Below, one piece after another: positions 1 to 64,000 of a DNA stretch of 64,000 nucleotides. This DNA comes from Paraphysomonas bandaiensis (Eukaryota > Protista > Chrysophyceae). Under the pieces are notes generated by a model. It did not search any database and was not told where the DNA came from. It saw nothing but the letters and a program-made list of their open reading frames with translations. How positions within the stretch are numbered: position 1 is the first letter of the stretch; each line of letters starts with the position of its first letter. Where the stretch lies: assembly GCA_965644295.1 (NCBI GenBank), contig CBFFRP010000421.1, forward strand, positions 1-64,000. The letters run 5' to 3'. A program made the position numbers and the translations under genes.

Positions 1-3000
1 AAGGCAAGGCTCACAGGAGGAAACATAGGCGCGAGACAAGGCAAATGATACCGACAAAAACCAGAAGATCGCAGGAGCTTGGAGGACTTATAGCAGTTGA
101 TTTTACTGGACCATTTTCACCTCCAGCAATAGTCACAGGAAACACCGTAGTCTTTGGAGCTACCGATGCAGCTTCAAGATACAGTTGGACATTCTATGGA
201 AAACACAGAACCGAGGATTTTGTCATTGAGTGCATTCAGAAAATTGTGGATTATCTGCATTCGAAAGGCAAACGGCTAATACACTATCATGCTGATGGTG
301 GCCGTGAGCTAGTATCACATCGTGTACTGAACTTGCTGAGAAAATTAGGATCAACCTGGACCTTCAACGCTCCGTACACGCCAGAAGACAACCCCATACA
401 AGAACGACCATGGCGCACGACCAAGGAAAGAACGCTTGCATCCATTTGCAACTCGGGCCTACCACCCAACTTCTGGGAACAGGCTATGTCCACCGTCACG
501 CATATGAAAAATCGCCTGCCATGCGCCACTGCAAAGGGATTCATATCACCGTATCAGTTCATCCACGACGAGGCCCCCGATTTATCTTACGCCAGGATTT
601 GGGGCTGCAAATGCCATACATTCATAGACAAGTCTCAGAGAAGAAACGATTGGTCTCCACATAGCCATATTGGGTACTTCATGGGATACCGAGAAGATGG
701 ACCAGGGTACGTCATATATGTACCTTCACTCAAGGACTTCGTAATCTCAAGTCACGTCTTTTTCAATGAGTGCATCCCCGACGTCAAGGAAAACTACTAC
801 GCTGAAATCGAATCATCACTGAGAGAAGAAAATTCAGAGAATCGAACAACCGAGAGCTTCCAATACCTCGTTGGAATGACCCACACAGATCCACAGGATG
901 GCCTCCAATACATCACGACAAGAATCACAGTCATCAAAGGCCACGTGGCTGCTTACAGAGGATTGGCCCCACGAGAAAATGAAGGGCGAGTCATCGAGTT
1001 AAATGACCCAATACACGCTGCGGACATCGAAAGATACACCGCCGAGCACTTCAGTTATCAGAACGCGGTATCACCCCCGCAAGAGGAACCAGGATGCCCC
1101 GTGGAAGGAACAGCTCCAGGGAGGAGCAGTTCAACCGACAGCCGTCATGACGCCACACGGGGCGGGAGTCACAGCCATTTGAGAGGACCCTACTCAAATG
1201 AAAAGGAGGCAAGGCCTCGCCGCACAGCAGAAGCTCAGCGGAATACAGTGCCGAAGGAGGCACGGGGTGACAACAAGCGTGATCACCCTGCTCGTAAGGT
1301 CAAACGAGCTATCAAGACTGTGAATTCCCAGGGTGACAGGAGCCGGCAAAGCCAGGATGGCACAATTACGGGTGTAAGGACACCCCACCGACACAAGGTG
1401 AGCCGTTGCGTAAAGAAAAGTCTCCACAGCAAGAGGCAGACCAGGAAAAGGGTAATCATGAATGTACACAAATTCGGTGATAATATATACCACTGTGATG
1501 TTGATAAAAGATATTTGTACAACCACAAAACACCTGATAAACATGATAGTTACAGAACATTATACATGAATGATGTTGACATCATTATGCATGCAAATGA
1601 CACATGTAGCAATGATGTACCTAACACACCTAACAATGTTGGCGAGGCACTATCAGGCAGGTACAAGGAACAATGGCTGAAAGCCATCAACAAAGAAATC
1701 AAGTCTCTAGAGAGCAAAGGCTGTTGGAGGATAACGACACCACCAGCAAATTCCAACATTATAAGGGGAAAATTCGTGTTTAGGGTAAAGGTCAAGCGAG
1801 ATGAGGTTACCTTCAAGGCGAGGTTAGTGGCTCAAGGTTTCTCCCAGGTCGAGGGTAAAGACTACAACGAAACCTACAGCCCAGTCGCAAAGGCCACATC
1901 AATGAGAACAGTCATAGCACTAGCAACTATACTTGGGTTGGAGCTTCACCAGGTAGATTTCTCCACTGCTTACATCAATGCAGACCTCCAAGAGGAAATT
2001 TACATGTATCCACCCGCTGGTCTCAATGTTCCAAACGGTAAAGTCCTCAGACTTCTAAAGAGTATATACGGACTCAAACAGTCCGGGTTAAATTGGTATA
2101 AATGTTGTACTAATTATTTGTTAGACTGTGGTTTTACCAGATTAGTGTCCGACCCGTGCATATTCACGAAATCAATCAATGGTCGACCCATAATTCTGGC
2201 AGTTTACGTCGATGACATCATTATCGCCGGTAAAAGTAGGACTGACATCATCCAAATCAAGAATTCGTTAGCTGAAAAATTCGACATTCATGATCTCGGC
2301 CTCCTAGATTACTACCTCGGCATATTCGTCAAACAGGATATACAGAATCGAACTACGACACTAAATCAATCTCAATACATACGGAACCTACTCCACAGAT
2401 TCAACATGGAAGATTGCAAGCCACGTAGTCACCCCATGACAACAAATTTTCATATAGACATTCTCGAAAAGAAACAACTATCTCAAGAAAATCAAGAATT
2501 TGTCCAAAATTTTCCTTACAAGGAGCTCATAGCCGCATTAAACATACTTAGGTACCTCAAAGGCACTATCGATCAAGGTCTACAGTACTCCGGGAAGTCT
2601 GTTACTTTAACTGGATTCGCTGACAGTGATTGGGCACGCTGTAACTTGACTCGCAGGTCGACCACAGCGTTTTGCTTCTTTATTGGAAATTGTCTCATTT
2701 CCTGGCAATCACGACTCCAGACCACTGTAGCTCTATCCTCTACAGAAGCGGAGTACATGGCACTATCAACAGCATGTCAAGAAGCTATTTGGCTACGGTC
2801 ACTACTCTCGGAATTGGGCTTCCACATGCCATACTCAACAACCATATGGTGTGACAACAAAGGTGCAATTCAACTATGCCTAAACCCCGTACACCACCGA
2901 CGAACAAAACATATTGCCATCAGATATCACTTCATAAGAGAACAAGTCGCATCGCACTCTATTATTGTTGATTACATGCCTACAAACGAGATGCTGGCCG

Positions 3001-3158
3001 ACATTCTAACTAAACCCCTCACATCAAACACGTTCCACAGATTGCGGGATTCACTAATGGGGGGGGGAGGTATCAACATACCTGCTAGCAATAAAAGAAC
3101 AAAAGTATCTATCCCACCGGCAGAGAACTCAACCAAGAGACCACGATGGATGACTTAG
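1..3158 (+). mobile_element. Ty1/copia LTR-retrotransposon pol region (integrase, RT, RNase H); ORF open from upstream of the window
   Basis: Copia domain order INT-RT-RH. Integrase D (IAVDFTG), D (YHADGG), E (IQERPW); SH3-like RIWGCKC...GYFMGY; RT KARLVAQG, LYGLKQ-type IYGLKQSG, YVDD; RNase H FADSDWA, STEAEY, CDNKGA, ADILTK. The frame upstream of the ATG at 45 is open (GKAHRRK). Confidence 0.97.
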
Positions 3159-3312
3159 AGATCTACGGAGTTTCCCACGAGTATGCTGTATGTTGACATC
3201 AGTGTAATCCACAATCTGTGATTGCACTCGTGGGTTTTACCCTCAGTAGAACTATCTCCAAATATATACACCTATATCCATATTTCTATGTATACGCCAT
3301 ATGATTATTTCA

Positions 3313-3323
3313 TTGAGGGGGAG
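3313..3323 (+). other. Polypurine tract of the copia element
   Basis: TTGAGGGGGAG, the typical copia PPT, about 155 bp after the pol stop. Confidence 0.85.
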
Positions 3324-3531
3324 TATTAGGAGTCATTGATTCACGTATATCTCTTAACGCGTGAATACAACACACATATACAATGAAATACCAAATAGAC
3401 TGAATAATTACCAAACTATACATGATACGCGACTGTACAAGATACGCACATGTGTGTGGTGCTAACGCTCTGCTCAAACGTGTCTTGCTATTATACTATT
3501 AGGCCTTATCGTTCAATCTTTATCTCTAATA
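3324..3531 (+). repeat. Probable 3' LTR (~208 bp) with TATTAG...CTAATA termini
   Basis: Starts immediately after the PPT with TATTAG; the inverted hexamer CTAATA lies at 3526-3531. The right boundary is unconfirmed because the 5' LTR is outside the window. Confidence 0.5.
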
Positions 3532-4205
3532 ATATCAAGTATATTCTTACTAAATATTAAGACTAACCTTAAATCTTATTTGATCTACGTCAAACTTGTG
3601 TCTATTTTGCCTGACAACTACAAGTAATATATCACAACTTCTAATGCTGGAATACCCAGCTGTTTGGTTGTACTAACATTTACTCCATTTTGATATGCAT
3701 TTGATATATGCAAAGGAAAATTTCGGTAGTAGTTCTAACTGAAAAATATATTGTCTATTGTCATTCCTTAAGACTTAAGACGGCGGGTTGCTTTCCTGGG
3801 TCGCAAGGTAGCAATTATAAATTATTGAATAAGATGAAAATTTTCAAGTTGTGAAGTTGCTTGCAGCTAAGCTAAGTAGTCATATACTCATTCATTGGAA
3901 TGGACGTAATACTTAACCTAATCACAATCATTCAATGTTTAACTACATTGTCAACCAATTTCGGTGGAAATACCTATCTAACTAGATGAAAACCTCGTAA
4001 TTAATTAATTGTGAATTAGAGTTCAACAATGACGAGATCATTTGGATGTCAATGGTATTCGCATCGTCAGAATTAAATACTTCAATTCAAACTGTACCCA
4101 TTCATGAATGAAGAAAACGATAAATTCATGCAAGTCGTCACACTTCTACATCGTAATGAAATACGAATAGGCTAGTATCACACCTATATGCACCCACTGC
4201 ATATA

Positions 4206-4642
4206 CTACTGCAAATTATTCACCGTAGAAGATTGAAAGTAGAACGCCGGATCTGGTAAAGTACCTGCTTCACAGGTTTTGCTGAATAAAACTACGGTGA
4301 CTTCTCCCCCACCGCTACAGAGGTCAGTGTTGTGAAAACGGTACCGCGAAGGTTGCTTGTAAGCGCGTCGACGAGCAAATGCTTGCGGAGATGCAATCGA
4401 CTGCATAGAAGTAACGCTGTCATGAATGAATGGTACTACACTCCGCTGACAGTGCAAGCTTAAGTATGTCACTGTTGCATAAGACCATGAATATAACCAC
4501 CACTACTTTGACAGATATGGAACACCTTCATATTCATATTAATACCACTTACTAGCATATCAAGACATGCACGCAGTTAGTATTGTGCTGGTATTATACG
4601 TGCACTTAAAGGGAGTATCACATTCACGTATTTCAATTGCAT
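4206..4642 (-). CDS. Speculative small two-exon gene, possibly secreted
   Basis: ATG at 4642 (MQLKYVNVILPLSA); a GT..AG intron at 4599-4472 joins it in frame to ORF 4206-4472 and gives a hydrophobic N-terminus. No recognisable homology. Confidence 0.2.
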
Positions 4643-4763
4643 CGACACGAACTCTATACCAGCAATGCAAGGTTCGATGTAGTTAAAACGACGACATGGT
4701 GCAGAGGGTTCTTTAGTACAGCACCTTGCAAACAAGGCCCCAACTCCTGATGGATACGATCCG

Positions 4764-5554
4764 TGTATGTATGTATGTATGTATGTATGTATGTATGTAT
4801 GTATGTATGTATGTATGTATGTATGTATGTATGTATGTATGTATGTATGTATGTATGTATGTATGTATGTATGTATGTATGTATGTATGTATGTATGTAT
4901 GTATGTATGTATGTATGTATGTATGTATGTATGTATGTATGTATGTATGTATGTATGTATGTATGTATGTATGTATGTATGTATGTATGTATGTATGTAT
5001 GTATGTATGTATTTATGTATGTATGTATGTATGTATGTATGTATGTATGTATGTATGTATGTATGTATGTATGTATGTATGTATGTATGTATGTATGTAT
5101 GTATGTATGTATGTATGTATGTATGTATGTATGTATGTATGTATGTACAGTATGTATGTATGTATGTATGTATGTATGTATGTATGTATGTATGTATGTA
5201 TGTATGTATGTATGTATGTATGTATGTATGTATGTATGTATGTATGTATGTATGTATGTATGTATGTATGTATGTATGTATGTATGTATGTATGTATGTA
5301 TGTATGTATGTATGTATGTATGTATGTATGTATGTATGTATGTATGTATGTATGTATGTATGTATGTATGTATGTATGTATGTATGTATGTATGTATGTA
5401 TGTATGTATGTATGTATGTATGTATGTATGTATGTATGTATGTATGTATGTATGTATGTATGTATGTATGTATGTATGTATGTATGTATGTATGTATGTA
5501 TGTATGTATGTATGTATGTATGTATGTATGTATGTATGTATGTATGTATGTATG
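4764..5554. repeat. (TATG)n microsatellite array, ~790 bp
   Basis: Near-perfect tetranucleotide repeat with interruptions near 5013 and 5148. Confidence 0.99.
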
Positions 5555-5748
5555 ATATGATCAGGTTAGGATGGTTTGGAGCTGCTGTTAATCGTCTCAT
5601 ATCTCCAGGAGAGTGTGCAGGCATAACTTCTCTGTTATGTAAAGTGTTTCCAATATGTCTGTATGTCATATCATTTCAAGCCATATCTAAAATAGATATA
5701 CTCATATCTGTTGCCTTTAGTTTGATATCGAGAGTTTAGTTTTTAGAA

Positions 5749-8700
5749 ATGATTCGAAACACTTCAAAGAGATCTTTACCTTCATTCGATGCCGCACCAC
5801 TTCCAATACTCAACAGTCCAGAGTACACATCGTCTAATCCTCAATTAAATCATTTGTTTATTGATAATCAGTACTTTAGTGAGCCATGGCATTCAGATTA
5901 TTTTATGAATGTATGTAACCCGCTGCCTCTAGTTTTATATGAAATACTAATGTGATGATATTAGGCCCCTGAAGAAAGTCATTTTAAAGAGCCATGGAGG
6001 TTGAAAGAAAAGATGAAAACTTCTGGAGTTGCCCTAGTTGTTTGTTTAAACATTGGTGTTGATCCTCCCGATATTGTCAAACCTGCCAATTGCGCTCGCC
6101 GTGAATGTTACTTTGACCCGAGCATCGCACCCAAACAAAAGAGTTTGGAGATCATCGGCAATTCACTCCAGACACAATACCAGAAATGGCAATCAAAAGC
6201 AAAGTATAAGCAGTGTCTGGACCCGACTGCTCATGAGCTGGAGCGTATTTGCGTAAACCTGCGACGTCAGGTAAAGAACGACAGACTGCTTCTCCACTAC
6301 AATGGCCACGGTGTACCAAGACCCACAAAGAATGGCGAGATGTGGGTATTTGGGAAGCACTATACGCACTACATGCCAGTGTCAGTTGATGAATTGAGGG
6401 GTTGGCTGGGCGAGCCTTCGATATTTGTACTTGACTGCTCCGGGGCGGGCGCATTGCTGCCTCATTTCCGGGATCCATTACATCACTCAAGCGATAATAA
6501 AAGCTCTCAAGATATATACGCTGGCAACCGAGAAGGGACAGACCGCCAGTCTAGCCTTTCCAATGTTGATAGTGACCGTACGAATGGTGGGGCGGGTAAG
6601 CCCAACGCGAGTGCTCCTGATTCTTCCTGTATTGTGCTCGCGGCGTGCCAAGCGGATGAAATTCTTCCGGTTGACCCGCAGTATCCTGCCGACATCTTTA
6701 CAGCTTGTTTAACCACCCCTATACCCATCGCCCTTCGGTGGTTTATTGTACAGGTATTCGTCCTGTATACTTCCGTATTCTGTATCTTATGTTTGCTTTA
6801 CTGTTATCTACATTCTACAGAACCCGCACCTTTCTTCTGAGATGAGTCTTGATATTGCCGAGAGCATTCCTGGAAAAGATACAGACAGAAAGAGTCCTAA
6901 AGGGTTGTTGAATTGGATTTTTACGGCAGTTGCAGACACTATAGCCTGGAGCGTACTGCCATCTTCCATGTTTCAGAAAATGTTTAGACAGGACCTACTT
7001 GTGGCGTCCTTGTTCCGGTGAGTTGACAAGAAATTCAAACCTTAACGAATGTCTCACTATATATGATTTAAGGAATTTTCTTCTTGCCAAACGCATTATG
7101 CGTAGTTTCAACTGCACACCGCAATCACAGCCATCACTCCCGGACTGTTCTACCCACCCCCTGTGGCAAGCGTGGGACTCTGCCGTAGAGCACTGCCTAC
7201 TGTACGTCCGCTCGCTACAAAAGGCTGGTCCAGGAGGGCTAGGAGACGGTCAGACAGGAGCGGCCGTCAGTGCCCAGCGAGCGGTGGGGCAGGGGAATGG
7301 AAACTCTTCACCAGTCATACAATCGTCATTTTTTAATGATCAACTTATGGCATTCGAAGTTTGGCTCGACTTTGGTGGGCCCGGGGGTTGCTACAAGGAC
7401 AACAAAGAGCCCCCTGTGTGTCTGCCTATCCTTTTACAGGTTAGAGAAACATTACAATCACTTTATTACTACAATCACGTTTATCATGCCGTTGCACCAT
7501 ATATAATCTTTGCTGTGTTGCATGTAAATTGCGCTTTATGTGATATACTAGGCATTACTATCACACGCACATCGTCTGAAAGCACTCCATTTGCTCCGAC
7601 GGTACGTCACCCTGGGACCTGAGGCCGTGCATTCCATCCTTGCTGTCGGTGTATTCCCCTACATTCTGAGACTATTGCACAACCCTGTGGCAGAAATCCC
7701 ATATGTACTCATGTCTATATGGACTTATGTTATTGGGTTTGACAACTCTTGCCGCGAAGAGCTTGTTAAAGATATTCGAGATAAAGCAGAGAGTAAGTTC
7801 TTACAGTGTCTGAAGAGCACGGATGCTCCCTATCCGGAGCGTACAATGGCTGCATTTGTGCAGGCGGAAATATGCAATGGCTATCGTGCCGGGCAGCAGG
7901 TGTTTCTCAATCTTAGCGTGCACCGTGTGCTGTCGTCACTCCTTGCTGAGCCAGATGTGATGTGTCACTCACACCTCAAGAAGTGGATAGCGCTTTGTCT
8001 ATGTAAAATATGTGAAGACTTTCCTCAGGCCAAACGACAGTGTATAGTTGACGAAACCCACTTTTACTTATACCCGCTACTGCAAGATTCCCACCCGGCT
8101 GTGCGAACAGCAGCTGTGCTAGCGCTGGGGGAGCTTTTTGGCGCATCTACGTTGGTTTACCCCGCTGTGGCCCCACCGGACACTAAACTCACTCAAGAGC
8201 AAAGCGATATTCGATCAAAAGAATTAGAAATTTCTATGCAAATTCTCGAAAGTTGCGCAGATGGCTGTGCCGCGGTGAGGAGGGAAGCTATCATTGCGCT
8301 GTCCAAGGTACGCCATGTACAGTTACACATTGACTTCTATATGGAAACTTTTTTATCATGAGGTTAGTAACATAATACTTTTATGTACAGATGGTTTTGT
8401 TACCCATTCACTACGAATACATCAAGCTGATTGCTGTTTCAATTTCATCTATCACCGGGGACACGGAATCATTAGTTCCCGACGAGGAGCCTCCACAACC
8501 CACCGCATATGGTACACCCAAGACATCCCCCAATCGGCCATCTTCCAGCAAACACTTTTCTCCAACGAAGCCTAGTAAACAGACCCCGAGACAAACTCCA
8601 AGTAAGAGTACTAGGGAGAAACGTGACAACACGAGCTCGTCACCACGAGCAACAAGGCCCAACTGGAGCATTAGTCCGAAACAGTCTGCCGAGTTGATTG

Positions 8701-11446
8701 ATAGCATCACAATGTATGTGGAACGCCGTGAATTGTGTGGAGACGCGATGTCACAAAGCCAGAGCGTGTTGTGGAATTGTGCTCCCGATGTAGCTCATTC
8801 AGTACCACCGTCTCATGCTCCTCCGCCATTGGAGATTGATGAGGACAATATGATATCACTGGAGGATGTGCCAGAGAGCATAGAGTTTAGTTTCCCGAGG
8901 TTAGATCCAACATTCATAGTATGTATATTTAGTCACATATTCACTTATAGACATATTGCCTCCTCATACGTTCAGTTGTGGTTGTGTCTTCTGGAAGTGC
9001 AAAAGAGTGACCCCCATCCTCCCGTAGCCAGGGCGGCGAAGGCAATCTTTTTTCATATTAAAGTGCAGGTGCTAGATCATGAAATTGTGCAAAACATTCC
9101 ACAACATTGATGTGGTCATCTGTAGATAGTTTTGATTTGTCAATGTCATATTATTGTTATTTGCTCATATCACACGATGCAGATGACTAGGGAGATGCTA
9201 ACCGAGCCGACCGAGAAAGGTGACCTTGCTGGTAGTGCCCGTCGAAGTGAAGGTGGTTGGGGTGGGGCCCCTATGAACCTACGAGACCTGCGGGACCCCA
9301 CCCGCCCTATATCTCAAGATATATATCGTTCCAGTCCACGGGCTCAAGAACGACCTCCTCTGCATGGCCTCTCGTCAGCGTCTCCCCTATTTCTCGCCAT
9401 CCCTGAAGGGTCCCCTCGAAATGGCGACGGCGACCGGCGTCCAGCCACGGCCTTTGCTTTGGAGGGGGTTGACAGTGTAACCAGTGACCACGGACAACAG
9501 AAGATGGCGTCAGATCTTGCACTCATGAGTAACGCATACGACTGGAATAGGTACGGCCGGTTCCAATTTTTTCTGTTTTAATGTGTTCTTTTCGCTGTTC
9601 ACATTTATAGAAAGTTTTTTTTAAGGCCTGATATGGGGTATGATCCGGTGTGTGACCTTCTCAGTCCTGAGGGACGAGAGCGCTCTAATCGGTGTGTATA
9701 TTGTGGGTTTAGTGGCTGAGTATGCGAATTTAATCATTCTATTTCAGACTGTTGATGCGGGCAGAAGTCACAGATCTCTCAAACCGAATCGCCGAGAGTT
9801 TCCGCCCTATTCATGACAGTGGTCTGGCAACCTTACTGATGGAAAAGGACCTATCTCCAGATTCGAATGAGAGCTATATGCAGTCGGTGGTGCATACTAA
9901 CAACAGTGGAAATGTCGTCGACCAGCCGCAGAGACAGGGGATGCATGCAGCTCTGCTGCCTTCCTCCCTTACGAAGTTTGAGAGCAAGGGTATATTACGC
10001 GTAGAAAATGCATCTTTGACATCGAATGCGATGTTTCATGCATTTCACGATATCCTAGCGGTCTCTGATGACAAGGGGGTTGGTATTTGGTCACTAGATA
10101 GTGGGACTCAGATCATGCATATAAAATCAGCTTCCGCTTCCAACTCATCTACTTTACTTAATTCAACTGTTGAACCCTCGCTGCCTCTTGGCTCAACCGG
10201 AAAGCGTGGTAATTCTGTTCCAGCCTTTACCGGCCAAGACAGTGCACTAATCACAAGCATGTCGTGGGTAAACGAGTCTCTCGACTCGCTGCTCATGGTT
10301 GGTAGCGAGGACGGAGCGGTGAAGATATGGCGCGATGTCGGGGACTCAATAGACGACACGCTACGAGCATCACTGGAGGGTTCAGCTAGTAGCTCTGAGC
10401 ATAATGCTGCCTCGGGTGTTGTCCTTGCCTCTGCGTTCAAGGCGTTACCAGATATTGCTGGAAGCTCTGTTGGTTCGGGAATGGTGATGTCATGGCAGCA
10501 AAGCGCAGGACTACTGAGTGTAGCGGGAAATAGCCCCGTGATCCGGTTGTGGGATGTCTCTCAGGAGAAGTGCGTGACAACATTTCAAACAGGAATGGAG
10601 ACGTGTACAACTACTCTAGTCTCACAGACATCTGCAGTTCGTGGGGGGCTAGATGCCACCTCATCATGGGGGTGCAGCATTGCTGGCCGAAATGCGGATG
10701 AATACCTACAACCTGGATCTGGATCCATATTTGCCTGGAGTTTTGCGGGGTTCGCTGACGGATCAATTGGAATATACGACCAGAGGGTGGATTCCCGAGG
10801 AGGCCGGGTGCATGCCGCGAAGGAGCATGACTCGTGGATAGTTGGCGCCTATCTACGGGCGGATATACCAGAAGTAAGTGTCATTACCTAGGCTAATATA
10901 TATGAATGGATAAGTTACGTTAAATTTGATACCGTTTAAGGACATGAGTGTGTTTATGCTGTAATGGGCTGCGGTGCAGGTTATTACTGGTGCTGTGTCT
11001 GGAGGAGTGAAATTCTGGGACATTCGCTCTATGCGTTCATACAAGACTATAGAGGTAGATTTTATGTTTAGCTTAAAGGCACAGTATGTGCTAATGAATC
11101 CATTTCTTTTGTGTGTAGGTCCACAAGTCACCACTTACTGCATTGAGTGTCCATAATTGTGCGCCCATCATGGCCACCGGTTCCCAAGCACAGTTCATAA
11201 AGATACTTACTCTGGCTGGAGATCAATTAGGAATGATTAGGTAGGTAGTATAGTGCTTCTGAGTGTGAAATAGCCTTTCTCTACAAGATTACTATACTGA
11301 TTGTGTACGACTGCAGGTATCATGATGGCTTTATGGGTAACAGGATTGGTCCCGTTTCGTGTCTAGCCTTTCACCCTGTCCGTATGTTGATGGCAGCGGG
11401 ATCAACAGATAACCTCCTATCTATATATTCAATTCCAGATGGATAA
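5749..11446 (+). CDS. RPTOR: Regulatory-associated protein of TOR (RAPTOR/KOG1), multi-exon
   Basis: RNC domain WRLKEKMKT...[66 protein letters not shown]; HEAT repeats; WD40 C-terminus ending [21 protein letters not shown]...SIPDG* (TAA 11444-11446). ORF pieces are joined by GT-AG introns, the first at 5911-5964. Confidence 0.96.
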
Positions 11447-11618
11447 TTTAATTCTGTGGTGGTTATATTCCCAAGTCTATCCGAGAAGTGTGTATTGTAG
11501 CTGGTTACTGTGGAATTTTTAATAATTAATAGTAAATTGTGCATTCGAAAAGTGATACTAGCACATCTTCACGGAAGCATAGTTTTGATACACCGCAATA
11601 TATTTTTTGATAAATTAG

Positions 11619-11963
11619 GCACCTGCACACGAAGGTGAACTCGATGAAGAGAAAGATGAGGAGGAGGAAGACGAGACCATTCGTTTACTTAAAGACAACC
11701 GAAAATGCAAAAAAGCACGCACCAAACTGCCAACACAATATCGTTGCATGAAGCATTTGTATAGCACTACCAATGCTTGTAAGAGGTTGTTTAGCAGAGC
11801 TAAGATTGTTTTGACTGATTTTCGCAAGCGAATGACACCTAGACACCTTGAAATGTTGATTTCTCTGCGTGCAAATCGGCATCTTTGGGATGATATTATA
11901 GTTCAGAAGGTATATCAAGTATAATTGCAATTATAATTGACTCTAGCTTGCTCCAATTAATTG
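11619..11963 (+). pseudogene. hAT transposase C-terminal (dimerisation) fragment plus subterminal sequence
   Basis: Translates ...HLYSTTNACKRLFSRAKIVLTDFRKRMTPRHLEMLISLRANRHLWDD, matching the hAT C-terminal pattern TSNxxERLFS...R..M.P..LE...L..N..LW. Confidence 0.8.
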
Positions 11964-12444
11964 TTAGTTAATTGCAATAAATTAATCAAAATAATGCCAC
12001 CTTTTTATGGTGAAAAGTTATTAAAAATCGTAATTTTTATAGCAAAAATCCAATTTTTAGGATAAAGTCGAAGATTGATGAAAGATTATAATATTCATAT
12101 TGAATGTCTTATTATTTAGCAATAGGCGTTGAATATAATATCCATAGTAGGATTATCTCACATAGCATAATTTCATTTAATTAATTAGCGATATGAACGA
12201 TAAACTGTACCAGAAGTCTTTGAGAAAATCAATGATAATAACGAAGAGCTTGCAAAAGAGACTCCACATTAGCCATGATTGACCGCTACTTGCTTCTATC
12301 TAATCATTTGCGATCATGCGAGTTTGGTTCCGACGTGTTAAAAGTCTAATACCAAGTGAAAAGGTGCATGTCAAGCGTGCAATTACGGGAGGAATTGGAA
12401 TTGTTTTAACTCTAGTGTCCATACAATTATATAGAGGTAAGGTA

Positions 12445-12935
12445 GATACCAGCTTGACCTCCACGACGTTTGTACATTGTTTGACGAACTAATCATAAGG
12501 CACCCGATTGTTGAGCGTCATCTGGGTGACAATGCTGCTATTATTATTTATAACTCTGCTTTCAAAAAGGCAGTCGTGAAGATTCAATGTGGCAACGAAA
12601 TCGTACTAACTTGGACGGAAATGGATCAAATTAAAATATATTTGCTCGATGATGATGATGAAGATTATGACAGTGAGAGTCTAGTTCCAAATGACGACGC
12701 AGCGCAACGTTAGACTAATGTAGCAGGAGGCGGAAGCGTGCATGACTTAGCCAGCAAACTCGTTACCGCAACATGAAGCACTTGCATGCCACAACCAATA
12801 AGATTGAAAGGTTGGTCAGTAGAGCTAAGATTGTTATGACGGGCTTGCGCAAGAGCTTGACTCCTCGACATTTAAGAGCTACTTATTTTTTTACGCATGA
12901 ACAGTTGCCTCTGGAATGAAATGACAGCTGAGGTA
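12445..12935 (+). pseudogene. Second degraded hAT transposase fragment
   Basis: LFDELIIRHP...AFKKAVVKIQCG, then after a stop and frameshifts HLHATTNKIERLVSRAKIVMTGLRKSLTPRHL/ELLIFLRMNSCLWNE. Confidence 0.75.
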
Positions 12936-12984
12936 GCTATATATTGTTTATGTTTGCTACTCAAGTTAGTTTTCCGGAAAAATA

Positions 12985-13200
12985 TCTCCGGTACTTATCC
13001 CCCAGAACACCACGTAAAGGTGCGAGTCCGAATTTGTTGAGGGTATATTTTTGTAATGATCTGTAAGAGCATGCCAGTGTAAACCTCCACGACGCCTTGA
13101 ACTTCCTTCGCATCAACAAGTACTTGTGGACCACGAAGACAGTTCAACAGTTCATCGATGATAGACCGTCCAATCATGACGAGAATGAGTTGGAATACTT
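12985..13200 (+). pseudogene. Third, highly degraded hAT C-terminal fragment
   Basis: TT*RCESEF...KSM...FLRINKYLWTTKTVQQ across frameshifts. Confidence 0.45.
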
Positions 13201-14134
13201 AGAGTACTGGCTGCTGCATTGCTACTGGGCTTTCATCATCACATGTTGTAACGTTGTAGCCTCTAGCCTCTAGTAACTAGTTACTACCAATCTATCTAAT
13301 GTTTTCTTCTCAGCGCCCAAAATATAGTAGAGAATGTCTTATTATTAACAATAGGAGTTCAAGAGTCGAAGTAATTTAGCATTGGAATTTATTATTGGTA
13401 TTCTAGTTTATTTCATTTTTTGCCAACAGAACTTTGCTATACATAGATACATAGCACTATAGTACGCATATATCATGTATAGTGTATCCGTTACATTCTC
13501 ACATTTATGGCCTGTAGCTAATATATAAAACTTATGAAATGTCTTCTCTTCTCTTCACATGTTCTCTTCACACCTACTGCAGTATTTATTGCAAAAAGCA
13601 TCAAAAAACTCAACATTTTCAAAAATTTCACTAGGTTTTGACCGTTTCACCAGGTTTGGTCATCACATCGACTTAATATATTGCAACATATTGTTATCGG
13701 GTCCTGCTAAACACGAAAAGAGCTAATTCCTACTAAATATTTTGTGTGATCAAAATGGAGATAATTTCAATCTAATAATAATCGCAGAGGATTCTGTGAT
13801 ACGGATAGAAGCAACAAGCAAAAAACTTTTAAATATTAAACTATTTTACTGTAGTGTATACAATATAATCTATACTGTACCCAATTTAATATTTATTCAT
13901 AACCCATTGTAATAAAGTAGTATAAAACGCGCAACGTTAGAACAAGTATTGTACATAATGAAAACTAAAAATATCATGTATATCGCAACGTGAAGAAATC
14001 ACAATATCAGTACATTAATCAGCAAAATAACGTGGTATAGACATATTAAATATTTGAGCATATCTGCAGCATTAAGTATAACAAAATTATACCCCTCATG
14101 GATAAATGCTTTATATATCGGTTCCGATAAATAG

Positions 14135-17100
14135 TCATTGGAATTCCACACATACTTTTGCGCGTTTTTTAAATCGCAGAGAGCTAAGGATAGTTTGGAT
14201 GGTAATCTTTACACCCGCGTAAAAATTTCTTCGCAAAAGTAGATTAGCATAAATGTCCTCTTGTTTATGCAGAGTTTCAAGGAGAAGGGGAACGGGTGCA
14301 GTATTGTTGGTACAATTAACTTGCTCACGTGTAGAACTTATCATTTTTGCCAATATTCCGGCCACCTTAGAAGTTTCCTTACGACTTGAGGCGTTTTGTA
14401 TGGCAACATCAAGATAAGGCATGGCTGCTATCACGTCTCCACACTGTAAATAGCTGTTTGCAGCAGTACAAGACCACTTAAAGGTCATTTTTTTTTGTGG
14501 GCCCACTTCACTCATCGTATAATGATAGCAGATACTGCGACAACACAATTGAGTAACTCACCTGCTACATGGGCTACGCATTTACCTCACACTGTAGTTG
14601 GGAAAATCAGAGGGGTGCATCTTTTCTATTGCACTCGCAACCTTCGAATGTGTAACAACCGCATCACTGCACATCACATCAGTGACCGATATTATAATAC
14701 AAGAGAGAAATAATCATTACCTTCGTGGAATCTTATTATAGACATATAATCGAATGAGTGAATTAGTGAAGCTATAGAAACCATCTGAGAGTGGAACCAA
14801 AATCCCAGTGGTTTCCAAGCTCTGAAGTGCAGAATGTATATAAGCGGAGAGATGTCGCGGTAATACAGCCTTCAACACATCAATACTAAATTGCTCTCCT
14901 ACTACGCTTGCTGTACGCACGATACTAGATTCGGTGTCGGAAAGACCTACTGTTAGTGTCGTCATAATGTCTGACTCAAGGACTCGGAAAATGGCAACCT
15001 CTAAGTCGTCATGACAAGATGTGTATGCAAACTGCATAAACTTCCAAATGAGAAAGGGATTAGATTGCGTGATATTGCAAACAGTATCCACACAGTTTTC
15101 ATTTAGTCGGCATTGATACTGCTGTCCAATTATTTTCTTTACACTTCTCGCAGAAAGTTTTCGAAGATGAAGTTTAAGAACACGACGATCGGGGAGTGAC
15201 TGCAACAACGATGCATACTCCGACGCATGTCTACAGATTAATTTATTAGAAAGACAAAATTTAAGTAACCATTGCTTACCTCACGGGGACTACACTGTCC
15301 GACCTGTCGAGCATCGCAGTAGTGCTGGTATTATAACTGTGAAGCCGAGGGAGTTCTATACGCCCTTTTCCTTCAAATTTTCCCTCCTCACTTTGTTGGA
15401 ATTTGATTACTTCCGATGTCATGGTGGCAGCGGGCAAGTCGTTTACCCGAAGTGTGAGAACTATCAAAGAAGCAGGACCAAGAATACACAGCCTGGTCAA
15501 TACCCGCCATGTAAAGGAACACATAAAATGTGCATCATCTATACAAAGTGCTGGGACCCCTTCAGAGAGAATGTAAAAAAGAAGTTCCGCTAGAATGTCG
15601 CAATCAGTCTTCTCTTCGCGATATTCTGCATACGCTTTGCATATTCTAATTTTTTCTGGCTCAACGGTAACCCCCCAATCCCAGTTTGCGCTGAGTACTT
15701 TCTCAACAACGGGGAAAAGAGTTACTACAGCAGTGGTGGCAGAGTAATATGGGAAGGCCTTACCAATCATACCCACCACAAAGTCCTTCTGTGTGCTCAT
15801 ATCATGCTTCCCAAACCATGAAAATACAGCAGAAAATATTTTCTTCAAGCCACTGCAATACGTATCATCGGCATCAATTAGTGAAACATAGACCGCGCTT
15901 CCTCGAGTATTATGAGGAAACCGTTCCCGCAGGGTCTCATCACGAGATAAAAATTTACGTACGAGGTAATTTACGACAGCTGTCTTTCCAAGCCCAGAAA
16001 CACCGGCGATTACCAATACATTTCCAGGTATCAATCCACCAGATACATTACTACGCGAGGTAAAATCGGAGGCAATCTGACTCGGAGAAAATGCAGAGAC
16101 CCTGGAAATCATATTTTCCCCATCTGAGGCCATTGAATAGATCGACGTGCTTGACGAAGTTTCGCAAAAAGCATATGCAGTTGACTCTCTCAAATCCAAT
16201 GAAGCAACAATAGCACGTCGCACGTAGCTCTCAATAATAACGTCTCTATCAGGTCTTACGTCCTGTTTATACAAACTCGGCGGAATTGGGGATCGGTAAT
16301 GGTGAAACTGTGACTCGGCAGGAAGTCCAGGAATCAGAAGCGCTTCCGTTATGCAGGTACAGGAAGCGACATCAAGGGCAAGGCACTCCAGCGTATCGTT
16401 ATCCAACAAAATGCGCCCTTTGGAATGAGTCATTAGCTGAGCTGCAAGATCAAGGGATTTGCCAACGAGTACGTATTCTTGTCTATATTCTGTTCCTACT
16501 ACACCGAAGCTTATGCGCCCAGTTGTGATTCCTATTGAAACTCTATGGCGCTGTTTCTCCGCTTCATTTTTCATCATGACAGCACAGCGGACGGCTTTGG
16601 AACAATTGGCTGCGTGGGCTGCAGTGGGAACACCCCAGAGGCATACCAACACACAACTTAAATCATGAATAAGGAACTGTTTCAACATTCCTCCACACTC
16701 GTCTAAACATTTCTGCATTGCGAATACGAAGGGCTGCATGTTCGTGAGGTCATCGTAGTCTTCTGAAGTGTATGTATCTACTTTGAGATAAAGTGCTGTT
16801 ACAGTACCACTAGCTCTAAGGGTGGTTAAGTTATCCAATACTGAAGCCTTCACCACAGGTACAGGAATACAACTGATAAGATCTCTGTCTCCAATCTCCC
16901 CGTATGCATGAGGGAATTGAAACTCGCCATTTCCGACAGCTGAAATATCCACATTGCTGTTACATGCGGATACAAGTTCCCAAGACAATTTAGGGCCTTG
17001 TAATTTCAGCGTTGAATGCCTTCGCATACCAACTACTTTCATTCCTACAGCCATGGGCAATACCGCAATTTCGTTCGCTATTATCGTATACACCTCCTGT

Positions 17101-17814
17101 GATATGACGAATTCGTTTGCTCCAACCTCGTTAATGTAGCTACCGATCGTATCAACGCAGTACCCATTTAGTATATAACTGCATTTGCCATTATATCCAC
17201 CCAGAATAGCAAAATTCATCTTCCCATAAGTTGCAGCCACCTTTAGACCAATACCACAGATTTGTGACTGGGAGATATTCAGGCCGCACTGGGCCGCGTT
17301 GGCACAACACTTCGCGGCAGAGTTGTGGTCAGAAGTTTCGTGAAATAGACACAGCATGCTGTCATGATGAAAAGAAATAACTACAACATAACAAAATGTA
17401 AGATTTAGGTACATCTAATATTGATGACGTACCATCACCACCGAATCCATATACACACTCTATCAGAGTTACAAAGACGGAATTAACATATGACCACGCA
17501 GTCCCAGAAGATAATTCAGAGTCTGAATCGTTCCGGCGACTTAATGTAATATCATTTAATCCCATTAGGGAAATGAGCATACAGCAGCCGGAGACTCTGT
17601 GCTGACACTCACTGCGAGGAATCTCTCGAAACCGTCTCGGAAAAAATGTCATACAGTCAGCAAACGCATGAGGGCTCTCGATCGCCTTATCCACATAATC
17701 GGTCATAATGGCTTGTGCATATTGCCGTTCGGATTGTGATATACGACGTCGATATTTGGATGAATAGGAGTAAGTGGAAGATACGATCGATGGATCTTTG
17801 CGCAACCCCAGCAT
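14135..17814 (-). CDS. Soluble adenylyl cyclase (ADCY10)-like protein: two class III cyclase-like domains, STAND/AAA NTPase, winged helix, helical tail; multi-exon
   Basis: YGFGGD|VISFHHDSML (intron 17381-17432); GGMLKQFLIHD...LWGVP; SIGITTG...VG...RQEYVLVG...AAQLM; Walker A GVSGLGKT; Walker B LCIDDAHF; SNPF and ASVVGEQF winged-helix motifs. Confidence 0.85.
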
Positions 17815-18252
17815 TGACTAAGATGCACAGAATCGATATGATATACAAGTATGGTATATACTAATGCAATCCTATTCAATATTAAGGCAATACAAGCATT
17901 TCCTTATGGTGGAGGTCCAGTTTATGGCATGGTGAAGATGCATGGCGTGTTCTCCATATGGCACTAGTAAGAGAACGAGATGCTCCCTCAAGATACGATC
18001 ACCCGTATACCAGTATACACTACTGTATACTGACCACAAGATATGTCCACAACCACACCCACATCAGTGCTGTATATCGGCAGTATTCCATTGGTATTCT
18101 CACAGAAATAAAAACAAACTGAAAACTCTTCATGATACTGTTATCAAAGGTGGCAAGTTTGTGGGTTGAAAGTAACTGTGCAGAGAGTACATACATATAT
18201 ATAGGCATAGATTATTAACACATAGAAGGTGGTAATACTTGGGTGATTGATC

Positions 18253-18677
18253 ATGACTGTTAAGAGAAGGAATCACGGACGCAACAAGCACGGCAGAGGT
18301 CACGTCAACCGTGTCAGGTTAGTGATATCAGTCTTCGGAAATATGAATTAGAGTAAGTTCTATTATTATTCAGATGCGTGTCTACTGCCAAGGCTATCCC
18401 TAAGGACAAGGCCATTAAGAGATTCATAGTCAGGTAATAGAAATATCTAATTATATTAATTTTATTAATATGAGGGAACAGAAATATGGTCGATGCCTCT
18501 GCGCTGAGAGATATTCGTGACGCTTCTGCTTACGAGAATTACGCTCTGCCCAAACTGTATATTAAGCAATACTACTGCATTGAGGCAGCAGTTCACCAGC
18601 GAATTGTCCGCGTGCGTTCTGCTGAGGGCAGAAGGGTCCGTGAGCCTCCTGTACGTCAAAAGCCCAGGAACAACTAA
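18253..18677 (+). CDS. RPS26: 40S ribosomal protein S26 (eS26), 3 exons
   Basis: Spliced translation [53 protein letters not shown]...LPKLYIKQYYCIEAAVHQRIVRVRS. Confidence 0.98.
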
Positions 18678-20228
18678 GTGGGATGGTGTCTTGCTGATTC
18701 ATAACTTGTAAACCAGTCATGACTCTCTGCTATCTTGCTAATAAACATATTACCCCCAATGTGTGAAGAATTTTTCTTTGTAGCTTGTTATGTGGGAATA
18801 TGTTTCCAGTGTATTCAAATACTTTGTGGTGTTTGTGGCGCAGAATGGAAACTCTTTCACCTCGCTCGTACTGTGCATGCATGTGAGCAGTACTCACTAT
18901 ATGGTACATGGAGACCTTCACTCTTATCTCTTGACAACAAGCATATAGAGAATTAGTTTAAGAAATACTCAACTGAGCTGCATGATGGGTACAGAAACAA
19001 TAACGCTACACACATCCAATAGACAAGTACTATTCGCACTGCAGTTCATTGTAACACTCACAAGCATAACGTCTTTTTGGAATAGTGTGCGACACAGCTT
19101 ATTTTCTTTTAAAAATTACACAACTGCTTCATGCATTAGATGCTTCGTCATTTTTCTCGTCAAGCAATGTGTGGTTATATGTCAGAAATTTTGATTTGTC
19201 ATGCGTTTTCTTACTTCTTACTTCGTTATGTAGTATTTTGGGCTGTGTAACAATTACTTGTCTATTATTGGGGCAAGCTAAAAGCAAAGAAGCAAAGTAT
19301 GATTATAATTGATAATTGGTTTGAACCTGTTTCAATCAATTGAAATATTTGCTATACCATCGATTGTATGGGAGGTGTATGTCCTATCAGTAGAATTGTA
19401 AAAAGTGATGTTAAGTCAGCCTACCTCGGCTCGATATGCAATCTACAGTAAACAGTAAAAAGAATGCAACATATAAGATTGAATACATACTGTATGAATT
19501 TAGAGTTTAGCTACTTGTCGTAAAAAGTATTTTACTGATGTAGCACTAAATATCGTCTAAAGTTGTGTAAAGTATCATTACGACCATTGCACCAACATAT
19601 ATTAATTTCTCATGCGATTTTGTTGAGTGAAATTGCATGCACAGAAAATAAGTAATGAATGTTGATTGTGTCATATCTTGACAATGAAATGTAGTTCTTC
19701 CATCAACTCTTGAGGTCCATGGCATCTCAACTAACCCCAACTAGATACCCTATCTCCCTGTCAGATGCACTACTTGAGTCTTGTCTTGCTATTCCTAGTT
19801 GCACTCTTCAACATCTGCTAGCAGTGGATTGGATTGATATTATTGTCCTTTTTGGAGGTGGACAAAAATGTTTTTTTCAAAATTTAAATTATACACACCA
19901 TACATTTACAAAGGGCGATGTACATATTCGTAATATTCAGTATCACCTTTTTATGATAAAATATCAGGAATATTGAGGTGTACAAAAATACCAATTCTAA
20001 AGAAAACTATCGATTTCTAATAAAATCCGGCTATATTCACTTCCAAAATAAGATAATCCCTAGTATTTCAGTATTTCACATGGACGGAAACATGCAGTCG
20101 AGTGGGGCCAAAACGAACATAGCTACATTCAAATATACAGACAGTCATATATATACATACATACCTACCCGTCACAGGGGTCTTGAACGAGGAGAAGAGA
20201 AGAGACCTCATATCTACCACTGTAAAAG

Positions 20229-22120
20229 ATGGTAATGACTGTGGATGAAGCCTATCAGGTACTGGGAGTGTCTCGTGGTGCCAGTGAGAGTGTTGTGAAG
20301 ACAGGTGAGCTCCACATCACTGTTATATTATACACGCTGTGTATACTATCTAACTGTGGTTCTCTTCATCTCCACAGTACTGTTATCGTTAACTCTCATG
20401 TTTACTCGTTTCAGCGTATAAAAAATTAGCACTCAAGACCCACCCAGATAAGAACCCTGACGATCCCGATGCCCGGGCTAAGTTTCAACGCATCTCAGAA
20501 GCGTATAAGCGCATCACTGATCCTGAAGCATTTCAAGACGAAGATGAACTTGACTTTGAGGATCTAAACAACATGTTTGCTTCAATGTTTGCTGATATGG
20601 TTAGTTTTCTTTTATTTTATTTTCTAATCCTTTTTATTTATATCGATTACAGATGCCGATGATGTTCAGTATGGGTGGACCGAATGGGCCGTTCAACCCA
20701 TCTCGAATGAGTCATATCCCATTTGAAATGTTCGAAATGATGATGACGGACATGATGATGGAAGAAATGGGCATGCATAATGTGGGCCCAGGTGGCATGT
20801 ATGAAGATTATGGCGACGAAGGATTTGACAGTGATGACGAGAACATGGATGATGTTCGTCTCATGGAGGCAATGTTAGGAGCTGGCCGCAGCGGTGCCGA
20901 TATCCTTAGCGACATGAGTGCGATGGACCGCGTGGCTTTTATGAACGATGATGATGACGAGGAGGACGACATCGATGATTATTACCCACAGATGCGATCA
21001 CAAGGTATGGGCATCGAAGAAGCCATTATGCGTGAGATGATGCATGGCGGCGGAGGTATGTCCAAGGGAGACGTCGCCGCTATGGAAGACCTACTCTCTC
21101 AGCTAGATCTAGGTGAAGGGGGGCCACGTTACCATTCTCACATGTATGGTGGTGGTCGTGCACCTGCACGTGACGCTACAGATGATGACTGGGTGACAGA
21201 CAGCAGCGATGAGGGAATACCGCCAACTAAGCCCAATATCTCGAAGAAGAAGACAAACATCAAGAAGAGCAATAGCAAGAAAAAGAAGAAAAAGACTAAG
21301 AAAGGTACGCCATGGCGCACTTTTTTGGTGTATTTTTTTTGTAGATCTCTTCTGGTACATTTGTTGATAAATATGCAGTTACGAAGCCCGGGAGTTCCGT
21401 AGGAGCACAGCAGTTGGCGCAAGATATCGCAAGTGCTGAGCATGTTGATTGGGGAGACCAGAACGATATCACTGCCGATGAGATGGCAAACCTCATGAAT
21501 GCTATTCTCATCGGAGAGAAGCCTGAAGATAGGACTCACGATCACAGGAAAACGGCGACAAGTAATCACGCATTTAAAAAAGGTGGAACCATAAACCACT
21601 CGCCTACTGGAATGGGTGGTAAGGGTGTCACGAATGACGGTAGAAAGCAGAGTGCAGGAAGTGGTTCAGAAGAAGAATGTTTTTTCTCTGTAGGAGATAA
21701 GGTTATGGTCAATAATAGGTGAGGCTTGTATTGACAAAGTGGTCGCATACCATTGTGCGAATATACATAATGAATGTACCCGTGGGAATGTTATGTTATT
21801 GTTGATATTACCATCACCACTAATTGGATATCGTCTGTAGTCATTCTGGATCTGTGGCTTATGTTGGAGCCGTAGACTACGCACAGGGTGAGTTTGTTGG
21901 TGTAGTAATGGACGAGGAGATTGGAAAGAACAATGGTAAGCCTTATTGCTTTATGTCCTCTGAATAGTTGCTGCGACATTATCCATTCTGAATTATTTAT
22001 ATGGGTACTGTTGTAGGTACAGTTAAGGGACGACGGTATTTTTCATGTCCGCCTCGAAGAGGCCTTATGGTGCGGGCGACAGACATACGGCCCCTATCTT
22101 TTGGTGACTTAAGCAAATAA
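20229..22120 (+). CDS. J-domain (DnaJ) protein with a C-terminal CAP-Gly domain, multi-exon
   Basis: N-terminus AYQVLGV...YKKLALKTHPDKNP...FQRISEAY with the HPD motif. C-terminus FSVGDKVMV...GSVAYVGAVDYAQGEFVGVVMDEEIGKNNGTVKGRRYFSCPPRRGLMVR; stop TAA ends at 22120. Confidence 0.88.
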
Positions 22121-22563
22121 ATTTGCCAAATTGACGTATTTAGAATAGTATAATTTTAAAACAATGCATTCCATGTAATATTATTTTGATTGTTAATGTC
22201 AATTGATGATGTTCTTACGTACTACTCTGCAACACCTTGCGCTGAGTTTGAGAGAAACTTATTTTTCATGAACCTCAGATTTCGTATGTTAGCAGTGTGG
22301 ACCAAACTCTACAGAATTGTAATAAGTTAAAATAAGACAAACGTTCTACAATGGATCAGAATTCAGCATGTTCTACTGAAACTAATGCGTGTGTACTAGA
22401 ACGTTTGTGAAATTAATATTCAAAGATTCAGACAGCATTTCAAAATATACATCGTATTATCGAAGATATTACTCAAAGTGCACTGCACTAGTTTTTGGGT
22501 ATCTAAAATGTACATAAGCTCTAATAGACATCATACAATTTTCACGACACAAGTATATCAATA

Positions 22564-25500
22564 CTACACGACTACTCTAATAACACCATCAGCTGTGCCT
22601 AAGAGCATTATCCTCCGCAACGGTAATAATGTGGCACTAACTATATGAAGCTTGTTCTTGGTCAGTTTATTGTTATTTCTATCATTAAAGTAGGACCTTG
22701 TCAATCTAACAACATCAGCATCTCCGCCCTGCAAATATTATCACTACAACTATCGACGCCACTGTAAATAGACGTACCTCTTTACTAGCAGTCGCTAAAT
22801 TAATTCTATCCTGCTGATTGCCGGACACAGGGATGTGTCCAGCAGAAATTTTATGACCTGCCATGCAATACATGACATGAGTGCACTTGGAAGATATGCC
22901 GTCTTGATATAGCCCCGAGGAGTTCCCCGGCTGATCAAATACATTAAGTAGGATGCTATTCGGAGTTATGGGTGTGCTGCAATCAGGTAGCCCCTTGAGC
23001 TGGTACACCTTTCGCAGTTCCGCATATTGAATGTCCCACATAAATGCAGTTCTATCCGTCATTGAAATAATGTGATTTTTGCCAACAAAAAATATCTGCA
23101 AGATAGGAACTTAGAAACAACTCAACGATAAGTTAGTATGACCAATACCTTGATTACAGCGGTATCATGGGCTTGCCACATGTGCACTGGTCGCCCAGTC
23201 CTCCGGTCTAGTACCCAGACAGATCCAGCTGATGATCCAGCACAGACGTAGTCCTCCTGAGAGGCTGAGCAAGTTAGATTTACTGCCCCCTCTGCAGCGG
23301 AAGATGACATTGCCGAAGCCATGGATACCGAAATGCGCATCCGCCACTCGGATACGGGCTTTAGCTGGGGAATGGGGCGCACACGGAAATCATAGTGGGC
23401 TAACACTGCGCCGGAACAAGTCACGAGCTGATTGTCTCCATGAGCACCCATGTCTGGTGATACTCCGTGTCGAGGAGAAACTAACGATATGTGGCTGAAA
23501 CGTTGCATGTCGGTGAAAGAGTGCTGGAGCGAGGCCAAGGTTCGATTGGTCTCTATATCCCATACATATACAGCCCCATCACAGGATGCAACCTGCGATC
23601 CACTTCTCATAAAATGTGCACCTAGTACTGCAGACTTATGCTCCGTGTATGTAGACAAAAGGCGAACTGGGTGAGAATTTAAACTCCACAACTTGATCGT
23701 TCCTTCCTTTGAACCACCCAGCAAAAAAGACTCGGTGGGATTGGCGATTAGGACATTTACCGATGGTGCCGGCACATTAGTTTGGACAGGTGGTTTTTCA
23801 TCAAACATCCAACTCGACTTGTTGCACATTTTCAGCGCAAATAAGGAGGCAGCTTCAGAGGCAGTGTCAACTGCTATCTTCGGCGCTGTCATTGATATTT
23901 GTGCCGCTGGAGTTGTACGCTTTTGAGCAGACTTCAAACCTCCGTGTCCAGTTGCTTTAATACTAGCAGCTCCACGTAGTGACTTAAGTTTCCCCCCACT
24001 GTTGTAGTTTGCATTCGAGTCTTGATGGTAGCCTCTCTCAGGGGTGACAGCACCCATAGATGCTCCTACAGACACGCTCCTAGAAGGGGATTCCGGGTCC
24101 GAAAGGGACCTCGCATCCTTCAAACTATTCCATCGGCCATGCCCGCCAAGTAACCATGCCGAATCACTATGCATTTGTTCCATGGCATAGCTATCCTCTT
24201 CCTCACTATCCAAATCCCCAGTATCTTCTAATCGGTCTCCTCGTGTAGTTCCGAGAAAGAGGTGCCCCACAGACGTCTTCTTAAGATTTCGTTTGGTTGC
24301 TTGAAAAGTACTCTTGGCATTACTGAGAGAAAGGTTGTTGAAATAGGTCTCCGACTGTCTAGAAGAGTCCGGACGGATCTTTAGTCCACCCCCAGAGGGT
24401 CGCCTCACCGGTATCCTGTCTTTACCTTTGTCGTGATTCTCCGCGTTGATACCAGAGTACTTTCTGTTACGCCCTGATCTACTTCGCGCGTGTGTGCGTA
24501 TTTCGTTCATTTCCCATTCTTCCTCACTGAAAGGCACTTCTGAAGCATGCGACTGAGTGCGATAAGTGTCATTCTCGCGGTCCCTTCTATTCCAATCCTT
24601 CTTATTATTATTGTCCTCATCTGTATTGTCACCAAACAACCCCGAGGCTGTCTTGGCTATGCTGTCGATTCCACCTCCAATGAGCTTCACTGGAGTGGAA
24701 GAGAAGAACGACGAGTCAACCTCTTGCTGCGATTTATGGTGGGTGGAGTCCACACCTGACGCTGATGCCTTAGAAGTCAACCAGTTAAAGAATCCTCTAT
24801 CTTTCACAGGAACAACAACTTCTTCGAGCTTTTCGGCACTTTCTTCAGCGGGTAGTATGTTGGCAGGGAGCGGAGGAGAGCGCCCAACTTCACCCGACGC
24901 AGAACTCACCAACCACATCTCTAGGCGTGGATTCAAGTTGGGAACAGCGGTGTGAAACGCTTCCGGACCCACCAACTGAGCCAACGGAACAAAGAGCTCA
25001 ACACCAATTTCGAAAGCTAGTGTCATTTCATCACTCTCAACATCCAAGGAATCGTATGTCTTTACAAAAGTACCAAAAAATTTATCCACTGCTGGTAAAA
25101 CAAAGTCATTCGTTGTGATTGGGCCAGCATACGTAGTCGCGGCAGCTATTAGTCTGCACAATTGAATATGTACATGATGTCTTTGCCTAAACTCAACATA
25201 AGACTGCAGACATTCAGGAGAATCCGCTTCAGAAGACATAGTGACTGAATCATCCGAATCTCCGCACGAAATTACTTCACTGAGACGCGGGAAAGGGAGT
25301 TGAAGCAATAGCATCAAAATACTGACATCATCACCAGTGCGGGACAGTGGAACCGATTTATTATCCCCACCTGGTGAAGTGTATCTGAAGTGATGAAAAA
25401 AATATCTTCTGATTGTCTCGGGTGAGAGAATAGGAAGTATCCCGGCGAGTAATGATATAATCTCCAGGAGTGCAGCCAATGCAGGGGCCGAAGAAGGCAC

Positions 25501-28500
25501 AGTATTGGACTTACTTTCTTCAATAGCAGCTCTTCTTGTTTTAACTGTCGGTAAATCCGTGGATTCAGGAACCAAGAGAGAAAGAAGGTTCGGTAAAATT
25601 TCAGAGAAAATTTTTGGTAAAACTACAACGCTTGTGGCTACATCTCCTGCCTGCAAACTGATACCAACAATACTACGAACAACATACATGTGCTGCTCTG
25701 AGTACTCGGATAGATTGTCTACCTTACGACTGCACAGAAGCGATGCTTTTTTCTTTCCGTGGCTTGATATCCCCTCGTCCATCACGCCATGAACGAGGGC
25801 ATCTTCAATTTGGGAGAGTCGCTCTTCGGCCTCCTCCCCATCAGTTCCTACACCGAAACCTACCACTGCTAGTCGAGGCACACCAACTAGGCATAATAAA
25901 GCAGGCAGAATATATCGCACAGAAAGCCCAGGACCAATGGCATCAGGAGAGGCAAGGTTTAAAATTGCGATCACAGATGCTTGCTGGACTAGAAGAAGAT
26001 CAGGCATTGGGGACATGTGCAACCAATCTGTTCGAACATCATTATGGCATCCGCCATGAGCCCATAAAGGGGCAACATCGCCTGCCGCAGTTGAGACAAA
26101 TGGTGCAGAGGAGCGGGAAACGCTTTGTAATGTTCCACTTACAAGATATGTCGTGAGTAGAGGCAAAAACTGTCGCAGAAAGCAACGAGGACCAGCCCGA
26201 AATATAATCACACGCCACAGAGTGGAGAGGAGAAGGGTGCGCAGCAAGACAGCGGAGCGCAACTTATTGAGAAACTTCACTACTCTCGGGACAATGATTT
26301 TCTCCGTGCCATCAACACCCAAGCGCTCACCAAGAACATCTACCAGGGTCGCGTACTCCAACACAAGCGGAGATTCATTAGATTGATGCTCACCATTGGA
26401 GCCACATTTGGCGTCACCATCCTCTCTAAATGGAAAAGGGTCTACAAACACCGCAAGGATATGCGGTAGCGCTAAACTCAACCCTTCTAGGGGCATTACA
26501 GAAATGTCATATATATTGTCAGTCACTTCCTTCAGTCGTGACAAACTATCCGGAGCGACCTTTAATCTACCAATAAAATTGTATACAGACTCAAAGTATG
26601 ATGGGAACACGTGAAAACAGAAATCCTCCAGGAGCTCTTTCCTCTGTCTCGAGTACGACGTATCAAAGAACCGGTCATTACTGGGCTTGAAGAGTAAGAC
26701 ACCATCCTTCCGCATACCAGACCAATCTGAGCCATACTGATCATCCATGTCTTGCGCATGCATATGGGCGGGTTGATCGTAGTCTGATGCACAGCAAGTA
26801 CCAAGAAGCTCTGCGGCTGTGGGACGGTGCGATGGGCACGGACTGAGTAGCAGATAAATAACGCGGAGTAAACTCAGGGGAACGGGACTGTTGTCCGCCA
26901 TACAAGATCGCAAAATTCCATGCAAATCACTCTGACTTACATTCTCTGCTTGCACTTGACTAAAAATGGGACTTCCCGTTAGCACTTCAGCAATAACACA
27001 GCCGATGGAAAACATGTCCTGAGACTGGAGCAGACGAACACAATCTTCAATATCGCACTCATCATTTTCATCTGCAGCATACAATCGGTTAAACCGATTA
27101 TCTCGAGCATCACCACATGCAAATACATTCTCCAACTGAGCACAGAAATCTGGATCCCAAGCACCCGAATCACACCCAGTAAAATTTTCATTATGTTCGC
27201 CTAGAGAATGTCGGGGGGGCAAGCTATACACTGGCTCTAAGAATGAACCATAACGGGCAGAGAATTTCATCGCCTCCACGGAGTCCCATTCACTATGAGT
27301 TTGGGGCATGCGGAATCCTTTAGCATAGTTGAGAAGAGTGAGTGTTTCGTCGTCTTGTCCACGGGAAAGGTACTTCCTCTCTTCGGTCACAGTGTGTCCA
27401 GATGCAGACATAGGCCCACTATCACAATCGGGCGCAGCGGTAACTATTACACTCCCAGATTCAAAATGGTCCAGGTCGAGCATCGCCTGCAAGCTAGAAT
27501 CATAAGCACTAAACTTGCCGGTTCCAGAACCCCTGGATTTTGGCGAAATCTGTTTCTTAGGATGAGGTCGGTCGAACAAAATCACAAAACCAGGGTGCTT
27601 GTCAAGGTTCGGGGAATCTCCAATCTTTTCCTGTGCACTCAAGGTATGTCGCAACGGAACGTTGAGGTTGGCAATAGCTTTGTCACCAATCAGGAGGTGC
27701 CCAAATGTGAGGTCGATCCAGTGGTGCAAGTCACGAGATACCTCATCACTTTCCAGTACTGAACGGTGATAGCTGATGAACTCGGCAGCTGTTTCAGTGA
27801 ACGGTGGGGTTTCCAAATCAGCCAGTGCCTTGTCCTTATGAATAGATTCAAACACGGAAACGTCGGTAAAGAATTCTGGGATACACTCATCTGGAGTCCA
27901 GTCGTACATTCGTCCCATAGAATGTGGATAATGCTCTGCTACGAAATCGTTTCTTACGATTCTTTGTAGCACTTGAAGTGGAGTGCATCTCGCCATGTAT
28001 ATATAGTACGTGAGCTCGGAGAGTGTTTCAGGGATATGGTGCGGGGGGTCAGAGTGCCGAAAAGTAGTGTGAAGCTGTGGGTCGCCCTTACTCAAGCGAA
28101 ATTTCGATTTGGTAAGGTCTCTTAGATGAAGAAAGTTTGGGTTGTCTCTTCCAGAAAATGCACCGGAGCAGTCCACGTATTTGGCAGAAAAATCCGTCAC
28201 CCATGGCAGTACAGGGTGGTATAGTGGGTCCACCATACTACGACCTGCAGCTTGATTGATTGCCAATAGATACTCCATATTTGAAATTTTCCCCGTAACC
28301 CATTTGTACGTAATAGGTTCATCGTGACCAATTGGACGGTCCACATGTCTCTCCCCAAGAAGAATGCGCCGCCTTATCGCATCTAAACGAATCTTCCTGG
28401 CCCTCTGGGGGGATTTCTTATCCACAGATGGTAGGCAGTCCGCGTCATTGCAATCCAATATTTCATCACGTTGTACTCTTCTTTCCTCCTCCTGAGCCCT

Positions 28501-29324
28501 CTGTGTCTCCAGTTGACTGACACATTCGGCGGCCAGAGCCATGCGTCCCGAGAAATGTGCCGGGAGCGTTACCCACATGTCGTCATCCAACATAATACCT
28601 TCAGGCCGAAGTGGGTCCAGGCAGAGTCCTTGCGAGTGCACATACCCCGCTACCTGAAGCAGCTGATAAATAATAAACCTTAAGCGTAGATCTTTGGAGC
28701 CATGTCCAGCACCACGACCCAAAGATGGAGAGGACATAGAGGTCTTGGCGTGAAATCGAGACAGCGATAACAGCGAGTGCTTCGAATACTCTTGCACAAC
28801 AATAATTTCATTGCCAGACTCGATGTACTCGCATATGGCCGCAATACCGGGGTGTACTGACGTAGAATATGCTCTGGGTTGAAGATACAGCGGCATGCAA
28901 CTAACCCCAGAATTCACTAGATTGTGGCGAGACACATCAGTAAACAACGTCGAAACTATGTGCTGAATTACCTGCAACACAATAAAGTCATATAACAGAG
29001 CATATCAATACAATATAATATAATTACATTCTGTGGCTTATCGTGAGGGAGGAAATAGAGGTCGTGTAAGGATCTCTTCTCATCGCTACTCATCTGAAGG
29101 TTCTTCACATCACATGTCGGCAATACTTTACATATCACATCCTCAATAACAGCTGTATCGGCATCAATCTCTTTCCCTTCCTCTAGCATACATCTCACAG
29201 TAGAACCATAGCTTCCACTAGAGAAACACGGGAAAGCGCATCGAATATTCAGCACATTACGTAACACTTCTCGTAACTCAGATTCAAGAAATGGACAGTC
29301 AACTATAACCACCTTGCTTGTCAT
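22564..29324 (-). CDS. WDR81: WDR81-like protein (pseudokinase-like, BEACH, WD40)
   Basis: LRFIIYQLLQ; BEACH motifs ISNMEYLLAINQAAGR, HPVLPWVTDFS, LRDLTKSKFRLSKGD, WTPDECIPEFF, LHHWIDLTFG; DMFSIGCVIAE; WD40 repeats; C-terminus LLPLRRIMLLGTADGVIRVVV*. Confidence 0.88.
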
Positions 29325-29462
29325 GAGAGCTCTATGGGTGGAATGAGAGACAGAGCATTAGTACAAAGGAATACAAGTAGAGGGTGGGAGGTAGAGTGGA
29401 GATACCCTGCGGATCCTAACGAAGCATTTAAAGACTACACAAACCTCATACGTCTATATAAC

Positions 29463-29964
29463 CATACATACATACATACATACATACATACATACATACA
29501 TACATACATACATACATACATACATACATACATACATACATACATACATACATACATACATACATACATACATACATACATACATACATACATACATACA
29601 TACATACATACATACATACATACATACATACATACATACATACATACATACATACATACATACATACATACATACATACATACATACATACATACATACA
29701 TACATACATACATACATACATACATACATACATACATACATACATACATACATACATACATACATACATACATACATACATACATACATACATACATACA
29801 TACATACATACATACATACATACATACATACATACATACATACATACATACATACATACATACATACATACATACATACATACATACATACATACATACA
29901 TACATACATACATACATACATACATACATACATACATACATACATACATACATACATACATACA
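29463..29964. repeat. (CATA)n microsatellite array, ~500 bp, between divergent WDR81 and VPS37
   Basis: Perfect tetranucleotide repeat. Confidence 0.99.
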
Positions 29965-30081
29965 GATACTGTAGTGTAGATGTAGCTATGTGATAGGTGT
30001 GTATATGTATGTACCTGTAGGACACTTCTCCTAGTCTACACTATCATTCCCAATGAAGTGATATCATTCGAACTAAACAGT

Positions 30082-32087
30082 ATGTTTTGGTTTCGAAGTA
30101 GTAGTAGAGATGAGCCTTCTAAGGAGAAGAATGTAAAGGATTTCTGTGCAGCATTCCCATCAGCTCGTCGCCCTAATAACGATGATAACATATTCGAGCT
30201 CATGTTTGAGGTCGACCGGAAGTATAACACACTCAGAATATTTCTTCCGAATGATTTCCCAGCTAATAAACCTGGTAATAACTTCTTCTCTTGACTCCTA
30301 TAGATATCATTTGATGTATGTGGTTATAGTGCTGCAAATACTTGGACCTGTTGTTCATCCTTGGCTTGATCAGTACAAGAGAGTGGCGGGGTGTGATAAG
30401 GTTATCTTTATGTTGTTCATAATGGCATTTTCCATTAATTGGAATTTATTTGCAGTTAACTTATTGGACCAAGAATTCCTCCCTGACAGATGTCGTGCAA
30501 GACACCTTGGGAGCGGTACGTAGACTTGTTAATATGGTATATGTGGTATATAGGTCTATGGTAGTACGCGTGATACCGCAACGATTCATAGTTACATACG
30601 TTCTCATTACTTTTTCATTGCAGTTGCGCAGTGGACAGACTCTACAAGGCCCAGTGCGCAACACGTTTACTGCACAACCTAGTCACCCTCAGCCCAGCGG
30701 GCATCAGCAGAACACTGGGAATCAGGTACCAGCGGGACGGCAGTCAAGCAGTTATCAGTATCCACCGAGCAATCAATCAACCGTATATCATCAGCCTAAT
30801 ATTGCCAGCATACCCCGAGGTGTACCTCAAAGTTCACCCTTGACAGTTGACGATATCCGCATGCGTGCTCCGTCATCAAGTGGGGCAGGGCTGCAGACGT
30901 ATTATGGAAGCAACGTGAACGTTGGGCAAAGATCAATGAATCGCCAAGAAGAGGCAGCGGCCTATGAACACGGAACCAACCCACCAACACGCACTCGATC
31001 ACAGAGCGACGAGGTGTGCTGCATGATTATATTTTCTATGATTATAAGATGGACGATATAAGTATCAAACCTTTGAGAAGCCCGTATATCTGTGTGTAGT
31101 AGTTGTGACTCGTACATATTATGTTATTACACAGAGCTGAATCTTATATTATATATAATGCATACAGAAGCTTCATATCCCTCTTCCACCTATTCCTACT
31201 AGTTTCCCAGAGCTGAAAGACCTGACTGTCACCCAGCTGGAGAGACTTCGATCTGATGACAGCGCTATTAAGGTGTGCACTGTGTTCGGTTGATGTATGC
31301 GTTACCTATCATTTGAAATTTCCAACGTAATGTAGCAAATTATTGATAATGCTTGTATGCACTATTCACCTTACTGATGTGCAACAGTCGCACATCGGGT
31401 CTCTTGAGTGTGTGGAGAGTCTGCGAACAATGCGAGACCAGATCAGACAGTCAAATCTCAACGATGCTATGGAGTACCTATCAAAGGTGAAATATATATG
31501 TTTATTAATTTGTGCATGACCAAGACTTTTATTTGATTGTAATTTCTTGTAACTGTATATATCTTGATATTTATTACTTAGGAGGATGACTTACGGGAGG
31601 CTGCTGAGGATGCCAGAAACATTCAAAATGAGCTTCGTCAATTTGCAAACGAAGTATTATTTTCACCATTCATATTTTATTATGATTCTTTCTCTTTGTG
31701 TATTAGTATAAAAAGAAGCTGGCTATAGCTGGTAGCAAGTATTCAATGAATAAATCAGTGGTTATGCCTAAGGTATAGTTTTCGATTTCATGAAATTGCA
31801 TTTGTCTTGCACCGATTGTCGAAGCGATAGTGTTTATTTTAAATTCATATAAAACAACTAATATGCATATTTTCAGCTGCGGGAACAAACGGAGACCCTT
31901 GACGCGTCCTCAGAGCAGTTGGCCCAGAAATTCGTGAATGGAGAAATGGATATGAATGCTTTTTTGCAGGTAATTCGCTCATATGCTTTGGGAGACATGT
32001 TGTCTTACTCTGTGCGTACCATAGGGGTACATTTCTGAGAGAACGGAATATCATTCCTTGTGTATAAAACTTTCTAGGGTTGGCTAG
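30082..32087 (+). CDS. VPS37: ESCRT-I subunit VPS37 (VPS37A-like: UEV-like N-terminus and Mod(r) C-terminus), multi-exon
   Basis: LRIFLPNDFPANKP...VVHPWLD; IPTSFPELKDLTVTQLERL; C-terminal SEQLAQKFVNGEMDMNAFLQGYISERTEYH...VG*. Confidence 0.8.
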
Positions 32088-32315
32088 GCTATGAAACTGT
32101 ATTGCCACCCATTGCTTGTAGCTATCTCCGTTGTTCAAACCACATGCATGGCACAATTAACTTACTGCGAAACGAGTTGTGTCACTTGTTTTGGTATATT
32201 GAGTGTGGCTTGAAAACTGTATTGCTGGCCTTCTGATTGTGTGGTTAATTTAACGTATTAGTTTTTAATATTACTACTTGTGTTTGATCGTTACACTCCG
32301 ATGCTGTCAAAGTAA

Positions 32316-32395
32316 CAGGCTTGCGTAACAATTAATTGGATTGCCAATTAAATTAATTGGTTTTAAAAGAGATAATTTCAATTATTACAGTAGTA
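32316..32395. mobile_element. Orphan end of a hAT-type non-autonomous element
   Basis: CAGGCTTGCGTAACAATTAATTGG, nearly identical to the TIR of the adjacent MITE; no partner end found. Confidence 0.55.
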
Positions 32396-32511
32396 GTAAA
32401 TGTTGCCAATACAGCAATGGTTACGTACATTCTCATGAGAGTACACAAAGAAAATCACAACAAACGTATTTTCTATTGGTTATTCATTATTCACGCTCGG
32501 AAGTCGGAAGG

Positions 32512-32634
32512 CAGGCTTGCGTAACCATTAATGGCCATTAATGGCGACGCATTGCTTCCCCCATTTTTATGGCCATTAATTTTAAAAATCCCACCATTTT
32601 TATGGCCGTTACCATTAATGGTTACGCAAGCCTA
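32512..32634. mobile_element. 123-bp hAT MITE
   Basis: 23-bp TIRs CAGGCTTGCGTAACCATTAATGG / CCATTAATGGTTACGCAAGCCTA (one mismatch); exact 8-bp TSD TCGGAAGG at 32504-32511 and 32635-32642. Confidence 0.93.
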
Positions 32635-32908
32635 TCGGAAGGTACATTAATTATAAAATGAAAATTCATTCAATTAATATACGCCTTTGTATAAGTATTG
32701 AAGTAGTGAGACGCTATCTAACAATAGTATTGCAATATGTTGCTCCCTAGTCCTCGTGATATTTCTGTACATCGCGGAACACTTATCTACAAATATTAGA
32801 GACGCGTGACGCGTCCCAAAATTTCATGGAAATTATTTATTTCAACTTGTATTATTACGTGAACTACATTGATATTAACATCTAACCACAAAAAGCTGTA
32901 CATGTTCT

Positions 32909-35900
32909 CTAATTAGTCCTTTTAATACCACAAAGCACCCTATTTCGAAGTTCCAACCTAACGGACTTCACGGGGGCGCAGCCAGTATTTGTAGAGGTGT
33001 ACTCGAAACATACCCAACCGAACCGTCTAGGACCACCGTCTCCATTATTTTCCTCATCACTAAGAGTCCAGTTAACAGGGAGTGTCCACCCAGGCACTTC
33101 ACCATCATACTTCGACCACCTATACTCTTCCCTAACCCAATTCTCACCGGGTTCTTCCATTGCCAAAATGATCATGATCTTACAGCACTCTCTATGGTCC
33201 CACCTGCGAAGATCAAGCCTGTAGTATCTATCTGGGTAAAGCGGATCTATGATGTTGAGAATGCCCAGGCGATGGAAAATCTCATTCACCTCATCCTGGT
33301 TAAATATATCCAATACACGAATGCCATTTTTGTCGTAGTCGACAATTCGAGAAAACATCGATACGAAGGCTTGAACTCGCAGATAATTGTCGGACGGGAA
33401 ACAGAGCAATATATTTATTACTTGTTCCACCGATAGGTAGAGAATAGGTAGTGCCAATTGGAGCTCCAAAAGGCGACTATATGCCAAGGGATATATGGGA
33501 TGAAATTTTGTGACACTAGGCTTCGTCTGACAGTCTCGCAGACTTTCAGGAGTCGTCGGTCTCTTGGATGGATCATACTCCATGCGGCTGGCATCGCGCT
33601 GTCTTTCTTCAGGATAAATAGAGTGGTAATGGTGGCACGAGTCGATATACTCGATGTGGTGCTCCTTTAAGTGAGCCAGTGTTAGTGACGGGTGCACCAT
33701 TTGGTCCAAAGGCGTATTTTTCAACCACTCCGTATCGCTATACTTTTCCATGATAGTTTCCAGATTCAACACATCTTTTAGTGCAAGAAATCTTTTATCT
33801 GACAGTGGCCATATTCCCTGCTTGGGACGGACAGTGGACACATAATCGCACCGAAGCTTTCCAGTTGAAGGACAGGAGGCAAACCAGTGTGCAGTCAGTG
33901 AAAGCGGAGTACCACTAAGCGACTCATTGCGGAAATTAGAATAATTCCCTCGTTGTGAGGTGTCTACTCCCTGCTTGCGCATATACTTGACCTCTTCTGC
34001 CCACACAGCAGATAAGCTTCGCCCTTCAACCTTCTTCTGTTTGTATCGGAAATCAAAAAAGAAGTGACCAGTTGGAAGACCCATGAACACGTTATATATC
34101 TGTCCCATAAGTACTCGCAAAGCAAACTTTCCTTCGTGATTGACGACTGAATCCACAAATCTATGACACTGTTCTGAAGTGACAAGCTGAGGCAAAACAC
34201 GTGAAAGCACATGGAGATGGGAATTGTCATGTTTGCCCATTTCTTCAAATAACATCAATGCCTGCTGGGCACTCATGAAGTAATAGGGTGAAGTTGTTGC
34301 CTGCTCGAATATGACCTCTCGCTGCTCCATCGTAGGGGCGTCATGAATGGCCTTGATAACACTATGAATACCCTCATCATGACTTACATCGTATATCGAC
34401 GCCTGCTCGCACTGGTAAAACACTTCAACAACTAATTCCCCAGACACAGGAATGCTCCATGGCTTCTTTGTGCTAGCATCCACAAGCTCACCACGGGGTA
34501 CATCGGTGCGGCAAAATTCATTGACCATAATCATTGCGAACTCCCTGCTGTCTATTGCTCCCGATTTATTCACATCGTAATCTCTAATTAATTTTCTACC
34601 ATACTTCCGATCAAATTCTACCCCCAAACTCAAAATTGCAGCTAAAAATTCATCAACATCCATCTCGGCGTTGTTATCAGCATCATTAAGTTGAAATATG
34701 GCATAGAATATTTGATACATCATGCCGCCAATGTAATCCTCCTTAAATTCAGCTACATCTGTCGCAAGATTTAGCTTCTGTTCGGCAATTTCATAGAGCT
34801 TATCAATTACTATAGGATACAACTCATCGTCAGGAAAAAGGTCAAAAAATTCTAAAATATTCCTCAGGATATCAGGCGCTGATGCAGCTGCAGTTTTATT
34901 ATTTTTCTGATCAAGAATTATTTTGGCCAACTTGACTAGTTGTTGTCTAATATTTCGCCGTGACGACTCCGTTTTGGCACCCTGTCGAACAAGTTTTATA
35001 GAGTTCACAGTACGTGTATTCTCCGCGATATGTTCCAGTCTAACTAGAGTACATCCGGCTCTATAGTTCGCAAGATACATACATTCCTCGGCAACCATCT
35101 GACCGTATGGTTCACTGAGGTCAACTCTATAAAACCCAGATGGATTAGCAGCATTGAATACATCGGGGCATTCCATCGTACAGTCACAGTTCTTAAACGA
35201 CACACTCAAGACGCGGCTCTCCCCACTGGCACGCTGTACTGCTGCAACTAGTGCCTGTGCGCCCACAGCTCCCAATACATTTCCGTCCACGACAAGTGTA
35301 TCTAAACATTCATTCTGAATGAGAGCATTGGCCAGCACTGTTGCTGCGCGGGGATTTACTGAGTTGTACGACAAATCCAGATACCTTAAGCTATTGTTCA
35401 CTTTAAGAGCTTGACCAAGGTATTGGGTGGGGAGGTCTCCAAAGGCATTGTAGGCCACTTTCAATACTGTGAGTGTGTTGTTTATCGTAAGTGACTCCGC
35501 AAAAGTAATCGCGCTATCAAGTCGTATAAAATTCCAGCGCACATCTAATTCAGTTATCGTCGTATTTCCCACAAGCATTTCTCCAAGCGCTTCTCCTCCA
35601 GTAGTAAGATCCGGATCCACAACGTTCATCAACTCAGCCGCCCCGATCATGTTATTGGTCAGAGAAAGTGTGGTGATAGAAAAGTTATCCATGATTGCCT
35701 TGGCAAGATTACAACATTCTCCATCATCCACATCCGCACCTACAGATAAATATTACAACGCACAGCCCTAGTATACATCAATCGTAACATCACAAATTGT
35801 ATACGTCACATATAAATAGCATTACATATAACCGTACCGTTGAGAACTAAAGTTTTGAGTCGACACCGGCTATTCCGTAAATAGTCCATGATAACTGCTG

Positions 35901-37316
35901 ATGATTCGTCGATCTTGTTGTACGATAAATCTAGATGTGTCTGATCCATGACACGTAAGTAAAAAATAAAATCACGAAATACCACCCACCAGAGTGATCA
36001 TCTTATCTAACTTCAGTGCGAAAGGCATGAGTGATACATCTGTCACATAGTGTAAGAGGTAAATCTAGAAACCAACTGCACTATTACCAGTAAGTCTATT
36101 ATCGCTTAAGTCGATTGTCTCTACAGTGGGAAGATCCTCGATCACCTAACAGGGTGTATATTTTAAAAATAAATTTATAAAAAATATATATACGTCACCT
36201 CTATTACGGGAAGAATTTTCTTATCTCCAAGACCCTTGTGACCTAGAAATATTCCCTTCGGGTTCTGTGTTTCGAAACAGTATGTAACACAAGTGGGAAA
36301 AGTGAGAGAAAATGTACCGTTTCTTTTCGAAGCAATAGTGGCATTGGAGTGAGATTTTCCTTCGTCACTCGCCGGAGGTACATCGCACGAGGGGACTTCT
36401 TTTCTTCTGGTAAGTCTTCATCATTCATATACATGTCCAGATTCCTACAGTCCTCCATAAATCCAATAAGCACGTATTCGTTCAAACCCTACCTCCTTGC
36501 AATTTTATACTGCCGGTAAAACTCGGATTTGGATATATCACCAAAGTATTTATCCCAGTGTTTAATACCCATACGTGGGTTTAACATGTCGTATCGAACT
36601 GCGGATATGACTTCCTTTCCACAGTCCTTCAAAGAAATACTTTTCTTCAAAATAGACCTCTTACGAACACCTTTGGCCGCATCCATGGCTTGTTCTTGAG
36701 CTTTGTTTACAGTTCGCTGAATCTTAGCTCGTTGTAAAACACGCGGCAGCGGACCAGGAATACGCGTGTGTTCAATTTTCTTTACCTCAGAGGGTGGTTT
36801 TTTAGGCAAGACTTTCTTTTTAACCGAAGGTGGTTCTGGTTTGAGTTTCCTAATGGTCGTACTGTGTTTAGAAATTTTCTTCGGAGGTTTTAGTATCTTC
36901 GGTGTTTTACTGACAACTTTCATTAAATCTTTCTCGGAATTATACTGATAACCCATTCCAAGTAAACTGCTTCTACGAACTTTATTGGCAGTAGATCTCC
37001 GTCGATTTTTACTCTCGTCAATTTGTTCAGTGTGGTAGTCACTGTCTTTGTCCGAATCAGAACCCTTTTCCTCATCGTCCTTATCAATATCATCAAATAC
37101 TGATTTATATTTCGGTAAAGCAGGTATCGAATCAGAGCCCCATATATCTCCTGATCGCCCGTGAAATATGGGCACAGAGGCAGAGAAATCCGTTAAGCTT
37201 ATATGAGGTTTACTTGTTAATAAGCTTGGCAGTGTGATGCATGTTGACATACTTGACTCTGTATCTAATGGATGGTGTTTTCCCTGTATATCACTACGAC
37301 TCATAGTAGAGCTCAT
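32909..37316 (-). CDS. Large leucine-rich-repeat (RNI-like) protein with paired EF-hands, multi-exon
   Basis: LRR units such as ITELDVRWNFI, LRYLDLSYNSV and TIDLSDNRL; EF-hand loops DADNNAEMDVDEF and DVNKSGAIDSREF; K/S-rich N-terminal exon. Confidence 0.8.
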
Positions 37317-37849
37317 GTTTGAGAGCTATACGGGCCTATGGGTAGTGTAGTGGTGATGGGAATAGGGTTAGAGTATGAAGGTAGATGGGGGATAGAGCAT
37401 ATCGTGTACTGTGTTTTCAATTTAATGCAGTGAGTGTTAATGTATGGAACTATGCGTATATTATCATATGTATGGAACTCTAGGCAGATATATACATACA
37501 TTAACTGCTGCATGATGATCTCATATGGAAGTTCTCGTAAGAACACGCCTACGGCTTATTCCATACATAAGCACCTCTCTATGTGTATATATGTACAGAC
37601 CGTTTCTTTCCATAGAATACTGGAATACAATGAAATACAGTGGAAGGTGGAATACAGGTATGGTTTACAGCAGTGTCCAAGTACACACATACGGCATACA
37701 GACTATACGGCATAGCATACACTCACAGCACCTGCAGCTGTACCATACTACAGTGTACTGTAGTATATGTACTGCAGTACAGCAGTGTCCCATTAACAGT
37801 CTCATAGCAGCCATATATAGACAGCATGCCTCCTTGTATACCATACACC

Positions 37850-39492
37850 ATGAACCTCACACTATCCCATCTCATAATCTCATTACTCTATCTCTTCTCC
37901 CTTGTATCCCCCTATCCACATCCATCACCATCAGCAGCATGCGGAGATATCATCCACCAGTCATGCCTAACGAACTGCTCCATTGCCAATCCATACTACT
38001 GCTTTAAAGATAAACCTATTAGTTATGATACATGTAAACTCTTTCTTCGTCAATCACAGCACTGTGATGCTGTTATCTATACAAATGCCAGGTGCTCTTT
38101 GTTCTCTCGCTACACTAACAGAGACCTTCAAACCCCCTCTGCTGTAAGCATACAGGCATCATTCACAGATGACTCTTCCATTCACTTGATTCGATTGACC
38201 GAAGGAGTAGATAACTGTACTGCTTACTCTGGGCCATCTAACTATCCTGTTGGGAAGAGTATCATGACTCAGTGTCTGAGTCATCATAATTTATTGTCCT
38301 CTGCATCGACCCATAGGCAGATGTCGGAGCAGAGATGGAGTCAGCTTCCTCGCCTTGGAATAATAGTTTCCGTTACTAAGGCTTGGATGCGTGATAATAT
38401 GAAGGAGGTCGAAGCCGCAGTTAATAACTTCGAGTGCTATGCCACGACACACAGTTATGCCTTCGTAAGTCTCGAAAACTATCCGTTTACCTCTAACTGT
38501 CATTTTAGCACTTGCATGTAATGCCATCCATGGAAACAAGCCGTTTTTTTCACGTTCGCCACCAGTCAGTGGTTCAAACGTACTTACATCGCTACCAATA
38601 CTTGCTTGTGATGGACGCAGATAATCTGGTTGTGAATATGTCTCAATCTTTGGACCACCTTTTCGTTAGCAACATGTCATCCCCTACAGATGTCTTTCTC
38701 CATATGCGAGAAGGGGGTGAGGTCACAGCCAGTACCTACATTATACGGAATTCTCTGTATTCTCGGTGCTTTATGCGATACTGGAGAATGATGGCACCGC
38801 TAAGCAGGCGTGTGTGGGTGCCAACCCCAAACCACGACAACGGTGACTTAGTTGTGGCGCTGATGAATCTAATCAGTGAGGAGGCCCTACTTAATTGTGC
38901 AGAGTATATAAAGCCCACATCTTCACTAGCTGCCTATGATACGGGGATATTGCTTTGTTTCCGTTTATTCCGTGGTGCTCTAGCAGATCCGTCTACCCTC
39001 TTGCCTCACATTCGTGTCTTTTTCATTCGTGAGAGCTTTTTCCGTATGCATCTAGGGAACAGTGGAACTCAAGGAGAAGGACGGCAAGTGCTGCTGAAAG
39101 ACTCCACTTGTCATAAGCACGACATCATTGCCCACGGGTGGAAAGCGATTGCTTCTTCCTACTGGCCGACGGACTCTGTATGTGATGTCGATGCTTTCCG
39201 AAGAGGAAAAGGGGGGAACCAGCGCTGCACTTGGTTGACAGTAGAAGAAGAGATGCATATTGTACAGACAAAGTGCTACTGGCGGTCTCCTCTCTGCAAA
39301 GATGCAGAAACGCAGGTTAATGTCTGCCTAAACTCTGAAGGGTGCCGATTGGAAAAGATAAATATGCAACGCTGGGCACTATGCGTAGATCATGGAGTAT
39401 GTAATCCTTATATTACGATTCCCGCCTTTTACAAGAAGTACGCAACTTTGGAACTTCCCCGGCCTTGGCTATCAGAATATATAAAGTCATGA
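37850..39492 (+). CDS. Secreted/Golgi nucleotide-diphospho-sugar transferase, DUF273-like, 2 exons
   Basis: Signal peptide MNLTLSHLIISLLYLFSLVS; ECYA..H.Y; DxD motif YLLVMDAD; EVTASTYIIRN; DNGDL; Cys-rich tail. Confidence 0.65.
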
Positions 39493-40335
39493 CTTCGTTC
39501 TTAGAGTTAATATATTTTACTTGTATAACGTGATTGTTTCTGTGATACGATTGTTTGCTGTGGTATCTTGATGTTGTAGATATCTTACCGAAGTACCGAT
39601 TTTTAAAAGCATTTAATTTTATATTAGTACTACATACACATAAGTTGGAAGTGCGTTGTCCTAGGGACTATAAGCAAGAAGCAAGTAGCGCAACTAGCAA
39701 TTGCACCTGATGGGTGTATGAAATTTCTTCAATCCTTTTTAAATTTATTTAAATCATTTAAAATTGACTTATATATTTTTCCTATTATTGTATGTGGTGG
39801 TTGCTTCAAAAATAACTGTCATCTCTTCTTTCTCACAAACATCCATGAAAACTCCTCCTACACCTGGAACGTGAGCAAACAATAATAGCAATTTTATACT
39901 AGATAATAGAACTAGGAATAATGAAAAATACTACTCACATAGTGCAGCTTTCTTATCGCTGTTGCAGATTAGGTAACGAGTGACTGGCAGTACTTTATCC
40001 GGGCATGTGAATAACAAATTCGCATTTTTGACTATATCAAATATGTATGTTTACTATATCAATTACATGGGCTGAAATAGAATACTCTATGAAACCGCTA
40101 CAAGTGAAAGACACAATGCATTAGTTAACTTCCAGTTAATTGTTTGTCTAAGTCACTAAAGTCGTGATCTTGTCACTGTAACACTTTTCTGCCGTTTCAC
40201 GTATTGCATTCTTCACTTTGATATATAAACATTCTTCTCTCGCTGGGTCGTTGCAGAAAACGCACACAACATATACAGCCGGTACGGTATCAACCACATG
40301 ACATTATAGCAGAGGAAGTGTGTGAGGCTATACTA

Positions 40336-42884
40336 TCACCACGTGGATGTGGTGCCGGCTCCAGTGTTAGGAGTTCCAGAGGAAGAGGCGTCGCTGGGCT
40401 GACCAGAAGTCGATCCTGCATTTCCACCCCGCCCAGCACCGTACTGTCCACCTCGCCCAGCTCCAGGATATCCAGGTCCGGGTGCGGCAGCTCCAGGGGG
40501 ATAAGGAGGCATCATCTGGCCCCATCCTGCACCATAAGACCACTGGTCGCCCCGACCGTATGGGCCATATCCACCAGCTCCGTAGGGCCCACCGGAATGC
40601 AAGCCGTGAGCTTGGGGGTTATCCTGCGCGCCGCCCTGTGGGTTCCCACCCGACTGAGAGGCATTGCCTCCCGGTGCAGAACCACCCTTGCGGTCGCCCT
40701 GTCCTCCGGGGTGTGGTGCTCTGTACGAATCCACCGCTGCGAAGTGTCCGCCTGGTCCAGATCCGTACATATCTCCGTATCCACCCATCCCTTGTCCAGC
40801 ACCATAGGGGTCACCGTAAGGAGGTCTTGGGGGCTGATACATACCCTGAGAATGTCCGCCACGTCCATAGAAACCCTGCCCTCCACCACCATAGTAGTAC
40901 TGAGGGTAATAAGGATTGCCGTAGTAGCCATAACCTCCCATTTGTCCGTACTGTTGTTGGTGCTGCTGATACATACCTTGCTGGTTAGAATTGTTGTTGG
41001 TTGATGCGGAATCAGGTCCCGATGATGAGGGTGGTGGACTCGAGTTGGATTGCTGCTGATGGTTAACTGGAGACTCCAGGTGACCTCTAGGGAGATCTAG
41101 ACCGTACCCATGCTGCTGTTGCTGCATAGGAGGCATACCAACTGGCCCAACATTAGCAGGACTGTTTCGCTGGCCGACAGCCCCTGCGCTACCAGTCTGC
41201 ATGCCCGGAGGAGCAGCAACCTGCTCTTGCTGCTGTCTCTTCGGGGCAGAATTACGCTGTTTTTGTTGTCTTTGTGGAGCACTCTGTCTTCCCTGCTGCT
41301 CCTCCTGGCGTGCTTCTACATTCAAACCAGGAGGGGGACTAGGAGCCGCGGCCTGCTGTTGCTGAGCGTCCGCAAAGAGAGACTTCTCTGGCCCTTCTTT
41401 CGGAGCTGTAGAGGCAGGCTCCTGCTTCTGGGATTGGCGTTGGTCGAAAGCGCTAATGGGCGACAAGCCTTCCTCCAATGGCGCACTAGAACCTTCTGAT
41501 CCCCAGACTGATACAGATGGACCAGGCGCAGAGACTTCATCAGCCTGAGAGGGATGGGAAGGAGAGGACGTAGACTCATCTCCGAAGTTTCCGAACGCGA
41601 ACTTTACTTCGCTGTCGGCCTCTGTTGACTCCCACTTCCCCAGTTTTATGAGTGGGCTGCCAACTGTGTCTGACACGGTGGGCACGCGAGGAGGAGAATC
41701 AAGGACTGCAGGCGAAGCCGACGGAGGCTCTTCGATAGTAGCTGGTGGGGCCGCTACAGTTGGCTGGGACTCAGTGACTGGAGTGGGTTCAGCAATTGGT
41801 GCCGGCTGGGCAACTTCAGCTGTATCTTCAACTGATACTGCTGCTACTTTGTCAGCAACTTCCTCTACCTCCACAGCAGGAGCAGATGCATCTACACTAG
41901 GGCTCACGCTGTCCCCGCGTGAATTCTTACTTTTGCGGGACTTCGACTTGCTAACTGGCTTGCTAGACTTTGACTCAGCACTCACAGGGGCAGCAACTGG
42001 CTGTTGTTTCTGCTGTTCGGCCGCCTTCAGCTTCTGTGCAAGGCTCATTCCCCCAGTTCCCCAAGCAACTTTTCCAGTGACTGGAGCAGCGGATGGTGGA
42101 GCCATGCCGGGGGAGGCTGTGGCTGGTGTAGCTTGCTGCTGAACTGGAGACGGGGTAACCTCTTCACGAGCCTCTTCTGAGGCTATGGGAGGGGAAGGTG
42201 CCGCCTCAGCTCCCTCTTTTCCCCAAGCTGGAAGAGAAGTTTGCTTAGAAGGTTGAGTGGGTTCTGATGGATCAGCTGGTAATGCTGATGGTGGCCCGCG
42301 GGGAGGCTGGCTACCTCGTCCTCGTCCTCCATACGCGCTGCTCATAGATCTGCCACCGCGCCCACCGCGTCCGCCATCGCCGCCACGATAAGGAGGGGCA
42401 CTGCGCCCTCTTCCTCGACCACCGCCTCTATCGCTCTGACTTTGTTCCTATTCAATATATTACGTCTGCATTGACAGGCATGTTCATGGTTTTCAGTTGT
42501 CTACCTTCTTTTTATTTTTTTTCCCAGTAGATATCCAGTCATCTCCCCTAGCTGACAAATTTTCGGCATCTACGACACTCCAATATTACGTATAATAGAA
42601 AAACACTAGGGCACATACCATTCCACATAGCTGCAATTGCATCCTTGATTGCTGCGTCATTTTTCTGATGCTTACGAATTAAATCGAGCAATTCTTGATT
42701 CGACACTGCCTCAGGTGTAATATCTCTATACTGTTAATACATTAAACTCCAGGGTAAAAAACAATACATCATAAATACTTGTTTTAATTCAGCCTGGGAC
42801 ACTTTGACCCCGCGGGCTTCTTGTCTGCATTGATATATAAGGTGATATATGCAAGAGATGATGTAGTTACCCTCGCTGCGCCAT
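40336..42884 (-). CDS. UBAP2L/Def1-like low-complexity protein, multi-exon
   Basis: Short 5' exons splice to MAQRGQEARGVKVSQAELKQYRDITPE...IAAMWND...DDWISTGKKNKKK (UBA/CUE-like plus W-x4-KK), then an RGG box, P/A/S/E-rich linker, FAFGNFG and a Q/G/Y-rich C-terminus. Confidence 0.65.
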
Positions 42885-43746
42885 TGATAAATAAATATAA
42901 GCCAGAAACTATACGACTGACTCTCTCTTATATATTTTGGCACAAAAATACAATTCTCCTGGTGATAATTTGATCAAAGGAGAGTTGCAGCCAAGGTATG
43001 ATGTCTACTTTAAAGTAATTATAGGAATTAATTTTCATTGCAGAGCCTCACCTTTCAGTGTGTGTGTACCATCTATATATATATGTATATGTAGATGGTG
43101 TGGTGGGTGTGTCCCGTGTATGTGGTATGTGGTATGTGTATATGGTATGTGTGTGTATGTGGTATACAAAAAACAAAATGCTCACAAGACCACAAAAACT
43201 TCTGTTGTTCTTCATACTATACGGAAGAATACAGAGGAATACAGAGACGACTACTTCCCATCACTTTCTTCGATCCGAGAGAATACAGAGGAATACGAAT
43301 GATATACGCCGTATATGGTGTATTAGAATATTGTGGGGAAAAATCACACCACTGGAAAAATAGAGGATTTTGATGAATGAAACTTCTAAAAATCATTTAT
43401 TTTTATAGATTACTGCTGGATATTCACTCTCACCTGCAACCTACTTCTTAAATGCAATGGGCATGATGGATAGGCAGCAGGCAAGCCATCACCAGGTGAT
43501 AAGGAGGCAGCAAGGATTCAGATTCAGCCGTTCTTATCCTATCAGCAAAGTAATGATGGATATATATACTCAATGAGGACAGTACAGCACATACACTGTA
43601 TCTGATATCTATACCGTGTGGAGACATATGGATCATATGTAACCGGACTACAGCCTCATCGGGCTCCACCCAGTAACTTCTTTCTCAGCTAATTTTCTGA
43701 GTGAAGAAGAAAGTACTGTAAAGTATGTACTACAATAGAGCATAGT

Positions 43747-44467
43747 CAGGGCTAGGGAACAATATATTGCAATACTATTGTTAGCTTCTCACCAATCATA
43801 TTGATGGAGTTTTTAAACGGACCCTACAATACCATTGCAATTCAGTATGTAAACATTTGCATTGATTTCATGATAACGAAACCCACTACTCTGCCAGTCA
43901 AAGACTACCTACTGCTTAGCTAGTCTCAACTTTTCTCTTACTCATTTTCTCTGTCATCATTGGTGATGTTACCACCACATCTATTCAAAAATAATTGAAA
44001 TATGCATTCGGTCATAAATGTCGATCATAATATTAAGTGTAGTAGGGTGCATACTTTTGCGCAGCACTGAGATAATAAGTTTAGCTGTGCTGAACAGGCG
44101 TTCACATGTATTGGAAGCATTCATCTTTCAGGCGTCTCTTCTTATCAGTATGATATACTATAATATATATATATATTGTTAAGTAAGGTGGTATAGAGAA
44201 TAGATGTATAGAGTATTGCAGAGCCAGCGATATGTAAAAACCAGAAAATAATATCAATAATTGGCTTTTTCTTGATTTTCCGCATATTTGTGTACATGGG
44301 TATATATTTTGCACCCTACAGTTGAGAATCTCTCGGTATATGACAATCAAAATATGGTTGCAATATATCATATATATTGTGAGCTACTTTAACAAAAACA
44401 ATATGGCTGGAATATTAGACCGGTCCATCAATCAATATATTTTACAATATATTTTTTTATAGCCCTG
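43747..44467. mobile_element. Degenerate non-autonomous DNA element(s) with CAGGGCTA ends
   Basis: Left CAGGGCTAGGGAACAATATATTGCAATACTATTG; right end reverse-complements to CAGGGCTATAAAAAAATATATTG. A related end lies in reverse orientation at ~32715-32754. No TSD seen. Confidence 0.4.
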
Positions 44468-44753
44468 GCTCAACAGCAACGCGTGACAAAATAGCTGCAT
44501 ATTCTAGTGACATTCTCCAGTAATAACAGCATAAAAGAAGCATATATTAAAATTATAATAAAATTGCTTACATCAGAGCCACATACAACATAGAGCCAAT
44601 CAGCTACATACCACACAGCCAATATTGCAGTACACATCGTACTCTGTAACGATACTGTACTGTACTCCGACATGCACAAATATGATGGTATCTTCAAAAA
44701 GCACATAAACGTCTACATCAGCTCAATACTAACGAGATGCTTATACGTACGTA

Positions 44754-46156
44754 CTAAGCTCCTAAAAAGTGTCCGCTGTATCCATTCATGTTAACATCGA
44801 TAGAACTGCTATAAGATGCTGCTCGCTCTCCCTGATAGTCAAAAGAGGGCATTGTTAACTTGCTCACGTCATCACTATACATGGAGCTCTTCTCGTAAAC
44901 AGATAGGCAATCCTCACGCGCATCGTAGGTAGATGTGGCCTCCGCCTCATACAACTTCGTGACAAGTCGATTGAGAGGAACCAAATCACTGTTATCGATC
45001 AGATCAAACCCCTTCACAAAAAATATAAACCTGCAATACCCTATATATTAGTGGACACAATGCAGAGCTTGATAAACCATACCACTTAAAGCACACATCC
45101 AAATGGACAAGAGCATCGAGTTCGAGGAAGGCATCATGATGCCAGTGAAGAATGTGGGCATACAGATGAAAGAGTAGATATGCCACCATCTATAGGTAGG
45201 GTGTTAAAGTATACACCGTAAATAGAATCATTAGGAGGGCAATAGTAGTATATAGAAGGGCATTGCAAATGTCATAACGAAAGAATACATAATATACTCA
45301 CTCTACAGCTAGCTTCATGCTCTTCGGCCTCCTGAATATCTACTCCAGCGTCAGATCCTTCCTCCTCTAAATAAAAAAGTAAAACCCGTAAGCTGTCGAA
45401 CACGGTGTGGCTGAACCTGAGTCAACGGCTTCAAGAACACTTTGTCTCTTCAGCAGACTTGATATCACCTCAAGAGCTTTGCTGATATACTCTGGAGCAT
45501 TCAGCTACTACAAATAAGACCAACACGAATTACAATAACATTACAGTTATACATTTCTGTTTATGGATGCAGAGTGGTCCCCAGCGTGGTCCAGTGTCCA
45601 AGTATATGCATGTCCCGGCCGTTCGTTCATTTGTGGGCACGTCTTCCGTGTACACTTCTGTTGTAAAACATATTTTTGAAATAGTCGCATATGGTCGTAG
45701 AAGTCCGTGAGATGTATAGTTAGCCAATGCATACGTGGAAACCCCTTTGGACACTAAACGTGGTGTGAGGAATGAAAAAACAGCTTTAGGTTACCTCCAG
45801 AATACTCGGTTTTATTCCTGCCTTAATAGTGCTCCGAATCATCTCTGCAGCTCGCCGACGTTTCTTTCCTTTTGGTTTTGAATGAGAGTCTATAAGACTT
45901 TCATAACTGCCATTCTCCTGCACATAGAGACGCATGACACCCTCACGACAACTGCAGTAAACATCCTTACGGGTAACTTGTCCACAATTAGAACTGGAGG
46001 GCCCCTAATTGCATCTAAACGGGCTCGCCTTTCAATATTTTGAATTGAACCGTTACTAGGGCATTTACTAGGCCTAGAGTCGTCATACACTTCTCGAAGT
46101 AAGGGATGGCGCTTCTTGTCTATATGCTCTGCAGACTTACAGCAGCACGTACCCAT
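44754..46156 (-). CDS. Divergent MOB kinase activator (Mob1/phocein family) with an MGTCCC N-terminus, multi-exon
   Basis: Spliced CPKGFPRMHWLTIHLTDFY...CTRKTCPQM...YTW...NAPEYI...LFHLYAHILHWHH...HLDVCFKWFIFFVKGFDLIDNSDLVPL, matching the Mob core including the C2H2 zinc ligands. Confidence 0.85.
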
Positions 46157-46281
46157 ACTACACAAACTGAATACAGCAGCTTGTAGAGCACAACACACTA
46201 CAAATATACTATACTAACATCGTATAGTTTCCAGGATGCACTCCACTGACAGTTGAATGACAGCGACAACCCCTCACACAG

Positions 46282-46608
46282 ATGTATGTATGTATGTATG
46301 TATGTATGTATGTATGTATGTATGTATGTATGTATGTATGTATGTATGTATGTATGTATGTATGTATGTATGTATGTATGTATGTATGTATGTATGTATG
46401 TATGTATGTATGTATGTAGGTAGGTAGGTAGGTAGGTAGGTAGGTAGGTAGGTAGGTAGGTAGGTAGGTAGGTAGGTAGGTATGTATGTATGTATGTATG
46501 TATGTATGTATGTATGTATGTATGTATGTATGTATGTATGTATGTATGTATGTATGTATGTATGTATGTATGTATGTATGTATGTATGTATGTATGTATG
46601 TATGTATG
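46282..46608. repeat. Compound (TATG)n-(TAGG)n-(TATG)n array between divergent MOB and SMARCC genes
   Basis: A TAGG block at ~46417-46480 is embedded in the TATG repeats. Confidence 0.99.
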
Positions 46609-46663
46609 GAGGCATTCAAATGTTAGTCTGTCATCTGTTGGTGCATTTAAGGTTATCAGTGCA

Positions 46664-49158
46664 ATGTCTTCTCTAGTTAGCAAGAAGACGGGTGCTCCAC
46701 TCGATTCCAACTTGCATGACCCTCTGATTGTGCAGAAGTATGCGGGTTTGGCTGCTGAATTGCGGGCGGATGGGTTCGAACTTGTTAATGAACAGTCTCT
46801 GGCTAAACTCTCTTATGATATTCAACTATTTATGGAGGTATATAAAAATCAGTGTTAGTACTTATATTAATATGATATATCGACAGGAGTTTTTGGGTAG
46901 GAAGGCACCGGCGCCCAGAAAGATGGTGCGATTGCCACACTCAGTGTTCAAAGACCTCTCAGTGGGGGGCTCGATGCACCTTATCTTCAAGACAGCTTAC
47001 CGTAAATTAAGTGTAGCGGAGTGGAAGAAATTTGATGTGTTAGACTCATCGAATACGGAGACTATGTATTCTATGTTGTTAGAAATGCAAAGCAGTCTAA
47101 TTGATGTGAGTGGGATGTACATGATACATCTGTCCGTAGTTAACATTAAACGTGAATTGCAGAGAAAAGCTATTAATAGGCCGAGTATATACTTTTCTCC
47201 ATCTCTTTCGTCTGATCTAATCGAAGAGCTTGGGATTATAGCCCAGGCACATGGCGGTAGAATTGTTAGTGATATCCAGGATGCTAGTCATGTAGTGGAA
47301 TGGGACGACGAGGTAGATGGGCAAGGGGTCGCGGAAGAGTTTTTCCGCCCTCTAGAGATCCGTCCACACGCCGGAGAAGGAACCGCTCTAGTTCATTGGT
47401 GGTATACTCCAGATAGTTATGACGAGTGGGTACCATCGCAGGGAGTAGAGTGTCGTGAAGTACCCGAGGACCCCTTCACACACCAACATACCAAACAGTG
47501 GCGAGTGTGTTGCCGATTCGTGCGGGATGTAGAAGAATACAACGAGTGGGGTAATGAGTTGGATTACGAACTAGAAGACCCTGAGGAAGCTGTGAGGGAA
47601 GGTGACCGGACAGGGGCTGGTACTGGAGGACGAAAGAAACGTGGTAGGCGTAGGGTGGACTCGAATGCAGCTTCGAAGCAACAAGAAACGCCTGTAGCAG
47701 AGGCAGAGCAGGTAACAGAGAGAATGATGCAGAGTCTAGCACCCCCCACAGAGGACCCTTTGTTTAATATGTCAAGCTCTGGTGGTAGTGTTAATGTTGT
47801 GGATATTCAAGGAGACCAGTGTGAAATGAAGAGAGAGCAGCCAAGTGAATCGAATCAGTCACCATCAGGAATGAAAGAGTCAGAATTAGGTGAAAGGGAG
47901 GAAATTAGCAATGGGAATAGAGCTTCTCCTACCAGTCCTACTGCTGCCGTGATTAGTGGTGCTAAGCGGAGCAGAGACAGTGACCGGTCAGATTGTCCAA
48001 TGCACAGAAGGAAAAGGGATCTATTGTTGGGCCCCTCGGAACGAGACAGTTCTACGCTGCCGTCCTGGTTTAGTCTGGAAACAATCAGCCCAGTTGAACA
48101 CCGATATCTACCAGAGATATTCGGCGGAACTTCTCTTAAATCAGATAAGAATTCAAACGATGATCGGGTACCTGGAAGTCTCCGTCATCGCTACATCAGC
48201 ACCCGTAATTACATACTCGACCTAAATTACCAGCAGCCCCTAGTGTATTTGTCGGCCACTGAGTGTCGACAGAAGATGGCAGGCGATGCTGCTTTCATAA
48301 CACGTATTCATGAGTTTTTAGATGCGTTTGGGGTGATCAATACAAGCACTGCGATAAGGCACACTACTAGACCCCCCAAATGTCCAGCTTTTTTTTCGAA
48401 TTGTCCATCCAATGCTGAGGTGGAGGCCCACTGCAATGCATTCAAATCTGTCATTTCACCAACAGGAAAGGGGCGAGAAGGTCGTGCAGAAGAAATCCGG
48501 TGGAGTGCTGAGGCGGATGCAGCAATATTGCAGGCTGTGTCCTCAATGTGTCCAGAAGGGTCCACTCAAAGTGATATTGACTGGCGCAGTGTAAGCAAAG
48601 CAGTGACGGATTCTGTGAAACGCTCGGATTCTAGCGCGGTCTTCACCCCTGAAATTTGCTTCAGGAGGTTTGTGGAGATGTCTTTGCCGGCTGTATCAGA
48701 TGAAGGACGTGGAGTACCATGCGTTATTTCAGTTCCTCGAGTGGTTACTGGGAGTGGCTCAACACGGCAAGTGAGGGCACTTGCAGCCACAGTATTGACT
48801 AAGTGCGCTTGCCACATGGACTTTTTTACAGCGTCAGCAGCCTTGCGGGTGTCAAATGAAATACTAAAAAAGAAATCAGAAGGAGATAGGAAATCAGTTC
48901 AATCTGTCATGCAGTCAGGCACAAAAAGCAATGTTCCCAAAGGAAATACGGGAAGCAACATCACTCGTCGACTTGAGACTCTAGAGGAGAAGGTACATAG
49001 TGTCGTCAATCTATACATAACATCTCATATCTGTACCGCAGATGAAACTAATGGAAGAAGTAGAAGCAGCTCTTGAGATCGAGAGAGAAAGAATTGAACT
49101 AGACAGGCGCGTTTTGCGAGTGCAACGTGCGCAATTGGCTTTTCATCAACCGCACTAA
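46664..49158 (+). CDS. SMARCC: SWI/SNF subunit SMARCC/SWI3 (BAF155/170-like), multi-exon
   Basis: N-terminal module with chromo-like LVHWWYTPDSYDEWV and YNEWGNELDYE; SWIRM LPSWFSL...YLSATECRQKMAGDAAFITRIHEFLDAFGVIN; SANT-like region; coiled-coil end. Confidence 0.9.
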
Positions 49159-49497
49159 CTGCAGTAAATTGTGATTGTGATGTAGTTGTTCCGTGGTTGT
49201 GTCGAGTCGTGGTTGAGCACCTTGATCTAGTAATTAGTAGTGTAGTCTTTTATGCATTAGTTATACAATTTTCGGCTCTATAAACGGTGTTATAATATTG
49301 TGTTGCTGCTTTATAGTAAATTTCTTTCGCCTGGCAATTAGTGTACCTAGTTTTCATAAATTGTGTAGATACTGTACACTAGACTGACTTGTTACGGTGG
49401 TGTAGTTTGCGCAATATGTACACCTATTTAGTGATGTTGTGTTTGTAATATCTCCATGAAGTCGTGAAGTAACATGTACACCTGGGTTAGGGAACAA

Positions 49498-49604
49498 CAG
49501 CGCTGCGTATCAATTAATTGACGCAGGTTGTAGTCAATTATAATTGCAATTATGAATCGACGTCCCAATTTCAATAATTAACAATTAATTGATAAGCAGC
49601 CCTG
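49498..49604. mobile_element. 107-bp hAT MITE
   Basis: 23-bp TIRs CAGCGCTGCGTATCAATTAATTG / CAATTAATTGATAAGCAGCCCTG (two mismatches); exact 8-bp TSD GGGAACAA at 49490-49497 and 49605-49612. Confidence 0.92.
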
Positions 49605-49626
49605 GGGAACAATAGCACATGCTAAT

Positions 49627-49998
49627 CAGGGCTGCGTAACAATTAATTAATTGTTAATTATAGGAATTGCAATAATTGATATTGGGACATCAAGTACTAA
49701 TTTCAATTTTAATTGGTCAAAACTTGAGACTGCATATGTGTAGTATGGAGTATGGATGTATAGATCATAGATCAGTACTGTCACACAATTATCATTAATA
49801 ATGATAAAGTGACTGTGAACAGTGCACACGTGCACACACATCAATATTCTTCTATGATAGCATCGATTAGTAGCTATACAGCTTAAGGTGCTATCCTTAT
49901 AATTAAACCAGCCAATAAATTGCAATTAATTGGCAACATTTACGAATAATAATTGCAGTTGTTATTTTTTACTTGCAGTTATAATAATTGCAAGCCTG
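49627..49998. mobile_element. Related hAT-type non-autonomous element, degenerate or composite
   Basis: Starts CAGGGCTGCGTAACAATTAATT, ends AATTGCAAGCCTG, and carries AATTGC/CAATT subterminal motifs; no matching TSD. Confidence 0.55.
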
Positions 49999-50144
49999 GT
50001 ATAGATATACAGGTAGAATAATCTGTTGTCTCGACTTCACAGAGATCTATGTTACTGTTACTTGCTATTGTAACTGCACTAACTTCACCGCACAAACATC
50101 TCTACTTGAACTAATTTTCTATCTTGCGATTATAATACAATATT

Positions 50145-51093
50145 CTACGATGCTACCATGGAGTTATCTTTATGTTCACTAGATACTACAGTGTCAACAG
50201 GTACATCGTGAGCAGGGGCTGCGGGAAGTACAGGAGTGGTGGGAACCTCGGGCATACTGATATCAGTATTCTGAGAATTCTGTTCAGGCGTGCGTTCTCT
50301 CTCACTTTCCGCATTCTCCCTCGCCATTATCATCTGCAATACAAAGTGTGAGCCAAGTGAGCGTGAAGTCTTATGTATATGAAATATACCTCGAGCTCTG
50401 CCTCTAACTCACTCTCGTCCGCTAAAGTGAACTCTCCAGCAACTAGGGTACTGATTTCATTCTCAATCTGTCAAGTGTAGGTGATATAATATAGCAGTCG
50501 TCTTTATCATTTTTTTACCTCCCTCGCTTCTCTAGTTTCTTCCATCAGTCGCTCAACATCTTCGACTGACATCTCCTCATGAAGCTTTTTTAGGGCATCG
50601 GTGCCAGCCTTCAGAGCGCGCAGAGCCTCTATATTATGAGACTCCCATTCAATTTCTTCTATCTGTGAACAAATATTCAACATCGGAGACATTTTATTTC
50701 AACTGCATGATACCATCGACATGACATTCAGGAGTTTCGCATCAATCGAGTCCGCCTCTTTTATCTTATGCTTACGTAATTTCAGTGCAAGCAGAGCTCG
50801 ATCCTGTGATCCCATACTGTTAATATCAACATAAACCAGCAGCAGTCATGTGTACCTTTTTACCAGAAGCTAACAGCTCTTTAGCCTGATTCTGTAATCT
50901 CTCTGACTCTGTACCTAACTACAGTCATCATAAGTAGAGAGATGTTACCCCTTATTATAAACTGTACCCTCTTTTGGTATTTAAAGAGTTTGTCTCGAAC
51001 TATCTTTAAGTCGAGTATAGCACGATCTTTCTCAGATATGGAACTCTGCGCTTGTTTTGGAGGTGATTTAAGTGATTTAAATATATTTCCCAT
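50145..51093 (-). CDS. VPS20: ESCRT-III subunit VPS20/CHMP6, multi-exon
   Basis: MGN myristoylation start; ISEKDRAILDLKIVRDKLFKYQKR; ALKAGTDALKKLHEEMSVEDVERLMEETREA; MIM2-like MPEVPTTPV. Confidence 0.92.
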
Positions 51094-51198
51094 TGTAAGG
51101 AATTGATTGATAGTATAGTATGTTGAATGGTTGTTATATATGGATTATATAGAGAGGCATGCCTGTTAAAGTGTTAGTACAAGCAGGAGGTGTACACT

Positions 51199-51251
51199 AT
51201 ACATACATACATACATACATACATACATACATACATACATACATACATACA
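51199..51251. repeat. (CATA)n array, ~13 units, between divergent VPS20 and TTC12
   Basis: Perfect repeat. Confidence 0.97.
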
Positions 51252-51747
51252 CACTATTCCTATTAGTATACTACACTGTAGTACTATATACTACTCACTG
51301 TACTTTATACAGTTTGCAATATATATATATGCTGTACAGTACCGTAGAGTGATGTGTCCGAATGTGCGGTGCGTTCAAGTAGAATGCTGGACTCTGCACA
51401 GATTACGTATATCACAGATGCACTATACAGTCCTATGATACGGAATACAGTGGTATACTCGTCTTCAAGATTCGGAAAGATCCCGTTTATCCCAATATTC
51501 TCCTGTAGTCTAACACTCTCACCTACATTCCAGCCGTTTCTCCATCTAGTGTACCGGAGTACAGACAAGATGTGTCCAGCTGCACAATATATACAGTATC
51601 TAATGTATGTATATGTACTTATATATATATATATATGTACACACAGCAGTACAGTACAGCGCAGTACCATGCAGTCATTCTGGAAACCCATCAAACTAAG
51701 TAACAATCAGCCCACAATCAGTGCAGCTGTTAATTAAACATCAAACA

Positions 51748-54637
51748 ATGAACGTTGACAATATTCTGAATATTGAGGTATTGCTATTTATACAGTGGTA
51801 ACATACACTCATGATTATCTGTATAGAAAAGGACTGGTATCAGTAACAGTGATATCGATGACTTTGTTAGTAAAGCAAGTGCTGTTGAAGAGGCTGTGAA
51901 AGCTTTACGTGAAGGAAAAGTAGCCCCTGAAGATGTTAAAGTTGAAGGAATAGAAACTGAAGAAGAAAAAAAAGAAAAAGAAGTAAATTATATATAAATA
52001 TATATGTATATATATTCACATATTTAACAGTTGAAGAGACTCAAAAGAAGAGAAGAATTAAAGAGAGAAGAAGAAGCATTGCGTCTTAAAAGAAAACAGG
52101 AAGAAAAGGAGAGATGGTGGGCTGGTGCAGAGATGTATGCTGCTCGTAAAGATGATGAAGAGAATGCTGATGATGAGACGGATGAAGGAACAGTACATTC
52201 GAGAAGTATGGCACGATATTCCGCAGATTATTCGCGATGGGAGCAGTGGACTCCCAATGATCCGGCTACTCTCCAGGAGGTGTGTTTGTGTATGCTCTCT
52301 GAAACTCTCTTGTCCTTGTTAACGCATTTATGTTGTTTCGAGTAGAGGCAAGAAGAGGAGGCAGCTGCTGATGAAGCTCGTAATAAAGAGTTCGAGAACA
52401 GTAATCCGGAATTCTGTAAACAGTTTCTAGAAGATATGGAAGCTCGTAAGAAGGCTTCAGAGAAAAAGCTGCAAAGCGCTAACGCCTTGAAACTCAAAGG
52501 GAACAAGTACTTCAAGGCGAAAAAGTACACTGAAGCCCTCACACACTACATGGACGCCCTCAAGCAAGCGCCTTACGACGGTGTGGCCGTGCTTACTAAT
52601 ATCGCCCAGGCCAATATTAAGCTCCAGAATTATGAAGATGCTGTAGAATTTCTTAACCGTGCGCTGTACCTTCAACCGGATAATGTCAAGGTAATTTTTT
52701 CGGTTTGCTGCCATTGCATTAGTAAGTTGTGTCTGCAGGCATTGTCCCGCAAAGCTTTCGTGCTTGGGGAACTGGTAGGCGGGGAAGAAAACATTCAAGA
52801 AGCTCTGCGGTGCGCTGAGAGGGCCCATAAAGTTGATCCGTCTTGTGGTGAAGTGGAAGCACAGTTCAAGGACCTGACGATTGCCTTAGGTGACATCAAG
52901 AGTGAGAAGGAAGTGAGGGCATTGGCGGATGCACCCGAAAGAAAGAAGGTGGCAGATATACACAACACTTTGATTCAAGGTGAGGGGGATGATAAGGCTA
53001 TGGCTGGAGCTCTACAACAACTAGCAGAGGTGGCGACTCTTTCTTCCACAGGAGCAGCACCTGGCCTAGCAGTGATTGATACTCTACAACTACTGCTTCA
53101 GAGAGACGATCAAAACGAAAAGGTAAATGAAGGACTTGACAAGGCCGTTTTAGATAGTGCGATGGATGTGCTACGGGAGGATAGAGCTGCTAGAGTATAT
53201 CTGCGCACAAGCGGAACTCTTGCTGTACTTGTGGAAAAGATAAAGTCTCTCCTTACTTTGAATGATACCACTGGTGAAGAAGCTAAAAGTCATCTGTCAT
53301 TGGGCTCGTTGCTGCAGATGTTGGCCACAGCTGTGAGCGGAGAGAGGCCGTCTAAGATAGTGGTTATGGATGATCCTGTCGTACTTTCTTCCGTGAAATC
53401 CCTTTTGGGGATGGAGTCTACGCCGGTTGACACCTTATATGGATGCATAAGTCTAATCGCCTCTGGCATTGAGGACACTTTCTTGAAGATGAGATCACTA
53501 CTACTGAAGGACAAGTCGCTGTTATTAAACCTAGGCGCTGCCTACTGTCACCTAAACGATATATTGACTTCCAGACGATCAGTCCATTCAAAAACACCTG
53601 AAGCCGTCAAGGCTTGTTGTGCAGTGATTAGAGATTTGTGTTTCTCGCAAGAGGGAAAGCAGCAGATGTCGTCCGTGTCTTCGCCCATTGTTTCTATTCT
53701 TGGATCCTCTCTCATCTCACATGTTAAGAAGCCCATGGCTCAGAGCACCGAACTTCTTGAAATAACTTTGGAGACATTGCTGGGATGTTCTCAGAGTGAA
53801 GTGCTCAGAGGTGCTTTCGCGGACCACCTCGTAACCACAGGAGATTCTGAGCTGACTACTGTTCATGCAATACTCCGCCTGACTATCAAGCACAAATGGT
53901 CGATTCCAAATGGACTTGCAGTTCTTATGAACGTTACTATTCAGGATGCGCCAGAAATGCGCCGACTGGTATATGACGCTGGCGGGATGGATGTCGTCAT
54001 GAATGTACTGCAAGCTCATGACGGTGCTGATGTTAGCGAGTATTCACGGGTTCGCGCTGCTGGTTTATTGTCTCGCATGACTGGGATAGACGAGGTGCAA
54101 GGTGTACTGAGATCCGCATCAACGTATCGTATGTTGTGTAACAGGCTCTGTAAAAACTGTGAGTTGACAGGCGACAAGGTAGAGAAATGGGTCATTGACG
54201 AACGAGCTCAGTTAGTTCGTGTTCTAGCTTCTGTTACCAATCCTCCCAAGGAATGTATTCGCGAGGGGGCGAATGCTGGGATCGTCCGGTCGCTTTTGAG
54301 CTGTCTCCCAATGCCAAGGAAGGAACTTCACCAAGTCACGCCTACATCTGTTATTCTTCCTCCTTCTGAGACGATTCAACCGGTACTACTGGGAAACATT
54401 GCACGGTGTCTGATGCCATATGCAGATGACACAGAACAAGCGGTAGAGTTGTATACAAATCAGAAGAATTATGGTGTAGAGAAGCTGATATGTATGATGG
54501 CTACATGTACAGATATGCGAGTGCGTAAGAACATAGCGATATTACTGGCAAAAGGGTGTAGAAACCCTTCTACTAGACAGCGTGTTGAGCATTTAAGAGG
54601 GCTACAGATGCTAGTTGAACTCCAGAAGCAACTGTAA
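51748..54637 (+). CDS. TTC12: TTC12-like TPR and armadillo-repeat protein, multi-exon
   Basis: N-terminal DIDDFVSKASAVEEAVKAL; TPRs ANALKLKGNKYFKAKKYTEAL...; long ARM region ending VRKNIAILLAK...LRGLQML. Confidence 0.75.
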
Positions 54638-55892
54638 ATAATTTAGTATGCGGTAAATGTTGTTTACCGTTATATTCAACTTTATATTTGAAGCGATTAC
54701 GTATTCGAATTTGCTCTATAGTGTTTGAAAATTGACCATACCTATTCATATGATGTGTCTTCCGCTCTAAATCATATGTCGATCTCTCTCTAGTAAACTC
54801 AAGCAGTGATTTATTAAATAATAGCATGAGATAATTTAGACGCAGTGTGTTTTGTTATTCTTCTACACATTATATTCCAGAATCCAGAACTATGCAATCA
54901 TTCTACAAAAAGAAGACAAGCACATATCTGTAACTGCTGTTGCTTTATTGAAATGCAACCAACCCCTACATTCATATTAATAGCTTCAGTAAAAGCATAG
55001 CGAGGACCTTTGAGTGCACAGCTTTAATGCATATGGCTCCATTTTAATTAATCCATAAAATAATTCCATTTTATAAATTATTAAATTATTCCATGTTATA
55101 TATTATTAAATTATTCCATTTTATTGTTTCTATATTATGGATTATGGTAGAACGTCCACAAGCCCGAGCGCAGTGCGACCAGGGAAGAGAATCTTTAGAT
55201 CCGGAGGGAGCCTGGCTTCTATGGTTTTTCATTTTAATTTATCTATAAAATCTATATCTTTTTTAAATAAATCCCTAAATAATTTTTTTTATTAATTTGA
55301 TAATTTGGCATTGGCATTTTAAATAAAACTATAAGAACTAAAAATACAATTAGAGATTAAAGAAATCATACAATATAATGTCATGCCAAAAATGCCATTT
55401 ACTTCATCACTACCAATAGCAGTAGCGTGTATATATTCCATCGCTACACTATGTGCGCATACTATAAACCTACTAGCTGCTGCACCAACACTATCAATAC
55501 GAATCATCTCTTCAAATACTATTGCAATCTGAAATGGTTTAAAGAATAATTTTTCACTTTTAATTTATTTAAATTTAAAACGCAATTAAAAACACTTAAA
55601 GATAATTTGATATATTATTATAAACGACTAGAATTTAATGAACTCAGGCATGATTGACGAGACTGACTATCGCGATTTGGTCGACATTCTACCATTATGA
55701 ATAAATCAATATACATACTACTACATTATATATGTACTATATTGCCGCATTTTTATTGCGAAATTCATAGTTTCTAGCGAGTACATTGTTACGCACTTAA
55801 TTAGTAATTAGTACTACTAGAGTAGGGCGTATAAGTAGTTAGATATGTAACCACGTGTAACATGTTACATGTTGTTATAAGAGGTTATATTG

Positions 55893-56753
55893 TTATCCCC
55901 ATTTTGTCTTAAAAAATGCTTTTTTTGACCTGATTTGGGCTCAACAGGGCGCTCATATCACCACCGGGCAAATATAGACATTCAACTTCAATGTTCGGTT
56001 CAACAGAAGCTCACTTCTATCTTCATTATATGATAATGACAGTCGTATGTATGTGATTTCATTATAGTACACTATTATAGAGAAACCACAATCATGAGCG
56101 AAACACCAAGAGCAGATCATCTAACTCCAAGTTATATTCCATCCTTCGACTGCTGTATAAGATCACAACGATGTCAGTGCAAGTGATCTGTCTTCATATC
56201 CAGGACTTCAAAACAACTTCAAGAACATTACAGGAGAGTTTAAGTACCATATCTGATGCTATATAGGTGGTTAGGAGCAGTGGCACCCAGTTCTTTCAGG
56301 GTTTGAGCCATATCGTGCTTCTCAGGATATTGTGTGTTTCGTATCATACACACATCATTCGATCAGGTGCACTTGCAGAGGTAAAGCCTGCTGTATATAA
56401 GTGTGATGATGATGCTAATTAAGGAAATAAGAAGCCTCTCTCTCACCTTCAACTGTTTACATTTATCATCACACTTACAGTATACATATCATTGATTTGA
56501 AACTATATGAGTTCTCATTTGTGTTATTAATGTTAATCAAGGAACATCTATTTCTTTATACAGCAAGCATGCTACAAATAGCTATACAATCTAATATTAA
56601 CTTTTCAACGTCATGAGGATAAGCTACAATTTAGCGTAGGGATAAGGAGTATCGTCCCTTGTCTAAATTTTAAAACTCGGACTTTTCGCCCTCGTTTCAA
56701 AATTTTGAGCGCGGGACGATATAGCCTCCTTATTGCACATGGTTAAATATAAC
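55893..56753. repeat. ~860-bp dispersed repeat, copy 1
   Basis: Colinear, near-identical direct copy at 62404-63265; subterminal palindrome at 56650-56721; flanked by TATATTG on both sides. Confidence 0.93.
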
Positions 56754-57146
56754 TATATTGATTTGTAGATTGGTAGTACTAACGACAATTAATGCAAGGA
56801 GAAATGTTTATCACAATTTAAAATACTGAGAGTATTTAAAACACACACAACACGACGACGAAATATTTATTAATGATGCTGTCCCATTTTGAGTGCGTGG
56901 CCATAGTGTAGGCTCGCTTGTACACCATATATAACACCGAGAGTTTGCGCTGATTCTACCGCCCGCCTACCCATGTACCAACGTAGCTGATTTATTTGAG
57001 TATATTAACAAAGTATCAAATATAGACACTTTTACATGTAGACAACAGTCGGAAATGAAAACGCTGCGAGGTCTAACACTAATACAAGGAATTTCGGACC
57101 ACACGCCCATTCAACGAAATTCGTGGACTATTATATTCACACAGTG

Positions 57147-59631
57147 TTATAAAATTCCAGTAACATCAAAATCCCAAAGCTCTAAAGACTTGCGACAAAC
57201 ATCAAAATTTGGAGACGTTTGCGAGTTGAAACCGGGAACATCTATACATGGATCGATGCGCTCAACAACATTCAAAAGAACTTCGTCCATGCTTTGGCAT
57301 GATTCGAAGCTCGAGCTACTGAATATTTCGTCAACTATCGTTCGAAATAACCATGGATTTAAAAAACTGTTCAACGTTTTCATGGAATCTGCCTCCACAT
57401 ATCCACTGTACACTTCGGCGGTGTGCAATACATATCCAATATGACAAATAACGACTTCTACTATTGACCACATAACACACATATCTATTCCGCATTCATC
57501 TACACTGTGATACCTTCTATTCTGGTATGAAGCATTGTTTGATATGAAGGGACAGTCTTTGTACACCAGCATACCGGCAAAGCCAGTTACAATTGCGCAG
57601 CATGCGCGAGAAAAAGGGCGAAAACTACACGAAGGATACACCAGAGATCCGATGTGACACAACACACTTAAAGAAATTTTCACAATTGAATATTCCATAC
57701 ATTGACTCTCACTTGAGGAAGCAATTGAGCATGGTTCGAGCATATATCTGCAGGCTTGAATAAATCGCGGTCTAGAACACTGCGGAAAATCATCATCCAA
57801 CTTCAGTTCCTTCGCCTCAAACTTCGGTACTGACACATGGGTCTCGACTGGTTCCCCGGTGGAGAATAAAACTTCACGTATGACTCCTTCTCTACAGTCG
57901 AAATATCCCAGCAACAAGGCGTACACGCGAGATCGGAGACTCCTCAGAGCGGCGTACACAGAACAAGATGGAGTTATATCAGAGTCTTCAAAGGAAATAT
58001 CAATAGCATTTTCACAAAGCGATACTCTAGGGAGGTAAATACGGTGACGAATTACCAGGCGCAAGTCCCATGGGAGGTTGTTATCTCCCATGCTGTTTGA
58101 TATTTTTTTCGGATAATGAGATACAAATTGAACTACCTCGGAATCATGCTGTGAATGCGACACAGAGTTGGAGTTGACAGTGTACATTGCTTCAGTAGAA
58201 CTCAAGTAAGTAGCCAAGCGTCGGCATTCAACAGCTGTATTACTGCAGCATGGACTCCACCGGGGGCCCTGATCATTTCTAACCCACTGACATAATCCCC
58301 GGCACCGACTGTTCGTCAAAGCATTCTGGATGGATTGTGTGCTAATATCCAGTAGACAAGAAATCACAGAGACGGATATGTCTGAAACGCCTGGCCATAG
58401 TCGGTAAACGTCCGTGAGAAGCCGATGTGCAGCCTGCATGATTTCAATTAAAACAATATACTACAGTTCACTACAACGCTCCACTGAGGTACGACGGAAA
58501 TTACCTTCAGTGTATCAGGTGATGTCATTACATAGTCATTGTCAGCACAGCTACTTGGCCCATACTGCTGCAACACACTAAGCGCAGCCTCAATGTCACA
58601 ATCGATGTGCGCATCTTCTTGACAAGATTCTACTCCACTGTCGGCTTCATCATATATATCGTCCTGGTAGTGGCACTCTTTTGTGTCAATTTCACACTTC
58701 CTTTTCTTCTTCTGTTTCTTTTTCTTCTTTCGTGCTGAAGACTTCTGCTGGCGAGCACCACTATTGTTAACATTTCTAGAATGCACCAAGAGTAATGCGT
58801 GAATTCTCTCAAGTATTGGTGCAGGCGTTGTGTCATGACCCAATAGTGCGGACAACAGCCACATATGCTGTAAGTTTACATATTAAGGTAACATCGGTTA
58901 TGCTACATACAATAGTAGTTACATAGCAGTACCTGAGGAAGAACTCCAGTTGATCGCGATAGTCTGACACGGTCGACAACATGTGCAGAAATTCCAGAAC
59001 AAGCAGAGTACTCCAATGTCCACAAAGGAATTAGCCCTACACCTATCTCTTCAGACCTACCTGAGCTTCTACTGTAATTATAGGCTAGTAAATCTGAATC
59101 ATTACTAAGTATTGCAACAGCCCCAACAGAATTTGCAACTGAAATAATATCTCTATCTGCTTCTCCATAGGCTCGAAGCAATGTATGTGTGTCGCTTTCA
59201 TTTCCACCACCTGGTTGGAAAGAAAGAATAGCCATTGAAATGCACTCAACACTGAGCAATGGAGGCGGAACAGAAGATGCATACGAATATGGTTTCGATT
59301 CCAGTGTTGATCGAAGAACATCACACTGATTCTGAAGACGAGAAAGCTTAACACTGAGTCTGTTAGAGTCAGTGGGCCCATCAAACACAAACACTAAACG
59401 GATCTTAAGTCCGTTACATATTTCAAGAAACTCATTCACTGCTCTATGAATAAGAGTGTAGTCAGATAAGATATAGGGGCATGGACCGAGATATCTACTA
59501 CATAACCAGTGAGTATATGCGTTCCCGTCCACTACTATCACTGCTACACTATCAGACGAGTCTCGTGTGAAAAAAGAGGACACTGAGGACATGTTATGCT
59601 TGATGAAGGTCATCAGACCTCGAATTCCCAT
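57147..59631 (-). CDS. Asteroid/XPG-like PIN-domain nuclease family protein, 3 exons
   Basis: MGIRGL, VIVVDGN, VFVFDG, GEAD and ILSNDSD acidic PIN motifs; LLGHD helix-turn-helix motif. Confidence 0.82.
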
Positions 59632-59825
59632 TGTGGTTACTTGTGGGTTGATATGATGAGAGAGAACGACACTGTGCCTCTATGAGTGCATGTCTAGATG
59701 GTGTAAGCAACACTGCGCTGTACACTGCTGTACATGGATGAGGATAGAAGTGATACATACACCCACACACAACACTCCTCGTTCATTGGCTAATGACACA
59801 TACACTTCGCCTACCTGCAGTACCT

Positions 59826-60165
59826 ATACATACATCCATGCGTACATACATACATACATACATACATACATACATACATACATACATACATACATACATA
59901 CATACATACATACATACATACATACATACATACATACATACATACATACATACATACATACATACATACATACATACATACATACATACATACATACATA
60001 CATACGTACATACATACATACATACATACATACATACATACATACATACATACATACATACATACATACATACATACATACATACATACATACATACATA
60101 CATACATACATACATACATACATACATACATACATACAGGTACATACAGGTACATACAGGTACAG
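59826..60165. repeat. (CATA)n array with a TACAGGTACA variant tail, between divergent PIN-nuclease and glycosyltransferase genes
   Basis: Near-perfect repeat over ~59843-60138. Confidence 0.98.
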
Positions 60166-60182
60166 CAGGGTATCTTAAGGAT

Positions 60183-62022
60183 ATGTATGTATTGTGGTAT
60201 GCTCTTCAAATGTATTCTATTATAATCACAGTCCTAATATCACTCCTATCAGACGCCTCCCCTCCCAACCCCTTCCCCTCTTGTTCCTCTGTGCCTCTAC
60301 CATCATCTAGTCTATACACAGGGTTCCCTGCCCCCTCTAATACACTCAGATGGAAACACGCTCAGTCTCTTGCTTGTCGAGGAGATCACATCTTACTCTC
60401 ACATGTCATGCGGAAGATCTCGCATCCACATGAAGTTCTTACAGCTGATCGTTCCTTCAGATGGACTCATCGGATAGCAGATGTACTCATGACAGCGGAC
60501 ACAAGTATGCGTGTGTTCGATACATACAGAGAGAAGAGGGCGCCTATAGTACACTTCGGTGAGTATACATTTGAAAAAGAGAACTATGAAGGAAAGATTT
60601 TGTCATGGAACAGATATAGAGAGCTTGATGATCCTGAACGTTTTGTGCCAGTTAAGTACGTGGGGATTGGAGGGATGGATGAAAACTGGGGATGGTTAAG
60701 TACATACATACTAAATCGCACTGTGAATTGGAGTTTAAATCTCTATGGATTTGAAAAGACAACTCTTAGTTCCCAGGAGATCTCCCAGAGTTTTTTAGAT
60801 GACCCGAACTTACTGATGCTTCTCGTCAATCAACATTCCAATGTAGGTGTGGTTGACCTGCTGTTATTGTCATCTAATACATTTAAATTAGATATCTCAC
60901 CCTAAAGTTCTTAGTATGCCACTTGGAGTGCCATCTCCAGGTTTGATTTTTAGTATCGCCCGACGACTTCTGAACCGAACAGTATCAAATACTGAATTCT
61001 TTGATACATCTCGAAGCAGGTCAACGATTGAAACTCTGCACTGATATATACTCTAAATATCCCACATAGTAAAGACAAACTTCTCTTGACAATTGGATCT
61101 AACTACGGTGTTCGCCCCGCCATTCGGCAATGCGTGAAGCAAAATATGGGTAATGAAACCGCATCAGACCATTACACGAACTTAGTACGTACACATCTAT
61201 AGGGGAGCATCTGACCGTATTCACAAAGAGAGTAAGTCCAGGCGACTTCTACTGGCATATAGCCCACTCTATGGCTGTACTGGGCTTACCAGGATTGGGA
61301 TATGATACGTACAGGATATGGGAAACGCTATTGTTGGGGTAAGTTTTCGGTGTTTAACTACACTCCGTGTTCGATTTTGTTTCTACTCTCTAAGTTCAAG
61401 AACTAGATCGATTCCTGTGATAGAACGGGGAGTTGGTTTGGACAGAACACTATATCGTCTACCGGTAAGTGCGAACGTATTCTTTATTCTGCAGAAATTT
61501 GCGTATATATATAAACCTCTTGGTACTAAGTGTGATGGAATAGTAATGTGTTGACTGAGACTGCGTGCTAAATACAACTTATTCTTAATGGCACTATTCA
61601 TTATAGCTCTTATTGTAGGCTTTGATTGTGGACGACTTTGCAGATGTGACACCAGAGTTAGTACGTACAGCATATATTGAGGCGTTGTACTGGGCAGATG
61701 AGTGGGAGTACGACCGCCTTAAATTCACTTTTTGGAAAGATGTAGTAACGAATGTAAGTGCCAGTGTAAATGCGGACTATCTGATGGAGCGGTTTCCCCG
61801 GCTTACAGGTATGCTACAAGCTGTAATGTTAATTTTCTTACGAAGATAATTTGTGTAAACGCAGTTGATTTCAACTTCACTCGACCACAATTCCCTTTCG
61901 ACTGTGTAAAGATGGGAGGGTGCTGTGATAGTCCACGGAAACGAATACCGAAGCAGTACTGTGCTATTGACACTAATACTGACTGGAATACTTATGAAAT
62001 ACAGTCCGACGTAAATATTTAG
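60183..62022 (+). CDS. Exostosin (GT47)-like glycosyltransferase, multi-exon
   Basis: Hydrophobic N-terminus; spliced LGLPGLGYDTYRIWETLLLGSIPVIE...LPALIVDDFADVT, matching the GT47-type P.G.G.D..R.WE.L.LG.IP motif. Confidence 0.65.
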
Positions 62023-62403
62023 CCTGTAGTTGAGTCCTATCGTTACACGAGTGAGTGTAATGGTATCATATTCACATCTTGCTTTATTTAATGGAATGTG
62101 GGCAAGTAGAGTATCGTTTTAGGTAACAAGTACAGAACGAGAATCTGAAATTAAAAACGCCAGGACACACCCTCTCCCACGGCGGCAATAGGGAAAGTTT
62201 TCTCCTTTATAGCTGGTGTGGTTTGTCGGTTGGTGTGGGCGTGACGCCATACGGTGTCGTATCAACTGTTCATTCTGTTGCGGAATTAGTCAGGGATTCA
62301 CAGAAGGCGATTGAGTCTGTCGCCGTCAGCAGTAAATCACTCTATTTTATACTGCTTCCCATCTTAGTTTATAAAAAGTCTTTCAATCTAAATCATTAAT
62401 ATA

Positions 62404-63265
62404 TTATCCCCATTTTGTCTTAAAAATGCTTTTTTTTGACTTGATTTTGTCTCAACAGGGCGCTCAGCATATCAGCACCGGGTAAATATAGACATTCAAC
62501 TTCAATGTTCGGTTCAACAGAAGCTCACTTCTATCTTCGTTATGATAATGACAGTCGTATGTATGTGATTTCATTATAGTACACTATTATAGAGAAACCA
62601 CAATCATGAGCGAAACACCAAGAGCAGATAATCTAACTCCAAGTTATATTCCATCCTTCGACTGCTGTATAAGATCACAACGATGTCAGTGCAAGTGATC
62701 TGTCTTCATATCCAGGACTTCGAAACAACTTCAAGAACACTACAGGAGAGTTTAAGTACCATATCTGATGCTATATAGGTGGTTAGGAGCAGTGGCACCC
62801 AGTTCTTTCAGGGTTTGATCCATATCGTGCTTTTCAAGATGTTGTGTGTCTCATATCATACACACATCATTCGATCAGGTGCACTTGCAGAGGTAAAGCC
62901 TGCTGTATATAAATGTGATGATGATGCTAATTAAGGAAATAAGAAGCCTCTCTTTCACCTTCAACTGTTCACATTTATCATCACACTTACAGTATACATA
63001 TCATTGATTTGAAACTATATGAGTTCTCATTTGTGTTCTTAATGTTAATCAGGGAACATCTATTTCTTTATACAGCAAGCATGCTACAAATAGCTATACA
63101 ATCTAATATTAACTTTTCAACGTCATGAGGATAAGCTACAATTTAGCCTAGGGATATGGAGTATCGTCCCATGTCTAAATTTTAAAACTCGGGCTTTTCG
63201 CCCTCGTTTCAAAATTTTGAGCGCGGGACGATATAGCCTCCTTATTGCACATGGTTAAATATAAC
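62404..63265. repeat. ~860-bp dispersed repeat, copy 2
   Basis: Direct copy of 55893-56753 with scattered substitutions and small indels; palindrome at 63162-63233. Confidence 0.93.
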
Positions 63266-63393
63266 TCTATATACCAAAAATAGTGTGACTAGGAAACAGT
63301 GAGGTCAAATGTCTATATTCTCTTGGTGCTAATAAGAGCGCTCTGTGGGATAATTTCAGTGAATTACAATTTACAAAAAAACGTACATTCCAA

Positions 63394-63610
63394 TGAAAAC
63401 TACAGTACTAACTATATAACATCCGAGCGCACACAGCCATATACTGGTGATAATTCTTATAGTTCTGTAGATATAGAAAATACATGAAAAAACTACAAGA
63501 TCAAATATGAAATATACGACACACAGCCATAAACTGGTGGTAACTTTTATAGTTCTGTAGGTGTAGAGAATAAATGAAAAAACTACAATTTTGAAATCTG
63601 AAATATACAT
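63394..63610. repeat. Degenerate tandem repeat, 90-bp period, ~2.3 copies
   Basis: ACACAGCCATA at 63431 and 63521, with matching TTATAGTTCTGTAG and TGAAAAAACTACA blocks at the same offset. Confidence 0.8.
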
Positions 63611-64000
63611 TGACAGGTGTAATACACAGTGAAATGTTCGCAGATACAAAACTGAAAAACAAGTGAAAAAAAACTAGGAAATTTCGCCATGGTCAGGGCA
63701 AATAAATAAACGAACTTTAAATCATACATACATACCATTTGATGATCATACACACAGTTATTGGACTTTTTCCTGTTTCAAACCAATAAGTGTATGCTTT
63801 GTTGAAGTGAAACCACAGCGATGCGTAAAATATAAAAAACTAGAACATTTCCGGGTCAAGACCAACTTTGTTGTTGCAATTGATACGTTGAAAAAAATTC
63901 CTGCATACGTCACTCATAGATGTAAGAAGATGCCATATTCTCGCTCGGCGCTGTACTATATCTAGCATAGAGTCTAGCTCAAGTAGAGTCGCATCTAGAA

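Follow-up and report, generated by a model that had tools for sequence, protein, structure and literature searches.

What does a long microsatellite do when it sits beside a start codon? The question is raised by the window analyzed here, a stretch of 64,000 nucleotides from the genome of Paraphysomonas bandaiensis, in which five (TATG/CATA)n arrays were called with Tandem Repeats Finder as repeats of period 4 (Table 1). As read in the sequence, the TATG unit is a strict pyrimidine-purine alternation (Y-R-Y-R) and contributes one ApT per unit. A preliminary description of this DNA had claimed that all five arrays adjoin start codons, that four of the five fill the spacers of head-to-head genes and, as an inference, that the array itself serves as the functional core of the promoter. 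The first two claims were borne out by our analysis; the transcripts and the distribution of the arrays among promoters do not support the third.

The arrays and their neighboring genes

Start codons adjoin all five arrays, at distances of 24-212 bp. Head-to-head gene pairs flank arrays 2, 3 and 5, and RNA data place array 4 in the same setting, between minus-strand VPS20 and a plus-strand TPR gene. The unique DNA between the start codons of array-bearing divergent promoters amounts to only 180-310 bp, and the array may fill most of the ATG-to-ATG interval. Purity is high in arrays of up to ~800 bp, and a (TAGG)n block is found inside array 3 at ~46418-46481. In three cases on CATA-sense sides, no more than 24-50 bp separate the ATG from the array. 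The left side of array 1 consists of 1.18 kb of ORF-poor unique DNA, followed by the 3' end of a young Ty1/copia element at ~3581. An insertion of this element into array 1 was considered and rejected, as the element ends 1.18 kb away from the array.

Table 1. Period-4 arrays and RNA-supported transcripts in the window, with the start codons (ATG) of neighboring genes and their distance from the array
Feature	Position	Strand	Repeat or transcript structure	Left neighbor	Right neighbor
Array 1	4764-5559	TATG-type on +	(TGTA)198, 99% matches		RAPTOR, ATG 5749, 189 bp
Array 2	29463-29964		(CATA)125, 100% pure	BEACH/WD40 gene (-), ATG 29324, 138 bp	putative VPS37 (+), ATG 30082, 117 bp
Array 3	46282-46608		(ATGT)n, 82 copies	putative MOB gene (-), ATG 46156, 125 bp	SMARCC (+), ATG 46664, 55 bp
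Array 4	51199-51251		(ATAC)13, in untranscribed gap	VPS20 (-), ATG 51093, 105 bp	TPR gene (+)
Array 5	59826-60158		(ATAC)82, 95%, degenerate ends; perfect core 59843-60138	XPG_N/PIN-like gene (-), ATG 59631, 194 bp (211 bp from perfect core)	ORF, putative GT47 (+), ATG 60183, 24 bp (44 bp from perfect core)
SMARCC transcript	46639-49311	+	RNA contigs; three GT..AG introns of 49-57 nt
VPS20 transcript	50036-51157	-	RNA contigs; spliced, five introns of 49-56 nt; ATG 51093

The gene names given in the preliminary description stood in part. Pfam matches support RAPTOR (Raptor_N), the minus-strand gene at array 2 that had been named WDR81 (Beach and WD40), SMARCC (SWIRM) and the XPG_N/PIN gene at array 5, where XPG_N was assigned through homologues; VPS20 is represented by a spliced mRNA. 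The VPS37, MOB, VPS20 and GT47 candidates, each queried as single exons, had no Pfam match.

Abundance and placement across the genome

The abundance of (TATG)n in this genome is far above chance. Exact (TATG)10 40-mers occur 127,451 times in 62.5 Mb (62,434 + 65,017), and the motif makes up ~1% of the genome. Searched in the same way, the whole genome contains no exact (TG)20 40-mer, six exact (AT)20 matches per strand at two loci and 25 exact (GATA)10 matches at four loci. Starts of (TATG)n runs number 826 in one of the four phases, and extrapolation from this count suggests a genome total of ~3,300 perfect runs (32 bp or longer), covering ~0.6 Mb. In a 264-kb sample, composed of the window and a further, independent 200 kb from this genome, all microsatellites longer than 100 bp are of the TATG type. 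Degenerate, decayed TATG arrays are also present in these 264 kb.

We used the same 264 kb to examine the position of the arrays relative to genes. The sample holds 13 arrays of at least 20 bp, nine of which reach at least 100 bp. Gene starts were taken from long ORFs and Pfam matches, not from annotation, because gene finding by hexamer and periodic Markov models failed reversed-sequence controls. With curated starts, a facing start codon was found within 450 bp of the edge in 11 of the 13 arrays, and within 400 bp in eight of the nine long ones, compared with a random non-genic point, which satisfies the facing-start criterion ~19% of the time. The binomial P is ~1e-6 to 1e-5 for curated starts, rising to 1e-3 to 4e-3 under a null fraction of 0.4. 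When identical crude starts were applied to arrays and null, 8 of 13 arrays qualified (P about 1e-3). The preliminary description had proposed a genome-wide test of array distance to TSSs against shuffled intergenic positions; the comparison made here in 264 kb supports an association of the arrays with gene starts.

The further claim that arrays go with the 5' sides of genes, and above all with head-to-head spacers, holds within the window and less cleanly in the independent 200 kb, where four of five long arrays lie no more than 400 bp upstream of a start codon. The statement that no array occupies a convergent spacer is correct for the window but fails outside it: a 103-bp array (C66:47534-47636) is flanked on both sides by gene 3' ends, those of a plus-strand Orai-like gene and a minus-strand gene. 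Divergent spacers hold 6 of the 13 arrays versus 24% expected (arrays 2, 3, 4 and 5 together with C66:17037 and C66:146338). Counted by spacer, arrays are present in 6 of 18 divergent spacers, leaving 12 without one, and in ~5 of 28 tandem spacers. No array was found anywhere in an eight-gene LVIVD tandem cluster.

Short seed runs of 10-19 bp have a density of 0.50 per kb in the 300 bp upstream of genes and 0.40 per kb in other non-ORF DNA, falling to 0.05 per kb in the 300 bp downstream and 0.03 per kb in ORFs (upstream versus downstream, Fisher P = 0.01). Seeds are, in other words, ~10-fold rarer within ORFs and in the first 300 bp past stop codons. Upstream of ATGs, the words TCCATA, CATATC, TCATAT and TCATAC are enriched on the sense strand, an enrichment that is partly inflated by paralogous upstream regions. 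Such YCATAY-like promoter words and the repeat unit have a CATA core in common.

Transcript 5' ends and strain differences

The RNA and DNA runs consulted here are assembled Logan contigs, and the 5' ends are contig ends at two loci, not CAGE tags. The SMARCC contig begins at 46639, in unique sequence ~30 bp beyond array 3 and 25 nt upstream of its ATG. The VPS20 contig begins at 51157, again in unique sequence and 42 bp from array 4, and this end is identical in organisms A and B. Both genes face the TATG orientation, and the mapped 5' ends speak for this side only; on CATA-sense sides transcription may begin inside an array. No RNA was found over 51209-51608, the region of array 4, in the RNA contigs of the two runs, both of which are truly spliced RNA, and transcripts of the plus-strand TPR gene begin at least 500 bp from this array. 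A loose 5' piece before 46680 in the RNA contigs was considered as an exon beyond array 3; it has no match in the window and was therefore rejected.

Organism B is a ~99% identical strain, and at one locus, array 4, repeat number differs between the strains. In organism B DNA (X5) this array has 31 letters versus 67 in the reference, making it ~36 bp, or nine units, shorter. With the array reduced to ~4 units, organism B RNA (X9) keeps the VPS20 5' end at 51157. The organism B DNA contig also enters array 3 by 23 letters, at an identical edge. In other comparisons, a protein homologue search gave at most 35% identity, a scan of metagenomes turned up a single relative (37% identity), and no light-harvesting family was found in the genome.

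The proposal of a promoter core made of the array is thus not supported: the SMARCC and VPS20 contigs both begin beyond the array edge, roughly two in three divergent spacers are free of arrays, and shrinkage of array 4 leaves the VPS20 5' end in place. With transcripts that begin beyond the repeat at both mapped loci, and with arrays missing from most genes, the arrays are best read as spacers associated with promoters rather than as the promoters proper.

Explanations for the arrays and known promoter repeats

We give roughly even chances to the reading that (TATG)n is a motif-specific, fast-evolving microsatellite occupying the untranscribed gap upstream of TSSs, mostly between head-to-head core promoters, and is not itself core promoter. 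Promoter DNA would supply the seeds in the form of sense-strand YCATAY-like words with their CATA core, and expansion from these seeds would be strongly motif-specific. Arrays would persist only where they are untranscribed, because a (UAUG)n stretch in the 5' leader would place AUGs ahead of the start codon. Once present, an array would probably serve as a passive-to-modulatory spacer: AT-rich alternating pyrimidine-purine DNA may keep the gap nucleosome-poor, the array may absorb negative supercoiling from the two diverging polymerases, and variation in its length would modulate promoter output rather than create it. By analogy with known promoter tandem repeats and Z-flipons, the arrays may thus modulate chromatin or DNA torsion. 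Since (TG)n is the better Z-former and yet forms no long arrays, a simple Z-DNA rationale is incomplete. Pure tolerance leaves unexplained why only the TATG motif expanded. Hairpin-driven slippage was considered and rejected, as both strands fold at an MFE of 0 kcal/mol, no better than shuffles.

A promoter core made of the array, whether as a factor platform, a TATA-like or initiator array or a 6mA island, with length setting the output of both genes, is improbable. The two mapped 5' ends do lie at a TATA-like distance from an array edge, 30 and 42 bp (contig ends at both loci), some CATA-sense ATGs are just 24-50 bp from an array, CATA is common to the repeat unit and to the words enriched upstream of ATGs, and an MT-A70 gene is found in the genome (at least one locus). 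However, those same 5' ends fall outside the arrays, array 4 is without RNA, the TPR gene starts at least 500 bp away, and a nine-unit difference does not move the VPS20 5' end. A core promoter would be present in most promoters, which these arrays are not, as the spacer counts show; the eight-gene cluster does without, and one array lies in a convergent spacer. The 6mA version also fits poorly with described systems, in which 6mA sits in linker DNA downstream of TSSs. About equally improbable, in our view, is a link to recombinases or transposons, by which (TATG)n would be a preferred target of tyrosine-recombinase Cryptons, MULE or copia elements, the arrays would lengthen and become uniform through repeated site-specific or unequal exchange at the 4-bp unit, and their promoter location would reflect open chromatin. 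The motif specificity and purity of the arrays fit a sequence-specific process, and copia is represented by a very young family of at least 40 near-identical copies, but the array flanks in the 264 kb have no transposon sequence in common and the copia near array 1 stops short of it. Arrays as tails or parts of transposons were rejected for this sample, as the flanks have only (AT)-type low complexity in common. That the arrays, or their lengths, were made by the assembler, an artefact which the preliminary description had allowed for, is very improbable: array lengths are those of assembled contigs, but the independent organism B DNA run spans array 4 at a different length and enters array 3 at the identical edge, and there are thousands of occurrences with unique flanks.

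Unlikely, though less so than these, is that the array is a selected element of chromatin or topology, in which nucleosome exclusion, or flipping or unwinding under negative supercoiling, insulates and boosts the diverging promoters, constituting a cis-regulatory class in ~10-15% of genes. This would account for the extreme motif specificity, for high purity up to ~800 bp and for the location of arrays at the center of otherwise very short divergent promoters, and it has precedents (PMC5622345, PMC11294368). Against it stand the complete lack of long (TG)n, the better Z-former, the unchanged VPS20 5' end when array 4 is down to ~4 units, the majority of promoters that have no array, and the existence of decayed arrays and of one array in a convergent spacer. 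In a wider form, which is unlikely to the same degree, (TATG)n would be a dedicated, selected cis-element at ~3,000 sites, acting as a nucleosome-free, torsion-buffering center of promoters, bidirectional ones in particular, through a specific factor or a non-B structure. Initiation might then take place inside the array on its CATA-sense side, with a leader free of AUGs, and the array would double as a landing pad for several transposon classes.

Vinces et al. 2009 reportedly described unstable tandem repeats in yeast promoters. Yeast promoter tandem repeats have since been reviewed (PMC3899988 and PMC5622345, the latter a review of promoter microsatellites, nucleosome exclusion and Z-DNA), and like the TATG arrays they are located upstream of the TSS and vary in length between strains. 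Nucleosome exclusion, with length tuning expression, has been proposed for the yeast repeats; for the TATG arrays this is a candidate role only. The yeast repeats comprise many motifs and span tens of bp, whereas here one tetranucleotide constitutes essentially all long microsatellites, extends up to 800 bp and occupies ~1% of the genome. Z-flipons are enriched in the bidirectional promoters of human and mouse, where negative supercoiling accumulates (PMC11294368), and (CA)n promoter repeats are described at CSF1 and HO-1 (PMC5622345). Similar to the TATG arrays, these are alternating pyrimidine-purine tracts between diverging TSSs, promoter-proximal but not a core element. With its TA steps, (TATG)n should form Z-DNA less readily than (CA)n or (CG)n, going by Ho et al. 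1986 as cited in PMC5622345, and the complete absence of (TG)20 indicates that amplification here did not act on Z-forming potential alone.

Human promoters (PMC3566118) and the meiotic recombination hotspots of yeast (PMC2267716) show microsatellite enrichment as well. As with the TATG arrays, the repeats are distributed non-randomly, with a maximum at gene starts or in open promoter chromatin; these enrichments, however, are statistical and involve many short motifs, in contrast to the discrete, long and pure arrays of one motif seen here. Poly(dA:dT) tracts, nucleosome-depleting elements of yeast promoters according to Iyer and Struhl 1995 as cited in PMC5622345, can be likened to the arrays as low-complexity DNA upstream of TSSs that acts by physical properties rather than as a specific binding site. 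They differ in being stiff homopolymers, much shorter and present in most promoters, while TATG is a flexible pyrimidine-purine alternation. In the literature on the protist group considered, we found no description of (TATG)n or (ACAT)n at promoters.

Promoter tandem repeats have so far been known as a diffuse phenomenon of many motifs. Here, amplification of a single tetranucleotide exceeds that of the other microsatellites tested by more than 5,000-fold and has brought it to ~1% of a compact genome, largely in promoter gaps. In practical terms, TATG arrays break short-read assemblies and create spurious ORFs, and they mark compact bidirectional promoter fragments for use in expression constructs. 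Overall, the arrays make two questions testable: whether repeat length tunes bidirectional promoters, and what drives the expansion of a microsatellite in a motif-specific manner.

Position of the arrays relative to genes

Tandem Repeats Finder recovered, as period-4 repeats, all five (TATG/CATA)n arrays that the preliminary description had placed in the window, and the distances it gave from array to start codon were reproduced, being off by a base or two at most. The presence of the arrays is confirmed. Four of the five are 330-800 bp long and 95-100% pure, the remaining one measuring 53 bp. Positions 46418-46481 of array 3 form a pure (TAGG)n block in phase with the surrounding units, a variant unit spread by slippage that indicates rapid internal turnover. 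The arrays also yield long spurious ORFs in ORF lists (e.g. 4726-5739 and 29334-29993).

TATG-type arrays of the window, and long and degenerate ones of the first 200 kb of contig 66 (C66)
Array	Coordinates	Structure or setting
1	4764-5559	period 4
2	29463-29964	period 4
3	46282-46608	period 4, internal (TAGG)n block
4	51199-51251	period 4, 53 bp
5	59826-60158	period 4
C66	17037-17240	between head-to-head genes
C66	146338-146816	between head-to-head ankyrin (152 bp) and prefoldin (50 bp) genes
C66	48898-49340	384 bp from minus-strand gene
C66	78369-78662	399 bp from BTB gene
C66	47534-47636	convergent: 3' end of plus-strand Orai-like gene, stop codon of minus-strand gene
C66	49526-49665	degenerate
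C66	57172-57219	degenerate
C66	162966-163073	degenerate

The names first given to the neighbouring genes held in part. RAPTOR, the BEACH/WD40 protein and the SWIRM (SMARCC-like) protein are backed by Pfam, and the left-hand neighbour ORF of array 5 has homologues with XPG_N, whereas VPS37, MOB, VPS20 and GT47 received no Pfam confirmation on single exons; RNA contigs identify VPS20 as a genuine spliced minus-strand mRNA.

The position of the arrays was tested over the window and C66:1-200000 (264 kb). Because compositional gene finders failed their controls, gene units were called from long ORFs with a codon score and Pfam checks of the array neighbours, giving 66 units, a density near one per 4 kb. 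Of the five long arrays in C66, which also has three short and some degenerate ones, four precede a start codon. For a random position in non-genic DNA, the probability of lying in a divergent spacer is 0.24, in a tandem one 0.47 and in a convergent one 0.28; that of having a facing start no more than 450 bp away is 0.19. Using crude starts, as for this null, 8 of 13 arrays lie that close (P ~1e-3). The number rises to 11 of 13 when the starts are curated, with 8 of the 9 long arrays among them (P ~1e-6 to 1e-5, weakening to 1e-3 to 4e-3 with an assumed null fraction of 0.4). Within tandem spacers, five of six arrays lie close to the start of the downstream gene, in the nearest 10-20% of the spacer length. 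The association with 5' sides is therefore real, although the sample is small (13 arrays), and the proposed link to promoters is supported. The statement that no array lies in a convergent spacer is true of the window but not of C66, where one does. Nor do the arrays form a general promoter system: they are missing from 12 of 18 divergent spacers, from most tandem spacers and from the eight-gene LVIVD cluster of C66.

That cluster (C66:101857-141175) comprises at least eight same-strand tandem genes for LVIVD-repeat proteins, one with a CUB domain; the ATG lies 18 bp into each ORF, and three members carry a (TGAAG)6.6 repeat ~220 bp upstream of it. On the minus strand, C66:165601-188844 is one unbroken ORF of ~7,747 codons whose ATG lies 222 bp downstream of a 32-bp TATG run and whose N-terminal 615 residues have no Pfam match. 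At the very start of the contig (158-4141, minus strand) lies a Ty3/gypsy-type pol (RVT_1, RNase H, rve).

Window positions 1-3581 belong to a Ty1/copia element (RVT_2, rve), cut by the contig start so that its 3' part remains; Pfam identifies ORF 45-3158 as its pol. At least 40 copies occur elsewhere in the genome at 92-100% identity, and several further contigs also start within the element; the family is very young and breaks the assembly. Since the element stops at ~3581, array 1 lies outside it, after 1.18 kb of unique, ORF-poor DNA. The convergent SMARCC/VPS20 spacer contains, at 49490-49920, a short high-copy repeat with many rearranged joints, whose word depth in DNA of organism B, a ~99%-identical strain, reaches ~32,000 vs ~90 nearby. 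The repeat, perhaps a MITE-like element, shows that TATG arrays are not the only repeats to be found in convergent spacers of this genome.

Transcription around arrays 3 and 4

Contigs of four runs were compared with window 46609-52600. Those of X8 (organism A) and X9 (organism B) contain GT..AG joints of 49-66 nt and are therefore RNA; their nine introns (46835-52344) are all of this length and type. The SMARCC contig starts at 46639, between the end of array 3 (46608) and the ATG (46664), and VPS20 contigs of both organisms have their 5' end at 51157, between the start of array 4 (51199) and the ATG (51093), leaving short leaders of ~25 and ~64 nt. No X8 or X9 contig covers 51209-51608, and those of the TPR gene extend back only to ~51760-51850. 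The contig ends and this RNA-free stretch place the arrays in an untranscribed gap, with initiation 25-45 bp outside them; as the 5' ends are contig ends, the true ones may be somewhat nearer the arrays.

Contigs of X5, organism B DNA, show that the arrays are real and length-polymorphic. One spans array 4 with 31 letters vs 67 in the reference, ~9 units fewer, and another stops 23 letters into array 3. Despite the shorter array the VPS20 5' end is identical in organism B, which shows, at this one locus, that the start site is independent of array length. The suggestion that the array itself is the promoter core is not supported, as the SMARCC and VPS20 5' ends lie outside the arrays and the latter stays in place when array 4 changes length.

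RNA contigs of both organisms also include a form that fuses at least 255 foreign letters to 46680, just after the AG at 46678-46679. Thirty letters of this piece are absent from the window at up to three mismatches; candidate explanations are a paralogue, a chimeric contig and an alternative 5' exon located elsewhere.

Abundance and known counterparts

Across the assembly (62.56 Mb in 669 contigs, the window lying on contig 421), exact (TATG)10 40-mers number 62,434 + 65,017, and run starts in one of four phases number 826. Going by these counts, the genome would contain ~3,300 perfect runs that reach 32 bp or more and together take up ~0.6 Mb (1%); the array share of the 264 kb is 1.45%. The same exact search of the genome gave no match for (TG)20, six per strand at two loci for (AT)20 and 25 at four loci for (GATA)10, and all microsatellites above 100 bp found by Tandem Repeats Finder in the 264 kb are of the TATG type. 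The amplification is motif-specific, and the genome is not repeat-rich in general. Light-harvesting proteins were not found in this genome, and the runs in which it occurs are marine. On the suggestion that the arrays may be 6mA islands, the genome has at least one MT-A70 locus.

The closest known kinds are the tandem repeats of unstable length in yeast and human promoters (PMC5622345, PMC3566118) and the Z-flipons, alternating pyrimidine-purine elements with an enrichment in bidirectional promoters, where negative supercoiling builds up (PMC11294368). Unlike these, the present arrays consist of a single tetranucleotide, run for hundreds of bp and make up ~1% of a genome in which (TG)n is absent. 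For thraustochytrids, two papers describe genomes of 62-63 Mb whose repeats are mostly simple or tandem, with ~45% GC in one and 50% in the other; neither mentions a (TATG)n motif or its position.

Origin and persistence of the arrays

Array flanks in the 264 kb have no transposon sequence in common, and neither repeat strand forms hairpins. Short runs (10-19 bp) show a ~10-fold depletion within ORFs and the 300 bp that follow stop codons, relative to upstream regions and the remaining non-ORF DNA (upstream vs downstream 300 bp, Fisher P = 0.01), which is consistent with their being kept out of transcribed DNA. Upstream AUGs would be introduced by a (UAUG)n leader but not by a (CAUA)n one. Among the five divergent pairs, it is the gene facing the CATA orientation that has the nearer ATG in four (24, 40, 50 and 117 bp vs 194, 272, 152 and 138 bp on the opposite side), array 3 being the exception. 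Taken over all pairs the difference does not reach significance (P = 0.1), and we treat it as a lead.

Among 64 starts in the window and C66, 6-mers enriched on the sense strand of the 200 bp before the ATG include TCCATA, CATATC, TCATAT and TCATAC, an enrichment inflated in part by paralogous upstream regions. The frequency of these four climbs towards the ATG, near which their complement is depleted. Judged from these words, YCATAY may be an initiator-like motif of this organism, and because they contain the same CATA core, promoters may supply the seeds of the arrays.
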